Source: an uncultured Alphaproteobacteria bacterium (GTDB taxonomy: Bacteria; Pseudomonadota; Alphaproteobacteria; Rhizobiales; Hyphomicrobiaceae). Taken from it: 64,000 nucleotides of DNA. Under the pieces are notes generated by a model. It worked only from the letters and a program-made list of their open reading frames with translations. It did not search any database and was not told the DNA's origin. A program made the translations under genes and the position numbers. How positions within the stretch are numbered: position 1 is the first letter of the stretch; each line of letters begins with the position of its first letter. This document shows positions 1-64,000 of the stretch, piece by piece. The stretch spans positions 6,355 to 70,354 of the forward strand of contig CAVRND010000008.1 of NCBI GenBank assembly GCA_963722495.1, in the 5' to 3' direction.

Positions 1-1055
1 CCGTATGCCTCGACGGACCTCGTAGCGGTGTTGCGCAGCTCGCCATACCGCTCCGCCGCGTCATTGATGATGCAGGCCATCTCGTCCGCTGCCTTGATGG
101 GATCGCGGAAATCGACAACACGACCGACGCCCGCGGCGGCGACGATCCGCTCGAAGCTCGGGATCCGGTTGACGATCGGCACGAGACCGGCAGAAAGGGC
201 CTCGACGAGCGCCAGGCCAAAACCTTCGTATTCGGAAGCACTGACGAAGAAGCTGCACTCCTTCAGCGTTTCGGCGATGGCGGCGTCGCTCAGATCCGTC
301 AGGACCTCGACCGAGCCGCGATGCAGAAGGTGCGCGTGTGTCAAGCGCAAGCGGGCGAGTGTGCCGTCCCAGTCGTTTCCGACTAGGCGCAAGCGCGCTT
401 TCGGAAGCCGCTCCGTCAAAGCCGCGAAGGTATCGAGCAGACGCTCCAGACCTTTATGAGAGGCGAAACGGCCAAGATAGACGAGCGAAGGGCTGAAATC
501 CGGCGACGCGGCGCCAGCGAATTTCGCAGTATCGACCCCGTTTTCGATCAGCTTCAGCCGCTCGCCCGCGATGGGTTTGAAGGTTTCCGCATCGGCAGCG
601 CTGCAGGCGAACACGCGCCGGTAGCGGGCGAGGGATCTGCGGGTCACCGTGCGGAAGTACACTTGCTTGAAGGAGCGCGCGAAATCCGTGTGAAAGAAAC
701 CGCCATGCGTCGAGAGCACGAGCGGCTTGCGATGGATCGGCGCCGACAGCGCCAGATAATCGCAGAAGAAGTCGACGCCGTGCACGTGGATGATGTCATA
801 AGGCTTGAGGTGCGCGAGGACGCTTGGCGCGATCGGATATTTTCGCGGCCCGTGAAAGCCGATGCGTTCCACTGGGATGCCGTCGACGAGGTCGCGCGGC
901 GCTAGCCGGGAACGCAGGTTGTGGAATTGCCGATTGAGCGTAAGCACGTCGGCCTCGATTCCTACGCGTCGCTGCTGGGCGCTCAACGAGCGCACTACGT
1001 CTTCAAGCCCCCCGACGACGGGATGAAACTGCCGTACGACATGCAACACGCGCAT
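1..1055 (-). CDS. Family 4 glycosyltransferase, GumH/AceA-like (3' end beyond window)
   Basis: Manual translation from ATG 1055 (RBS AGGGGAG): MRVLHVVRQFHPVVGGLEDVV...; C-terminal GT-B motif SEYEGFGLALVEALSAG. Absent from the ORF track because no stop falls in the window. Confidence 0.85.
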   Translation of the reverse strand, partial: MRVLHVVRQFHPVVGGLEDVVRSLSAQQRRVGIEADVLTLNRQFHNLRSRLAPRDLVDGIPVERIGFHGPRKYPIAPSVLAHLKPYDIIHVHGVDFFCDYLALSAPIHRKPLVLSTHGGFFHTDFARSFKQVYFRTVTRRSLARYRRVFACSAADAETFKPIAGERLKLIENGVDTAKFAGAASPDFSPSLVYLGRFASHKGLERLLDTFAALTERLPKARLRLVGNDWDGTLARLRLTHAHLLHRGSVEVLTDLSDAAIAETLKECSFFVSASEYEGFGLALVEALSAGLVPIVNRIPSFERIVAAAGVGRVVDFRDPIKAADEMACIINDAAERYGELRNTATRSVEAY

Positions 1056-1078
1056 CTGTGATCTCCCCTTTTTCGGCG

Positions 1079-2767
1079 TTAGGCGACTGTCCGCTTCGCG
1101 CCCGGTGCCTTGTTGATGATGACCCCCACGAGTTCGATCGGCGATGGCGTTCGATTTCAGAACCGCGCGCGTGGCTGCGGCTGTCGGGGTGCGACCCCAC
1201 TCCGCGACGAGAACCAGCGCATCGAAGAGATCGGCGGCGGCGCGCACGTCGGCATGGCCGAGGATATTTGGCAGATCGCAAACGACGCAGTCGTAGTGGC
1301 CGCGTGCCGAACTGATTAGATCGCGCATTGCGGGCGAGCCGAGCAGCACCGCGGGATGCACCGGCGTTTCGGTCGAAAGCTCGCCAATGAAATCGAAGCC
1401 CAATTCGCTTCGCGCTATAGAGTCAGAGAGCGTCGCGCTCCCTTCCAGCGGCGCCAGCAGCGTTCCGAGCGCCAGGCCGCGACCGAGCACGGGACGATGC
1501 AGATTGGCATCGATCAGCAGCACGCGCCTGCTGCTCTCGGCCTCGAGAACCGATAGGTTGAAAGCGACGGTCGACTTTCCCTCACCCTCGTAGGCAGACA
1601 CCACGCCGATCACGCAGCAGTCCGCGCGGCAAACCTCATCGACGGCAAGCTTGATGCCACGCAGAGCGTCGTCTCGATCATGCAGCAGCAGGGGCGGTGC
1701 GTGACCTTGGGCCGGATGAAGGCGGCGCCCGTGGACGAGGGGGACGACGCCGAGCGCCGGGAAACCGATGTCGCGCTCTATTTGCTCGAGCGAACGCACC
1801 GGGCGCGCCGCATGCTCACGGCGCAGGGCAAGGGCAAAGCCGATGAATCCCCCCGCGCAGGCGGCCAACAGCAGGACGACCGTTACCCTGGGAGTGCTCC
1901 ACCGCGACGGCGGCACGGCCTCGCTGATGATGCGCGCCTCCGTAAGCGGCGAGGCTCGCTCGTGAACGGTCTTTGCATAGCGCGCGAGCAGGGCGTCATA
2001 GATCGAGCGGTAGGTTTGCGCTTCGGATTCGAGTGCGCGCAACACGGCTTGCCCTCGGCGTCGGATATTTGTTTGCCGCCGTTCTTCTGACGCTCGACGG
2101 CGGCCGAAGCCGCGGCCAGCTTCTCTCGCAGCCGCAAGATTCTGGCTTCGAGCCGCTCACCCGTCTGCTCGACGCCGCGGGTCTGAATGCCGGACTGATA
2201 GGTTACGTATTCCGCGGCAAGTGCGTTGGCGGCCGCAGCTGCCGTTTGGGGGCTTGTCGAAGTGAAGGATACGTTGGCAACGAAGCTGTGACCGGATCGC
2301 GCAACGGTCGTCGCTTCCTTGAACCTGTTTAAGACCGTCTCGCGTCCGACGTCTTCCGTCGCGGCAGAGGCCTCGCGACTATTTCCGATGCCAAGGAGTT
2401 GCTCGAGCGGACGGCTGGTCGTTTGAGAGAGCTCGGCGTCGTTCCACAGGCCGAGCCTGTCGATGACCGATTGAGCAAGGCGGTCACTCTTGAGCGTTTC
2501 GATCTGGTTTTCGACGAGCGCGGAGTTCGCCGCAGCGCTGGAGCCGGAGCCAACTCCCAGAAGCAGCTCGACAGTCGCCGTGTAGTGCGGCCGTGTCAGG
2601 AGAACGCCGATCGTCGAAACCGCAACGCCGGCGGCGACCCACCAGAAAATCATCCCCTTGCGCCACTTCAGTGCTTCCCAAAATAGCAGTGGCAATTCAT
2701 CGACACCGTGCCTCGCGTTGCGACGCACAATTTTGCTCGTTCCTCGCATAATCGCCGGCTTCGACAT
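1079..2767 (-). CDS. Polysaccharide co-polymerase / BY-kinase (Wzc/ExoP/GumC-like), frameshifted at ~2052 and ~1133
   Basis: Wzz-type N-terminus (TM, YTATVELL, VENQIETLKS), then in the next frame EARIISEAVPP, a second TM, Walker A AYEGEGKST, VLLIDANL, and end LVGVIINK. Colinear with the paralog at 9058. Confidence 0.85.
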
Positions 2768-2776
2768 GCCGGCCCA

Positions 2777-2801
2777 AACGCAAGTTCCGGGACGTGGTTC
2801 C
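2777..2801 (-). promoter_or_regulatory. EcfG-type (general stress response sigma) promoter motif
   Basis: GGAAC-CACGTCCCGGAACTTG-CGTT on minus strand, upstream of the co-polymerase gene. Confidence 0.6.
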
Positions 2802-3018
2802 GGTAGTGCTGCACTGCGAAGAAAGCAGTGCTTACGTCAAACAATTGCTCAGGTTGTCGAGTCGCTTAGCTCGGTTCCGCGCTGCGGCAATACTACCCAG
2901 TCGCAAAGCCGGCGACCGTCGGAACTTTTGCCTCATGCTCATCCTTTTGACGTTCGATGCAGCGCAGCATCTGTGCGCCAGTTGCGACGTGTCGTCTTGC
3001 AAACGGGAGGAGTAATTC

Positions 3019-3738
3019 ATGCGGTTGAGCGTAGCTGAGCGTGCGATCCCCGCCGACCGTCAGCGGTTCCATAGGCCTGCACCGACTTCCAGTGCGGCGA
3101 TGGCCGACATCTTTGTTCCTCAGTCCGACCTGCTTCCCGCGCTCGCCGCCAAGCGCGCAATAGACGTCATAGGGTCTGCCAGTCTGTTGATCTTGGCGTC
3201 GCCGCTGCTCATCGGGACCGCGTTGGCGATCAAGGCGACGTCCGCTGGTCCGGTGCTGTTCCGCCAACAGCGTTACGGCTTGAATAATGAGCGCTTCACA
3301 ATTTTCAAGTTCCGCACCATGTTCGCCAACGACGGCGACAGCTCTGGTGTCAACCAGACGCGGACAGGCGATCCGCGGGTGACGAAGCTTGGCAGCTTCC
3401 TACGCCGCACAAACCTTGACGAGCTGCCCCAGCTCATCAACGTGTTGCGCGGCGACATGTCCCTCGTCGGACCGCGACCGCACGTGCCCGGGATGCTTGC
3501 TGGCGGCATGCTCTATGAGGTGCTGGTGCCGTCCTACTTCGCGCGTCATCGCGTACGCCCCGGCATGACGGGTCTGGCGCAGATCAACGAGCTGCGCGGC
3601 AGCACAAGAGAGGCCAAGTTCGCCAGGGCGCGCATCGCGTATGACCTCGCCTACATCGATCATTGGTCGCTCTTTTTGGATCTGCGCATCCTCTGGACCA
3701 CGCTCAAGACGGAGCTGCTGGGCGGCACCGGCAATTGA
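3019..3738 (+). CDS. Priming sugar transferase (polyprenyl-phosphate glycosylphosphotransferase)
   Basis: KRAIDV, FKFRTM, DPRVTKLGSFLRRTNLDELPQLINVLRGDMSLVGPRP, RPGMTGLAQ; RBS GGAGG. Confidence 0.93.
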   Translation: MRLSVAERAIPADRQRFHRPAPTSSAAMADIFVPQSDLLPALAAKRAIDVIGSASLLILASPLLIGTALAIKATSAGPVLFRQQRYGLNNERFTIFKFRTMFANDGDSSGVNQTRTGDPRVTKLGSFLRRTNLDELPQLINVLRGDMSLVGPRPHVPGMLAGGMLYEVLVPSYFARHRVRPGMTGLAQINELRGSTREAKFARARIAYDLAYIDHWSLFLDLRILWTTLKTELLGGTGN

Positions 3739-3789
3739 CCACCCAGACGTCCGAACAAGCTGCAAGCAAGCACGGGTGGGAGAGCGCAG

Positions 3790-4818
3790 ATGCACTATCG
3801 GTCGGTCGCCGATCTGAATGACGATATTGTTTCCGGATTGCACCTCATCCCCGCCGACGTCGAGCTTGTGGTCGGCGTTCCGAGGAGCGGGTTGCTCGCC
3901 GGGATGATCATGTCGCTCACCCTCAACGTCCCGGTGACGGACGTTGAGGGATTCCTAGCGGGACGCATCCTGTGCGCGGGCCGAACGCGGCGACGCGAGA
4001 TTTTCGAATCCGCTCCGTATCGCGCGCGACGCGTGCTCGTTGTAGACGACAGCGCCGACACGGGAAACTCCATGCGCGAGGCAAGGGAACGTCTCACGTC
4101 CGCTTTCCCCGACGTCCAATTCAGCTTTTGCGTCATCTATGCAACGACGCCGCGCTGCGCGGATGTCGATGTCGTATTCAAGGTGATCCCGCAGCCACGC
4201 GTATTCCAATGGAACGTCATGCATCACAACATGCTGGCGCGCTGTTGCGTGGATATCGACGGCGTCCTGTGTGCCGATCCGACCGAGCGCGAGAACGACG
4301 ACGGTGAGGAATACCTGCGCTTCCTGCTCAACGCCCCGGCAATGCACACGCCGACGCGGCGCATCGGCTGGCTGGTGACCAGCCGGCTGCTCAAGTATCG
4401 CGCTGAGACGGAAGCGTGGCTCCGAAAGCGCGGCATTGAGTACGGTGCGCTCGTCATGCTCGATCTGCCGAGCCGCGAGGCGCGGCAAAGATTGAGGTCG
4501 CACGCCGCGTTCAAGGCTGAGACTTACGCGAAGACGAACGGCGCTCTGCTGTTCATTGAGAGCGAGCGGGAGCAGGCGCGCGATATTTGCCGACTTGCCG
4601 GCAAACCTGTGCTCTCGCTCGGCTCGCAGGAGCTGTTCACGCCGGAGCCGCTCTCGAGTGCCGCGCTCGCGCAGCACCTGCGCACCCTGCCGACGCGCTA
4701 CAAGATGCTAAATCCGCCAGCGCGGCAGTTGGCCCGGAGGCTGATCGGCGGCGCCGTAAAATCGACGCTCAGCCCCAGGGTCTACGACGCGCTCAAGACG
4801 CTGAGCGGCCGCAGCTAG
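3790..4818 (+). CDS. Type I phosphoribosyltransferase + HAD-family phosphatase two-domain protein
   Basis: VVGVPRSG and PRPP-binding loop VLVVDDSADTGNSM; HAD motif I CVDIDGVLC, motif II LVTSR, candidate motif III Lys (AAFKA), acidic FIESE. Confidence 0.8.
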   Translation: MHYRSVADLNDDIVSGLHLIPADVELVVGVPRSGLLAGMIMSLTLNVPVTDVEGFLAGRILCAGRTRRREIFESAPYRARRVLVVDDSADTGNSMREARERLTSAFPDVQFSFCVIYATTPRCADVDVVFKVIPQPRVFQWNVMHHNMLARCCVDIDGVLCADPTERENDDGEEYLRFLLNAPAMHTPTRRIGWLVTSRLLKYRAETEAWLRKRGIEYGALVMLDLPSREARQRLRSHAAFKAETYAKTNGALLFIESEREQARDICRLAGKPVLSLGSQELFTPEPLSSAALAQHLRTLPTRYKMLNPPARQLARRLIGGAVKSTLSPRVYDALKTLSGRS

Positions 4819-4857
4819 CCGGAGTTCCGGCCAGGCCGCCAAGCGAGGACGCACGAC

Positions 4858-6334
4858 ATGGGCGTAATCCCTGATCCAGTCATCACCGGCACGCGGGGAG
4901 AGGCTGCGAAGAACGTCTTCTTCATGGGCGCCGCACAGGCCTGGCGGGTCGGTCTCGGTTTCGTCTTCACCGTGATCACGGCGCGGCTTTTGGCCCCGTC
5001 CGATTTCGGCCTCATCGCCATGGTTGCCACCGTGACGGCGCTCGTCACGCTGATCCAAGATCTCGGCGCCACGCAAGCCGTCATCCAGCGCGACAAGATC
5101 TCATCGGGCCAATTAAATTCCCTGTTCTGGCTTTCGGTGGTGCTGGGCGGCGTTCTTGCATTGCTGCTGGTTGCCAGTGCGCCGGCCATTGCCCGCTTCT
5201 TCGATGAGGCGCGACTGGAAAACCTGACCATCGCATTCGCTCTGCCGATCATTGCCGCAGGTCTACAAGCGATACCGTTCGCCCTCCTCAATCGCCACAT
5301 GCGCTTTCGCGAGCTGGCGCTCATCGACGCACTCTCGATGGCGGCCAGCTTCGTCATCGGTGTTGCGTTCGCTTGGCAGCTTGCCAGCTATTGGGCGCTT
5401 TACGCGGCGGCTTGCGCGCAAGCATTCGTGGCTCTTCTCGGCTGCTGGGTCGCCAGCGGCTTTATCCCAGGCAGACCGGAATTCGATCGAGAGACCCGCT
5501 CCACGATAGGGTTCGGATCGGGGATCTCCGGGTTCAACCTTGCGAACTATCTATCGCGCAATGCAGACAAGGTACTCATCGGAAAATTCTACGGCGACGG
5601 GCCGCTCGGTCTATACGACCGTGCCTATCGGCTGCTGCTTTTTCCACTCTCGCAACTTCACGCCCCCATTGGCCGCGTCATGATCCCGCTGCTGTCGCGC
5701 AGCCTTTCCGATCCCGATCGGTACAAGCGCGCCTACGCGGAATGCGTGTCACTCATTCTCATCGCGACGCAGCCTGCCATCCTCTTTGCCACGCTCTATG
5801 CCGAGGACGTATTCAGAATACTTCTGGGCGATAACTGGATCGAATCGGCCCCCATCTTCGCGTGGCTCGGAGTCGCGGGACTGCACCAAGTCATGACCTC
5901 GACGATCGGCTGGCTTTACATCAGCCAGGGCCGGGGTGGCGGATTCTTCCAGATCGGTCTCTTCGGAGCGGTGACGACCGTCGCGTCGTTTGTTGCCGGC
6001 ATGCCATGGGGACCCGTAGGCGTCGCCGCCGCCTACGCCATTTCCGACTACGTCATTCGCCTGCCGGTCATCTGGGCGTGCGCCGGAAGTCGTGGCCCCG
6101 TCACGGTGCGCGACCTATATGCAATGGCTGCACCGCATGCGCTGTCGACGGCGGCGGCCGCCGCGAGTTCTCTTTGCCCTCAAGCCGTTCGTCGAAACGC
6201 CCAATGCGCTGATCTGCGCCGGCTTGGTGGCCGTCAGCTATGCGGCCTACCTTGCCTTTCTCGTCCTGTTTCCGGACAAGCGCGCCTATCTCTTCCAGAA
6301 TGCGGAGTTCATACGGGCCCGCTTTGCCAGATAA
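4858..6334 (+). CDS. Wzx-type polysaccharide flippase (GumJ/WzxC-like), frameshift ~6165
   Basis: ARLLAPSDFGL, many TM segments, LGLYDRAYRL. The hydrophobic C-terminus continues in the 6092..6334 frame. Confidence 0.88.
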
Positions 6335-6342
6335 AGCTGGGC

Positions 6343-7320
6343 CTATGCAGCCGTGCGTGGTGCGCGAAGTGTTCGCCGCACACGCTGCATCAGCTCGAGC
6401 GAGTGCTCGACGCGGCGCCGATAGGTCAGATAGTCCGGCGAGGTTGCGCCGTGCCACAACATCAGGCCGACTTGGCGAGCCCGCCGCGGCTCGGTGCGCA
6501 ATGCGTATCGACACAGTTTCCTGAACGCTCTCTGTTTGCCCCGATTGTGGCAGACGTCGGCGAAGATCAGTGCCAGTCTGGCACGGTCACTATCGAGCAG
6601 CGGCGATTTGCGGATATGCGACTTCCAAATGTGTAGATGTCCGGACTGGCGCTTGCGTCCGTCGGTCGAAATGCAGTCACGTGTGCTGAGACGATAGAAT
6701 ACGTGTGCCGGCTTCGAGATGAGCACCTCGCCGGCGTCGGCCGCGCGGATCCATAGATCCCAGTCCTGACACGACTTGAGCTGCTCGTTGAAGCCGCCGA
6801 TGGCAAGGAACTTCTCGCGCCGAACGGTCATGCAGGAGCACGTGCCGAGGAAGTTTTCGGCATGCAGCGCGCGCGCCACGTCGCCGACGCGCTCCTTTTG
6901 CGTTGGCAAATTGCGCACTTGTCCATCGATGACGAGCACATGATTGGAGGCGATCGCGCTCACTCCCTCGCTGGTGCCGGCGATCAACGCGCGCTCGCTC
7001 TCGAGTTTCTGCGGGTGCCAGTAGTCGTCGCTGTCGAGGAAGGCTACCCACTCCGCTGTGGCGACTTTCGCCCCGCGATTTCGCGAGGCCGTGGCGCCGA
7101 GATTGCGGTCGTTGACCAGAATGCGAATGAGGGGGCTGCCGATAGCCATCACGCGGCGCACGGTGTCGTCGGTCGAGCCGTCATCGACGACGATAATCTC
7201 GCTGGCGGGTACCGTTTGCTCAATGACGCTGCTAATCGCTTGCTCAATCGTCTCTCCACGATTGTACGTCGGAACGATCACGGCAAAGTCGCCGGCGCTC
7301 GCTGCAACGGATCTCTGCAT
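6343..7320 (-). CDS. Family 2 glycosyltransferase
   Basis: VIVPTYNR, IIVVDDGSTD, SRNRG, FLDSDD, QDWDLW. Confidence 0.93.
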   Translation of the reverse strand: MQRSVAASAGDFAVIVPTYNRGETIEQAISSVIEQTVPASEIIVVDDGSTDDTVRRVMAIGSPLIRILVNDRNLGATASRNRGAKVATAEWVAFLDSDDYWHPQKLESERALIAGTSEGVSAIASNHVLVIDGQVRNLPTQKERVGDVARALHAENFLGTCSCMTVRREKFLAIGGFNEQLKSCQDWDLWIRAADAGEVLISKPAHVFYRLSTRDCISTDGRKRQSGHLHIWKSHIRKSPLLDSDRARLALIFADVCHNRGKQRAFRKLCRYALRTEPRRARQVGLMLWHGATSPDYLTYRRRVEHSLELMQRVRRTLRAPRTAA

Positions 7321-7366
7321 CTCGCATCACTCCTACATTGCGCGTTGGGATATTCGACGGCCGGCA

Positions 7367-8713
7367 TTAGGGAGCAGCCTTGTCCACCTTCTGTTCGCTG
7401 GCCGCGGCTGCCGCCGCACGCAAGTCCTCGCCTGTCACCATGCGCTTCTGCAGGGCGACCTCCACGACATCACCCGGCAGGAGCTCGTGCTCCTGGTCAG
7501 TGACGACCGGTTCGGCTTGCTTCCGGTAAATAGTGACCTCCGGCTCGGAGCCCTTGCCGCGCACCAGCTGCGAGCGAACAAGACCCGTGTAGACCAGCTT
7601 GTCGCCTACCGCCTGCAGCCGCGCGCGGGTCGTTGCCAGCTTCACGCCAGCGTCCTGCAGATCGAGCAGGACGCTCTTGCGACGCTCATCGGCGAGCTTG
7701 TCGAGCTTGGTGCGTAGCTCATCGCGGCCACGCTCGGCGCGCCCTTTCTCCACGATCGTCTGCAGATAGCGCGTTGACGAGAAGAGTATGGTCCGGCGTG
7801 CGTCTACGACGCGTGTAATCGGTAGGGTCTGCTTGTCGAACAGTCCCTTGATGCGCGAGAATTCCTCGACGTCCGAATCCACGCCCTCCTTTTCTCGCTG
7901 CTGCTGATCCCCCAGCACCGCAATGCGGTCCTCCTCCTTCTTGATGGCGTACTTCAGATATCCCTCGTCCTTGCGGTAAAGGGCGTTGCGGGCCGCGAGC
8001 TGCCGATCCTCGAGGTCAATGATCTGCGCGGCGATCGAAGCTGGAATTGGGGTCTCGCGAAGCGCCTTGCGGTCCAGAGTATCCGCGCTGTCCAGCTCGG
8101 CCTGGAGCCGCTGGATCACAGCCTGCTGCTGGGCAAACTGCGTCCACAGCGTATCGTAGTCGCCCCGCATGTCCGCCTCCTCGAGGAACGGATTCTCCAT
8201 GCGGAAATGCATGATGTCGTAACCGCCGGCGAGCGCAATCGCCTGACGTACAGTCATTCCAGGGCGGAACGGCTGCTCTCCGGGCTTTGACACGTCGCCG
8301 TTGACGTAGATCGGTCGATACTCGGCGATCGTCACGATCACCTCGTCGGGGCCAACCATGACTGGAATCTCGCGGCCGTCGGTGTTTCTCCGGCGGTAGA
8401 CCTTGGAGGCCAGTTGGTCTTGCAGCTTGGTGCGCAGTTGCGGCAACGTAAGGCCAGCCACCTTGAAGTCTCCCACGAGCGGCAAGGCGACGGCCCCGTC
8501 GAGTCGGATGGTGGCGCGTGTCTTGAGATCGGGGGTCGCCGCGGTGGCGAACTCGATGGTATCGCCCGGTGCAACGCGATACTCATCCGCGGTTGCAGGC
8601 GAGAGAACCACCGCCAAAAGGATGACCGTTGTCGCTGCGCACCTGATCGCCTTTATCCGCGGTGAGGGGGCCACCCTCGCCAGTCGCGGCACCCCGATAC
8701 GCGCTGTTGTCAT
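7367..8713 (-). CDS. Polysaccharide biosynthesis/export protein (Wza/ExoF-like) with coiled-coil
   Basis: Signal peptide, YRVAPGD, DGAVALPLVG, IYVNGDVSKPG, TVRQAIALAGG, C-terminal LLPGDVVEV. Confidence 0.9.
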   Translation of the reverse strand: MTTARIGVPRLARVAPSPRIKAIRCAATTVILLAVVLSPATADEYRVAPGDTIEFATAATPDLKTRATIRLDGAVALPLVGDFKVAGLTLPQLRTKLQDQLASKVYRRRNTDGREIPVMVGPDEVIVTIAEYRPIYVNGDVSKPGEQPFRPGMTVRQAIALAGGYDIMHFRMENPFLEEADMRGDYDTLWTQFAQQQAVIQRLQAELDSADTLDRKALRETPIPASIAAQIIDLEDRQLAARNALYRKDEGYLKYAIKKEEDRIAVLGDQQQREKEGVDSDVEEFSRIKGLFDKQTLPITRVVDARRTILFSSTRYLQTIVEKGRAERGRDELRTKLDKLADERRKSVLLDLQDAGVKLATTRARLQAVGDKLVYTGLVRSQLVRGKGSEPEVTIYRKQAEPVVTDQEHELLPGDVVEVALQKRMVTGEDLRAAAAAASEQKVDKAAP

Positions 8714-8855
8714 AGCCCCTCCTCACAAAATGCAGCGCTCTGATCTCCTGCGGTTGAATTCGGCGCTCAGGAACTTGGAGCGGCACGAGACGCCTACATC
8801 CCGCCCCTGTCCCGCCATTCGAAGCGGCCGGAATATCGCACTGCACACACGCGCT

Positions 8856-8880
8856 AACGCGCGCGGCGTCGCTGCGTTCC
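8856..8880 (-). promoter_or_regulatory. EcfG-type promoter motif
   Basis: GGAAC-GCAGCGACGCCGCGCG-CGTT upstream of the wza-like gene. Confidence 0.65.
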
Positions 8881-8914
8881 AAGCTTGGTTCCAATGAGTT
8901 AGATCGCCGCAGCG

Positions 8915-8939
8915 GGAACACAGCCGCACTCTGCGAGTT
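8915..8939 (+). promoter_or_regulatory. EcfG-type promoter motif
   Basis: GGAAC-ACAGCCGCACTCTGCG-AGTT upstream of the second co-polymerase. Confidence 0.6.
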
Positions 8940-9057
8940 CCGCAGGTTGCGGTGCAGCAGAGTTGGCTCGCGCGGGCATTGGTCGTCGGCCAGGGCCCGC
9001 GCGTGAGGTGCTTGCTCGGCGCGGTCCGGTCCCTGTCACAGGCTCTTTGGGGGTGCC

Positions 9058-10872
9058 ATGCTTCACGTACCTACGGATCTTGCGCGTCACGCGATCGAAA
9101 TCAGGAGCCAACCCTCGCAGGCCCACTGGTCGCTCGCTGCCCTGCGTGATGTGATCCGTTGGCGCCGCTCGACGATCATTTGGTCAGTGATTGCGGTGCT
9201 CGTGCCCGCAGTCATCTATCTGGCGGCGGCATCACCGATGTACACGGCGACTGCCGTGCTGATGACCGACACGAAACGCTCGCCGGCTTATGGAGCCGAC
9301 GGCGCTGCCGACACCAGCGTCGACATGGTCGTCGTCGAGAGTCAGGTCGAGACCCTCAAGTCCGACACGATCGCGCTGGCGGTCATCGATAAGCTGCGCT
9401 TGTGGGAGGATCCCGAGTTCGTCGGCAAAGGACCGACGCTTTGGTCCTACGTCATGGGGCTGCTGCGCCCGTCCGGCACCAAGCGACCGGCGACGCAGGA
9501 CATCAAACGCCAGATCGCCGCCGGGAACTTCAAGAAGGCGCTCCAAGTCCAGCGCGCCGGCCGCAGCTACGTGTCGGAGATTTCCTTCACCTCGCTCGAT
9601 CCCAACAAGGCGGCAGCCATCGCCAATGCGATCGCGCAAGCCTACATCGTCGATCAGCTCAGTGCGAAGCTGCAGGTCGCTCAGCGTTCCAGTGATTGGG
9701 TCGAGAATCGCGTCGGCGAATTGCGCCAGCGGGCGAGTGATGCGGCGAAGGCTGTCGCTGAATATAAGAGCGCAAACGGCATCGCCGGAGATGGAGACAA
9801 CACGTCGTCAAATGATCAAGCGGCGGGGACCGCACAGCAGCGCCTTCGCGAGCTCGAAGCTGCGGCGCAGAGCGCCAGGACGGTCTACGAGACATTTCAG
9901 AACCGCTACACCCAAAGTGTCCAGCTTCAGCAACAATCTTTCCCCGTCACTGAAGCTCGGGTTCTCGCCGAGGCTGTGCCCCCGCTCTCCAAGAGCGCGC
10001 CCAAGACGAGCCTAATTCTGCTGCTGGCTGCGGTCGCCGGTGCCTCGCTCGGACTGGTTGCTGCCTTTACGCGTGAGCAGTTGGAGCGACTTGTGCGCAC
10101 GCCGCGGCAGCTCGAGCGCGAGCTCGGCGTGCGGGTTATCGGTTTTTTGCCGAGCGTGAGGCGCCGCCGCTCGCTGCTGTCCCGCGGCGGCCCCTTGCAC
10201 CTGATCGAGGAGTCTAAGCCGGCATCGCTGTCCGGACGGGTGCGACCGCTCTCGCAGGCCGGCGAGGGCGTCAGGGGAATTAAAGTGGCCATCGATCGAT
10301 ATGGCGGTGGCAGTCAGGCGCTCGTGATCGGCATCTCCTCGCCGCACCCCGGCACCGGTAAGACGACGCTCGCCTACAATCTTGCCTTGCTCGCCGCGCG
10401 ATGCGGTAATCGTACGCTGCTGATCGATGGCGATCTGCGCCGATCAACGTTGACGCGAAGCATTGCACCCCAGCACGAGCACGGCATAACCTCGCTTCTC
10501 ACCGGAAAAGCCGATCCTTCGAGCTGTCTCGTCGCGCACGCCGACAATCTGCATTTTCTCGGCGCGTTCCCGGCGCCTGATGCCGGCGGCCATCCTTCTG
10601 ACGCTCTCGCGTCCCCTGCAATGGCCTCAACCCTCGACGGCATGCGGCATGCCTACGACTACATCTTCGTCGATTTGCCGCCCTTGTTGAATTGTGTCGA
10701 CGTGCGCGCGTCTGCGCCGATGATCGGCGCGTTCATCCTGGCCCTTGAATGGGGACGGACGTCTCTCGACGATCTCGACCGAGCCCTTGCAAGCTGCGAC
10801 ATCGTCGTCGAGCGTTTGCTGGGCGTTGCGGTCAATAAGGTGGCGGTCGCAGAAATGGCCCGTCGCTATTAG
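9058..10872 (+). CDS. Polysaccharide co-polymerase / BY-kinase (Wzc/ExoP-like)
   Basis: Wzz N-terminus, two TMs, Walker A PGTGKTT, LLIDGDLRR, YDYIFVDLPP. Confidence 0.9.
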   Translation: MLHVPTDLARHAIEIRSQPSQAHWSLAALRDVIRWRRSTIIWSVIAVLVPAVIYLAAASPMYTATAVLMTDTKRSPAYGADGAADTSVDMVVVESQVETLKSDTIALAVIDKLRLWEDPEFVGKGPTLWSYVMGLLRPSGTKRPATQDIKRQIAAGNFKKALQVQRAGRSYVSEISFTSLDPNKAAAIANAIAQAYIVDQLSAKLQVAQRSSDWVENRVGELRQRASDAAKAVAEYKSANGIAGDGDNTSSNDQAAGTAQQRLRELEAAAQSARTVYETFQNRYTQSVQLQQQSFPVTEARVLAEAVPPLSKSAPKTSLILLLAAVAGASLGLVAAFTREQLERLVRTPRQLERELGVRVIGFLPSVRRRRSLLSRGGPLHLIEESKPASLSGRVRPLSQAGEGVRGIKVAIDRYGGGSQALVIGISSPHPGTGKTTLAYNLALLAARCGNRTLLIDGDLRRSTLTRSIAPQHEHGITSLLTGKADPSSCLVAHADNLHFLGAFPAPDAGGHPSDALASPAMASTLDGMRHAYDYIFVDLPPLLNCVDVRASAPMIGAFILALEWGRTSLDDLDRALASCDIVVERLLGVAVNKVAVAEMARRY

Positions 10873-12106
10873 CGGCCTCTCCGTGCTCGGCCAAGCGATC
10901 GCTGCCCGGAACTTTCGGGCTCGCCACAGATCGCCGGTAAATTCCACCGAGGAACTTCTCGAAGGCGCGGCCAAGCCGCTCGGGGCTGTAATGCCGACAC
11001 CGCTCGATTGCACCGGCCTGCACCCGGGCGAGGAGGGCCCTATCCTGCGCGAGCGTACGTAGGCAGTCGGCCAGGCCGCGATCGTCTCCTGCACGGAAAG
11101 TGAGGCCACTTTTGCCGACTTCGACGATCTCGGGGAGAGCACCAGAACGTGCGGCGACGACGGGTACGCCGTGGGCAAAAGCTTCTATGCAGACGCGCCC
11201 GAAGGGCTCGTCCCACAACGAAGGAACGACCAGCACGTCAATGGCGGGATAGAAGGCCGCCGGATCCGACCAGCCAAGGAAGCGAGCCCGGCCCTCCGGA
11301 AAGATCGCCGACAGTTTCTTTGCGTAGGCCACCGGCCCGTCGCCAGCGATCACATAGTCAAACGGCCCTGCCTCTCCGAGATGCGCTGCGGCGCGTGCGA
11401 GTGTTTCGACACCTTTGTTCGGCGTGACCATGCCGATGTAGCCGATCCGGATCCTTTCGGTTTGCGGGCGCGGCTCGCTGCGCATCGGCCAATCGATCGC
11501 GGCGGGTACCACTTGTTGTCTTGCCCGGACGAAGTAGCCCGCCTCGGCATGCCTATCGAGCATGTGCTGTGACTCTGCGACGACACCATCGACGAGTTGC
11601 GACATAAGCTTTTTGCCGACAGACGTGCAGCGGCACTGCGCGCACTGCCGCGTGCAATTCTTGCCGTCACGAAACATGGTGCCGCGCCAGCACAACAGGA
11701 AGTGGCTTTGCACGACGTGCGCCGTGGGAACGCCGAGGGCTCTGGCAGCGAGCCAAGTGGCCACATTGATGTTCTCGCAGCTAATCGTCATCACGACGTC
11801 CGGCCGCACACTTGCGATCTCGCGACGCATGTGCAGGTACGCCCTCGGGTTTCCGTTCTCGAGTGCATGCCACGCGAGCTTCTTGTAGGCTGGGTTGCTC
11901 TTCCAATAATTCGAGTACACGTTGAGCGACGGCAACGTATGGATCGCGATGCCATCGCGCAATTCGCTGCTGTTCGCGTTCTCCACCGTAACGACGTGCA
12001 CCGAATGCCCGCGCGCGCTAAGCGCCCGCGCGATGCTCTCGGATGCCGCGGGGCCACCGCCCTTACCCGATGGCGGGTACGCAGCGCACGCCAAAAGGAG
12101 CCGCAT
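10832..12106 (-). CDS. Family 4 glycosyltransferase
   Basis: MRLLLACAAYPPSGKGGG, NKGV, VVPSLWDEPFGRVCIEAFAHGVPVV. Start 12106 preferred because the longer ORF start overlaps the promoter motif. Confidence 0.9.
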   Translation of the reverse strand: MRLLLACAAYPPSGKGGGPAASESIARALSARGHSVHVVTVENANSSELRDGIAIHTLPSLNVYSNYWKSNPAYKKLAWHALENGNPRAYLHMRREIASVRPDVVMTISCENINVATWLAARALGVPTAHVVQSHFLLCWRGTMFRDGKNCTRQCAQCRCTSVGKKLMSQLVDGVVAESQHMLDRHAEAGYFVRARQQVVPAAIDWPMRSEPRPQTERIRIGYIGMVTPNKGVETLARAAAHLGEAGPFDYVIAGDGPVAYAKKLSAIFPEGRARFLGWSDPAAFYPAIDVLVVPSLWDEPFGRVCIEAFAHGVPVVAARSGALPEIVEVGKSGLTFRAGDDRGLADCLRTLAQDRALLARVQAGAIERCRHYSPERLGRAFEKFLGGIYRRSVASPKVPGSDRLAEHGEAANSDGPFLRPPPY

Positions 12107-12187
12107 GCGACCCGCGCGCGCCGCGCCTGGAAGTGGCTCGTCCGAAAGCTCCAAGGCGCATCCCCATGTCCGGTGGACTCCGCCCAT

Positions 12188-12214
12188 GGAACGGATCGGT
12201 CGTAGGGTCGTTCC
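12188..12214. promoter_or_regulatory. Overlapping divergent EcfG-type promoter pair
   Basis: Plus 12188-12212: GGAAC-N16-CGTT. Minus 12214-12190: GGAAC-N16-CGTT. Confidence 0.7.
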
Positions 12215-12375
12215 CGGGACCAATGCGCGCAGGAGGCAGACCTAAGCGGTGATCCCAGGCTGGGGTCGATAGCTGGGCAGCCGCGCCTGGATTGGCGGCA
12301 CAACCGGCCGGATCTGGGGCGCGTTCACAGTTTTGCCATTGGAATCAACTACGTGCCTCCGAAAAGGAGCCAGCG

Positions 12376-12627
12376 ATGCAGCTTCCCCCTTTCGACGCTT
12401 TTGATGCCGATGTGCTTCGGCTCATGACAGCGGCCCTCGATACGGCCGTCGCAAAATACTACGGGTCCTTGGTCGACGACGACCAGCGGCGGACCATGGC
12501 GCGCCGTGTTGTCTTCGCTGCCGGGCACGGCGACCGGGACCTCGATATTTTGGCGCGCGCGGCCCTCAATCCCGCGCACGCCCTTGCCGGTCTTCGTCTT
12601 CCCACACCTCATCGCAGCTCGGCGTGA
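12376..12627 (+). CDS. Small helical hypothetical protein
   Basis: RBS AAGGAG; FDADVLRLMTAALD...GDRDLDILARAAL pattern shared with 13403 and 25653. Confidence 0.7.
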   Translation: MQLPPFDAFDADVLRLMTAALDTAVAKYYGSLVDDDQRRTMARRVVFAAGHGDRDLDILARAALNPAHALAGLRLPTPHRSSA

Positions 12628-12802
12628 CGCGGCGCTCCTGCCGCCGCAGCTTCAAACCCATCATCGCGTTCTGTGATGCCTTCGCCACACGAGGGCGCTC
12701 CGTGTCGTTGCCACGACATTGCCACGCACACGCCCCGCTTACGGCCCACGATCCAGTCAGCGTGGATTTCGCCAGGGGATGGTAGCGGCTTCGGGGGAAG
12801 TG

Positions 12803-13150
12803 ATGCAGGACACAATTGCAACCGTCATCCTTGCCGGGATGATGTTCATACCGCTCGTCAACGTCTTCGTCGGGATCATCGTCGGAGCCGGGCTCGCCGG
12901 GCTATCTGGCGGTATGCTAGGGCTCGCACTGGCGATTGCCGTGACGGCCGCGGTAAAGCTGGTCGGTGGATGGCGTGGTTGGTTTGATGTCGTTTGCGAG
13001 AGCGATGCCGCCGTTGTCAGCGTGCAACCGTCCGCTATTGCTCGATCGACCAGGCGGCGCAGGTTGCCCAGACGACATTTGGTTTGGCCTACCCAAACAC
13101 CGGTGCCAAACACGCAAATGCCGGAAAGTCGGATGCGCACGTTGCATTGA
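12803..13150 (+). CDS. Small membrane protein
   Basis: Long hydrophobic N-terminal half; purine-rich RBS. Confidence 0.55.
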   Translation: MQDTIATVILAGMMFIPLVNVFVGIIVGAGLAGLSGGMLGLALAIAVTAAVKLVGGWRGWFDVVCESDAAVVSVQPSAIARSTRRRRLPRRHLVWPTQTPVPNTQMPESRMRTLH

Positions 13151-13402
13151 GTGCGCCGCGGCTGAGCGTCTCACGCAGGGGAGATTATCCCGGCGACGCC
13201 CAACCACCGCACGAGCGCTTCATGGCCAGGTCGCTGTGCTCCGCATGATGGACCATCGAGAGCGGCGGAAACCGATGTCCATGGTCGACGTCATTGTCAC
13301 CGACGCTGTCTTCGCAGACTTCACAAACAGAGGCTGTTGAGTCCCCTCCCGGCAGCCAGTGCAGGCCTCCGGCGTCGCCGATCCTGGCGTCGGGGCTTTC
13401 TC

Positions 13403-13660
13403 TTACCTTCGATGGTTGCGTTGGAGATGACCGATGATCCGGTCATCCGTCGCAAGCAGAGCGATCCTCCTCAGGTGCTCCGGGGCGCGCAAGCCGTCGT
13501 CGACGGCCCGCATGATCAGGAATGCCATCGCATCGCGCGTAGCCTGCTCGTCGCCGCCCCCGCCGGGACGCCTCTTCGCCTCTTGCCACGCGCTGTCGAG
13601 CGCCGACGTCATCAGCGTCAACAGCTCAGGTCCGTAAAAACGGCCACCCCCGAACGGCAT
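13403..13660 (-). CDS. Small helical hypothetical protein (similar to 12376)
   Basis: RBS GAGGGGG; YGPELLTLMTSALD...GLRAPEHLRRIAL. Confidence 0.7.
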   Translation of the reverse strand: MPFGGGRFYGPELLTLMTSALDSAWQEAKRRPGGGGDEQATRDAMAFLIMRAVDDGLRAPEHLRRIALLATDDRIIGHLQRNHRR

Positions 13661-13748
13661 GCCCCCTCGACTGCCAGCTTCACCCCGACTTCATGTTGTC
13701 GTGAGGTCACGGCAGCAATGCGACCTTGAACGACAGCTAGCGGTAGCT

Positions 13749-13773
13749 GGAACCAGGCACGGCAGTCGGCGTT
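13749..13773 (+). promoter_or_regulatory. EcfG-type promoter motif
   Basis: GGAAC-CAGGCACGGCAGTCGG-CGTT. Confidence 0.6.
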
Positions 13774-13927
13774 TCAGGCCGGAAGTCTCGCTGGCTTCGC
13801 TGACCTACCGTGTCGCTTTTTCCCGGTAGCCCGCCGAGCCCGAGGGGCAGTTTCGTGCTGCGGGGCTCGCTTTGTTGCAGCCGAAGCGGTGCCAGCCCGC
13901 ACAACAGTTTCGTAAGGGGGAACGTCC

Positions 13928-14086
13928 ATGGACATCAAAGGTGTTGTGTTCGTTGTGGCGATCATCGTCTTGATCGCAGGGGCCATGTGGTACTTCGCCG
14001 CCGAGCCAACGGCGACAACCACCACAACAAGCTCAGCCACATCCGCAGCGACGACGTCGGAAACGCCGTCGCCCATCGCTCCCTAG
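13928..14086 (+). CDS. 52-aa single-TM protein with Thr/Ser-rich tail
   Basis: RBS AAGGGGG; MDIKGVVFVVAIIVLIAGAMWYFAAEPTATTTTTSSATSAATTSETPSPIAP; below ORF-track cutoff. Confidence 0.7.
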   Translation: MDIKGVVFVVAIIVLIAGAMWYFAAEPTATTTTTSSATSAATTSETPSPIAP

Positions 14087-14414
14087 AGATTTACCAGCGG
14101 GGGACGGCTGAGTTCCGGTCGCAAGGCCGGAGCTCGGCCGCTCGTGCGCCGACGGATCTATTCCCGGGCGTCATTCGCTTCGGGCGGCGGTGCGTCATAC
14201 ATCACAGTCGCGAGATCCCGTTCGGCGGTAACCAGGACCTCATCGCTTATCTGCCCCGCGACAATGGCTGGAGCTGGCGCAGGCTCATCGACTTGAATCT
14301 CTCGTAGTCTTTGTGCGCAAGAACCCGCCACCCACAACCAGAACCGATGTCGACGCCGCTTCCAATGTGATGATCCGCGACGTGGTTCCGTTGGCCCGTT
14401 CGTGCGAGACGGTG

Positions 14415-15318
14415 TTACCGCGCCTGCGGGTCGCCCTGTGCGCCTTTGTCCGTCCAGCCCGGCGGCAAGCCAAACTTACCCGCCAGCATGTCGGTCACGC
14501 CCTTGCGTCCGAAGGCGTCGCAGACCGCTTCTTTGGGAGCTCCGCCGAACATCGACTTCACGCGATGCATAGCCGGGAGCGAGGGCATTTTGGTGCGAAA
14601 GGGATTATCGCCCGTGACCAGCAGCTCGCTGAAATCATCGCCAAAAGATGCGGCGAGCTCATAGGCATCTCCCACCGGGGATACCCGCGTCGTGCCGAAG
14701 AAAGAATTGGCACCCTTCGCCCACAACATGGCCGCCTTCTGCTGGCCGGACGGATCGATAGCCTCACCTTCCAATGCAATCCCACCCAAACCGATCGGAA
14801 CGCGCACCGACGGGATCGGCACGGATGTCTCTATGGTCCCCGTGTTGGTCAGGACGGATTTGCCGATATCAAGCACCTTCGAGGTTGCCGCCGCCGTCTC
14901 GTCCGTCGGGACGATGCTCGCAATCGACACGTGCACGGTCAGGTCGGCCGTCTGCGGCGGCAAAACGATATGAAAGCGATCGCTGAGCCCAATACAGACC
15001 GAGCGGTCCACCGCATTGGCAACGAGCTTCTTGTCCTTCTCCGAAAGTTTGGTCTCGCTGGCCGATTCGGGAAAAAGTCGTTGGGGCAATGAGCACCGTC
15101 CTGGCCGCTAGTATCGCGTCCTTGTCGACGCGCACACGCGATTTGCGCCCGTTGAACTTGCTATCGGCAGGCTGTAGCCGCTCGTAAGAGGACAACGACC
15201 CGGTCTGTGCCAGTGGAACGGTGGTGCAAGCGGAGATGACTGGCAGCAGTGACAGGACAGGCCACAAAGTGATTCCATACGTCGGTGTTGAACGAAATTC
15301 GTTCGGCTGAAGCGCCAT
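14415..15318 (-). CDS. DUF3313-like lipoprotein, frameshift ~15085
   Basis: Lipobox VISAC, GSLSSYERL, RVPIGLGGIALEGEA, AAMLWAKGAN. Confidence 0.7.
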
Positions 15319-15458
15319 CGGCCAGTCCCCCTGTTTCCCACGCAGGGAGGCTTACGCGCGTTGCTTTGCTCGTGTGTTGCTCCAATGTGTCCCAACCGGG
15401 GCCCTGGGCAGATCGCGTGTCGAGGGAAAAGGTCCGGCGCGGGCGGAAGAAGTGATCG

Positions 15459-16722
15459 TCAAGCGACGGAGCGAACCGCGCCGCTATCGTCCGCGGGGAT
15501 GGTCACCTCAATCATACTCGGACGCGTTGGGGATACGGCAACAACGACCCCTCCGCCGTGTTGCCGGGCGATCTGGTGAACAAGTGCGAGCCCTAGTCCA
15601 GATCCTTGCGACCGCGTACCCCGCAGACGGTAGAATGGCGCGAATACCCGCTCTTGCTCGCTCGGCGGGATGCCTGGTCCTCCATCGCTCACTGTCAGAA
15701 CGGCTCGCTGTCCCCGTCGGCGAACCCGGATCTCAACGGGAGGGGATCCGTGCAGCTGGGCATTTTCGATGAGGTTCCGGATCAGTCGCCGCAATAGTGT
15801 CGGGTCGCCAGGGACGACGACAGGGTCGCCCGTGATATCGAACTCAGCGCAACGCGCACCCTCCTCGGCGGCGAGCGCCAGCAGATCCACCTCTTCGCGA
15901 ACATCGAGCTCCCTGACAGCATCGAGGCGGCTAGAGAGCAAGATTTGCTCGATTAGCGCATCGATTTCGGTGACGTCCTTTTCCAGATCGGCCTTGCGCT
16001 TGGGGTCCGCGACGTCTTTGAGCAGCTCAGCCGTCAGGCGCAGGCGCGACAGCGGCGTTCTGAGCTCATGAGAAACATTGGCGAGCAACAGCTTGTGTGC
16101 TCCGACCAGCATCTCGATCTGTGCCGCGGCGCTGTTGAAGCTTTCCGCCAGGCGTGCCGACCTCGTCGCAGCCTTCGACTTTTACCCGCGCCGTAAGGTC
16201 GCCTGATCCCAATGCCTCTACGCTCAGATTGCAGGCGTTCGAGCCGGCGCGTCACGCGCCGCACGACCGGATAGCAAAGAAGCGCGATCAGGAGTGCCCA
16301 CAGGGACAAACAATTTCACCTTCTCGATAGATCTCTTGCGTCGGAGAGAATCCTCGTGCCTCGATCCAGGCTCCATTGCTTAGCCGAATACCAATGGCAG
16401 GCCTGATGGCCACGTAGACGTTTTCTCCGCCCCCATCGCCGACGGCGTCGATGAGACGACTGTCAGCGCCAAAAAGGGCAAAGTCGACGCCTACTGTGTT
16501 GGATAGATCGGTGAGGAAGCGGCGGCGGGCGACCGGATCTGAGTCGGGAGATAGCAAACGGCGCAACTCGAAAGTGGCGACGCTCTCGAGAACAATTTGG
16601 GCATCATTCTTGCGTCCTGACAAATGCCAGAGACCAATGATCCCGAAGACGACAATCAAGAGTGCCCCGAACATCGTCAGGTAAAGTTGGTAGTGAAATC
16701 GGGTGTAGATCTTGCGGGTCAA
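15459..16722 (-). CDS. Sensor histidine kinase (TM-HAMP-HisKA-HATPase), frameshifts ~16310, ~16175-16150
   Basis: NVSHELRTPL H-box, NLIENA, VSDGGPGIP, GSGLGLAL; start overlaps the response regulator stop. Confidence 0.88.
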
Positions 16723-17405
16723 TCCTGCGTCCTCGCGAACACGTATCCGGTGCCCCGAACGGTAATGATCCGGCGCGGCTTCTTCGGATCGTCTTCGATG
16801 TTCGCCCGGATGCGCGAGATGTGGACGTCGATCGACCGGTCGAACGCCTCGAGGGTCTCACCCTTCACGAGGTCCATGAGCGCCTCGCGTGCCATGACGC
16901 GGCCGGGGCGCTCGGCGAGCGCAACGAGCAGCTCGAACTGATAGTTCGTCAACCCCCGCGCGACACCATCGATACGCGTCTCGCGTCCGCCGCGATCGAT
17001 TTCGAGCCGGCCGAACGCCAACACGTCGCCCTTCTGCGCGTCTTTGCCCCGCCGCAAGATCGCCCGCAAGCGCGCCAACAGCTCGCGGGGCTCGAAGGGT
17101 TTGGGTAGATAGTCGTCCGCCCCCAGCTCCAGTCCGATGATCCGATCCATGGCTTGCCCGCGCGCCGTCAGCATCAGGATCGGCGTCGTCGCCGCTCCGC
17201 GCACTTGGCGGCACACCTCAAGGCCATCGACGTCGGGGAGCATCACATCCAGCACTATGGCGTCGAAGCCATCGCGCGCGTGCAACTTCAGTCCCGCGCC
17301 GCCGCTGGCAGCGTGCGAAACAGCAAATCCTGCGCCGCCGAGATACTCGCGCAACATCTCGGCGAGTCGCATGTCGTCCTCGATCAGGAGGATCTGTTGC
17401 ATCAT
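16719..17405 (-). CDS. OmpR/CpxR-family response regulator
   Basis: ILLIEDD, LDVMLP, LMLTA, GADDYLPKPF, DRSIDVHISRIR, TVRGTGY. Confidence 0.95.
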   Translation of the reverse strand: MMQQILLIEDDMRLAEMLREYLGGAGFAVSHAASGGAGLKLHARDGFDAIVLDVMLPDVDGLEVCRQVRGAATTPILMLTARGQAMDRIIGLELGADDYLPKPFEPRELLARLRAILRRGKDAQKGDVLAFGRLEIDRGGRETRIDGVARGLTNYQFELLVALAERPGRVMAREALMDLVKGETLEAFDRSIDVHISRIRANIEDDPKKPRRIITVRGTGYVFARTQD

Positions 17406-17539
17406 AGCCTTTAAGTTGGGCACCCCGGCTCCAGAGGACTCACACCTACGGCCAAAATGCGTCGGAGGCGGGCAGGGCAGCAGACGTGGTTAGCGGGCGT
17501 CGTGCCGAAGGCGGCGCATTCCGGCAAATCTCATCGCGT

Positions 17540-17554
17540 GTAAAGTTTTGTAAA
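17540..17554. promoter_or_regulatory. GTAAA-N5-GTAAA direct repeat (CpxR/OmpR-type box)
   Basis: GTAAAGTTTTGTAAA upstream of the response regulator; near copy at 18328-18342. Confidence 0.55.
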
Positions 17555-17688
17555 CCGCGGTGATAACGCCCCCGCGTTTCGCCAAGACGCCTGTGCGCGC
17601 TCGCCCTTCGCATGGCTTTACCTGCCAGACAAACAGCAGAAATAACCGCCGCTCAAACTGGCGCGCCATTGAAAATGGAGGGCTGTTC

Positions 17689-17838
17689 TTGAGCAAAAAC
17701 GATCCTGAGAACGAGACCGGGCTTTACGAAAGCGAGCCGGAGATGAGCCGCCTCGGAGCCATAGGACTTGTTGTGGCGATGGCATTTTTGACCCTGCTGA
17801 TGGGTGCCCTCGTCTACGTGATAACGGGACTGCAGTGA
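17689..17838 (+). CDS. Small C-terminally anchored membrane protein
   Basis: RBS GGAGGG, TTG start, one TM. Confidence 0.55.
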   Translation: MSKNDPENETGLYESEPEMSRLGAIGLVVAMAFLTLLMGALVYVITGLQ

Positions 17839-17842
17839 GCTG

Positions 17843-18300
17843 ATGCAGCTTGCGCCGCTGCGCCCGAGACGAGCGGCGGCGCGCGCCCCCATCTGCTTCA
17901 TCCTTTCACTATCGTGCCTGCCAAGCTGCGCCGAGCCCCAGATCCGGCCCGCGGGCGCGATGTCCGCTACGTCGCCGAGTGGTGCCGGGTTGGCGGGAGC
18001 GACCGTCCGGTGGCCCGGAAACAGAATTGGGGCTGCCAACAGATCGAACGGGCGATCGCGAATCTGATCACCGCAATGGAGGCGGCAAAGGAGCGCGCCG
18101 AAAAGGAAGAGGGGCAAATGGCGCCGACGCTTGAACGTATGTTTGCACGACTTTCCGGTCCTCCGGGAGCCGGCAATGCCGCACTGGCTGAGCTCCGGGA
18201 GACGCGCCGCGACGCCGACCAGCTGAACGACCTGCTGAGAGAAAAAGGATGCGCGCCTTACGTCATCGGCGTCGACGATCCAGCGTTCCTAACGCGATAG
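17843..18300 (+). CDS. Putative lipoprotein, helical hairpin with two Cys, frameshift ~18010
   Basis: Signal-like ...LSCLPSC in the 17843 frame; WGCQQ...LREKGC in the 17914 frame. Confidence 0.5.
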
Positions 18301-18327
18301 ACGACGTGCAGCCACTCGCTCTCTCTC

Positions 18328-18342
18328 TTCACAAAACTTTAC
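18328..18342. promoter_or_regulatory. Second CpxR/OmpR-type box
   Basis: TTCACAAAACTTTAC, 14/15 identical to the reverse complement of 17540-17554. Confidence 0.5.
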
Positions 18343-18390
18343 GCCGCCGAAAGACGCCGGCAACCGGCGCCTGCAAACCTGCGGCCAACC

Positions 18391-18912
18391 GTGGACCTCA
18401 CATGCAATCATTTTTCACGCCCTGCCGCACTGCTGGCTCTGTTGGCGCAAGCCGTGCAGCCGATAAGCGCGGCACCTCAGGAGATGTTCGGCTCAATGTC
18501 GGGCTTCTGGATAGGCCCCGGACGCATCGAATTCGATGCAGGTACGTCAGAGGCGCTCCTGTGCAAGGCCTACTACACGACCTCGCATCAGACCGACCGG
18601 CTCAGCATCGTCCTCCGCTGCGCCAGCCCTTCCCAGAAGATTGAATTGCGGGCCCAGTTGGTCGCCAACGGACCCAATTTGACCGGGACCTGGGAGGAAC
18701 GGACCTACAACGCCAGCGGAACCGTCACCGGCCAAGCGAAGGATCAGCAGATATCTCTTTCGATCGACGGCGGCGGCTTCACCGCCACGATGCAGGTGAT
18801 TCAAGACGAAGGACAACAGAGCGTGTCCATCACGACGCAAGGCGTCGGCTTCAAAAAGGTCAGCGTTTCTCTCACCCGCAGCGCGAGCGGTCACAAGGAC
18901 AAGCGCAACTGA
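18391..18912 (+). CDS. Secreted beta-rich hypothetical protein
   Basis: Signal peptide; GFWIGPG, LRCAS, LTGTWEERTYN. Confidence 0.75.
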   Translation: MDLTCNHFSRPAALLALLAQAVQPISAAPQEMFGSMSGFWIGPGRIEFDAGTSEALLCKAYYTTSHQTDRLSIVLRCASPSQKIELRAQLVANGPNLTGTWEERTYNASGTVTGQAKDQQISLSIDGGGFTATMQVIQDEGQQSVSITTQGVGFKKVSVSLTRSASGHKDKRN

Positions 18913-18983
18913 AGATCAAAGGCAGTCCTCGCACGAAGCTCGATCAGGCTCCGTGAACGCAGTCCCTACTTTGAGAGGTAGAT

Positions 18984-19382
18984 ATGAATTTGCGCCGGGC
19001 GGCTCTTCGACTGTTTACGGCCACGAACTATGTGGTGACAGCAATGGTGTTCTTGCCGTCTTTGCCAATGCCCTCGGGCCACGCAGAGGATGCCCGCAAA
19101 GCATCGGTCATCGCCTCGGCCGCCACCGTCGCGGACGGTCGGCCATGGAACATGGAGATGGTTGAAGGCCAACAGAAGTTCAAGCTGACCTTGATGCCGA
19201 ACGGCACGGGCATCATGGAGCCGAGCACTCTCGCACCCGAGCTGAGCTGGTGGCAAAGTGCCGACCGTCTTTGTATCAGACCATCGACCGACAAGGGCGA
19301 GCATTGCGTCACATTGCTCGTTCGCGATGGTGGATACGACGCCGTTGAGAACGACGCCCTCTTCTTCAGGCTTCGCCGCTAA
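18984..19382 (+). CDS. Secreted hypothetical protein
   Basis: RBS GAGGT, signal peptide, ADGRPW, Cys pair. Confidence 0.65.
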   Translation: MNLRRAALRLFTATNYVVTAMVFLPSLPMPSGHAEDARKASVIASAATVADGRPWNMEMVEGQQKFKLTLMPNGTGIMEPSTLAPELSWWQSADRLCIRPSTDKGEHCVTLLVRDGGYDAVENDALFFRLRR

Positions 19383-19547
19383 TTCCGAGAGTCATAAAGG
19401 CCAATTGCCGACGGCTGCGGAGGGCGTGATCGAAGGCATATGCTTAACAGCGCGCCAGCAACATACCTTTACAATGGGTCATGTTTTCGCCGACCCGTTT
19501 GAATAGGTCTCCAATCTCGGGGTGCGCGAGGCGATCCACTTGTTTGC

Positions 19548-20813
19548 GTGCGCGTATCCGCTGACACAATGGGGGTTCGTTTGGCGAGTTGTTCAGCAGC
19601 CGACGTGCAGCCTCCCGCGCCCGTATGCCGACCCTTCCGGTTCAGCGGTGCCGCCGCCATCGTCCTTGCCGTCCAACAGTTGCTGGTGGGCTGTGCCTCC
19701 GATGATCGCTATCACGCGGTTCCTTCCGCACTTGCCGGCGATCTCACGTTCGCGCAGGTCGAGAATGCGCGCTTTGCGGGTGAGGACGTCGCCGCGCTGC
19801 GAGTGGAGGTGGAAAGGGCTTTCGCACGCCAGCGCTATCAGCCGCAGGCGGCCGCGCCGGTAACGTTCCTCGCATTGTCCAGCGGACAGGAGGACGGCGC
19901 CTTCGGCGCGGGCCTTCTCGTTGGCTGGAGCGCACGCGGGGGGCGACCGGAGTTCCAGATCGTCACCGGCACGAGTACGGGCGCACTTGCGGCTCCCTTC
20001 GCGTTTCTCGGCAGCGAGTTCGATTGGGCGCTCGAGGCGATGTACACGAGAACCGCCAAGGAGGACATCGTGGATTCCCGCTACCTAGTGGCGGCCGTCA
20101 ACAACGATGCGATGATGGATACGGAACCCCTCGCGCGGACCATCGCCAAATATCTCTCACCAAGTGTCCTTCAACGCATCGGCGACGAATATCGAAAAGG
20201 TCGACTACTGTTGATCTCGACCGCCAATCTCAATTCCGGCAAGCTCGTCATCTGGAACATCGGCGCCATCGCCGCGAGCGAGAATCCGCAGCGCCTCGAG
20301 CTGGTGCGCAAGATCATCCTCGCTTCCGCCGCTGTCCCGGGGCTTTTCCCTCCCGTCATGATCGACGCAACCTTGAAGGACGGACGCCATCAGGAAATGC
20401 ATGTCGACGGGGGAGCGGTCTCGCAGATCTTTCTGTATCCACCGTCGCTCGACATGGCAGCGATCATCAAGCCGTTTGCTAAGAAGGTGCGGCCAGCGGC
20501 GTACATCATTCGCAATGGTCGCGTCAGCCCTGAGCCCGAGGAGGTGGAGCGCAAAACGCTGGCGATCGCTGGTCGCGCCATCACCACAATGATCGCAGCG
20601 AATGCCGTTGGAGAACTCTATCGGATCTATACAACAACGCAGCGCGACCACATTGATTTCAACCTCGCTTTGATCGAGGACGACTTCGCAGAGCCTTATA
20701 AGACGCACTTCGACCCCGGTTATATGGGTAAACTGTTTGCTCATGGGCGAGCCAAGGGTGTCGCCGGCTATGCTTGGCAGACAGTTCCCCCCGGCTATTC
20801 ACTGACGCGCTAA
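19548..20813 (+). CDS. Patatin-like phospholipase, probable lipoprotein
   Basis: Lipobox LLVGC, GAFGAG, GTSTG nucleophile elbow, HVDGG; true start may be downstream. Confidence 0.88.
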   Translation: MRVSADTMGVRLASCSAADVQPPAPVCRPFRFSGAAAIVLAVQQLLVGCASDDRYHAVPSALAGDLTFAQVENARFAGEDVAALRVEVERAFARQRYQPQAAAPVTFLALSSGQEDGAFGAGLLVGWSARGGRPEFQIVTGTSTGALAAPFAFLGSEFDWALEAMYTRTAKEDIVDSRYLVAAVNNDAMMDTEPLARTIAKYLSPSVLQRIGDEYRKGRLLLISTANLNSGKLVIWNIGAIAASENPQRLELVRKIILASAAVPGLFPPVMIDATLKDGRHQEMHVDGGAVSQIFLYPPSLDMAAIIKPFAKKVRPAAYIIRNGRVSPEPEEVERKTLAIAGRAITTMIAANAVGELYRIYTTTQRDHIDFNLALIEDDFAEPYKTHFDPGYMGKLFAHGRAKGVAGYAWQTVPPGYSLTR

Positions 20814-20992
20814 ATTCAACGTCAATGGCGCACACCAGACGTCCGCCTTCGCCATCCCAATTAGCTTCTGCCGGTGGCCTCTGGCCGCGATTGCGCCAGC
20901 GGCGGCAACGCTGTCGGAAAACTGTCATTTATGACAGATACGGTCGTCCTCTATCGACCAGCACGCGGCGGCACCCCCGCGATCGGAGCCGC

Positions 20993-22630
20993 ATGTCAAC
21001 TCCCCAAGATATTCCGGCAGGGTCGGTGCGCATATTGTCCCCCGCCGACGGTCCCGTGCGATCGGTGCGCCACTTCCGCCAGATCGTCTTGTGGCCGATC
21101 CAGATCAGCACGGCTGGAAAAGGGAGCCGTCGCGAGAGCGCCGAGGCGCTGTTTGAGCGGCTAGCAGGCGACGCGTGGGCGCTGGTCGACGATGAGTTCG
21201 GCGTCAAGGGCGAGGACTTTCAAGAGCGCCACTATCGCGAATTCGTCAGCTTCCTTCCGCACGTGCAACGCTTTCTCTACGGCGATGCGCCAGGCCCCGT
21301 GCGCGGTCTCGGCAACGGCGACGCGCCCCTGCGTGTCTATCGGCGCACCGATATTGAAGCGGTCCGCTTGGTGCTCAGCGAAGGGGCCGCACCGGTGACG
21401 TGCAAAGTGGCGCACGTCGACCTGCATTTCTTTCACGATGTCGACGCCGTCATCCTCGCCTTCGAATTCTGGGCGTCCGACCTTCCGCTCGCCGTGGTGC
21501 ACGAGATCATGTACCGCTTCGGCCGCGCGTATCCCCCCGGCTGGAGCGAGAGCGGTGAGCCGCTGCATTGTCCGGTGCGGGTCGAGTGGCTCGACAAGGA
21601 CGGCCGAGTGCTCGCGACCTCGGACTATGAGAACCGGAATCGGTACCTTTCATTCGTCGGCCATCAGCGCACACCGTGCTTTGCAGCGCATTGGGAGTTC
21701 CTGCTGAAGCCGCTGGCGGCCGAAAACTCCGGCAGCAAGAGCCCCTTGAGCTTCCGCCAGATCGAATACTACCGCATGCCCGTGATGACATATCTAACCC
21801 TCGATCGGCTGTGGGATGTGCAGCGCGTCGACTTCATGCGCCTCGCGTTCGCAACGGGGCCAAGCGCCAATGGCGATGCGCCTTACGCCGAGCGCTTCCT
21901 GCACGATTTCGAGACGCGCAACTGTTACGACCGCTATTATCACGAGGGCACCGAGACGCCGCGCGTGAACACGCGCTTCCTGCTGTCGGGTCACGCATTC
22001 ACCATCGTCGCCGACGGAACGTCGCCGGATCTCGAGGACAACGAGCGCGGGCTCTTAGGCCAGTTCCGGCACCAGTACTTTCTGCTGTTTCTCATCAGCC
22101 ATTTTCACAAGGCGGCGCTGCTGATGCTGTCCGACCGCCTGGTCGCGGCAATCAAGCGTCTCGAGATGAAGAGCGCGCGTTCGGCGGTCGAGTTCCGCCG
22201 CGAGACCTATCGCGTGCAGGAAACCTTCATGCGCTTTACGCAACGCTACTGGTTTACCGAGGTCTCCGATCAAGCGCAGACGCGTGACCTCTTCCGGCTG
22301 CAGCGCATGCACCTCGGCAATGACGATCTCTACAAGGAGCTGCGCAACGAGATCTTCGACATGGTGCAGTACCTCGACAGCGACGTCCTTCGCCGACAGA
22401 GCGGCACCATTCACCGCCTGACGGCAGTAACCATTCTGGGCTTGATCGGCACCATTGCCACCGGCTTTCTCGGCATGAATCTGATCGACGAAACCGCGGC
22501 GCCGCTGAGCACCAAGGTCATCTATTTCGGCATGGTCGGTATAGTGGTCGTGGCGCTGACGGTGGGGGTTGTCATGTTCTCGCGTCCCCTGACCGCGCTC
22601 CTCGACCGCCTCTCCGGCGAGCGCTCTTAG
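20993..22630 (+). CDS. CorA-like membrane protein with large N-terminal soluble domain
   Basis: RBS GGAG; two C-terminal TMs with GFLGMN; 545 aa. Confidence 0.8.
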   Translation: MSTPQDIPAGSVRILSPADGPVRSVRHFRQIVLWPIQISTAGKGSRRESAEALFERLAGDAWALVDDEFGVKGEDFQERHYREFVSFLPHVQRFLYGDAPGPVRGLGNGDAPLRVYRRTDIEAVRLVLSEGAAPVTCKVAHVDLHFFHDVDAVILAFEFWASDLPLAVVHEIMYRFGRAYPPGWSESGEPLHCPVRVEWLDKDGRVLATSDYENRNRYLSFVGHQRTPCFAAHWEFLLKPLAAENSGSKSPLSFRQIEYYRMPVMTYLTLDRLWDVQRVDFMRLAFATGPSANGDAPYAERFLHDFETRNCYDRYYHEGTETPRVNTRFLLSGHAFTIVADGTSPDLEDNERGLLGQFRHQYFLLFLISHFHKAALLMLSDRLVAAIKRLEMKSARSAVEFRRETYRVQETFMRFTQRYWFTEVSDQAQTRDLFRLQRMHLGNDDLYKELRNEIFDMVQYLDSDVLRRQSGTIHRLTAVTILGLIGTIATGFLGMNLIDETAAPLSTKVIYFGMVGIVVVALTVGVVMFSRPLTALLDRLSGERS

Positions 22631-22790
22631 TCCAGCGCCTGGCTAAAACATTCCGTCGTTCAGCAGCATTTCTTCGACTATCGGATAGGCCCGGGTTGGA
22701 CCGTGGCGACCGACTAACCATATCCCGGTCAGGGAGAGGCCAGCGCAGCCGCGCCGGATTGGCGCGTTAAACAAGTCGGGAGTAGCAAGC

Positions 22791-23051
22791 ATGAGCGTAA
22801 TGAAGTTGGCCGCGTTGGGCTTTGCCGCCCTGGCCGTTGCAGCGCCGACGGCAGTGTGGGCGGATTCCTATTGGGAGGTCGAGGCAGCGCGCGCCAATGC
22901 GCGGGCCGGCGGTCCAACCAATGCGCGTGATGCCGAGCTACTCGAGCGCTATGGCTGCCTCAGCGGTACGCGCAGCGCGTTCTGCGAGCGACAGTCGGGC
23001 GAGCGAGCGCCGCGCCGCTACTATCGGGCACAGCGCCGTTACACGCGCTAA
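22791..23051 (+). CDS. Small secreted protein
   Basis: RBS GGGAG, signal peptide, GCLSGTRSAFC, Arg/Tyr tail. Confidence 0.7.
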   Translation: MSVMKLAALGFAALAVAAPTAVWADSYWEVEAARANARAGGPTNARDAELLERYGCLSGTRSAFCERQSGERAPRRYYRAQRRYTR

Positions 23052-23070
23052 CAGCCACCGTACGCGCAAC

Positions 23071-23101
23071 GAAAGCCCCGCCTGAAGCAGGCGGGGCTTT
23101 C
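23071..23101. terminator. Bidirectional rho-independent terminator
   Basis: GAAAGCCCCGCCTG-AAG-CAGGCGGGGCTTTC, perfect 14-bp stem between convergent genes. Confidence 0.85.
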
Positions 23102-23123
23102 TCGTTGGAGTGATGCTCGAAGC

Positions 23124-25459
23124 CTAGGCGGGGACGGCGTCCGCCAGCTCGCGTGACGCTTCGGCCTTGGGCGTCGCCGCTGCACGCACGCGCACCGGGA
23201 TCGACTTGTACGCCGGCGTGCCGCTGCGCGCGTCGAAGCTCTGCAGCGCGACGAGCGGATTGGCTTCGGGATAATACGCCGCTGCCGAATTCCTGGCGAT
23301 CTCGAACTCGACCGCGGTGAGGTTGCGCAGCACGCGCGCCTCTCCGGCGTCGCCCGCAGATGCGATCGCCTCGACGTCGACGAGATCGCCGTGGCTCAAC
23401 CCGCGCGCCTCGAGGTCATCCTTGTGCATGAAGATGACGTCGCGCCGCCCCGTGATGCCGCGATAGCGATCGTTGAAGCCGTAGATCGTCGTATTGTACT
23501 GATCGTGGCTGCGAACGGTGGCGAGCATCAGCGCTTCAGGCTCGCCGGCACGCGCATCGCAATCGAGGCCGTCGAACACGATGAAGTTGGCCTTGCCGTT
23601 CGTCGTCAGCCATTGGCGCTCGGACGCGGCAATGTGGAGACGGAAGCCGCCCGGCACGCGCACGCGCTCGTTGAAATCTGCAAAGGCCGGGAACACCTTC
23701 TCGATCGCATCGCGGATGGTGTTGTAGTCGGCGACAAATCCGTCCCAATCGACCTTGCTGTTGGGCAGCGTCGCCTTGGCGATGCCGGCGACGACGGCGG
23801 GCTCGGATTTGAGATCAGGGCGAGGCCGGCTTCAGACGCCCGGCCGACGCGTGCACCACCGACATCGAAGTCTTCGACCGTCACCGATTGCGGACCGGTC
23901 TCCTGCTCGTCGAGCTCCGTGCGTCCCAGGCACGGAAGAATGATCGACGTTTTGGCGAGCAGCAAATGCGAGCGGTTGAGCTTGGTGGCGATGTGCACTG
24001 CGAGGTCCAGCTTGCGCATGGCGTCGAAGCACACTTCGGGGTCGGACATCGCCACCGGGAGATTGCCGCCCATGCAGACCAGCGCTTTCGAACGGCCCTC
24101 GGCCATGGCCTTTATAGCCTCGACGGCGCCGTGGCCGTGCTCGCGCGGTGGCTTGAAGCCGAACGTCGCCTCGAGGCGATCCAGAAGCTCGGCATTGGGG
24201 ATCTCGGTGATGCCGACGGTGCGGTCGCCCTGCACGTTGGAGTGGCCGCGCAACGGGCAGATGCCCGCGCCCTCGCGCCCGATCTGACCCCGCATCAGCA
24301 TCAGGTTGGCGAGCTGCTGCACCACCTGCGTGCCGTGCCGGTGCTGCGTCAGCCCCATGCCGTAGCAGAAGATGACGTTCTTGGCGTTGGCGTAGATCTC
24401 GGCCGTGCTCTCGATCTCGCGGCGCGTGAGGCCGGAGCAGCGCTCGATGTCCTTCCACTTCGTCGCCTTGAGATCCTGAACCAGGGCCTCGTATCCGGCG
24501 GTGTGCTCGGCGAGGAAGGCGCGGTCGATGACCTGGCGGCCGTTCTTGCCCTCAAGCGCCAACAGCGCCTTCATCAGCCCCTTCATCACCGCAGCGTCGC
24601 CGCCGACGCGCACCTGGTGGTAGACGGAGGCGATCTTGGTTGCGCGCCCGGTCAGCATCTCCACCGGATGCTGCGGCGATAGAAAGCGCTCCAGCCCACG
24701 CTCCTTCAGCGGGTTGAACACCACGATGGTGCCGCCGCGCTTCGACACATCGCGCAGCGTCGACAGCATGCGCGGATGATTGGTGCCGGGGTTATGCCCC
24801 ATGCAGAAAACAAGGTCGGCATGATCGAAGTCTTCGAGCGTCACGGTGCCTTTGCCGACCCCGATGGAATCCGGCAGGCCGACGCTCGTCGCCTCGTGAC
24901 ACATGTTGGAGCAGTCGGGGAAATTGTTGGTACCGAACTCGCGCACGAACACCTGATACATGAACGCCGCTTCGTTCGATGTGCGGCCCGAGGTGTAAAA
25001 CTCCGCCATGTTCGGGTTGGGCAGCTTGCGCAGCTCGCGGCCGATGCGCGCGAACGCGTCCTCCCACGCGATGGGGACGAAGTGGTCGCTCGCCGCGTCG
25101 TAGATTACCGGATGCGTCAGACGCCCGGCGTCCTCGAGCGCGAAGTCCGTCCAGTTCCACAGCTCCGAAGCGGTATGCGAGGCGAAGAACTCGAGGTCCG
25201 CCCGCTTGCGCGTCGCTTCCCACGCCACCGCCTTGGCGCCATTCTCGCAGAACTCGAACGACGAGGCATGACGCGGATCGGGCCAGGCGCAGCCGGGACA
25301 ATCAAAGCCCTGCGGCTGGTTTACGCGGCGCAAAGCGCGTGTCTCGCGGTTGAGGGCCATCTGCGCACGCAGAGCGCGCGCCACGGCCTGCAATGCACCC
25401 CAGCCGCCGGCAGGACCGCCGTAGGCGCCTACACCCGGGACCTTCTCGTGTTTAGTCAT
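23124..25459 (-). CDS. FdhF/YdeP-family molybdopterin oxidoreductase, frameshifts ~23810-23870
   Basis: PAGGWGAL, GFDCPGCAWPD, FCENGAKA, NFPDCSNMCHE, RGHSNVQG, TVRSHDQYNTTIYG, YYPEAN, TPAYKS. Confidence 0.92.
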
Positions 25460-25498
25460 CGCTCACCCGCGCTCGATCGCAATTACCGACGAAAGTCG

Positions 25499-25523
25499 AA
25501 CAGCTCGACTTAAGAACCGTTCC
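25499..25523 (-). promoter_or_regulatory. EcfG-type promoter motif
   Basis: GGAAC-GGTTCTTAAGTCGAGC-TGTT upstream of the oxidoreductase. Confidence 0.55.
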
Positions 25524-25593
25524 AGATGAGGCTTCTAAGGAGCCGACAAGTTTAGCAAAAGCCGCTGGGCGCGTACCACCTATGCATTAAGTG

Positions 25594-25618
25594 GGAACCC
25601 ACGCTTGCGAGGCGAGTT
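25594..25618 (+). promoter_or_regulatory. EcfG-type promoter motif
   Basis: GGAAC-CCACGCTTGCGAGGCG-AGTT upstream of the small protein at 25653. Confidence 0.55.
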
Positions 25619-25652
25619 GCCCCTTTAGTCCTTCGCATCCGCGAGAACCGCC

Positions 25653-25862
25653 ATGTATGTGTCCATCCTCTCAAACGAAGAGCTCGAGGCGCTGCAAACC
25701 GCCATCGAGATGGCCCTGGATGAAGCGGTCGAGCGGGGCATGAACCTGTCGCTCAGCGACATCACGGTCCGGCTGTTCGAAGCTTATGTGATGGGCGAGC
25801 GCGATCCCGACAAGCTCGCCGACGCGGTCGTGTTCGACACCTCTAAGCGTGTGGTCCACTAG
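25653..25862 (+). CDS. Small helical hypothetical protein
   Basis: 69 aa, ...GERDPDKLADAV, same pattern as 12376 and 13403. Confidence 0.75.
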   Translation: MYVSILSNEELEALQTAIEMALDEAVERGMNLSLSDITVRLFEAYVMGERDPDKLADAVVFDTSKRVVH

Positions 25863-26132
25863 CCGGACGGCCTGCTGCGCGTCTTGCACCAATGGTCACA
25901 GATCGCCCAATGCTGGAGGCCGACTTTACCTCCATAGACGAGCTCAATGTCATCATCGCCGGGGACAAACCCCAGGTGCCCCGCGCCAAGCGCGCCGTGC
26001 CGGAAGCCTACCGCGCCTTCGTCGCCGACCTGCGCGCCGCGCGTAAGTTCGCCGCATAGTTTCCGCCACAGCCTGTTGTGCGTGCGTGCGCGATGTTGCA
26101 TGCCTGAGGCAAGCAACACAGGAGCCGAAGAC

Positions 26133-27119
26133 GTGACATTGAACACGCGGCTGACGCAGACGCTTGGCCTCACGCATCCGATCATCTCCGCCCCGATGGC
26201 GTTTGCGGCCGGCGGCAAGCTCGCCTCCGCCGTCTCGGCGGCCGGCGGTCTCGGCCTCATCGGCGGCGGCTATGGCGACCAGAACTGGCTCGATGTCGAA
26301 CTCCGCGCGGCGGGCAACGCGGCCGTCGGCTGCGGCTTCATCACTTGGGCGCTGAAGAAGCAGCCGCAGCTGCTGGACTTCGTGCTCGCCCGCAACCCGC
26401 GCGCCATCTTCCTGTCGTTCGGCAACCCGCAGCCGTTCGCCGCGCGCATCAAAGCAGCGGGCGCCAAACTCATCTGCCAGGTGCAGACGCGCCGCGATGC
26501 CGAGCAGGCGATCGACTGCGGCGCCGATGTCGTCGTCGCGCAAGGCTCCGAAGCCGGCGGCCACGGCGAGCGCCGCGCGACGATGACTCTCGTGCCGGAG
26601 GTGGCCGATCTGATCGCGACCAAGTCGCCCGCGACGCTGCTGTGCGCGGCCGGCGGCATCGCGGACGGCCGCGGCCTCGCCGCAGCGCTGATGCTCGGCG
26701 CCGACGGCGTGCTGGTCGGCTCGCGGCTGTGGGCATCGAACGAAGCCAACGTCTCGCCGCGCATGCACGCGGCCGCGCTCGCCGCCACCGGCGACGACAC
26801 CATCCGCTCGCAGGTGATGGACCTCGCCCGCAAGCTCGACTGGCCGCCGCGCTACACCGCGCGCGTGCTGCGCAACGCCTACATCGAGCGCTGGCACGGG
26901 CGCGAGGCGGAGCTGCTCACCGTCGCCGACGCGGAGGCGGCCAAGTACCGAAAGGCCTGGGCCGAAGGCGATCCCGAGGGCAGCAACACGTTTATCGGCG
27001 AAGCCGCCGGGCTGATCCACGCCATCGAGCCGGTGGCCGTCATCATCGAGCGCATGGTTGCGGAGGCCGAGGCCCGCATCTCCGGCACGGCCCGAGAGGT
27101 GACCACCGCCGGCCGTTGA
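26133..27119 (+). CDS. Nitronate monooxygenase family flavoprotein
   Basis: HPIISAPM, AAGGLGLIGGG, VAQGSEAGGHG, AAGGIADGRG, LGADGVLVGSR; RBS GGAG with GTG start. Confidence 0.9.
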   Translation: MTLNTRLTQTLGLTHPIISAPMAFAAGGKLASAVSAAGGLGLIGGGYGDQNWLDVELRAAGNAAVGCGFITWALKKQPQLLDFVLARNPRAIFLSFGNPQPFAARIKAAGAKLICQVQTRRDAEQAIDCGADVVVAQGSEAGGHGERRATMTLVPEVADLIATKSPATLLCAAGGIADGRGLAAALMLGADGVLVGSRLWASNEANVSPRMHAAALAATGDDTIRSQVMDLARKLDWPPRYTARVLRNAYIERWHGREAELLTVADAEAAKYRKAWAEGDPEGSNTFIGEAAGLIHAIEPVAVIIERMVAEAEARISGTAREVTTAGR

Positions 27120-27256
27120 CGGGAAGGTGCCGGAAACCTGCGGATTAACGCCGCCACCGGCTGGCCCTGGCGCAATGTCGCCCGTTACGCTTGATAGACT
27201 AGACTAATGACCTTCTGCCCGCGGATTTTGGGGGCTTCACGGATTCAGAGCCGATC

Positions 27257-28007
27257 GTGATTGAAGCCAGCACGTTGAATTCCAAACCTTCCCGCGCATT
27301 CGCCGCGGCGCTCGCCCTGATGCTTGCCGCGCTTGTGGCGCCCTGCGCGTCGCAAGCCGAGAAGAAGGCTGGCGCGCCGGCGGAGAAGGCGCCCCTGGTC
27401 GGCACGGCGGCACCGGCGATGCCCGATGCCTACAAGCTCAACATGCTCGTCCGCACAACGCTGATCGCCCTCAGCCAGGCCAACCAGACCGGCAACTATT
27501 CGGTGCTGCGCGACCTCGGCACGCCGCAGTTTCAGGCGATGAACACGGACGCGCGCCTGGGCGAGATCTTCGGCTCTCTGCGCGCTGCGCAATCTCGATT
27601 TCTCGCCGGTGATCTTCTTCGATCCCAAGCTGATCCGGCCCGCCGCTTTCCAGCCCAACGGCGTGCTTCGCATCACCGGGTATATCGATACGCGCCCCGA
27701 GCGCATTCTCTTCGATTTGGGGTTCGAGCTCGTGCAGGAGCAATGGCGCTTGGCCGCCATCATCGTCGATATGAAAGTCCCCGCCGCCGAGCAGAAACCC
27801 GCTGGCGCCGGCAAAGGAATCCGCTCCCAAGCCGGCGACGAAGGCCAAGTCCAAGCCTTAAAAACAGTCAGCCCCTGCGCACGTGCTTCGGCGCGTGTGG
27901 AGTTGCCATCATTCGCGTCCGCTGTCGGACGAGCACACGTGTGCGCCGGCGCACGATCGCTTGGCCGCACAGTTTCCGAACATCGTATCCGTCGCCGTTC
28001 TGAATAA
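27257..28007 (+). CDS. Secreted hypothetical protein upstream of adhesin, frameshift ~27585; 3' end uncertain
   Basis: Signal peptide, LVRTTLIALSQANQTGNYSVLRDLG, continuing ...LRITGYIDTRPERILFDLGFELVQEQWRL. Confidence 0.65.
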
Positions 28008-28385
28008 AATTTAGTATTGCAGCCGCTTCTACGGGTTGCATCGCTGTCGCAGGTTCTGAACTCAGTGTGATCTGCACGCAACACGGGCGAGCGAAACACG
28101 GTTGTGCACTCGCTTTCCACTTGTATGCGACGTGTGGGGAGCTTTTAGCTGATGCGTGCGCTGACGAATAAAGAACGAGCACTTGGCGACAGCAATAGCG
28201 CGCGCTGCCGCTCGGAATGCCGGGTTTAAGTCCGTTAGTTTCGCGTCGGGATGGGTCCAGGAATTTCGCGGCTCAGGCAGCAGGTCGGTTTAGACCGCCG
28301 CCACTCCAATCACGACGCAGGGGAATGAACAAATTGCCGTTGGCGGGGTCGCCGGCGCGCTGGGTATTATGTGGGAGTTGCGTTC

Positions 28386-31300
28386 ATGCGTACGGTTTTC
28401 GGGGGGACTGCGTCCCACAAGCGGAGCCTGGTTTCCGGTGTCAGCGTCATCGCCCTTGCGACGGCGCTGAGTTTTGCATTTCCCGGTGGCGCGCTAGCGG
28501 CGCCCTGCAACGGAAGCGGCAACTCGATCAGCAGCGGGACATCGGGTCAAAACGATACCCCACCAGCCACCCCGACCGCCTGCACCAACAACACCGTGAC
28601 GGGCACAAATTCTCTCAATAACAACAGTCCAAGCGGATTAGCGGTCATCGTAGGTGGTGCGGCAACAGTCGGCACCCACAACAATGTTATCACAGGCAAT
28701 AATTCGGCCAACAACAACACCTCGAACGTTCTCGGACAGCCGGTCTCCGGATTTAAGAACAACACCGTCACTGGAAATGACTCCGCCAACGGAAACGACG
28801 CGTTTTTTGACTCCAACACGATAGTCGGAAATGGATCTGGAAACGATAACGGCGCAGGCTCCGATCACAACAACATCCAGGGCAGCAGCTCTGGCAACAA
28901 CAATGGGATCGAGTTTGACGCGAACAACATCCACGGCAACGATTTTGGCGAGGGCAACGGCGCCTATTTCCAGAATAACAACATCAACGGTAACAACTCG
29001 GGCAATGGGAACCAGACGCTAACCTTCCTGGGCGTCCCGGTGCCGGGGACCGGCGCCAGCAACAATACTATTGACGGTAACGGCTCAGGCAACAATAACG
29101 CGGCCCTTTTTCAGAACAATACTATCAACGGGAACAATTCTGGAAACGGTAACGCTGAGGGCTTTGGTGCGCTAGGCGGGAACACCATTACTGGAAATGG
29201 ATCAGGTAACAACAACGGTCTCGCGTCGTTCAATAATCACATCGCCGGCAACAACTCGGGAAATGGCAACGGTTTTGGTTTCGTCGGAAACACAATCTCC
29301 GGAAATGGTTCGGGCAGCAACAATCAGAGTGGGTTTCTGGGCAACACAGTAGTGGGTGACGGATCAGGAACCGGAAATGGTATCGGCGCCATAAATAACA
29401 GCATTGTTGGCGACGGCTCTGGCAACAACAACCAGGGCGGCTTCGTCGGCAACTCGGTGGTGGGTGACGGCTCGGGCAACGGCAACGGCATCGGCGCCAT
29501 CAACAACAGCATTTTCGGCGACGGCTCTGGCAACTCAAATGGCGGGGCCTTCGCAGGGAATTCGATCGTCGGCAACGGGTCCGGCAGCAACAATCAGATT
29601 GGGTTCGCTGGCAATACCGTGATCGGCGACGGGTCTGGTCTCCGGAACGGCCCGGCTGCAATCAACAACACGATCATCGGCGACTACTTCGGCAACGATA
29701 ACCAGGCCGGGTTCGCGTTGAATACGGTCATTGGCAACGGGTCGGGTAGCGACAACGGCACCGCGTTCATCGGAAATACGATTATCGGCAACGGGTCGGG
29801 CAACAGCGCCGGCAACGGAGTGCTCGGCAACACGGTCCTGGGCAACGGATCAGGCAACGATTACGCCGATGGTGCCAGCTTCAATACCGCGGTCGGCAAC
29901 GGCTCGGGCAACAACGTGGATGGCCTTGGCAACCTCGTGTTCGGCAATCTCTCCGGCAACCAAGTAACTGGCAGCGGAAACCAAGCCGCCGGCCTGCTGT
30001 CGGGCAACACGGTGAATGGCAGCTTCAATAGCGCGAGCGGTTTGATCGTCGGCAACGGAGTGACCGGCAACGTCAACCAGGCGGCCGGCACGCTCTCGGG
30101 CAACGACGTCACCGGTGACGGCAACCAAGCCTCCGGTATCGCTTCCGGCAACTTCGTCACTGGCAACCTCAACCAGGCCTCCGGCGCATTGTCGGGCAAC
30201 GGCATCACGGGCGACGGCAACCAGGCGAGCGGTATCGCCTCCGGCAACATCGTCCAGGGCAACGACAACATCGCCATCGGCAACTTCTCCGGCAACCTCG
30301 TCACCGGCGACGCCAACAAGGCGATCGGCGACGGCTCCGGCAACTTGGTCGAGGGTGACAACAACAAGGTCTTCGGTGACCTTTCGGGCAACGTGGTGCA
30401 AGGCAATCGCAACAGTGCCAACTCGTTCCTCTCCGGCAACTTCGTGTTCGGCAACGATAACAACGCTACCGGCACTCTGTCGGGCAACGTCGTGGTCGGC
30501 GATCGCAACACGGCGAATGGCGACGGCTCGGGCAACATCGTCGTCGGCAGCGACAACCAGGCGCTCGGCACGGCCTCCGGCAACCTCGTGTTCGGTAACG
30601 GCAACCAGTCGAGCGGCGTCGGCTCGGGCAACATCGTGGTCGGCGACGGCAACCAAGCCGACGGCATCCTGACCGGCAACATCGTTGTGGGCGACGGCAA
30701 CCAATCGAGTGGCGTCAACTCGGGCAATGTGGTCGTCGGCGACAACAACGCCAGCAGCGGCCTGCGCGTCGGCAACTTCGTGTTCGGCAACGGCAACTCG
30801 TCGGGCGGCACGGACTCCGGCAACTTCGTCGGTGGCGACAACAACCAAGCCTTCGGTGACACGGTTGGCAATTTCGTGCTGGGCTCGGATAACCAAGCCG
30901 CGGGCAACGAAGCCGGCAACTTCGTGCTCGGCTCCAACAACCAGGCGAACGGCACAACGGTCGGCAACTTCGTGCTCGGCACCTCCAATCAGGCTTCGGG
31001 CATCGACTCCGGCAACTTCGTTCTCGGCACCAACAACCTCGCCTTCGGTGACACGGTCGGCAACGGCGTAATCGGTGTGAACAACCAGGCCTCCGGCGCC
31101 AACTCCGGCAACGGCGTCCTCGGTGCCAACAACCAGGCGAGCGGCAATTTCACCGGCAACCTGGTTGTCGGTCTTGCCAACCAGGCGAGCGGCGCCTTCT
31201 CGGGTAACGGTGTGGTCGGCATCAACAACCAGGCCGACGGCCTCGGGGTCGGCAACAACGTCCTCGGCGTCGGCAACGCAGCGACCGGTACAGGCTCCGG

Positions 31301-32135
31301 CAACGGCGTCACAGGCGTCAACAACTACGCGGACGGCCTCGGGGTCGGAAACGACGTCGTCGGCTTCAGCAACCAGGCTGCCGGTGCCTTCTCGGGCAAC
31401 GGCGTGCAGGGCTTCGGAAACCAGACGAGCGGCGTCGGCTCGGGCAACGGCGTCACCGGCTTCGACAACCAGTCGAGCGGCGCTTTCGCGGGTAACGGCG
31501 TCACCGGCGCCAGCAATATCGCGGTCGGCACGGGTGCCGGCAACTTCATCACCGCCTCGAACACAACCTCAATCGGAACCGGCGCTCGCGCTGGTGCGAG
31601 AATCGTCGACCGCCATCGGCCCGGGCGCGCAGGTCAGCGACACGCACGCTCGCTCGACGGCTGTCGGCGCGGGCGCCCAGTCGGAGTTCGAGGACGAAGT
31701 GAGCCTCGGTGCGAAGAACGCCTCGCAGACCTACACGACACCGGGCATTACGTCGGGTCTCAGCAAGGCGCGCCAGACCGGGCCCGCTCGAGGTCGTCAC
31801 CTCTGACCAGGCTGGCCACCTCGCCACCGACGGCGGCCAGATCTTCAGTGCCCTCAGCGAGCTCAACGGCGGCGTCGCCATCGCCATGGCGCTGAGCAAT
31901 CCCGACCTCGTCGGCAACGAGATCTTCGGCATCGCCGGCAACGTGTCCTACTGGGAAGAGAACGTCGCCCTCGGCTTCAGTGCCATGGGCGTCCTCGGCC
32001 GCAACATGTTCGGCTCAGGGCGAGCGGCTGGCGGTATCCGGCGCCATCGGCTTCAGCCTCGACGAGAACACGTTCGGTCGCCAGGGCAGCAACAGCTCGG
32101 CCGGTGGCCGCGCCGGTGCCCAGCTGACCTGGTAA
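28386..32135 (+). CDS. Trimeric autotransporter adhesin with Gly/Asn repeat passenger, frameshifts ~31595, ~31780, ~32020
   Basis: Extended signal peptide; GN repeats; YadA-head motifs STAIGPGA and STAVGAGA; GGVAIAMAL; anchor ending GGRAGAQLTW. Confidence 0.85.
28660..31530 (+). repeat. Coding tandem repeats: ~18-aa period to ~29900, then ~16-aa period
   Basis: Example units GNTISGNGSGSNNQSGFL (18 aa) and GNDVTGDGNQASGIAS (16 aa). Confidence 0.85.
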
Positions 32136-32162
32136 GCGTTACCCTAGACGGCAGAACCCAAC

Positions 32163-32196
32163 GCGGCGCGGGCCTTCGGGCCCGCGTCGTCGTTTT
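32163..32196 (+). terminator. Rho-independent terminator after adhesin
   Basis: GCGCGGGCC-TTCG-GGCCCGCGT hairpin followed by TTTT. Confidence 0.7.
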
Positions 32197-32349
32197 GTGT
32201 GCACGCTTCTTGAGCAGAGCTCGAAGCGATGGCCTCCGCCCACTATTTAATCTCTCCTAAGACGTTCTTCCTACGCTCGCCTGGCCCTCTGTGCCTTGCG
32301 CCCGTCGGCGGCGCAGCACTACGTTGAGTGTGTGGTTGGTGGTCATGCC

Positions 32350-33637
32350 ATGGAAAAAGTTCTGACCGCAGTCTTGTCGGGGCTCGTCCAGCGCGGTTCG
32401 CTGACGATCGTGACTGCCCGCGGCAATGAGCACACCTTCGGCGACGGCACGGGCGAGGAGGTCCGCGTCCGCTTCATGGACGCCGGCGCCGAGCGTGCCA
32501 CGGTCCTCAATGCCGAGCTGCGCGTCGGGCGAGCTGTTCATGGACCGCCGCCTCGTCGTCGAGCGCGGCACGATCTACGACTTCCTCGAGCTCGTGCTGC
32601 GCGACGCCAAATCGCAGAAGCGCTCGCTCCCCGCGCGCATCCTCGGCAGCTACCGCTTTCTCACGCGCCGCATCATCAGCCGCAACAATCCGTGGCGCGC
32701 GCGCCGCAACGTCGCCCACCACTACGATCTCGATCGCCGGCTGTACGAGCTGTTTCTCGACCCCGACCAGCAGTACAGCTGCGCCTACTTCGAGCGGCCC
32801 GACAGCACGCTGGAGGAAGCGCAGCTGGCCAAGAAGCGGCTGATCACGGCCAAGCTGCTGGTCGAGCCGGAGAGCCGCGTGCTCGACATCGGCTCCGGCT
32901 GGGGCGGCCTCGGGCTGTACCTCAAAACCATCGGCGGCGCGCGCGAGGTGCAAGGCATCACGCTTTCCGCCGAGCAGCTGCAGGTGGCGCGCGATCGGGC
33001 CGAGCAGGCGGGGCTCGCAGACAGCGTGCACTTTGCGCTCCAGGACTATCGCGAGGTCGAGGGCCAATTCGATCGCATCGTCTCGGTGGGCATGTTCGAG
33101 CACGTCGGCCCGCGCTTCTACCAGGCCTACTTCGACAAATGCCGCGCGCTGTTGGCGCCGGACGGCGTCATGGTGCTGCATACCATCGGCCTGATGGACG
33201 GCCCCTGGTATCCCAACCCGTGGCTCGACAAGTACATCTTCCCCGGCGGGCAGCTGCCGGCGCTGTCGGAAATCGTGCCCGCCGTGGAGCGCGCCGGACT
33301 GATCGTCACCGACGTCGAGTGCCTGCGCCTGCATTACGCCGACACGCTCGCCAACTGGCGGGCCCGCTTCATGGCGCGGCGCGACGAGGCGATCGCCCTC
33401 TATGACGAGCGCTTCTGCCGCATGTGGGAATACTACCTCGCCTGCTGCGAGGCGGCATTCCGCTATCAGGACGTCGCGGTGTTCCAGGTGCAGCTGGCCC
33501 GCAGCCCCTATGCGGTGCCGCGCACGCGCGATTATATCGCCGAGGGCATGCAGACGCTGCGCCAGCGCGAGGCGGCCGCGTGGACGCCACGGCCTGCGTC
33601 CTCGGAGCCCGTGCCGCTCCGCAAGCAGCGGCTCTAA
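32350..33637 (+). CDS. cfa: Cyclopropane-fatty-acyl-phospholipid synthase, frameshift ~32528
   Basis: NVAHHYDL, YSCAYF, VLDIGSGWGGL, IVSVGMFEHVG, KYIFPGG, HYADTL, RMWEYYL. Confidence 0.92.
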
Positions 33638-33846
33638 TTGCACTTTTTGGATTAAGCCGGCCGCCGGGCGCGGTTGCGCGCGGCTTGGAATGGGGCCGGG
33701 CTTTGTCTATAGTCCGGACACCCGGGGGACGAGGCCGGCAGCTATCGAATTGTACCGGCTGCGCGCCGTGAGCGGCGCATGAATGGCGGGGCACGAGATC
33801 TCGGCAGCGCTGCTGTAACTGCGCCGGACGCGGAGGCACGGTTCGC

Positions 33847-35280
33847 ATGAGATGCCATCCGCTACGGTGGCTTTGGGGGCTCATTCCGGTTGCGATGCTG
33901 AGCTGGCTCGCGGTGCACCTGGAATCCGGCCGCCATCGAGCGCGATCTCGAGCACCGCAGCACGCTGGCGCTGGCCGCGGCCGGGCACGATTGGGCCTCG
34001 GTCGCCTTCTCCGGACGTGACGGGTTGCTCGTGGGGCGCGCCGCCGACGTTGGTCAGCGCGACCAGGCGGCGGCTGTCGTTGCCAATGTATGGGGCGTGC
34101 GCATCGTGGAGACGCGCGTTGCGCTGGCCGAGGGCGGCGATCCACCTCCGCCGATGCCCGAGCCGAAACCCAAGTCGGAGAAGGGGCCCGCGCCCTGGTC
34201 CAAGGTCGGCTTGCCCGTGGCCTCGGCGGCGAAGGAGCTCGAGCCGCACAGAACCCTGAACGACGTCGCACCGAGCGCGGTTGGCGGTCCGTCCGCCGAC
34301 GATGTCGTGCTGGCGACGGGCGATATCGGCGGATCGGTCGATCTGCCGCCGGCATCGACCGTGCAGGCACAAGATGAGGTCGAGCTGCCGGCGACTGCGA
34401 TTGCCGCGGAGACGGCCGGGGCAAAGCAAACGACCGCCTGTGGTCGAGGCCGGATACGTCCGTTGCCGAGGCCCGGCAGTCCCAGTCCCGGAGCACAAGC
34501 CCGCTGCCGCCGTGACGCCCCCGCCGACGGCGGTCGCCGCCGACCCGGCACCTGCCGCGCCCGTTCCAGAGCAGAAGCCTGCGGCGCCGCCGGCACCCGC
34601 CGCGACAGTTGCCGGAGCGAACCCCGCGCCGCCCGTGCCTGAGCACAAGCCTGACGCGGCGGCGGTGGTCCCATCGGCGCCAGTGGCGGCGCCCGAGCCG
34701 ACAGCGCCAAAGCCGTTGAAGAAGCCGGCCGCGGTCGTTCCTGACGCAAGACAGGCGCCCGCCGCAGTCCGCGGCCCCCGCTCCGCCGCTCCCCGAGCGT
34801 TCTCCGCGCTTTGAGACGGCGGCGTTACCTCCGGGCAACATTGGCCCAGAGGTCGATTGCATCGGCGCTGTTCGTGCCGCTGCCCAGCCGGTTGAGGTGC
34901 ACTTCGCGCACGGCCGCGCCAAGCTCGACAATGCAGGTAAAGCGCTGATTGACCGGCTGATTGGCGCGCTCAACACCTGTCCCGAGGCGGCGCTCAATGT
35001 CGCCGGGCATTCCGACGCCTCGGGTCACCCGCGCCGCAACCTAGTGCTCTCGAAGCGCCGGGCGCACACCGTCACCAGCTATATGATCCATAAGGGCATT
35101 GACGCGGGGCGGCTGGTCGCCATTGGGTATGGCGACAAACGGCCGGTGGCGCCCAACGACACGCAGGCGAACCGGGCAAAGAACCGCCGCATCGAAGTGG
35201 CGATCACCGCGCGCGCGGCGCCGTTGCCGCCGCTGCCGGTGCGTAAGCAGGGGACGGAGCATGGACTATCTCGTCGCTAA
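33847..35280 (+). CDS. BON + Pro/Ala linker + OmpA-like peptidoglycan-binding protein (ArfA-like), frameshifts ~33928, ~34435, ~34790
   Basis: N-terminal TM (RWLWGLIPVAMLSWLAV); BON-like segment (VAFSGRDGLLVG...VWGVRIV); OmpA domain GHSDASG, NLVLSKRRA, GYGDKRPVAPND, NRRIE. Confidence 0.8.
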
Positions 35281-35359
35281 TCTCGCCTGGTATACGGCCG
35301 GGGCATTCGCCGCCGGTTTCGTCGTGGCGTGGATCGCATGTGCCAAGGTGGAAGGCTGA
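35261..35359 (+). CDS. 32-aa membrane peptide (ArfB-like)
   Basis: RBS GGAG; MDYLVANLAWYTAGAFAAGFVVAWIACAKVEG; overlaps the OmpA gene end. Confidence 0.75.
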   Translation: MDYLVANLAWYTAGAFAAGFVVAWIACAKVEG

Positions 35360-35407
35360 CGCGTCGCTGAAGCGCGCAGTGCAAAGGTCGTTGGGGAGTT
35401 GTCGGTT

Positions 35408-36911
35408 ATGACGGAGCTGCTTTGGCAGTCGACGCTGCTGTTGGCGTTGGCGTTCTTTTTCGGTGCGGTTTTCGCCTGCGGCTTGAAGCGGCGCTATTGG
35501 TACGGTCCTCCGACGAAGAAGAGCGCGGTCGCCGTGTCCGGCGTCTCGCATGCGCCCGCACCCGACCAGCCGAAGATCGAGGTTGCGCCCCGTGCCGCGC
35601 CCGAGGGCGAGCGGTTCGGTCGCGCGATCAGCGGACAATCGGCCCCCTCGGCTGCCGCCGCTCCGGCACCCAAGCCGGCAGTCGCTTCGATGGCGGCGGC
35701 AATGTCCGCGCCCGCTGCCGCTCCCAAGCCCGTTCCGGCTCCGGCCGCCGCACCCGCCCCTCAACCGGCGGCGCCTGCTCCGAGCGGCTCCGCCTCCTCC
35801 GGCTGCCGCTCCTGCCGCCGCAGCGCCGCCGCCCGCCGCCGCCCCTCCCGCGCCGCCCATTTCGAGCATCTCCGTATCGACGGGCACCGGCGCGCCGGTG
35901 AAGCCGGACGCCGGTGGCGCCGGTCCCAGCGATGACCTGACGCGAATCCGCGGCATCGATTCAATCCTGCAGAAGCAGCTCAGGGAGCTGGGCCTGCGCC
36001 GCTTCTCCGACGTGGCCGCGCTCACCGCCGCCGACGTCAAAGGCCTCAACGACAAGCTGGGCGCCAAGGGCCGCATCGAGCAGGAGAACTGGCTCGGTCA
36101 GGCGCAGATCCTGGCGACGGGCGGGGAGACCTATTATTCGCGCCGCGTCGATCGCGGCATGCCGGTGCCGGAATTCGCCGAGCCGGCCTCGCTCGCCCCG
36201 GCGGCGCCGGCCTCGGCGCCCAAGGCCGCCGAGCCGGGCACGCTGCCGCGAAGCGCGACGGCGCGCGGCCCGAGCGATGACCTGACACGCATCCGCGGCA
36301 TTGATAGCGCGGCGCAGAGCCTGATCAACGAGCTCGGCATCCGTCACTTCCAGGAGCTGGCGACGCTCAATGCCGCCGATCTCAAGACGCTCAGCGACCG
36401 CCTCGGCGTTGCCGGGTCGTATCGAGAAGGAGAACTGGCTCGGGCAAGCGCAGATACTGGCGACCGGCGGCGAGACATACTATTCGCGTCGTCTCGGCAG
36501 TAGCGCCAAGCCGACGCCGTGCAACCCATTGCGGCGCCCACAGCCGCACCGGCACCCACCGCGACCGCTGCGCCGACGGTATCGCCGCCACCGTCGGCCG
36601 ATATGGGCTACCTGCGTTCGGTACGCTCCGAAGCGCTGGTTGGGTCCGACGCGGCGCGCGCCCCGCGCCCGACGGGCGAGGCGGACGACCTGAAGCGCAT
36701 CCGCGGCATCGGGGTCCTCATCGAGAAGAAACTCAACTCGCTCGGCGTCACGCACTACGAGCAGGTCGCCAACTGGACTGGCGCCGACATCGAGCGCATC
36801 AGCAACCTTCTCGACTTCAAGGGTCGCATCGAGCGCGAGAATTGGATCGAGCAGGCGCGCATCCTGGCGACCGGCGGGCAGACCGAGTTCTCCCGCCGCA
36901 GCGAGGCCTAA
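35408..36911 (+). CDS. Membrane-anchored protein with three helix-hairpin-helix domains (ArfC-like position), frameshifts ~35780, ~36420, ~36520
   Basis: N-terminal TM, Pro/Ala linkers, three repeats of DDL[TK]RIRGI...GRIExENWxxQAxILATGG. Confidence 0.8.
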
Positions 36912-36982
36912 CGACCGCGCGCGCTGTATTGGCGCGCCATTGGGGCTTGCGCGACAGCTGCGGCTAGCCTTCAGGTAGACGC

Positions 36983-38539
36983 ATGCCTGAATCGGTCTTC
37001 ACCTACGCCGACGACGAGGAGCGCGAGATCTGCGCCTTCCTCAGCGACCCCGCGTCGTACGGCAACGGCGCGCAAAGCGTCGACGTCGTCGAGACGCACA
37101 TCGCGCGCGTGTTCCTCGCCGGCGACGACGCCTACAAGCTGCGCAAGCGCGTGCACCTGCGCTTCGTCAACTTTTCCACCCTGCATTCCCGCCACTCCGC
37201 CGCCGTGCGCGAGATGGAGATAAACCGCCCGCACGCGCCCAACATCTATCTCGGGCTGGTGCCCATCATGCGCCACGAAGGGCGCCTGCACCTGGGCGGC
37301 CGCGGCGAGATCGTCGAATGGGCGGTGCACATGCGCCGCTTTCCGCAAGACGCCGTGCTCACCCACCGCGAGGAGCAAGGTCCGCTTTCTGATGACCTGT
37401 CGCGGGCACTCGCCGACATGGTGGCGCGCTATCACCAGGACAGCCCTATCTGCGAAGCCTGCGACGGTGGGCGCATCCTGGCTCCGGTCGTCGAGCAGCT
37501 GTCGGGAGCGCTGGCCTATGGGCACCCCGAGGTCGCCGCCGGATTGGTCACCGCCTTCGAGCGCGCGCGACCGCTACTGGCCGAGCGAGGCAATGCCGGC
37601 TGCGTGCGTCGCTGCCACGGCGACCTCCACCTCGGCAATATCGTGCTCATCGACAACGCGCCGGTGCCGTTCGATGCGCTCGAGTTCAGCGAGGCGCTCG
37701 CCACCATCGACGTGCTCTACGATCTCGCCTTCCTGCTCATGGATCTCGATGCCCGCGGCGATCGCCAAGCCGCCAACGCGGTGCTGAATACCTACGTTGC
37801 CTTCGAGCCGGTCGGGGGCGAGATCGAGGGGCTTGCCAGCCTGCCGTTGTTCCTCGCCTGCCGCGCCGGCGTGCGCGCCGTGGTGGCGATGGCGCGCACC
37901 GAGCAGCTGGAGGAAGAGCAGACGACCGAGCTGCGCGCCGAGATTCGCCGCAACGCCGGTCTCGCCGCCGGCTATCTAGCGCCACCGCCGCCGATCCTGA
38001 TCGCCGTCGGCGGTCTATCGGGGACCGGCAAATCGACGCTCGCCAACGTCGTTGCCGCGCTGGTCGGGGCGGCCCCTGGTGCGCTTCACCTGCGCAGCGA
38101 CGTGGAGCGCAAGCGCCTGTTCGGCGTGCCCGAGACGCAGCGTCTCGATCGTCAGCACTACCGCATCGGCACGGCGCAGCGCGTCTACAACATTATCGAG
38201 GACAAGGCGCGCCGCGCCCTCGCTGCCGGACATCCAGTCATCGTCGACGCTGTCTTCGCCAAGCAGGACGAGCGCACCGCGGTAGAGGCGATCGCGCGCG
38301 AGGTGGGTTGCGAGTTCGTTGGCTTGTGGCTCACGGCGCCTGCGGAAACGCTCATCTCGCGCGTCGAGCGGCGGCGCGGGGATGCCTCGGACGCTGATCG
38401 CCGCGTGGTGCGCGAGCAGCTGGGATATGACCTCGGCGACATCGCCTGGACCCAAATCGACGCTTCGCAGACGCCCGAGCACAGCCTCGCCGAGACGCGG
38501 CAAGCGCTCAGCGCAGCGGGTATCGTCTTAGTGGAATGA
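36983..38539 (+). CDS. Aminoglycoside phosphotransferase-like kinase fused to P-loop kinase
   Basis: VETHIARVFL, RRCHGDLHLGNI, DVLYDLAFLLMDL, GGLSGTGKST, LRSDVERK. Confidence 0.9.
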   Translation: MPESVFTYADDEEREICAFLSDPASYGNGAQSVDVVETHIARVFLAGDDAYKLRKRVHLRFVNFSTLHSRHSAAVREMEINRPHAPNIYLGLVPIMRHEGRLHLGGRGEIVEWAVHMRRFPQDAVLTHREEQGPLSDDLSRALADMVARYHQDSPICEACDGGRILAPVVEQLSGALAYGHPEVAAGLVTAFERARPLLAERGNAGCVRRCHGDLHLGNIVLIDNAPVPFDALEFSEALATIDVLYDLAFLLMDLDARGDRQAANAVLNTYVAFEPVGGEIEGLASLPLFLACRAGVRAVVAMARTEQLEEEQTTELRAEIRRNAGLAAGYLAPPPPILIAVGGLSGTGKSTLANVVAALVGAAPGALHLRSDVERKRLFGVPETQRLDRQHYRIGTAQRVYNIIEDKARRALAAGHPVIVDAVFAKQDERTAVEAIAREVGCEFVGLWLTAPAETLISRVERRRGDASDADRRVVREQLGYDLGDIAWTQIDASQTPEHSLAETRQALSAAGIVLVE

Positions 38540-38540
38540 C

Positions 38541-39692
38541 CTAGTAACGGCCGCCGACGGCGTTGGTCAGGCTGAGCGGATCGTGATCCGGCTTGTGGCG
38601 CTTGCGCGCATGCTTCTTGCCCTGCGTGGCCCGTGTGACCGGCTGCGTCACTTCCCCCACCGTCTCTTCGGGGCTGACGACCGGCGTGTTGGCGGTCGCA
38701 TGGGTGCCGCCTGCATGGACGCGCTCTCGCGCCACGGGCGCCAGCTCGGTGACGGCCGGCTCGCTCGTGTCCTCCAGAGACGTCGTCTGGATCGCGGCAA
38801 AGAACGGCACCAGCTTCGGCTTCTCGGCCACCGCGGCTTCACCTTTCTTGCCGGACTTCTTGGCCTCGGCGAGGGCGCGCTTGGCCTCCAGGTCGGCGGT
38901 CATAGCCGGCAGCGGCTCGAACACCGACTTGGAGCGCATGTGCACGATCTTGTAGCCGCGCTTCTTGAGCTCGGTGAGGATGGTCGGTAGGGCATGGGCC
39001 GTCGACGCCTTGATGTCGTGGAACAGCACGATGCCGCCATTCTGGCGCTCCACCTGATCGATGGTGCGGGCGGCGAGGCGGGACGGGCTACCGATGTAGC
39101 TGTCGTTCGAGACGACATCGACCGTAAAGGCGGCGATGCCCCGCTCCTGCAGGTGCGCCAGCAGCGGGCCGGAATCGCTCAAGCCAGGGAAGCGGAAGAA
39201 CGGAGCGATCGGCTGGCCCGCGGCGAGTGCCACGGCGGCAAAACCGCGCTCGATCTGATCCTCGGCCTTCTCGAGAGACAGCGCGCGCAAGTTGAGCGGA
39301 TGCGACCAGGTGTGCGTGCCCATGGTGTGGCCACGGCCCATCACCTCTTTGACCATGTCGGGATAGGCCTGCGCCATCTGCCCGACGTAGAAGAACGTCG
39401 CCTTGGTGCAGAACTTGTCGAGCGCGTCGAGGATCGGCTTGGTGTGCTTCGGCATCGGGCCGTCGTCGAATGTCAACACCACTTCCTTCGGCCCGAGGAA
39501 GCGTTCTTCCTTCTCGTACTTGCTGAAGGCGCCGTAGAGCGGGCCGGTCTTGGCGTCGATCTCGATGATGCGCGACACGCCAAGCGCGTCCTTCGGATTG
39601 GCGCAGGGCTCATCGGCCAGCGCTGGCGTGACGCTTGCACCGCAGGGGATGGCCATCAACAGGGCCAAGGAGTGCGAAAAACGGCGGATCAC
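38541..39692 (-). CDS. Polysaccharide deacetylase (CE4/NodB), exported
   Basis: LTFDDGP, HTWSH, FFRFP, LFHD. Confidence 0.92.
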   Translation of the reverse strand: MIRRFSHSLALLMAIPCGASVTPALADEPCANPKDALGVSRIIEIDAKTGPLYGAFSKYEKEERFLGPKEVVLTFDDGPMPKHTKPILDALDKFCTKATFFYVGQMAQAYPDMVKEVMGRGHTMGTHTWSHPLNLRALSLEKAEDQIERGFAAVALAAGQPIAPFFRFPGLSDSGPLLAHLQERGIAAFTVDVVSNDSYIGSPSRLAARTIDQVERQNGGIVLFHDIKASTAHALPTILTELKKRGYKIVHMRSKSVFEPLPAMTADLEAKRALAEAKKSGKKGEAAVAEKPKLVPFFAAIQTTSLEDTSEPAVTELAPVARERVHAGGTHATANTPVVSPEETVGEVTQPVTRATQGKKHARKRHKPDHDPLSLTNAVGGRY

Positions 39693-39747
39693 AGTTCACC
39701 TCGGTTGGTTCGGCGCCCGTTACTCAACCCGAAACTCACGCGATCGC

Positions 39748-40770
39748 TCATGGCGTAAACCACTGTTTGTACCATGGCACGGACGGCTCTTTGCTTGAAG
39801 CTTTAGCGGCGGTTGCCTGTTGAGAATCGGGTGCGGATGTGACGGCGGGGTGTGCCCACGGCAACACCTCGCCATCGGTGGCGCCCGTCTGCGACCAGGT
39901 CACGGCGCGCGTGGCGAGGGGATCCTTGGCGGCGGCAAATTTGCGCTGCGCAATCAACCGGCTCGCCTGTGCGTCGTACTCAGGGAGCGTGGTGGCGGTT
40001 TCCTTGGGCACCAGATGCACGACTTTGAAGCCGCGCTTCTTGAGCTCATCGAGAATGCCGCTCAGGGCCTGGGCCGTCGACGGCTGGATGTCATGGAAAA
40101 GGAGGATGCCCTTGCGGGCGCCGGCGAGCTGGGCCAGCACCGTTTTCTTTACCGCATCGCCGTCACGGGTGCGGAAATCGCGTGAGTCCACGTCGATGGT
40201 GAAGCTCGCCACGTTGCGGGTCTTGAGATAAGCCATGGCCGCCGCGGTCGGCCGCAGATAGGGGAAGCGGAAGAACGGCGCGATCGGCGCCTGCATCGCC
40301 TGCGCCACGGCGCTGAACCCAAGCTCGATCTCGTCCTTGGCCTTGTCGGGCGCCAGCCCCTGCAGCTTGGCGTGCGACCAGGTATGCGCGCCGACGGTAT
40401 GGCCGTGGCTGGCGACCTCGCGCACCATCTCCGGATCGGCGACCGCCATACGGCCGACCATAAAGAACGTCGCCTTGGTGCAATGGGCGTCGAGCGCCTT
40501 GAGGACGGCGCGCGTGTAGTGGCGCAGGGGGCCGTCGTCGAACGTCAGCACCACCTCGCCGTCGTGAAGAAAGTCGTAGCCGCCATTATGGACGCGTCCG
40601 AACAGCGGGCCGCCGGCAGCATCGACCTCGACCATCCGCGACAAGCCGAGAACGTTGTCCTGCGTGGCGCAGGCGGCAACCGGCGGCGCGCTCTGCGCCG
40701 TGCGCGCAATCAACCCGCCGCCAAGCAGCAGGGCCACGCAGACAGCCGAGAATGCCCCAATACGCCGCAT
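39748..40770 (-). CDS. Polysaccharide deacetylase (CE4/NodB), exported
   Basis: LTFDDGP, HTWSH, FFRFPY, LFHD. Confidence 0.92.
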   Translation of the reverse strand: MRRIGAFSAVCVALLLGGGLIARTAQSAPPVAACATQDNVLGLSRMVEVDAAGGPLFGRVHNGGYDFLHDGEVVLTFDDGPLRHYTRAVLKALDAHCTKATFFMVGRMAVADPEMVREVASHGHTVGAHTWSHAKLQGLAPDKAKDEIELGFSAVAQAMQAPIAPFFRFPYLRPTAAAMAYLKTRNVASFTIDVDSRDFRTRDGDAVKKTVLAQLAGARKGILLFHDIQPSTAQALSGILDELKKRGFKVVHLVPKETATTLPEYDAQASRLIAQRKFAAAKDPLATRAVTWSQTGATDGEVLPWAHPAVTSAPDSQQATAAKASSKEPSVPWYKQWFTP

Positions 40771-41024
40771 CCGCCATTCCGTCGCTGGACTAACGCAACG
40801 AGCGCGTGGCACACACCCCGCGACCCCCACCTAAGTAGGGTGGAAGAGCTAAAATTCTCTGTAAATGTTTTCCCTCCCGGGACATCTTCCCCGTGTTGTT
40901 GCATGCGCGCACCAGACTGCACGACGCGCTGCGACGTGCTAAGGCCTGTCCATCACGCGCGTAATGCGAAAACTGTCATACCGGCCGGCGCCTGGCGCCG
41001 TCCGCGCTTCCGGAGTGCGCCCAC

Positions 41025-42401
41025 GTGCCCGAGACCGAGGAGATTGCTGCGCATGAGCGGGGGGCGGCGCCGACCGCCGAACTCGTGCGCGCGGTCGCCG
41101 AGGCGCTGGAGGAAAACAATACGGAGCAGGTGCGTTCGCTGGTGGCGGACGTCGAAGGGCCGGACCTCGCCGACCTGATCGAAATGCTCGAGCCTGAGCA
41201 ACGCGTCGGGCTGATCATGGCGCTGGGCGCCGACTTCGACTTCGAGGTGCTGACCGAGGTCGACGAGAAGGTCCGCGACCAGCTTTCCGAGGCGCTGCCC
41301 AACGACGTGCTCGCCAAAGGCGTCTCGGAGCTCGAAAGCGACGACGCCGCCTACCTGCTGGGCAGCCTCGAGGAAGACGACCAAAAGGAAATTCTCGACC
41401 AGATGCCGCAGGGCGAGCGCGCCGCCCTGCAGCGCAACCTGCTGTATCCGGAAGAGACCGCCGGCCGCCTCATGCAGGCGGACTTCGTCGCCGTTCCGCC
41501 GTTCTGGACCGTCGGTCAGGTCATCAATTTCGCCCGCGACACCGAGGATCTGCCGGAAACGTTCTCGGAGATATTCGTCGTCGATCCCGGCTATCACCTG
41601 CTCGGCAGCGTCGACATTTCGCGTCTGCTGCGCTCGAAGCACGACGTCAAGGTCGACACCATCATGGATGCCGACCGGCATGTCGTGCTTGCCACCGCCG
41701 ACCAGGAGGACGTGGCGCGCCAGTTCGAGCGCTACGGCCTGATGGCGGCGCCCGTCGTCGACAAGAACGATCGCCTCGTCGGCGTCGTCACGGTCGATGA
41801 CGTGGTCGAGGTGATCGAGCACGAGGTCGAAGAGGACGCCAAGCTGCTCGCCGGCGTCGGCGACGAGCGCCTCAGCGACAGCGTGCGCGAGATCGCGCCG
41901 CCGCGCTTTTCCTGGCTGTTCGTCAACCTGTTCACCGCCATCCTCGCCTCGGCGGTTATCGGCCTGTTCGACGCTACGATCGAAAGCATGGTGGCGCTGG
42001 CCGTTCTGATGCCGATCGTTGCCTCCATGGGCGGCAATGCGGGAACGCAGACGATGACGGTGGCCGTGCGCGCACTGGCCACAAAGGAACTTAACCCGGC
42101 AAACATTGTGCGCGTCGTCACGCGTGAGACCGCCGTCGGGCTGATCAACGGTCTCGCCTTTGCTCTCATCATGTCGCTCGTCGTGTTCGCCTGGTTCGGG
42201 ACCGAGCAGCTCGGGCTCGTCATCGGCGCCGCGATGGTGATCAACATGCTTGCTGCGGCGCTCGCCGGCATCTTCATTCCGCTGGCGCTCGACCGCATGG
42301 GGTTCGATCCCGCCGTTGCGTCAACGGTGTTCGTGACGACAGTGACCGACGTGGTAGGATTCTTCTCGTTCCTCGGGCTTGCAAGCTTGTGGCTCAGGTG
42401 A
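41025..42401 (+). CDS. mgtE: Magnesium transporter MgtE
   Basis: YPEETAGRLM, CBS pair, SMGGNAGTQ, DPAVASTVFVTTVTDVVGF. Confidence 0.95.
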   Translation: MPETEEIAAHERGAAPTAELVRAVAEALEENNTEQVRSLVADVEGPDLADLIEMLEPEQRVGLIMALGADFDFEVLTEVDEKVRDQLSEALPNDVLAKGVSELESDDAAYLLGSLEEDDQKEILDQMPQGERAALQRNLLYPEETAGRLMQADFVAVPPFWTVGQVINFARDTEDLPETFSEIFVVDPGYHLLGSVDISRLLRSKHDVKVDTIMDADRHVVLATADQEDVARQFERYGLMAAPVVDKNDRLVGVVTVDDVVEVIEHEVEEDAKLLAGVGDERLSDSVREIAPPRFSWLFVNLFTAILASAVIGLFDATIESMVALAVLMPIVASMGGNAGTQTMTVAVRALATKELNPANIVRVVTRETAVGLINGLAFALIMSLVVFAWFGTEQLGLVIGAAMVINMLAAALAGIFIPLALDRMGFDPAVASTVFVTTVTDVVGFFSFLGLASLWLR

Positions 42402-42408
42402 GGACAGC

Positions 42409-42861
42409 ATGAGCATCGAAAGCAACGTCAACATCCGCCCGTTGAGGGCGTCGGACCGCAAGGCGTGGGAAGCGCTGTTCCACGGCTACATCAACTTCTA
42501 CGAGGCAAAGGTGTCCAACGATGTCATCGACGTCGTGTGGCAGCGGCTGCTCAAACAGGAGGACGGGCTGGTGGGCCTCGTCGCCGTGGACGACAACGAT
42601 CATCCCATCGGGCTGGCGCATGCGGTGTTTCACCGCTCGACTTGGTCGCCGACGACGTACTGTTATCTGGAAGACCTTTACGTCGATCGCGACGTGCGCC
42701 GCCACGGCACCGGGCGCGCGCTGATCAAGGCGATTTACGAGGAAGCCGACAAGCGCGGCGCCACGCGCACCTACTGGGCGACGAAAGAGGACAACCGCCA
42801 GGCGCGCCGCCTCTACGACCGCGTCGCCACCCTCAGCCCCTTCGTCCAGTACCGGCGCTAG
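42409..42861 (+). CDS. GNAT N-acetyltransferase
   Basis: YLEDLYV, RRHGTGRALI, NRQARRLYD. Confidence 0.9.
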   Translation: MSIESNVNIRPLRASDRKAWEALFHGYINFYEAKVSNDVIDVVWQRLLKQEDGLVGLVAVDDNDHPIGLAHAVFHRSTWSPTTYCYLEDLYVDRDVRRHGTGRALIKAIYEEADKRGATRTYWATKEDNRQARRLYDRVATLSPFVQYRR

Positions 42862-42925
42862 CGTATCTGATTGCCATCGCTGATAAGCGATTCATCGACC
42901 GGCGGGACGCGCCTTCACTTGCTCG

Positions 42926-43201
42926 TCAAAAACGACGGGAGCGGGCCGGCAGCTCGCGCCAGGCGCAGGCGGAACCGTCCGGCATCACGGTGATATCAAC
43001 CCTGTCGTCGGCGTTGGCCCATTTTTCTTTGACGACGCCGATGTCCAGCCGCGTGCTGCTCTCCTTGGTGTAGCCAGCAAGCCGCTGCATGATCTCCTGC
43101 CGCTTGCCGCAACCCTGGCGAAGCGGAGGCACGCGGGTCGTGGCCATGGCGCTCGAGGCGATCACGGCGATGGCGGCGACGATAGCAATGGCGCGGGTCA
43201 T
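42926..43201 (-). CDS. Small secreted protein with Cys pair
   Basis: MTRAIAIVAAIAVIASSAMA signal; CGKR...PDGSAC. Confidence 0.55.
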   Translation of the reverse strand: MTRAIAIVAAIAVIASSAMATTRVPPLRQGCGKRQEIMQRLAGYTKESSTRLDIGVVKEKWANADDRVDITVMPDGSACAWRELPARSRRF

Positions 43202-43369
43202 GGGCGAGGACTGGCGCACCTCTTTGCGGCGCAGGCGGGACGAGACCGAGGCGCGCAGGCGGCATCTCGCAGGCCTGGCGCTTCGCCATGACGCTCCGCC
43301 ATGGCGCTCTGCCATGACCGCCGTCACGCGCCCGGGATGACAGTTGGGCGCACCTAGCCGTCTCGCGAG

Positions 43370-44399
43370 CCGACCGGTTGAGCGAGTTAAGCCAGGGCTG
43401 ATGGTGCTCGACAGCCTTTCGGAAATCCGTCTGCTTGCCCAGAGTTCGTTGCGATATCGTCGGCAGCTCCTCGCCTTGAAGCACCTACTGGCCAAGCGCG
43501 GGATGACCGTGCTCATGCTGGACGATTTGACGACCGACGTTCTCGATAAAACGGCGCACAGCATTGCGCACGGTGTGCTGCGCTTGGAGGAACTTTCACC
43601 AGGCTATGGAGCCGAGCGGCGACGGCTCAAGGTGATGAAGTACCGGGCGCAAGCTCACCGCGGTGGCTACCACGACTTCACGATCAAGACGGGCGGGGTC
43701 CGGGTCTACCTACGCCTGGTGGCTTCCGAGCACAAGGGGAATTTCGCCGTATCCCAAATCAAAAGCGGCCTCGGTGAGCTGGACCAGCTTCTCGGCGGCG
43801 GGATTGACAAGGGCACGAGCACGCTTGTCCTGGGTCCGGCAGGAACCGGGAAGTCCCTGTTCGTGTTGCAGTATGCGACGGCTGCCATGCGACGCGGCGA
43901 GAAAGTGGCCGTGTTCCTGTTCGATGAGGAACTCAGCGTTCTCTTTCGTCGCGCCAAGGGCATGGGCATGGATCTTGCGCAGTTTCAACAAGAGGGAATG
44001 CTTTCTATCCACCAGGTCGATGCCGCCGAACTGTCTCCAGGCGAGTTCACGCACCAAGTACGCCGTTGCGTGGAGATCGAAGAAGTCCAGGTCGTCGCGG
44101 TTGACAGCCTCAATGGCTATCGCGCGGCCATGCTCGAGGAGAACGCCCTGATTCTTGCACATGCACGAACTCCTCCAGTATCTCAACCGTCAGGGTGTCA
44201 GCACTTTCCTCACGGTCGCGCAACACGGCTTGGTCGGTGACATGAAACGCTGGTGGATGTCACCTACCTGGCCGATACAGTGGTTTTGATGCGCTACTTT
44301 GAGGCGCACGGACGGGTGCGTCGTGCGCTGTCGATAGTCAAGAAGCGGACCGGAGCCCATGAAGACACCATCCGTGAGTTCGAACGGTGGACTGAGTAG
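43370..44399 (+). pseudogene. KaiC/RAD55-like double ATPase remnant, truncated at both ends and frameshifted
   Basis: Begins mid first domain (LDSLSEIRLLAQSSLRYRRQ) with no first Walker A; second domain GPAGTGKS intact; homology stops after HEDTIREF. Confidence 0.75.
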
Positions 44400-44407
44400 G
44401 GTGTCCT

Positions 44408-45775
44408 TCAACTCGAAGGCGCGTCGAGGCGGCGGGTGAGGTTCTCGAACTCCTGCCGCAGCTCCTCGTTCTTGAAGATCTGATCGAAGGTCGGCGCCTC
44501 GAGCTTCTGGATAGCTTCGAACGAGGCGGCGCTGTCGCGCATCAGGTTCTTCAGCTGGAAGCTGGCTTCCACCGTTTCATACGTATTGTCGGCGATGCGC
44601 AGGTCGTGCACGGCGCGGGTGCGCGCCTTGGCGATCTGCTCGCGCTGCTGCTGCAGATAACGGCGATAGCCCTTGGCCGCGTCCGCCGCCACCTTCTGTG
44701 CGTCGCGGTTGGCCTGCAGTGCGCGCAGCTGATCGGGGCGGTTCTCGCCCTGCAGCAGCTTCGCCGTCTTGGCCTGCGCGCTGGTGATGTCCTTCAGGAT
44801 GGCGTCGAGCTTCGGCATGTAGTTGGTGTCGATCTTGTCGATCGCCGAGCCCTGCGCGTGCACCAGCATGGCGAACAGCGCCGCGTGCATGGCGAAGTAC
44901 TTGCGCGCCGAGTTCATGTTGTCGCCGGCCGCCGTCAGCAGCTTGCCGAGCTGGGTGTCGATCACCTTGGCCGCGTTGAATACGGCGACGAGGCGCACGA
45001 GGTCGCCCGACAGCACGCTGTCGAGCAGCAGGTCGACCTGATCCGGCGACAGCTCGACGCCCGACTTGGCCAGCGCGCCGACGATCTCCGCCTTGGTCTT
45101 GGCGATCTCGTCCTGGTTCTTGGTGATGCGCTGCTCGGCATCCTTGATGTTGCTGTCGAGGCTCGAAACGGTGTCGTTGAGCACGCCCGGCAACATGGCG
45201 TCTTTCGGCGCCGTGATCTGCTTTTCCTTCAGCGTCGCGATATTGGCTTCGATCTCGCGGATGTTCTGGCGCAGCCCCTCGACCTTCTTCTGCATCTCGA
45301 CGATGGGCACGTCGGTGACGATGCCGAGCGCTGAATCGAGCAGGTTGCGGATGCGCGCCTCGCGGTCCTCGCGCGTCTCGGTCCACAGCGGCGTCAGGAT
45401 GAACTCGTCGCGGCCGGGCAGCTTCTGCGCCTGCGTGCGCTGCTCGGCGGTGTCCTGCAGAATAGCGTCGACGGCCAGCATCAGCTGGCGCGCCTGCTCG
45501 TAAGCTTCCTCGCCTTCGCGCGGATCCTTCGGCACGACGGGTGCTGCGGCTTGTGGCGCTGGAGGCCCGACGAGCGACGGATTGGCGACCGCCGACGGCT
45601 TGCCGACCGGCAGCGTCGTCTCGGCGACTTTTTCAGTTTTGGCTTCGCGTGCCGATTTGGAAATCAGCTCGGCGATGCCATCGCGGTGCGCGCTCTGTGC
45701 GCCAGCAGAAATGGATGAACCAAAAAGCGCCGCGAACGCCAGCGCAGCGGTAGGCCAACTAACGTCGGCAACCAT
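44408..45775 (-). CDS. Exported coiled-coil hypothetical protein
   Basis: Signal peptide, long heptad-rich helices, strong host-like codon bias. Confidence 0.8.
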   Translation of the reverse strand: MVADVSWPTAALAFAALFGSSISAGAQSAHRDGIAELISKSAREAKTEKVAETTLPVGKPSAVANPSLVGPPAPQAAAPVVPKDPREGEEAYEQARQLMLAVDAILQDTAEQRTQAQKLPGRDEFILTPLWTETREDREARIRNLLDSALGIVTDVPIVEMQKKVEGLRQNIREIEANIATLKEKQITAPKDAMLPGVLNDTVSSLDSNIKDAEQRITKNQDEIAKTKAEIVGALAKSGVELSPDQVDLLLDSVLSGDLVRLVAVFNAAKVIDTQLGKLLTAAGDNMNSARKYFAMHAALFAMLVHAQGSAIDKIDTNYMPKLDAILKDITSAQAKTAKLLQGENRPDQLRALQANRDAQKVAADAAKGYRRYLQQQREQIAKARTRAVHDLRIADNTYETVEASFQLKNLMRDSAASFEAIQKLEAPTFDQIFKNEELRQEFENLTRRLDAPSS

Positions 45776-45847
45776 GACCAAAGCCTCCCAAACACACCGC
45801 GCACGGAGCCGCAGAATTCGGGCTATTCGATGGTCCCTGCCGCTCGT

Positions 45848-46552
45848 TCACTTGGCCAGAGCGATGAGGTCCATCAAGCGCTGGTCGACCTGGCGTGCGT
45901 CCGTCAGAACGAGCATGTGGGAGAGCGCTTCGCCTTTGCCAAGACCGCCCCCCGCCTGTCCTTTTTTGACGACCTCGTCAAAGGGATGCTCACCAAGCGC
46001 CAGGTGCAGACGCAGTTCCTTGGCTGTTATCCCCAGCGTGGCGAACACATTTGGATCGCCGATGACGACGGCGCCATCGCGCGGGCTGAATTGCGCGTCC
46101 GCGCGCACCGACTTGATCTTCGCCAGCACGAGCTGCGCCAGCGGCCGGTACGCCTTCGCCTTGGCCAGCAAGGCGTCGAGGTCGCTGGCGGGCTGCTGGG
46201 GCGGTGGCGGTGCAACGGGTGCGACGGGCGGCGCCGGTGCTGACGCAGGGGCACCCGCTGTCGCGAAGGCGCCGGCGAGCACACCTTCGCGCCGCCGGCG
46301 GGGAGGGCGCCGCGGCGCGGACTCCTTCGGCGCGTCGGCGTAAATCGGCTTGCCGCCGTTGTGGTGGATGCGCTCCAGCCACGAGGCCTTGGAGAACATC
46401 AGCCCCTTGTGGCGCAGCCAGTCGATGATGTCGTTGCGCTCTGACTGGCCCGACGATGCGATCGCCTGCATCCACTCGCCGAGATCGCGTCCGGTGTTCT
46501 CTTTCAGGCCGTCGATGAAGGCGCGCTCTTTCTCGCCGTAGTCGGTGGGCAT
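45848..46552 (-). CDS. DUF4287/DUF5655-like hypothetical protein
   Basis: LKENTGRDLGEW...IIDWLR N-domain, Pro linker, C-domain FATL...SHMLVL. Confidence 0.65.
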   Translation of the reverse strand: MPTDYGEKERAFIDGLKENTGRDLGEWMQAIASSGQSERNDIIDWLRHKGLMFSKASWLERIHHNGGKPIYADAPKESAPRRPPRRRREGVLAGAFATAGAPASAPAPPVAPVAPPPPQQPASDLDALLAKAKAYRPLAQLVLAKIKSVRADAQFSPRDGAVVIGDPNVFATLGITAKELRLHLALGEHPFDEVVKKGQAGGGLGKGEALSHMLVLTDARQVDQRLMDLIALAK

Positions 46553-46561
46553 CGCGCTTCC

Positions 46562-47047
46562 TCAAATCCAGCGGCGCGACTTGGCCTTGTAGTCGGTATA
46601 GGCCTTGCCGAAGCGGCGCTCGAGGTGGCGCTCCTCGGGCAGGATGGCGAGCCACGTGCAGAGCGCCACAAAGCCTACCGCGGCGGCGACGAACCACACG
46701 TTCTTCGTCAGCTCGGCGATGCCGAGCAGGATCATCGCGTCGGCGAGATAGATCGGATTGCGGTAGCGCCAGTAGGGGCCGTCAGTGACCAGCGTCGTCG
46801 CCCCGACGTCCGGCAGCACGGTCGTGCCGTGCCGGCGCAAGGTCATGATACCCCAGATGAGCAGGGCGACGCCGGCGGCGCCGATCGTCAGCCCGATGCT
46901 GCGCGCCGCAAAGTCGTCGGTGCCCGGCCAGCCCACGGGCGCCAGGTATCCGAGCGCAATGGCCGCTATGACGCCACCGCCCAAGAGAATAGGCGGCCAC
47001 GGAATGCGGCTCGGGCGGTCGGTGAGATCTGCTTGGTCTGTCGGCAT
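46562..47047 (-). CDS. Isoprenylcysteine carboxyl methyltransferase (ICMT/PEMT) family protein
   Basis: LVTDGPYWRYRNPIY, PEERHLERRFGKAYTDYKAKSRRW. Confidence 0.88.
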   Translation of the reverse strand: MPTDQADLTDRPSRIPWPPILLGGGVIAAIALGYLAPVGWPGTDDFAARSIGLTIGAAGVALLIWGIMTLRRHGTTVLPDVGATTLVTDGPYWRYRNPIYLADAMILLGIAELTKNVWFVAAAVGFVALCTWLAILPEERHLERRFGKAYTDYKAKSRRWI

Positions 47048-47118
47048 TGCGTCCCGATGATCGTCCAAACTCGACGTTTACACCAGAAGCGCGTCACACG
47101 GCCAACGCACAGCGCAGG

Positions 47119-47601
47119 CTACTTTTCCTTCGGCTTGGCGAGCGGCGTCGGCGTCGAGTTAGTCGAGGTCGTCGCCAGCTCGGCGTCGAGGTCGAACGTC
47201 CTGCATTGCTTGATGGCGAGCTGCCGGTTGTAGGCTTCGAGCATGGCGCGGTCTTTGCGGTACTGCCCGTCGGGGTCGGTGCCCTCTTTGGTGCCTCCGA
47301 AGATCGGCGTCGCCAGCGATTGGATGCCGCGCGATACCGCCGTCGTCTTCTTGTTCGTGTCATAGCCGCGTATCTGCAGGATGCGGATCTGCATCGTGCC
47401 GGTGAGCTTCTTGCAGTCGAATTTCAGCTCCTCTTCGGTGAGCTGATAGCCGCTACCCTGCAAGGCGCCGGTGGTGACGCTGTCCGATGCCGTCGGCATA
47501 TCGCTGACGAGGTTGGGGGGCGTATCGACCGGTTTGCCGGCGCAGCCGCACACCAGCGCGCTCGCCACAACTGCGAAGACCTGAGCCCGGAAACGGACCA
47601 T
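47119..47601 (-). CDS. Hypothetical lipoprotein
   Basis: Lipobox VCGC; DCKKLTG...LAIKQC. Confidence 0.75.
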   Translation of the reverse strand: MVRFRAQVFAVVASALVCGCAGKPVDTPPNLVSDMPTASDSVTTGALQGSGYQLTEEELKFDCKKLTGTMQIRILQIRGYDTNKKTTAVSRGIQSLATPIFGGTKEGTDPDGQYRKDRAMLEAYNRQLAIKQCRTFDLDAELATTSTNSTPTPLAKPKEK

Positions 47602-47775
47602 TCTGATTCATCCAACCGCTGCGGCTATCGAGCCCTCAATCGGGGCGGATTGAAGGCGCCGCTCGCGGCGCTGGGCCGCGGCAATGGCCTTTCGGTGCAG
47701 TTGCGCGGACTGGCCCGGCGCGGTTGAATGGAGGGGCTGAGGGGAAGCGGCACTGATCGCTTTGGGAAAGAGTAT

Positions 47776-48207
47776 ATGCACATCAAAAAGCTCGCCGCAC
47801 TCGGCCTGGCGCTGACTGCGCTCGCCGCCGCCTCGGCGCGTGCCGAAGACGAGCCGAAAGGCTACAGCTGCACCTTCACCGAGGGCACTGCATCGACCTT
47901 CGAGAACGGCGCGTTCAAGAGCAAGTCGCCGGAGCCGATGAGCTTTACCATTACCGAAATCGATCTCGACAAGCAGACGGCGCAACTCAATCCCGAGGGC
48001 AGCACCCGGCCGGGGACGCTGAAGATCGTGCGCGCCATCAATGCCAACCATTTCCTCGAGGTCGTCAACGAGGGCTTCCTCAACCTCACGACCATCTACG
48101 ATATGGATCCGGGAAGCGGTAAGTATCCCGCAGTCCATTCGCGCCACTTCGGCGTGATCGGACAGCCGGTCGTGGCACAGTACGCCGGCGTCTGCACGGC
48201 GAAGTAA
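47776..48207 (+). CDS. Secreted hypothetical protein
   Basis: Signal peptide; AVHSRH, QYAGVC. Confidence 0.75.
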   Translation: MHIKKLAALGLALTALAAASARAEDEPKGYSCTFTEGTASTFENGAFKSKSPEPMSFTITEIDLDKQTAQLNPEGSTRPGTLKIVRAINANHFLEVVNEGFLNLTTIYDMDPGSGKYPAVHSRHFGVIGQPVVAQYAGVCTAK

Positions 48208-48336
48208 CGCCGACAAGCTGTGGATGCCGCGCCGTTTGCACTCGCGGGCGCTAGGTGTCTCGCTGCGGCGCAGGTGCGGCGAGTCCGATCATCTTTGATA
48301 CCAGCGTCTTTAGTTCATGCGGTTGGGGAGAAAGCC

Positions 48337-48774
48337 GTGGCGCTGCACCTCATCAAGCTCTGCGTCGGCGCCGCCTCCATCGAGGAATTGGCCGACTGGC
48401 AGACCGCGCGCGCCGCCGAGCGCAAGAAGGCCGGCAAGTCGCCGCGCATTTTCCACACGACCTTCCAGACGCCGAAGCGCGATGCCGAGTTGCTCGACGG
48501 CGGCTCGCTCTATTGGGTCATCAAGGGCACCGTGCAGGTGCGCCAGAGGCTGATCGGCTTTGAGCAAGGTACGAAGTCCGACGGCACGCCGGCCTGCCTG
48601 ATCCTGCTCGACGCCGCGCTGGTGCCAGTGCGGCCCGTGCCCCGGCGCGCCTTCCAGGGCTGGCGCTATCTCACCGCCGACGATGCGCCCGCCGACCTCG
48701 GCCGCGGCGACAAACAGATTGCCGAGCTGCCGCCCAAGATGCGCCGCGAGCTCGCCGAGCTCGGCCTCATCTAA
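48337..48774 (+). CDS. DUF1489 family protein
   Basis: LHLIKLCVG, LLDGGSLYWVIKG, RAFQGWRYL, ELAELGL. Confidence 0.88.
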   Translation: MALHLIKLCVGAASIEELADWQTARAAERKKAGKSPRIFHTTFQTPKRDAELLDGGSLYWVIKGTVQVRQRLIGFEQGTKSDGTPACLILLDAALVPVRPVPRRAFQGWRYLTADDAPADLGRGDKQIAELPPKMRRELAELGLI

Positions 48775-49655
48775 GCAGCGGGTTCCTCGAAGCTCAGCGC
48801 CCAGCCGTCGCCGGAGCACCAGCACGTCGCTTCATCGGCAGTCTTATTCCAGACTAGGCTCCTGATCTTGTCCCAGCCGCCACCCTCAAGGCTGCTCTGC
48901 AAGCGACCCACCTGGTCAAACGACGCGCCACTCTCTCCCTCGGCGAAGACGAACGACACCGGACCCAGCCCAGTCGCGGCATAGCCCTCGTCGAGTCGCT
49001 TCACGATTACGGCGAGCGCGTTCAAACCGTTCTTTCCGCCACCGCGCGGGCCTTCGCGCGGCACGCCAAGGGGAAAGATCAACCGGCCGCCCACGGCCAA
49101 ATTGTCGATCCACGCATCGGCGGGCCGCGGTGTTGCGAAGTTCACGTAGATAACGTCGGCGGGTTGTTGTGGCCAATGGCGACCGTCTGCTGCGACGACA
49201 TCGACATTGGAGCGGTGATCGAGGTTCTGTTTGGCGCTCTGCGCACGCTGTACATCGAATTCGACTGCCGTCACATGGCCTGCTCTGCCGACGAGCTGGG
49301 CAAGGATCGCCGAATAGTAGCCGGCGCCGGCGCCAATGTGCGCGACCCTTTCGCCGGGGCGAGGCGCGAGGAGGTGCATCCAGTGGGCATGCAGGGAAGG
49401 GCTGCCGTTGTTGACACCGCGCTCCTCATCGAGCGCCACGACAACATCCTGATAGACCAGCGCAGGGTCTTGCTCGGGAACGGTCGCATACGGCGACCAG
49501 GGCGTCATGATGCGCCACGGACCCTTACCCAGGAAGCCCTCGCGCGGGACAGCAGCAAATGCGTCCTCCAGCTGCGTGTCGTCTAGGGCGCTTGCCAGGG
49601 CAAGCATTTGCCGCGCGTAGAATTCTCCGCAATTCTGCAAGGTCCAATTCGTCAA
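48771..49655 (-). CDS. Protein-L-isoaspartate O-methyltransferase family protein
   Basis: AFAAVPREGFLG, NNGSPSLHA, HIGAGAGYYSAILA, GGRLIFP. Confidence 0.88.
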   Translation of the reverse strand: MTNWTLQNCGEFYARQMLALASALDDTQLEDAFAAVPREGFLGKGPWRIMTPWSPYATVPEQDPALVYQDVVVALDEERGVNNGSPSLHAHWMHLLAPRPGERVAHIGAGAGYYSAILAQLVGRAGHVTAVEFDVQRAQSAKQNLDHRSNVDVVAADGRHWPQQPADVIYVNFATPRPADAWIDNLAVGGRLIFPLGVPREGPRGGGKNGLNALAVIVKRLDEGYAATGLGPVSFVFAEGESGASFDQVGRLQSSLEGGGWDKIRSLVWNKTADEATCWCSGDGWALSFEEPAA

Positions 49656-49742
49656 CTCCCTGTGCCACTGTTGACGCGGCGCCGCATACGGTGTCAGCCA
49701 TATCGTCGAACCTTCCGCCTAACACTGCAACCGACCACAATC

Positions 49743-50846
49743 ATGTCACGCCCGCGCTTCACCTCGCTCGTCGAAGGCTTGCCGACCTTCATTCCCTTCA
49801 TCGGGCCGGAGGAGCAGGAACGCGCGCGCGGCCGCCCATATCGCGCTCGCCTCGGTGCCAACGAGAGCCTGTTCGGCCCGTCTCCCAAGGCGCTGTCCGC
49901 CATGCGCGCCGCCGCCGACGGCAACTGGATGTACGCCGACCCCGAGAGCTACGATCTGCGCGCGGCGCTGGCCGATTTTCACGGCGTAGATCTCGACAAC
50001 GTCGTCATCGGCGAGGGCATCGACGGGCTGCTTGGGCTCGTGGTGAAACTCGTCGTCGAGCCGGGCTCCGTCGTCGTCACCTCCGACGGCACCTATCCGA
50101 CCTTTAACTTCCATGTTGCGGGCGGCGGCGGACGCCTGGTGCGCATTCCCTATCGTGACGACAAGCAGGATCTCGACACGCTGCTCGAAGCTGCGCGCCG
50201 CGAGGACGCACGCATCCTCTACGTCTGCAATCCCGACAACCCGATGGGCTCGTTCTGGGGTGCCGACGCGTTGCGCGCCCTCATCGCCGGACTGCCGGAC
50301 GGCGTGCTGCTTTGCCTTGATGAAGCCTATTGCGACACAGCGCCCGCGGCCGAGCTGCTGCCCGTCGATGTCAGCAACGCGCAGGTGCTGAGGTTTCGCA
50401 CATTCTCGAAGGCCTACGGTCTTGCCGGCGCACGCATCGGCTACTGCCTCGGCGAGGCGAGCGTCGTCCGCGCCTTCGAGAAGATCCGCAATCACTACGG
50501 CATCAACCGCGTCGGCCAGATCGGCGCGCTCGCCGCGCTGGAGGATCAGGAGTATCTCGCCGAAGCGGTGGCGCGCATTGTGCGGGCGCGCGACATCATC
50601 GCCGCCGTCGCGCGCTCGAACGGCATCGAGCCGCTGCCGTCGGCCGCGAACTTCGTCACCATCGATTGCGGCCGCGACGGAGACTTCGCCAAGCGCGTGC
50701 TCAAGGGTCTGCTGGAGCACGATGTGTTCGCACGCATGCCGGCCGTCGCGCCGCTCGATCGCTGCATCCGTGTCAGCTGCGGGCGCGACGAGGATCTGGC
50801 TGTGTTCGCCGATGCTTTGCCGCTCGCCCTCGCCTCGACCCGCTGA
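49743..50846 (+). CDS. PLP-dependent aminotransferase (HisC-like)
   Basis: LGANES, NPDNPMG, LDEAY, RTFSKAYGLAGARIGY. Confidence 0.92.
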   Translation: MSRPRFTSLVEGLPTFIPFIGPEEQERARGRPYRARLGANESLFGPSPKALSAMRAAADGNWMYADPESYDLRAALADFHGVDLDNVVIGEGIDGLLGLVVKLVVEPGSVVVTSDGTYPTFNFHVAGGGGRLVRIPYRDDKQDLDTLLEAARREDARILYVCNPDNPMGSFWGADALRALIAGLPDGVLLCLDEAYCDTAPAAELLPVDVSNAQVLRFRTFSKAYGLAGARIGYCLGEASVVRAFEKIRNHYGINRVGQIGALAALEDQEYLAEAVARIVRARDIIAAVARSNGIEPLPSAANFVTIDCGRDGDFAKRVLKGLLEHDVFARMPAVAPLDRCIRVSCGRDEDLAVFADALPLALASTR

Positions 50847-50959
50847 GGCGCGCTCTTCACTTGGTGCTGAGGCAACACGAAGTTGGCCGGGTTGGCAGTC
50901 CGTTAAGCGGGCACGGCCAAGATGGCGCCCGCGATTTCACGCATTCCGAGGCAAGACCC

Positions 50960-51226
50960 ATGTCCGACGCGCTGCTCGATTACTCGTCCTGGTCCTTCCA
51001 GCTGATCACCGTGCTCGCCATTCTCTACCTGGTGTTCGGGCTGGCACGGCCATCGTGGGTGCTGGCATCGAAGCGCAGCACGGTCGTTATCGTGGCGGCG
51101 GTCGTCATGCTGATCGCGGCGACCTTGTTCTACCTCGTGATCCGGCCGCTGCCCGGTGCCCTCGTGGCTCCCGATACCATCGGTACCGAGCCGCCGGTGC
51201 CACAGTCGACCCCGGCGCAGCCCTAA
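50960..51226 (+). CDS. Small two-TM protein
   Basis: LYLVFGLARPSWV; Pro-rich tail. Confidence 0.75.
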   Translation: MSDALLDYSSWSFQLITVLAILYLVFGLARPSWVLASKRSTVVIVAAVVMLIAATLFYLVIRPLPGALVAPDTIGTEPPVPQSTPAQP

Positions 51227-51337
51227 CCGCGGCGCGCATAAGCAAAACCTATTGACCGCCTCGCCCGTGGCCCCGCAAAAGGGGGGCTGCGGCAGCAGCC
51301 GCGCCTGGGTAAAGTCGCGCTGAAGGAGGCGTCGCGG

Positions 51338-51643
51338 GTGTACGACAGCCTCATCGAAAGCTCGGAACTCGCCGCGGCCATTATCGGGGGCCTGGCGCTG
51401 CTCTATTTGGTCGCCGGCCTCGCCAGCCCGTCGCTGGCATTCGCCTCGGGCCGCGGCGCCGTGGCGCTCCGCGCAATCGTGGCGATGATCTCCGCCGCCG
51501 CCCTATTCATCGGCGTCATCGCCTATACGCACATGCAGCCCGATGGGCCGCACTCGATGGACAGCTATCTCAAGGACTACAATCCGCAGCCGGCGCAGGC
51601 TTCCGAACAACCGGAAGCGGCGCCCGCGCCGGGCCAGCCATAA
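51338..51643 (+). CDS. Small two-TM protein (similar to 50960)
   Basis: RBS AAGGAGG; LYLVAGLASPSLA; Pro-rich tail. Confidence 0.75.
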   Translation: MYDSLIESSELAAAIIGGLALLYLVAGLASPSLAFASGRGAVALRAIVAMISAAALFIGVIAYTHMQPDGPHSMDSYLKDYNPQPAQASEQPEAAPAPGQP

Positions 51644-51683
51644 CAGACCGGCTAACCACCGGCATCATAGGGAGAGACCAGGA

Positions 51684-51866
51684 ATGCGTGGAATTTTCGG
51701 AGTGCTTGTCGGCATCGTTCTGTTTGCCATCGGTCTTGCCGGCCTCGGCTTTGCGCTGGACCAGATGATGACGCACGCCGATCCGAATGCGGCGCTCAAG
51801 TCGGCGGCGGGCCTCGTCACGTTCGTGGTTGTCTGCTTGGCGTCCGTCGTCGCCATCAGCTACTGA
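51684..51866 (+). CDS. Small two-TM protein
   Basis: RBS GGAGAG; 60 aa, hydrophobic. Confidence 0.65.
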   Translation: MRGIFGVLVGIVLFAIGLAGLGFALDQMMTHADPNAALKSAAGLVTFVVVCLASVVAISY

Positions 51867-51880
51867 GCCCGCAGGTCGCA

Positions 51881-52657
51881 TCAAGGCCAGCGGTGCAGGG
51901 CGCCGGCGGGAAACGTCCATTCAGGCGTCACCAGCTGGCCCTCGAATGCGGCCGGATACCACGGTGAGCCGTCGGCGGCAGCCGGGTTCTTGAGGACGTG
52001 CATCTGCTGTGCGGGCATATAGCTCTGCACCAGCAGGAAGCGCCTCTCGCCGGTTTGCGCGTTCTCGGCCACATCGGCGACCAGCACGGCGTGCCCCGGG
52101 AAACCGCCCTTGATGAACACGTCGCCGATTTGCAGCGAAGCGGGCGACACCGTTTTCAGCTCGCGTTCGAGCGAGTAGGTGCCCGCGTAGGCGAACACGT
52201 AGTCCATGTATTTGCGGAACGAGGCGTAGCCGTCGTCACGGCGCGAGGCGAAGCTTAGCCGCTTGCCTTCCGTATCGTTAAAGCGGATGTCGCGCTTGCG
52301 GCCGGATGCGAACAGCCATTCGCCGCGCAGCCGCATGATGGCATCGGCGCACTGCTGCAGATCGCGTTTGCCGACATCGATGTCGATGACGGCGACATGC
52401 ACGTCCTGCCGCCACTTCTGGGCGCCGGTGTAGATCAGCACCGGCGCGTGGGCCGGCTTCATCGGCAGCCGGCGCAGCCAAGCCGCCCAGCTATCCGGAG
52501 CTGCCGCGGGGCGCGTGAAGCCGGGCGGAGGAGGGATGCGCTGCTCGAGCGTCTCTGCGCCGGGCGAGAATTGCCAAGCGTACACCGGCGTGGCCAAGGC
52601 GGAGCCCGGCGCGGCAAACAGCAAGAGCACAACGAGAAGGGGCAGCACGCGTGTCAT
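51881..52657 (-). CDS. DUF4846-like exported protein
   Basis: WLRRLP, DLQQCADAIMRLR, GGFPGHAVLV, QSYMPAQ. Confidence 0.8.
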   Translation of the reverse strand: MTRVLPLLVVLLLFAAPGSALATPVYAWQFSPGAETLEQRIPPPPGFTRPAAAPDSWAAWLRRLPMKPAHAPVLIYTGAQKWRQDVHVAVIDIDVGKRDLQQCADAIMRLRGEWLFASGRKRDIRFNDTEGKRLSFASRRDDGYASFRKYMDYVFAYAGTYSLERELKTVSPASLQIGDVFIKGGFPGHAVLVADVAENAQTGERRFLLVQSYMPAQQMHVLKNPAAADGSPWYPAAFEGQLVTPEWTFPAGALHRWP

Positions 52658-52661
52658 GCCG

Positions 52662-52829
52662 CTAGTGTCCTGATCGCGAAATTCGTCTCAGTGTGCGGCA
52701 GGGGTAGAACGAATTTCGCGATCTGAAGGACACTAGCCAAGTTAATGCTCTCTAGTGTGATTCAGATCGAGAAGTCCGCCTCACTACCCAGCCGCCCTGA
52801 TGTAGCGGACTTCACGATCATCACACTAG
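52662..52829. repeat. Intergenic mosaic element of two CTAG-bounded palindromes (RIME/REP/MITE-like)
   Basis: 52662-52736 CTAGTGTCC..GATCGCGAAATTCGT / ACGAATTTCGCGATC..GGACACTAG; 52752-52829 CTAGTGTGA..GAAGTCCGC / GCGGACTTC..TCACACTAG. Confidence 0.8.
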
Positions 52830-52864
52830 CATGCAAACGCGTGTGTCGCGGCGATGGCGCGTGC

Positions 52865-53743
52865 TTACCGGGTGTACGAGAAGGCCTGGGTTTGCCAGGG
52901 CGTGGTGAACATCTGCTGCGCCCACTTCGGCGACCGCGCCGCGGGCTCGCCGAGCGGCTTCTTGGCCTTCGCGCGCAGGGTCAGCGGCGTGCGGTAGGCG
53001 CGCGTGATCCGCTTCTTGGCAGAGCGCGATTTGGCTATCGGCTCGCGATCAGGGTCGCTGGCCGCGACGTCGCCCGTTGCCGGCGTCGCCACATCGATCG
53101 CCGGCAGCGTTGGCGGCACGTCGCTCTCGACGGTCGCCGCGACGGCGAGCCGGACGGGGGCGGGCGCTGAGTCGGCGACCTGCTCGATCTTCATCGGCAG
53201 GCTGCCGGTGGTGGTCGCGGGAAGGTCGTCGCCCTGTAACGCCGCCGTCTCGCGCGCCGGCACCAGTGCCGAGGTGGTGATCGGCGATACGCCGGCGGCG
53301 CTTTGCTCCGGCTCGACCAGCGACGCAGTAGAGAGTTCGGGCAACTCTGCGTCCTGCGCGCCGAACTCGCGCTCCGTCATCATGCGGGCGTTTTGCACGT
53401 AGCCGAGACGCGACAGCGCCGACTGCTCGGCGACGGCGAAGACGCTCGAGCACGGGCAGTTCGCCGGACCGGCGAGCACGGCAAGGCCGAGACCGCCGAC
53501 GAACAGCACGGAAAGAGATCCGGTCCAGCGAATCCGCGTGCGGCCGCGGGCGGCCATGGCGCCGCGCGCGAGCGTGCGATGCGTTTTCTTTTTGTGCGTC
53601 GGGCGCTGGGACGACAGTACGCGGAAGCCGCCGACGCTCGGCGCATCACTCGTGAAGCTGCTCAGCGAGGCGAATTGATCCATCACCCGCAGAAAGCTTT
53701 CTGCCGGGTTGTGGCTGTCGATGTCGGACGTCACGGCGCGCAT
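52865..53743 (-). CDS. Hypothetical membrane-anchored protein, low complexity; start uncertain
   Basis: One TM, CPC motif, Ala/Pro linker, basic stretch, C-terminal PKWAQQMFTTPWQTQAFSY. Confidence 0.6.
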   Translation of the reverse strand: MRAVTSDIDSHNPAESFLRVMDQFASLSSFTSDAPSVGGFRVLSSQRPTHKKKTHRTLARGAMAARGRTRIRWTGSLSVLFVGGLGLAVLAGPANCPCSSVFAVAEQSALSRLGYVQNARMMTEREFGAQDAELPELSTASLVEPEQSAAGVSPITTSALVPARETAALQGDDLPATTTGSLPMKIEQVADSAPAPVRLAVAATVESDVPPTLPAIDVATPATGDVAASDPDREPIAKSRSAKKRITRAYRTPLTLRAKAKKPLGEPAARSPKWAQQMFTTPWQTQAFSYTR

Positions 53744-54454
53744 GGCGCAGCTCCCTTGTGTCCGGCAATTCGGACATGTCGCACCGACAAACCAACATGC
53801 CGGTGTTCACGTCGCGATGACCGTTCCTTGCCCTCGCCGAGTGGGTATCAGGACTGAGGCGGCAAGCGCAGGGCGTTGAAAATCGAGCCAAATCGGCTCT
53901 GCTCACTCTCGAACCTGCCATGCATATGGTGAATTTTCTACAAATATTCCCAGGGGATGAAGGCGTGTGCTGCCACGGCTGTATAGCCCCCTGAACGGGA
54001 GGAACCCGGAACGGCTTGGCCGTCCGGGCTCCCTTGGGCTCATCTGATTTCGAGCGGTGCGCCTATGGCTGCAATCCCAGCTCCATTGGAAGGCCCTGCC
54101 CATCTAGTGGGCTATTGCGGGTGTTGCAGTGGATCGGAGCCGATACACTTCGAGAAGCGGCCGGAGCCGGCCCGCTGAACATTCCGCGATCGTCATTCGG
54201 ATTTTCGGATCGGCCGCTCGCCGTAACGTCCTCAGGACGTCGCGCACAGCGGCACGCGCTGATCGGGTGGCCACATTTTCTTAGACCTCCTTTTGCCGTT
54301 GAAGGTCATACAACCCTGCTCCCGTATGGCTAACGTGTCAACCGCCGCAGCCTATGCGCTGAACGCGTTCGAGTGTCCATGCGAGGCATGGTTAAGGGTT
54401 CATTGAAATCGTCGTTGTAGTTTGCGCAAACGATTGCCTCTCCCTGGTGCCGTG

Positions 54455-54764
54455 ATGCGGTCCGTTCTCAGCTTCTTCTCGATGCTCGCCCTTGGCTTGA
54501 TGATCGCCGCCGTTTTCATGGTGGCGCCTTCCGGCAATGGGAGCCGTGACGAGCATCGGTGGCTTCGAGATCGGTGGTAATCCGGCGCTCGACTATCGCT
54601 CGGTCGTCGCCGGCCTCGGCATCGGCCTCTTCATCGCGGTGCTGGGAACGATCTCGTGGCGCGAGGCGGCACGCCGCTCCGGCGGCTGGCTCGCCAGCCA
54701 AGCGCGCCGTCTCTGGCTCGTCGGCTGGGCGGCGGTGTTCGTCGCCGTGCTGTTCTACTTCTGA
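54455..54764 (+). CDS. Small membrane protein, probable frameshift ~54535
   Basis: MRSVLSFFSMLALGLMIAAVFMVAP joins the 54537..54764 hydrophobic frame. Confidence 0.55.
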
Positions 54765-54780
54765 GCGTGCCCCATCAAAG

Positions 54781-54809
54781 CAAAAGGCCCGGGATCGCTC
54801 CCGGGCCTT
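54781..54809 (-). terminator. Rho-independent terminator after glnA
   Basis: AAGGCCCGGGA-TCGC-TCCCGGGCCTT with T-run on the minus strand. Confidence 0.8.
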
Positions 54810-54842
54810 GATGGATCGTCAGTCATGATCGTCACGTGCCGA

Positions 54843-56252
54843 TCAGACCGAGTAGTACATTTCGTACTCGATCGGATGCGGGGCCATCTCGTAGCGCATG
54901 TTCTCCGCCATCTTCAGCTCGATGTAGGCGTCGATCATGTCGTCGGACATCACGCCGCCCATCTTGAGGAAGCCGCGGTCCTTGTCGAGCGAGTCCAGCG
55001 CCTCGCGCAGGCTGCCCGCCACGGTCGGGATGCTGGCGAGCTCGGCGGGCGGCAAGTCGTACAGGTTCTTGTCCATCGGCTCGCCGGGATTGAGCTTGTT
55101 GGCGATGCCGTCGAGGCCGGCCATCAGCATGGCCGTGAACCCGAGATAGGGATTGGCGGCCGGATCCGGGAAGCGAACCTCGAAGCGCTTGGCCTTCGGG
55201 CTCGACACGTGCGGAATGCGGCACGAGGCGGAGCGGTTGCGTGCCGAGTAGGCGAGCAGCACGGGAGCCTCGTAGCCCGGCACCAGACGCTTGTAGGAGT
55301 TGGTGGTCGGGTTGGTGAAGGCGTTGATCGCCTTGGCATGCTTCAACACGCCGGCGATGTAGCTCAGCGCCGTCTCCGAAAGATCGGCGTACTTGTTTCC
55401 GGCGAAGGTCGGATTGCCGTCCTTCCAGATCGACTGGTGCACGTGCATGCCCGAACCGTTGTCGCCGAAGATCGGCTTCGGCATGAAGCACGCCGTCTTG
55501 CCGTACGCCTGCGCGACCATGTGCGTGACGTACTTATAGATCTGCATGTGGTCGGCCATGGTGACCATGGGGCCGAACTTGATGCCGAGCTCGTGCTGGG
55601 CGGCGGCAACCTCGTGGTGGTGCTTCTCGACGACGACGCCCATCTCGGCCATCACCGACAGCATCTCGGAGCGGATGTCCTGACAGCTGTCGATCGGCGG
55701 CACGGGGAAGTAGCCGCCCTTGGTGCGCGGACGGTGGCCGAGGTTGCCCATCTCGTATTCGGTGCCGGTGTTGGTGGGCAGCTCGGTGGAGTCGACGCGG
55801 AAGCCGGTGTTGTAAGGATCGGCGGAGAAGCGCACGTCGTCGAAAATGAAAAACTCGGCCTCAGGGCCGACGAACAGCGTGTCACCCACGCCCGTCGACT
55901 TCATGTAGGCCTCGGCCTTCTTGGCGATGCCGCGCGGATCGCGCTCGTAGAACTGACCGGTGGTCGGCTCCAGGACGTCGCAGAACAGCGCGACGGTCGA
56001 CTGCGCGAAGAATGGATCGAGATGTGCGGACGTGGCATCCGGCATCAGCAGCATGTCCGAGGACTCGATGCCCTTCCAGCCGGCGATCGAGGAGCCGTCG
56101 AAGGCATAGCCTTCCTGGAACGTGTCTTCGTTGACCGTGCTGGCATGCGCGGTCACATGCTGCATCTTGCCCTTCGTGTCGGTGAAACGGAAATCGACGT
56201 ACTTGACGTCCTTGTCCTTCACCATCTTCAGGACATCGCTGGCGCTCTTCAT
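54843..56252 (-). CDS. glnA: Glutamine synthetase type I
   Basis: [50 protein letters not shown], adenylylation site KNLYDLP. Confidence 0.98.
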
Positions 56253-56303
56253 GAGAACTCCCCATTGACTGATTCAGCCTTGGCGGCGTTTTTTCTCAGA
56301 GAA

Positions 56304-56325
56304 AAGGGGCTGTGAACAGCCCCTT
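56304..56325 (-). terminator. Stem-loop between glnB and glnA
   Basis: AAGGGGCTGT-GA-ACAGCCCCTT, followed by T-run on the minus strand. Confidence 0.55.
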
Positions 56326-56365
56326 CCGATGCTGGGCCGCGAACGGCCCCTTCCGGTCGTTTGAT

Positions 56366-56824
<459 letters not shown>

Positions 56825-56870
56825 TTATGTGCAGGCTGACGTGCCATCCGGCCGGATTCAGCGTTTCCAG

Positions 56871-56887
56871 TGCCCAATAGTTGGGCA
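56871..56887. promoter_or_regulatory. NtrC-type enhancer palindrome
   Basis: TGCCC-AATAGTT-GGGCA, resembling TGCAC-N7-GTGCA, ~85 bp upstream of the sigma54 site. Confidence 0.65.
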
Positions 56888-56929
56888 ATGTGCATAGAAA
56901 CACACCAGGCGCAATCGGCGAACGTTTCA

Positions 56930-58465
56930 ATGGTCAATCGGATCGCACAATCCTTTGGCAATGAGGTTGGTACAGGTGGCCTCGAGCTGCTGTCGACCGA
57001 GCAAATGGGGCGTGCCGACCGACTGGCCGAATCCGCCGGGGTGCCGAGCCTGACGCTGATGGAAAGCGCCGGACGTGCTGTAGCACAGGTCGGGCTTTCA
57101 ATGTGCAGGCCGAGCGGTCGCATCGCCATTCTTTGCGGACCGGGCAACAACGGCGGCGACGGCTTCGTCGCGGCGCGCCTTTTGCGCGAGGCCGGCCTAG
57201 ACGTGCAACTGACGCTGCTCGGTGCGCCCGCGGCGCTGAAGGGCGATGCCGCCGCTATGGCGCAGCGCTGGGGGCAGCCGGTCGGCGTTTTGACCCCGTC
57301 GTCGGTCGACGGCGCGCAACTCGTCATCGATGCCCTGTTCGGCGCCGGGCTGGCACGGCCAATTACCGGGGTGGCGGCCGACGTCATCGCGGTGGTCAAC
57401 GCGTCCGAAGTTCCGGTGCTCGCGGTTGATGTGCCCAGTGGGCTCGACGGGACAACCGGCGAGGCGCGCGGCCCCGTCATCGTGGCCACGCGCACCATAA
57501 CGTTCTTTCGGCGCAAGCCGGGCCACCTGCTCATGCCCGGGCGCATCCTGTGCGGGGAGGTGATCGTGGCCGACATCGGAATTCCACCAAGCGTGCTGGC
57601 AGACATCGGCGCCAATACGTGGAGCAACGCGCCGGGACTGTGGCGCGAGCGCTTTCCCTGGCCGAAGCGTGACGGCCACAAGTATGGACGCGGGCATGCA
57701 GTCGCCGTCTCGGGGCCGGCTGCGCACACGGGAGCGGCACGCATGGGCGCCCGCGGCGCTCTGCGCATCGGGGCCGGGCTGGTGACCGTCGCTAGCCCCG
57801 AGGACGCCATCGCGGTCAACGCCGCACACCTTACCGCCATCATGCTGCTGCCGTTCGACGGACCCGATGGACTGGCAAGCATCCTCGCCGACAAACGCAA
57901 GAACGCGGTGCTGCTGGGACCGGCGTTGGGTGTCGGCGCGCCGACGCGGCACCTCGTGCATGCGGTGCTCGCCTCAGGCGCCGCGACTGTGCTCGATGCC
58001 GACGCCATCACGTCGTTCGCCGCCAATCCGGGCGACCTGTTCGGTGCCATTGCCGCAAACGCGCAGCGGGCGGTCGCGCTGACCCCGCACGAGGGCGAGT
58101 TCGCGCGCTTGTTCCCGGATCTCACCGAGGGATCGAAGCTGGAACGCACCCGCGCTGCCGCGCAGCGCTCTGGCGCAATCGTGGTCCTCAAGGGACCAGA
58201 CACGGTCATTGCCGCTCCGGACGGCCGCGCCGCCATAAACGACAACGCTCCGCCCTGGCTGGCGACGGCCGGCGCCGGCGACGTGCTCGGCGGCTTCATC
58301 ACCGGACTAATGGCGCAGGGCATGCCGACCTTCGAAGCCGCGTGCGCCGGCGTGTGGCTGCACGGTGCCGCCGCATCTGCCTTTGGTCCCGGCCTCATCG
58401 CCGAGGACCTGCCCGAGCAGCTTCCCCAGGTTCTGCGTGCCCTTGCGCCACTGGGCGGGGCGTAA
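56930..58465 (+). CDS. nnr: Bifunctional NAD(P)H-hydrate epimerase/dehydratase
   Basis: LMESAG, CGPGNNGGDG, IDALFGAG, AVDVPSG, HKYGRG, LTPHEGEF, LATAGAGDVLGG; start uncertain. Confidence 0.93.
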   Translation: MVNRIAQSFGNEVGTGGLELLSTEQMGRADRLAESAGVPSLTLMESAGRAVAQVGLSMCRPSGRIAILCGPGNNGGDGFVAARLLREAGLDVQLTLLGAPAALKGDAAAMAQRWGQPVGVLTPSSVDGAQLVIDALFGAGLARPITGVAADVIAVVNASEVPVLAVDVPSGLDGTTGEARGPVIVATRTITFFRRKPGHLLMPGRILCGEVIVADIGIPPSVLADIGANTWSNAPGLWRERFPWPKRDGHKYGRGHAVAVSGPAAHTGAARMGARGALRIGAGLVTVASPEDAIAVNAAHLTAIMLLPFDGPDGLASILADKRKNAVLLGPALGVGAPTRHLVHAVLASGAATVLDADAITSFAANPGDLFGAIAANAQRAVALTPHEGEFARLFPDLTEGSKLERTRAAAQRSGAIVVLKGPDTVIAAPDGRAAINDNAPPWLATAGAGDVLGGFITGLMAQGMPTFEAACAGVWLHGAAASAFGPGLIAEDLPEQLPQVLRALAPLGGA

Positions 58466-58573
58466 CGATTGGACGCCACAATCGGGGCCTAATGCCCTAT
58501 GCTGAACTTTGACGCTGGATTCGCCGCGCCGCTTACGGCTGGGACCATCTCAAATCCAATGCGCGAGACGTGA

Positions 58574-60277
58574 ATGCTTCGACTGGCCGCACTTGCCATC
58601 GCTCTGATTTCGCTGCCGGCCGCAGGCGCCTACGCCGCGGCTGCGGATGCGGCGCTGAAGGTTCAGGACGCCGCCGCCGCGTTGGTGCGCGGCGACGCCG
58701 GGCAGGCCGTCATTGGATATACCGATGCGCTGAAAGATCCGGCGCTGCCCAACGATCGCCGCGCCACCATTCTCAATGACCGCGCCGTCGCCTACGCGCG
58801 CCTTGGCCAGACCAAGCTCGCCATCGATGACTTCAATCGCGCCGCGCAGCTCTTCCCCGAATATGCGGCGATCTACAACAATCGCGGCAACTTGCTGCTC
58901 GCCCTTGGCTATCCCGAGGAGGCGATCAAGGACTTCAACCGCGCTATCGTGCTGGCGCCGGGCTACGCTGCCGCTTTGTCGAACCGTGCCGGTGCCTACG
59001 CCAAAGTCGGCCACAACGATCAGGCCATCCGCGATTACACGGCTGCCGTGCGCCTGATGCCGCAGTCGGCTGCCCCGCTCGCCGGGCGCGGTCGCGTGCA
59101 CGCCGCCGCAGGACGCCCGCACGCCGCCATCCGCGACTTCACCCGCGCCGTAACAGCCGATCCGCGCTTTGCCGCCGCCTATCGCAATCGCGCCGAAGCC
59201 AAGTTCGACATCGTACGTCTGCCGGATGCCATCGAGGATCTGTCGCGCGCGATCGCCTTCGATGCCAACAACGCCGAGCTCTATCTGCTGCGCGGCCAGG
59301 CCTACCTCGCTTCGGACAACGCCGCGGCGGCGATGAAGGACTTCACGCAGGCGACGACGCTCGATCCACGCTCCTCGCGCGCCTTTGCCGCGCGCGGTCT
59401 CGCCAGCGGAATCGCCCAGTCCTACGACGAGGCATTCACCGATCTCAATCACGCCATCGAGCTCGATCCGCGCTCGGCGCTCGCGTTCGCCTACCGCGCC
59501 GTCGTCTACAAGATGAGTGGCCAGACCGACGTCGGCGTCAAAGATGCCGAGACGGCCGAGAAGCTCGATCCCGACGGGCCGGAAGTGTTGTGGGCCAAGG
59601 GCGAGATCGAAGAGGCGCAGGGGCGCACCGAGCAGGCGATCGCCGACTACAAAAAGGCCGTCGCGCTGCAGCCGCGGTTGAAACTCGCTGCCGATGGCCT
59701 GGGGCGCCTCGCCGCCGACACCGCCAATCCCGAGGATCGCGAGATCGCGGGAGCGGGCATCGACACCTGGCGCGTCGTTCAGCAGGGCACCCGCTTTTAC
59801 GCCGTCAGCGACCAGTTTCGCCGTCTGCGCATCCCGCTGGAGATGGCGGGCGACGGTCAGCCGAAATTGCTCGAGTGGGAGGTCAAGCAGCCGCCGCTCA
59901 AAGGCATCGCCATTCTGCGTTTCACCGGCGGTGTGGTCCCCGGCGCCATGGGGCCCGAGGAGGTCGAGCAGGTCGCCATCCTCGACCTCGACAACAATTC
60001 GGTGGTCGGCATCGAGCCGCACCGCGAGGGCAAGAAGGTCGCCAACTGGACCTGGCAGGACGATCGCGTGGTTGTTGCCAGCGTCGATGGGGCGACCGAC
60101 GAATTTATCCTGCGCGCCGGGCGCCAGCGCGACGGCGATCCGCGGCGCTACACCAGCAGCGACTCCGGCGTCGGCGGTTGGATGCCTTGGGGTCAGCTCG
60201 ATTCTTCGGCTCAGTACGACCGGCGCCCCCGCAAGCGCTCCAAGCCCAAGTCCATCTTCCAGCTCTTCTTCAACTAA
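58574..60277 (+). CDS. Exported tetratricopeptide repeat protein
   Basis: Signal peptide; ~9-10 TPR units (AIxDFxRAIxLxP); beta-rich C-domain. Confidence 0.9.
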   Translation: MLRLAALAIALISLPAAGAYAAAADAALKVQDAAAALVRGDAGQAVIGYTDALKDPALPNDRRATILNDRAVAYARLGQTKLAIDDFNRAAQLFPEYAAIYNNRGNLLLALGYPEEAIKDFNRAIVLAPGYAAALSNRAGAYAKVGHNDQAIRDYTAAVRLMPQSAAPLAGRGRVHAAAGRPHAAIRDFTRAVTADPRFAAAYRNRAEAKFDIVRLPDAIEDLSRAIAFDANNAELYLLRGQAYLASDNAAAAMKDFTQATTLDPRSSRAFAARGLASGIAQSYDEAFTDLNHAIELDPRSALAFAYRAVVYKMSGQTDVGVKDAETAEKLDPDGPEVLWAKGEIEEAQGRTEQAIADYKKAVALQPRLKLAADGLGRLAADTANPEDREIAGAGIDTWRVVQQGTRFYAVSDQFRRLRIPLEMAGDGQPKLLEWEVKQPPLKGIAILRFTGGVVPGAMGPEEVEQVAILDLDNNSVVGIEPHREGKKVANWTWQDDRVVVASVDGATDEFILRAGRQRDGDPRRYTSSDSGVGGWMPWGQLDSSAQYDRRPRKRSKPKSIFQLFFN

Positions 60278-60615
60278 ACGGTTCTCGTCATCCACCCCGG
60301 TGTTGGGGGGAGTGTCAGGATCGATGTGGTTGCGCTAACTCACCTCTCCTATGGGGAAAGGTGAATTGCGGCGGGAGCTAAGGCCCAGGCGGGTGCTGCT
60401 GCTGGGCGACAGGAAGCCGGGAAAGTGCGCCTCGAACGACCTTGGCAATGTTCGGAGTTGCGGGAGACGCTAGCTTGATGGGAAGTTGACGGACGGCTTG
60501 CCACGGCGCTTTTACACGTTTAGCTAAACCAGTACGGCCGTTAAGCTTTCTGCATTTTTCACCATGTAATGTGACGGCTTGGACCCGCATTCGGTCAGGG
60601 GGAGAGTTAATAGCG

Positions 60616-61359
60616 ATGCGTTCCTTAGGGGTGTTGTGTGCGGCCGTCGCCGCCGTCGTTTTCGTCTCGTCAGCGTCCGCAGAAACGCCGGTGGTGCTCG
60701 CCGCCGCCGATCTGACCGCCGAGGCTCCGCTTGTTTCAGGGTCGCAGGCATCCGATGCCGCGCTACCCCCGGCCATCGCCGCTCCGGCGGCCGAGGCCAT
60801 GGCCGTGGCGCCAATCGCCCCGCCCGACCCGACGCTGTTTGCGGTCATCGACCTCGGGTCGCAGACGATGACTGTCTCCGACAAGAACGGCGTGATCGCC
60901 AGCTGGAAGATCTCCTCGGCGCGCGGCGGCTATCGCACCCCGACAGGCACGTATACGCCGCACTACACGGCGCGCATGCACTACTCAAAGCAGTATCACT
61001 TCTCGCCGATGCCTTATTCGGTGTTCTTCAACGAGGGCGTGGCGGTGCACGGGACCCGGGATCTGGGCAATCTCGGCAGCCCCGCTTCGCACGGTTGCGT
61101 ACGCTCGCACCCGAAGAACGCAAAGGTCTTTTATGACCTCGTGCAAAAGCACGGCATGCAGATGACCCGCGTCACCGTGCGCGGCAAGCCGCCATATTCG
61201 CCGGTCGTCGCCGAGGGCCGCCGCCGCCGTTACGCGCAGGCGCAGCCGGTTTCAAAGCCGTGGGGCGGGTTCTTCGGCTACAGCCAGCAGTCGGCCTATC
61301 AGCCGAAGGCGAAGAAGCTGAAGAAGAAGCAGTACGGCGGCGCCTACAATACTTGGTAG
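60616..61359 (+). CDS. L,D-transpeptidase (YkuD/ErfK family)
   Basis: IDLGSQTM, TPTG, MPYSVFF, AVHGT, PASHGCVR. Confidence 0.92.
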   Translation: MRSLGVLCAAVAAVVFVSSASAETPVVLAAADLTAEAPLVSGSQASDAALPPAIAAPAAEAMAVAPIAPPDPTLFAVIDLGSQTMTVSDKNGVIASWKISSARGGYRTPTGTYTPHYTARMHYSKQYHFSPMPYSVFFNEGVAVHGTRDLGNLGSPASHGCVRSHPKNAKVFYDLVQKHGMQMTRVTVRGKPPYSPVVAEGRRRRYAQAQPVSKPWGGFFGYSQQSAYQPKAKKLKKKQYGGAYNTW

Positions 61360-61436
61360 CCCGCCTCCGGCAGGCTACTCGGGCGCGCCTTCGGCACGAC
61401 ACCTGGCGACACAAGTCCGCGGCGCCACGAGGCCCG

Positions 61437-62588
61437 TTAGAACGGGTTCCACGTCGCGCGCGGGGTGAAGCGGATGTAGCCGATATTGGCGCCCAGCCGG
61501 AAGCCGAGGCCGGTGCGGATAGGCGCCATCATCACGGGGCCGCCCTTCAGGAACGTGACGCCGACACCGCCGATGAAGTAGGCGGAGCCGTCGATGCCGG
61601 TGAACAGGCGGTACAGCTCTTCGGGAGCGTGTACCCGGTAGATGAGAAACATGGTGCGCGAGCCCGAGGCGCCTAAGTCGGTGCCGATCGAAGGGCCGTG
61701 CCAGTAGATGTCGCTGCTGCCGCCGGAGCGCATGTAGAGCTTGCCGCTGCCGTAGCGCAGGCCGGCGAGGAGCGCGCCGCCGCCCTCGGTCCCGAGCACG
61801 TAACCGTCCGGGCGCCCGGCGCTCGAGAACGCATATTCGATGACACTGCCGAGCTCGGTCGAGATGGTGCCGAAGAAGCCGCGTGAGATCTCGCGGATTT
61901 CGTCGATGTCGTAACCGGGCTCGTCGGGCGGCAGCGGCTCCAGCATGGCGACGGACGGACCCGGCTCCAGGGTCGGCACGTCGATGCGAGCGTCGGGTTG
62001 TTCCTTCGTCTGCGTCGCCCATTTCTGCGCCGTCGACTTGGCGACCGGCTTGGGCGGCGTTCCGTCGGCTTGCGATGCGGGCGCCGCCGGCTTGGCCTCT
62101 TTCGCCGGCTGCTTAGTGCTGCTCCCCGCTTCCTTGCTGGCGGTGACTGTCTCTTTCCCGCCTCCGGCGATTTGCGCGTCGAGCTTCGAGAGCATGTAGG
62201 CCGACTTGGCCTTCATCACCGCCAGCAGCTCGAGCCCCGCGGCTTCGAGCTCGGCCAGCTTGCTGCATTCGGGCTGACCCTTCTCGGGCGGCCTGCCGAG
62301 CGTGTCGATCTTAATGATGAGGTCTTCGGCCTCGGCGTCGAGCTTCGTCGTGCGATCGTCGCGCGCGATGCCGAGCGCCTTTTCCTCGTCCCAGCCGTTC
62401 TTTGCCTGGAGCTGCTTGAGCTTGTCCTGCAGCTTGGGCAATGCCTCGGCATTGAAGGCGCGCAATTGGGCGCCCGACTTATCGACGGCTGCGGCGAAAT
62501 CATCCGCCGTGCAGGCCGCCTCCGCGGCGCCCAGCACGAAAAGGGATGACGATGCGGCCAGGAGGCCTGCGAGAACTGATCGACCCAT
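61437..62588 (-). CDS. EipA/DUF1134 domain protein with extra N-terminal helical domain
   Basis: FFGTIS, PDGYVLGTEGGGALLAGLRYGSG, YWHGPSIG, PIRTGLGFRLGANIGY, TWNPF. Confidence 0.85.
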   Translation of the reverse strand: MGRSVLAGLLAASSSLFVLGAAEAACTADDFAAAVDKSGAQLRAFNAEALPKLQDKLKQLQAKNGWDEEKALGIARDDRTTKLDAEAEDLIIKIDTLGRPPEKGQPECSKLAELEAAGLELLAVMKAKSAYMLSKLDAQIAGGGKETVTASKEAGSSTKQPAKEAKPAAPASQADGTPPKPVAKSTAQKWATQTKEQPDARIDVPTLEPGPSVAMLEPLPPDEPGYDIDEIREISRGFFGTISTELGSVIEYAFSSAGRPDGYVLGTEGGGALLAGLRYGSGKLYMRSGGSSDIYWHGPSIGTDLGASGSRTMFLIYRVHAPEELYRLFTGIDGSAYFIGGVGVTFLKGGPVMMAPIRTGLGFRLGANIGYIRFTPRATWNPF

Positions 62589-62666
62589 GGGACCGCTTTA
62601 TCCTATCGCGCCTGGGCATCCAAATCACGGGTGCCCAGGCGCGATGGATCAAAGCGATGCGGCGGA

Positions 62667-63584
62667 TTATTGACCGCTTATCGTTTTAACGACCGAGTTG
62701 AGCGGACGGTCGGACAGGGCGGTCGGCATGCCCTGCATGTCCTTGGCGATGAGCTCGTCAAACTCGGGCAGCGTCTGAATCGGCGCTTTGGCCGTCATCT
62801 GCACCACTTTGTAGCCGCCTGCCTTAAGCTGCTTCAAAAGCTCGGGCATGGCCTGGGCCGTATGCGGCTGGATATCGTGCATCAGAATGATGCCTTTGCC
62901 GCGCTTTTCGAGGCCGGCCATGATCCGCTTGACCAGCGCGTCCGCCTTGCCGCCCTTGAAGTCGAAGCTGTCGATGTCGGTCGAGAAGACGGCAACGTTG
63001 CGATCGGCCAGGTACTTCAGGGTTTCCGGCGAATGGCGCAGGAACGGGAAGCGGAAGAACGGGGCGGTGCCGGCGCCCACTGCGCGGTGAATGACACTGA
63101 AGGATTTCTCGATGTCGGCCTTGGCGTCCTCGAACGGCATCTTGGATAGATCTTTGTGGTCCATCGTGTGCGCGCCGATAGTGTGACCGGCCTTCGCCAC
63201 GTCGTGCAGGATGTCGGGATAGCCGGCGGCGACCTTGCCGACGGAGAAGAAGATCGCCTTCGTGCATTCGGCATTGAGCGCCGAGAGGATCGCGGTCGTG
63301 CGGTTCGGCAGCGGGCCGTCGTCGAACGTCAGAACGACCTCCTTCGGATTGAGGAAGTCGTACATCTTATAGTGTTGGAAGCCGAAGCCGGGGCCGCCCG
63401 TGGTGTCGATCTCGACGACGCGCGCGACGCCGAGCGGGTTGGGATTTCCTGGGCAGTCGGCCACTTTGGCGGCGGGCGCCGCGGGGCCAAGCTGCGGTTG
63501 TTGTGCAACGGCTGCAGCGTTGAGCGCCAGCGATGAGCACAGCGTTGCGCCAGCGATCAAAGTCGTCTTGAGAATTGCGCGCAT
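62667..63584 (-). CDS. Polysaccharide deacetylase (CE4/NodB), exported
   Basis: LTFDDGP, HTMDH, FFRFPF, LMHD. Confidence 0.92.
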   Translation of the reverse strand: MRAILKTTLIAGATLCSSLALNAAAVAQQPQLGPAAPAAKVADCPGNPNPLGVARVVEIDTTGGPGFGFQHYKMYDFLNPKEVVLTFDDGPLPNRTTAILSALNAECTKAIFFSVGKVAAGYPDILHDVAKAGHTIGAHTMDHKDLSKMPFEDAKADIEKSFSVIHRAVGAGTAPFFRFPFLRHSPETLKYLADRNVAVFSTDIDSFDFKGGKADALVKRIMAGLEKRGKGIILMHDIQPHTAQAMPELLKQLKAGGYKVVQMTAKAPIQTLPEFDELIAKDMQGMPTALSDRPLNSVVKTISGQ

Positions 63585-63720
63585 CGAACCCTCCCCGAAT
63601 TGCACAGCAGGCTTATTGCTTGATTCCCCTTCATTGTGCGGAATTTTGCAGGCCGCGCGCAAGGAGTTTGGCCGCAATAGGGCCGATTTCATCGCAGGTG
63701 TGATGGGACAAACGTATTGC

Positions 63721-64000
63721 TCAGCCCTGCAGTTTTGCCGCCACTTTGGCGCGGAAGCGCGCGGTGTCGACGACGATGCGCGTATGGAGACCGCGACCGA
63801 TTAGTTCGCGTGTATCGCGCGCTTCGACTTTGAACACGAGTTTGCGTCCGGAGACTTCGATCAGCTCTGCGGTCGCCGTGACGGAAAGTCCGGCCGGCGT
63901 CGCCGCGATATGCTCGACGTTGAGGTGAATGCCGAGCGTTTCCTGCCCTGCGGGCAGGTCGTCTTCGACGCAGGCGACGGCGGCCGCTTCGATGAGCGCC
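63721..64000 (-). CDS. Hotdog-fold thioesterase, FlK-like (5' end beyond window)
   Basis: Manual translation: ALIEAAAV...TLGIHLNVEHIAATPAG...LVFKVEARD...IGRGLHTRIVVD. Confidence 0.8.
   Translation of the reverse strand, partial: ALIEAAAVACVEDDLPAGQETLGIHLNVEHIAATPAGLSVTATAELIEVSGRKLVFKVEARDTRELIGRGLHTRIVVDTARFRAKVAAKLQG

Follow-up and report, generated by a model that had tools for sequence, protein, structure and literature searches.

EcfG-type promoters and PhaR-type boxes suggest two-regulator control of an alphaproteobacterial polysaccharide cluster

The window, a 64,000-nt stretch of a contig from an uncultured member of the Hyphomicrobiaceae, contains the parts of a Wzx/Wzy-type polysaccharide system, including a priming transferase, glycosyltransferases, Wzx, Wzc, and Wza. 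Capsule and loose exopolysaccharide (EPS) are made with the same parts. Unit 1 continues to the left of the window, where a 475-aa hydrophobic open reading frame (ORF) with no Pfam or NCBIfam match is assigned as Wzy-like by its position.

1 to 1055, minus: GT4 part of a 615-aa GT4-WecB/TagA fusion glycosyltransferase
1078 to 2767, minus: wzc1 chain-length regulator/tyrosine kinase, frameshifted near 2050 in the assembly
3019 to 3738, plus: priming sugar transferase (PF02397)
3790 to 4818, plus: fusion protein with a type I PRTase and a HAD-like DxD domain (domain matches)
4858 to 6340, plus: Wzx flippase, frameshifted near 6167 in the assembly, end approximate
6343 to 7320, minus: GT2 glycosyltransferase
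7367 to 8713, minus: Wza-type polysaccharide export protein
9058 to 10872, plus: wzc2 chain-length regulator/tyrosine kinase
10832 to 12106, minus: GT4 glycosyltransferase
23124 to 25459, minus: FdhF/YdeP molybdopterin oxidoreductase (TIGR01701, over cut-off), frameshifted near 23868 in the assembly
25653 to 25862, plus: 69-aa protein of no named family

Contigs from DNA runs differ from the assembly by one base at 2053, 6167, and 23868, and a frameshift also interrupts rpoD. Assembly error is therefore likelier than gene decay, which we rejected as the cause of the frameshifts; strain differences may also lie behind them. For the 69-aa protein, an Atlas search returned only unnamed clusters at 0.80 or less.

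A sequence-only reading of this DNA had reported eight GGAAC-N16-NGTT sites where about one chance match was expected. All eight are present at the coordinates and on the strands it gave, but it had overlooked a ninth, at 8917. The computed chance expectation is 0.98 sites; the maximum among shuffles of the window was 3, with 9 reached in 0 of 100, and each of 15 other spacer lengths (range, 10 to 25) gave zero or one site. The -10 tetramers are CGTT (five sites), AGTT (two), and TGTT (two). Because 8915/8917 and 12188/12190 are each a single palindrome read in both directions, the nine sites represent seven independent places, for which P is about 2e-5 against the mean motif density of the genome itself. 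The 25 kb holding these nine sites has the highest site density in the genome, the next regions having seven. As claimed for the eight, all nine lie outside annotated genes and face an ORF 9 to 203 nt away, although the ORFs faced by 12188(+) and 13749(+) are small (83 and 52 aa) and have no Pfam match. A site with a 17-nt spacer at 43842 was discarded because it lies inside a gene. The nine sites and one variant are as follows.

2777 to 2801, minus: EcfG-type promoter of unit 1 (wzc1, GT4-WecB fusion, Wzy-like, GT2, GH5); kept in 5/5 relatives
2921 to 2946, plus: variant EcfG-type promoter, GGAAC-N17-CCTT, of unit 2 (priming glycosyltransferase, PRTase-HAD, flippase); kept in 5/5 relatives
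8856 to 8880, minus: EcfG-type promoter of unit 3 (wza, GT2); kept in 4/4 relatives covering the site
8915 to 8939, plus: EcfG-type promoter of unit 4 (wzc2); kept in 4/4 relatives, with a 17-nt spacer there
8917 to 8941, minus: ninth site, reverse reading of the 8915 palindrome; 0/4 relatives
12190 to 12214, minus: EcfG-type promoter of unit 5 (GT4); 4/4 relatives
12188 to 12212, plus: reverse reading of the 12190 palindrome, facing the 83-aa ORF (12376 to 12627); 0/4 relatives
13749 to 13773, plus: EcfG-type site (motif match) facing the 52-aa ORF (13928 to 14086, one hydrophobic stretch)
25499 to 25523, minus: EcfG-type promoter of the FdhF/YdeP oxidoreductase; 6/7 close relatives, 1/15 distant homologue loci
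25594 to 25618, plus: EcfG-type promoter of the 69-aa protein; 7/7 close relatives

When relatives were aligned, -35 boxes were 100% identical, compared with 31 to 48% for spacers and 44 to 49% for whole intergenic regions. Every relative that covers the four consensus EPS promoters keeps them (4/4 or 5/5), while their spacers have diverged; at 2777(-), boxes are 100% and the spacer 41% identical among four relatives. One duplicate relative locus was counted once, and locus L056 comes from the same genome as L050. These relatives are kin that have one cassette in common and so are not independent tests. In a search of 61 genomes, no wzc2 orthologue above 39% identity was found outside the source genome. 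The earlier grouping of the oxidoreductase and small proteins with the EPS genes agrees with the conserved sites at ydeP and the 69-aa gene but not with 12188(+), which is not conserved. Neither the 83-aa nor the 52-aa ORF was found in the relatives' loci, and an RNA-library contig at the 13749(+) locus spans 13800 to 14036. The status of 12188(+) as a promoter is uncertain, this unconserved site being a palindrome by-product, and 8917(-) is probably another such incidental by-product. Palindromic double promoters as a designed feature were rejected: the genome has six, near chance, and both extra readings here are unconserved.

That the sites are chance matches is a reading we consider extremely improbable. 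It draws on these two unconserved sites of the nine and on the near-chance frequency of palindromic doubles (12 of 104 non-coding sites end in CC; background, 7.8%), but for the six conserved consensus sites it is refuted by the excess in the window, the genome-wide spacer enrichment described below, and conservation.

The earlier statement that four of the five EPS units carry stress sites was correct about those sites but too low, as all five have a conserved EcfG-type site. The fifth, at 2921, fits the EcfG consensus only with a relaxed -10. All five relatives have GGAAC plus TT at N18/19 there, with CCTT, ACTT, or CATT as the -10; across the genome, these variants occur at about chance level, and no class is enriched. 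We regard 2921 as a probable fifth EPS promoter of EcfG type. RNA-library contigs, which show neither start nor strand, give a weak hint in that they end at 2968, 12168, and 13800, 15 to 21 nt past three predicted starts (two RNA runs yielded identical contigs and were counted as one). Since the -10 of 2777(-) ends 9 nt from the ATG at 2767, wzc1 is possibly leaderless.

Genome-wide statistics, which rest on gene calls from a crude custom caller, show the same spacer dependence. Non-coding sites number 104 at N16 and 78 at N17, versus 18 to 35 at 14 other spacers, and sense sites within 300 nt of a gene number 62 and 56, versus 2 to 10. With CGTT as the -10, counts are 59 and 49, versus a control mean of 8.3. 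The scan proposed in the sequence-only reading thus finds a spacer-specific motif that is enriched upstream of genes and biased toward non-coding DNA, rather than equally frequent in coding DNA. The regulatory locus it had wanted confirmed is also in the genome: PhyR (NF006623, over cut-off), NepR (PF18557), an EcfG-type sigma factor (NF009199, over cut-off), and two HWE kinases are encoded together at C28:318-325 kb. The motif precedes nepR-ecfG and phyR (sites C28:320556(+) and 322540-322564(-)) and also one HWE kinase gene. The nepR and ecfG reading frames run past their expected ends, probably through assembly indels. Among 14 targets hand-picked from 118, 12 had a Pfam match, and they include DJ-1/PfpI, two DUF892, two PRC-barrel, catalase, and DUF4142 proteins. 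The EcfG consensus is a GGAAC -35, a 16- or 17-nt spacer, and a (C/G)GTT -10 (PMC4814048, PMC6599016). Spacer-specific non-coding enrichment, a cognate locus carrying the motif, stress-gene targets, and the cross-species footprint all argue for the EcfG assignment made earlier, and we conclude that the six conserved consensus sites are very probably EcfG promoters.

These promoters, or the 2921 variant, could instead be read by another ECF sigma factor whose -35 is of GGAA type. The genome has six further ECF-like sigma matches, RpoE6 of Sinorhizobium meliloti (group ECF26) overlaps the RpoE2 regulon (PMC6180224), and at 2921 the -10 is off consensus and GGAAC(C/T) is followed by a conserved TT. 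However, the motif stands upstream of nepR-ecfG and phyR, none of the other ECF matches has a GGAAC in the 450 nt that precede its region-2 match, GGAAT with CGTT is barely above controls (12 versus a mean of 6.1), and some EcfG-dependent genes are listed with CATT or CTTT as the -10 (PMC6180224, PMC6599016). We therefore judge a different sigma factor very unlikely and retain EcfG.

Overlooked in the sequence-only reading, boxes matching the Bradyrhizobium PhaR consensus adjoin four of the five EPS promoters. This 12-bp box, TGCRNYGCASMA, is found at the EPS promoters in three exact and two degenerate copies, which are conserved; unit 5 (GT4) has none.

2719 to 2730, plus: exact 12-mer, ~40 nt downstream of the wzc1 promoter; exact in 4/5 and core in 5/5 relatives
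2807 to 2818, minus: one mismatch, just upstream of the wzc1 -35; 81% identity
2958 to 2969, plus: exact 12-mer spanning about +6 to +17 from the predicted priming-transferase start; 9-nt core in 4/5 relatives, 62% identity in their alignment
8836 to 8847, no strand assigned: degenerate (not an exact match in the window), just downstream of the wza promoter; 78% identity, 9-nt core in 3/4 relatives
8948 to 8959, plus: exact 12-mer spanning about +3 to +14 from the predicted wzc2 start; exact in 4/4 relatives, 89% identity

The genome encodes PhaR, PhaC, and phasins, and PhaR-type boxes occur upstream of phaR (one mismatch) and of two of five phasin matches. Genome-wide, 73 of 96 exact boxes are non-coding, versus 23 to 35% for seven rearranged control patterns. 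All three exact boxes of the window are conserved and follow an EPS promoter at a distance of no more than 60 nt, that at 2719 being within the first codons of wzc1, where coding constraint may add to conservation. In another family, a homologous flippase-PRTase unit has two such boxes in 5/5 loci. A general pairing of EcfG and PhaR was considered and rejected, as an exact box lies near 5 of 182 non-coding EcfG sites, versus 23 of 2,287 control windows; three of the five genome-wide pairs lie in the EPS cluster, so the pairing is local.

The EcfG promoters could also drive the cluster with no gate, the TGC-rich boxes being incidental, read by another regulator, or bound by an activating PhaR. 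The box is short and rich in G and C; one copy falls in coding sequence and one is degenerate. Its count in the window does not exceed chance: three exact boxes are reached in 16 of 100 shuffles, and one-mismatch boxes number 26 versus 31 expected. The PhaR consensus is degenerate, and PhaR, whose 12-bp box was defined in Bradyrhizobium, can also activate (PMC6201568, PMC10888616); because PhaR may act either way, the sign of repression is inferred from box position. Against an ungated cluster, the boxes are conserved at fixed places where the flanks are not, others stand upstream of phaR, phasins, and the homologous EPS unit of another family, and three overlap the predicted first transcribed bases. 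We consider an ungated cluster possible but unlikely, and a PhaR gate on the EPS promoters somewhat probable.

The best reading overall, and in our estimate a rather probable one, is that EcfG activates five polysaccharide units, gated by PhaR repression at four. In this family, PhyR that has been phosphorylated by stress kinases is known to sequester NepR and so release EcfG (PMC4814048). EcfG would then switch on all five Wzx/Wzy-type units, the YdeP-type oxidoreductase, and small proteins, starting transcription about 6 to 7 nt behind each -10. PhaR recognizes a 12-bp box, and several rhizobia make more EPS when they lose it (PMC6201568). Here, PhaR at about +3 to +17 (wzc2, wza, priming transferase) or +40 (wzc1) would block transcription until drawn onto growing polyhydroxybutyrate (PHB) granules, forming a gate that opens under stress and carbon surplus together. 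With EcfG-type motifs at all five units and PhaR-type boxes at four, the polysaccharide would likely be made only when a cell is stressed and has carbon to spare. It may be a protective capsule, as the sequence-only reading suggested, or loose EPS. More speculatively, the non-consensus -10 at the priming transferase would make the committing step the highest-threshold promoter.

Parts of this arrangement are already known: clusters of EcfG promoters are ordinary, and links of EcfG to EPS and of PhaR to EPS are each published. PhyR-NepR-EcfG (ECF15; RpoE2, SigT) regulons of Alphaproteobacteria share the consensus, the 16- or 17-nt spacer, and self-directed promoters at the regulator locus (PMC4814048, PMC6180224) and, like that of the source genome, have over 100 predicted sites and the same kinds of targets. 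In the available data for Methylobacterium extorquens and S. meliloti, only scattered polysaccharide genes are affected, whereas in the window each unit of a whole Wzx/Wzy cluster has its own site. RpoE2 of S. meliloti changes exoI by +1.5 and exoM by +0.6 log2 (PMC6180224), and in M. extorquens AM1, META1_0581 changes -3.6-fold, a ydeP-annotated gene is not EcfG dependent (fold change, -1.3), and only 1 of 13 genes annotated "polysaccharide" is in the regulon sheet (PMC4814048). The Sphingomonas melonis Fr1 operon 3506-3509 likewise has glycosyltransferase/EPS genes under EcfG (log2 of -3.3 to -4.3 in the mutant), but it is one operon with mostly low-scoring motifs, and the accessible text of PMC6599016 makes no link to PhaR. 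The PhaR (AniA) regulon of Bradyrhizobium diazoefficiens has the same 12-bp box overlapping promoters (PMC6201568, PMC10888616); PhaR binds the EPS operon promoter (blr2367-2371, exoZ), and its loss doubles EPS (PMC6201568). The accessible parts mention no EcfG promoter at those targets, and "EcfG" is absent from PMC10888616, while in the source cluster the boxes sit on EcfG-type promoters. In a search made partly on listings and covering few of the subscription papers on EcfG regulons, we found no paper on EcfG and PhaR acting at the same promoters; the predicted joint wiring would be a variant built from two well-known regulators. If correct, it would link the general stress response with the way carbon is divided between PHB and EPS, and the conserved promoters predicted to answer to both regulators give exact bases to mutate.

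The protein encoded at 3790 to 4818 may be a ribofuranosyltransferase. PF00156 was matched in 36 of 36 aligned members of its PRTase-HAD family, a DIDGVL motif is invariant, and the gene adjoins the flippase gene in relatives and in other-family loci. The protein has a weak Pnkp1 match (E, 0.017); its listed sequence and fold matches include nucleotide-salvage PRTases only, not the characterized gPRT or CriT. Like gPRT-PRP (Klebsiella O4/O7) and CriT-CrpP (Haemophilus Bcs3), it combines a PRTase-like domain with a HAD-type phosphatase in a polysaccharide cluster (PMC11231755, PMC10299916), but in this protein the HAD-like domain follows a compact classical type I PRTase. More tentatively, and we think doubtfully, the whole could be a mobile cassette with its own two-input logic, an EcfG promoter per unit, PhaR on four, and a deliberately weak promoter at the committing transferase, making a ribose-decorated coat only when stress coincides with spare carbon. 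Its ribose would be supplied by a ribofuranosyltransferase of a second kind, built independently from a classical PRTase plus HAD. The Mesorhizobium homologue of this enzyme, together with a neighboring GMC oxidoreductase, would then explain why the symbiotic EPS contains riburonic acid. No GMC oxidoreductase like that of locus L074 was found in the source genome (86% complete). The PRTase-HAD fusion thereby points to a gene that can be tested for a role in adding ribose or riburonic acid to rhizobial EPS.

Between the EPS cluster and the oxidoreductase gene, RNA runs give little cover at 14.6 to 22.4 kb, where a DNA run covers all 30 bins; we give this sparse RNA cover no weight as evidence.

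The EcfG-type motif GGAAC-N16-NGTT occurs nine times in the window, compared with a mean of 0.98 and a maximum of 3 in shuffled sequence, and each of 15 other spacer lengths gave 0 or 1 site. The sequence-only reading had put the chance expectation at about one match per 64 kb, and all eight of the sites that it listed are correct; a ninth, at 8917-8941(-), had been overlooked. With two pairs being palindromes read both ways, the independent places number seven, spread over 23 kb; no other part of the genome is as dense in such sites. Other dense blocks, with 5-7 sites per 25 kb, lie at C28:305-323 kb, C27:3-47 kb, C6, and C5:30-50 kb (C numbers are contigs of the source genome). The genes concerned are as follows.

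1-12106: Wzx/Wzy-type polysaccharide (EPS) cluster, five divergent or convergent units
Unit 1: wzc1 and a GT4-WecB fusion, with a Wzy-like ORF, GT2, and GH5 to the left of the window
Unit 2: priming transferase, PRTase-HAD protein, flippase
Unit 3: wza, GT2
Unit 4: wzc2
Unit 5: GT4
23124-25459(-): FdhF/YdeP oxidoreductase

Frameshifts in wzc1, the flippase gene, and ydeP are probably assembly errors.

The sequence-only reading had proposed two genome-wide checks, a motif scan and a search for phyR-nepR-ecfG, and both came out in its favor. In the source genome (4.05 Mb, 86% complete, with Hyphomicrobium MAGs holding the nearest named loci), and using gene calls from a crude custom caller, the two correct spacers gave 104 of 151 and 78 of 93 sites in non-coding DNA, compared with 18-35 non-coding sites at 14 other spacers. 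Sites facing a gene within 300 nt numbered 62 and 56, versus 2-10 at other spacers; enrichment was clear for GGAAC and highest with CGTT. Contig C28 carries phyR, nepR, ecfG, and two HWE kinase genes grouped in one place, with EcfG-type motifs upstream of nepR-ecfG, phyR, one kinase gene, and a DUF1328 gene. Fourteen of the 118 sense targets in the genome were chosen by eye for a Pfam scan, and 12 had matches, including DJ-1/PfpI, DUF892 (2), PRC (2), catalase, and DUF4142, families usual in stress regulons. Table 1 of PMC6599016 lists part of the usual families. Near the phyR locus, a small ORF upstream of a Crp/Fnr gene (C28:317844-318053) appears NepR-like by eye and has no Pfam match. Near-duplicate sigma-factor regions on separate contigs (C11:113 kb and C18:4.5 kb; C3:363 kb and C4:21 kb) suggest a strain mixture in the assembly.

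Five relatives carry a syntenic cluster (L013-L016 and L094, L016 with partial coverage) at ~60-80% protein identity. The wzc1 promoter is kept in all five, and the wza, wzc2, and GT4 promoters in 4/4 each; the palindromic readings 8917(-) and 12188(+) are kept in 0/4. Across the aligned L013-L016 loci, identity is 100% for the -35 boxes, compared with 31-48% for spacers and 44-49% for whole intergenic regions. Stress-sigma sites had been claimed for four of the five EPS units, and those four are conserved, but unit 2 was left out: GGAAC-N17-CCTT lies at 2921, and GGAAC with CCTT, ACTT, or CATT is kept at that place in 5/5 relatives. Such -10 variants show no enrichment across the source genome; two studies list them for EcfG-dependent genes, S. 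meliloti rpoE5 (PMC6180224) and in S. melonis (PMC6599016). A further conserved block at 2875-2895 (78% identity, 10/15 invariant), some 30 nt ahead of the -35 at 2921, is perhaps another PhaR-type or activator site. The PRTase-HAD gene of the cluster occurs in 3 of 251 genomes of the family (three genera) and 10 of 401 of the order, a rarity suggesting a cassette that moves together with its wiring.

Among close relatives, the two divergent ydeP promoters are kept in 6/7 and 7/7, and among distant homologue loci in 1 of 15. The oxidoreductase itself, of the YdeP/Fdh4A type (23124-25459, -), is 92-97% identical in several relatives, and its EcfG-type promoter sets it apart from the ydeP-annotated gene of M. 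extorquens.

Further conserved blocks in the alignments match the box TGCRNYGCASMA of PhaR, the carbon-storage (PHB) regulator, from B. diazoefficiens, where it is described as binding an EPS operon promoter, with EPS rising on its loss (PMC6201568).

2719: exact PhaR-type box within wzc1 codons, core in 5/5 relatives
2958: exact box, core in 4/5 relatives
8948: exact box, exact in 4/4 relatives
8836: degenerate box after the wza promoter, core in 3/4 relatives

Unit 5 (GT4) has no PhaR-type box. Three exact boxes in the window is not above chance, but every one of them falls at most 60 nt downstream from an EPS promoter. Of the 96 exact boxes in the whole genome, 73 are non-coding, compared with 23-35% for seven rearranged controls and 32-57% for three controls with the common 9-nt core. 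The genome encodes phaR, phaC, and five phasin matches, and boxes precede phaR and two of the phasin genes. Five loci of another family (L070-L074) hold a homologous flippase-PRTase unit with two conserved boxes 100-170 nt upstream of the flippase gene and no GGAAC within 400 nt, a pattern suggesting that PhaR-type control of flippase-PRTase genes is wider than this cassette and that the EcfG layer is particular to it. Four further distant loci (L075-L077 and a duplicate) are neutral on this wiring, and a review calls regulation of M. loti EPS unstudied (PMC8227245).

Soil RNA-library contigs with few mismatches map to the EPS genes, small ORFs, and ydeP. Start sites would lie 6-7 nt behind the -10, and three contig ends (2968, 12168, and 13800) fall 15-21 nt downstream of the starts so predicted, a weak hint in their support, given that the two runs have identical contigs and count as one, were selected using this stretch, and show neither strand nor start.

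Most likely, stress would free EcfG via the PhyR-NepR switch, as outlined for other systems (PMC4814048, PMC6180224). EcfG would then transcribe all five EPS units, ydeP, and the small proteins, while PhaR, bound on the first transcribed bases, would repress four units until PHB granules withdraw it, the standard model of PhaR release. The repressing sign is inferred from box position; PhaR is described as able to activate as well (PMC6201568, PMC10888616). From sequence, the EcfG regulon appears real, well supported, and ordinary in kind, an ECF15 regulon. EPS genes under EcfG, as predicted here, are published for S. melonis (PMC6599016), and supplement rows give weak effects in S. meliloti (PMC6180224) and M. 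extorquens (PMC4814048). The pairing of EcfG promoter and PhaR box was not found in the literature searched, in which two papers contain both terms; subscription papers and supplements may bear on the question. The predicted five-of-five EcfG wiring with conserved PhaR-type boxes is of modest novelty.

The 342-aa PRTase-HAD protein (3790-4818, +), encoded beside the flippase, has a type I PRTase domain whose fold matches are purine PRTases (model pLDDT 82), and a HAD-like second half with an invariant DIDGVL and a weak Pnkp1 match. It has at least 2318 homologues, many named ones being from Mesorhizobium at ~50%; at L074, one adjoins flippase, GT4, GT2, GMC oxidoreductase, and UDP-glucose dehydrogenase genes in an exo-type cluster. 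M. loti EPS is described as terminating in riburonic acid (PMC8227245), and known ribofuranosyltransferases, in the accounts of PMC11231755 and PMC10299916, join a PRPP-dependent transferase to a HAD-type phosphatase. Together, these features make the protein a candidate two-step ribofuranosyltransferase of different build, and the GMC oxidoreductase beside homologues in exo-type clusters could convert ribose to the riburonic acid of Mesorhizobium EPS.

Elsewhere in the window, small helical ORFs without Pfam matches lie at 12376-12627(+), 13403-13660(-), and 25653-25862(+), the first two with weak relatives on C26 and C28. At 15459-17405(-), an OmpR-type regulator gene and a truncated histidine kinase gene (HisKA and HATPase only), with unrelated DNA between, look like a broken two-component pair. 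A 1169-aa ORF at 28386-31895(+), without Pfam or NCBIfam match, is preceded by a low-GC region.
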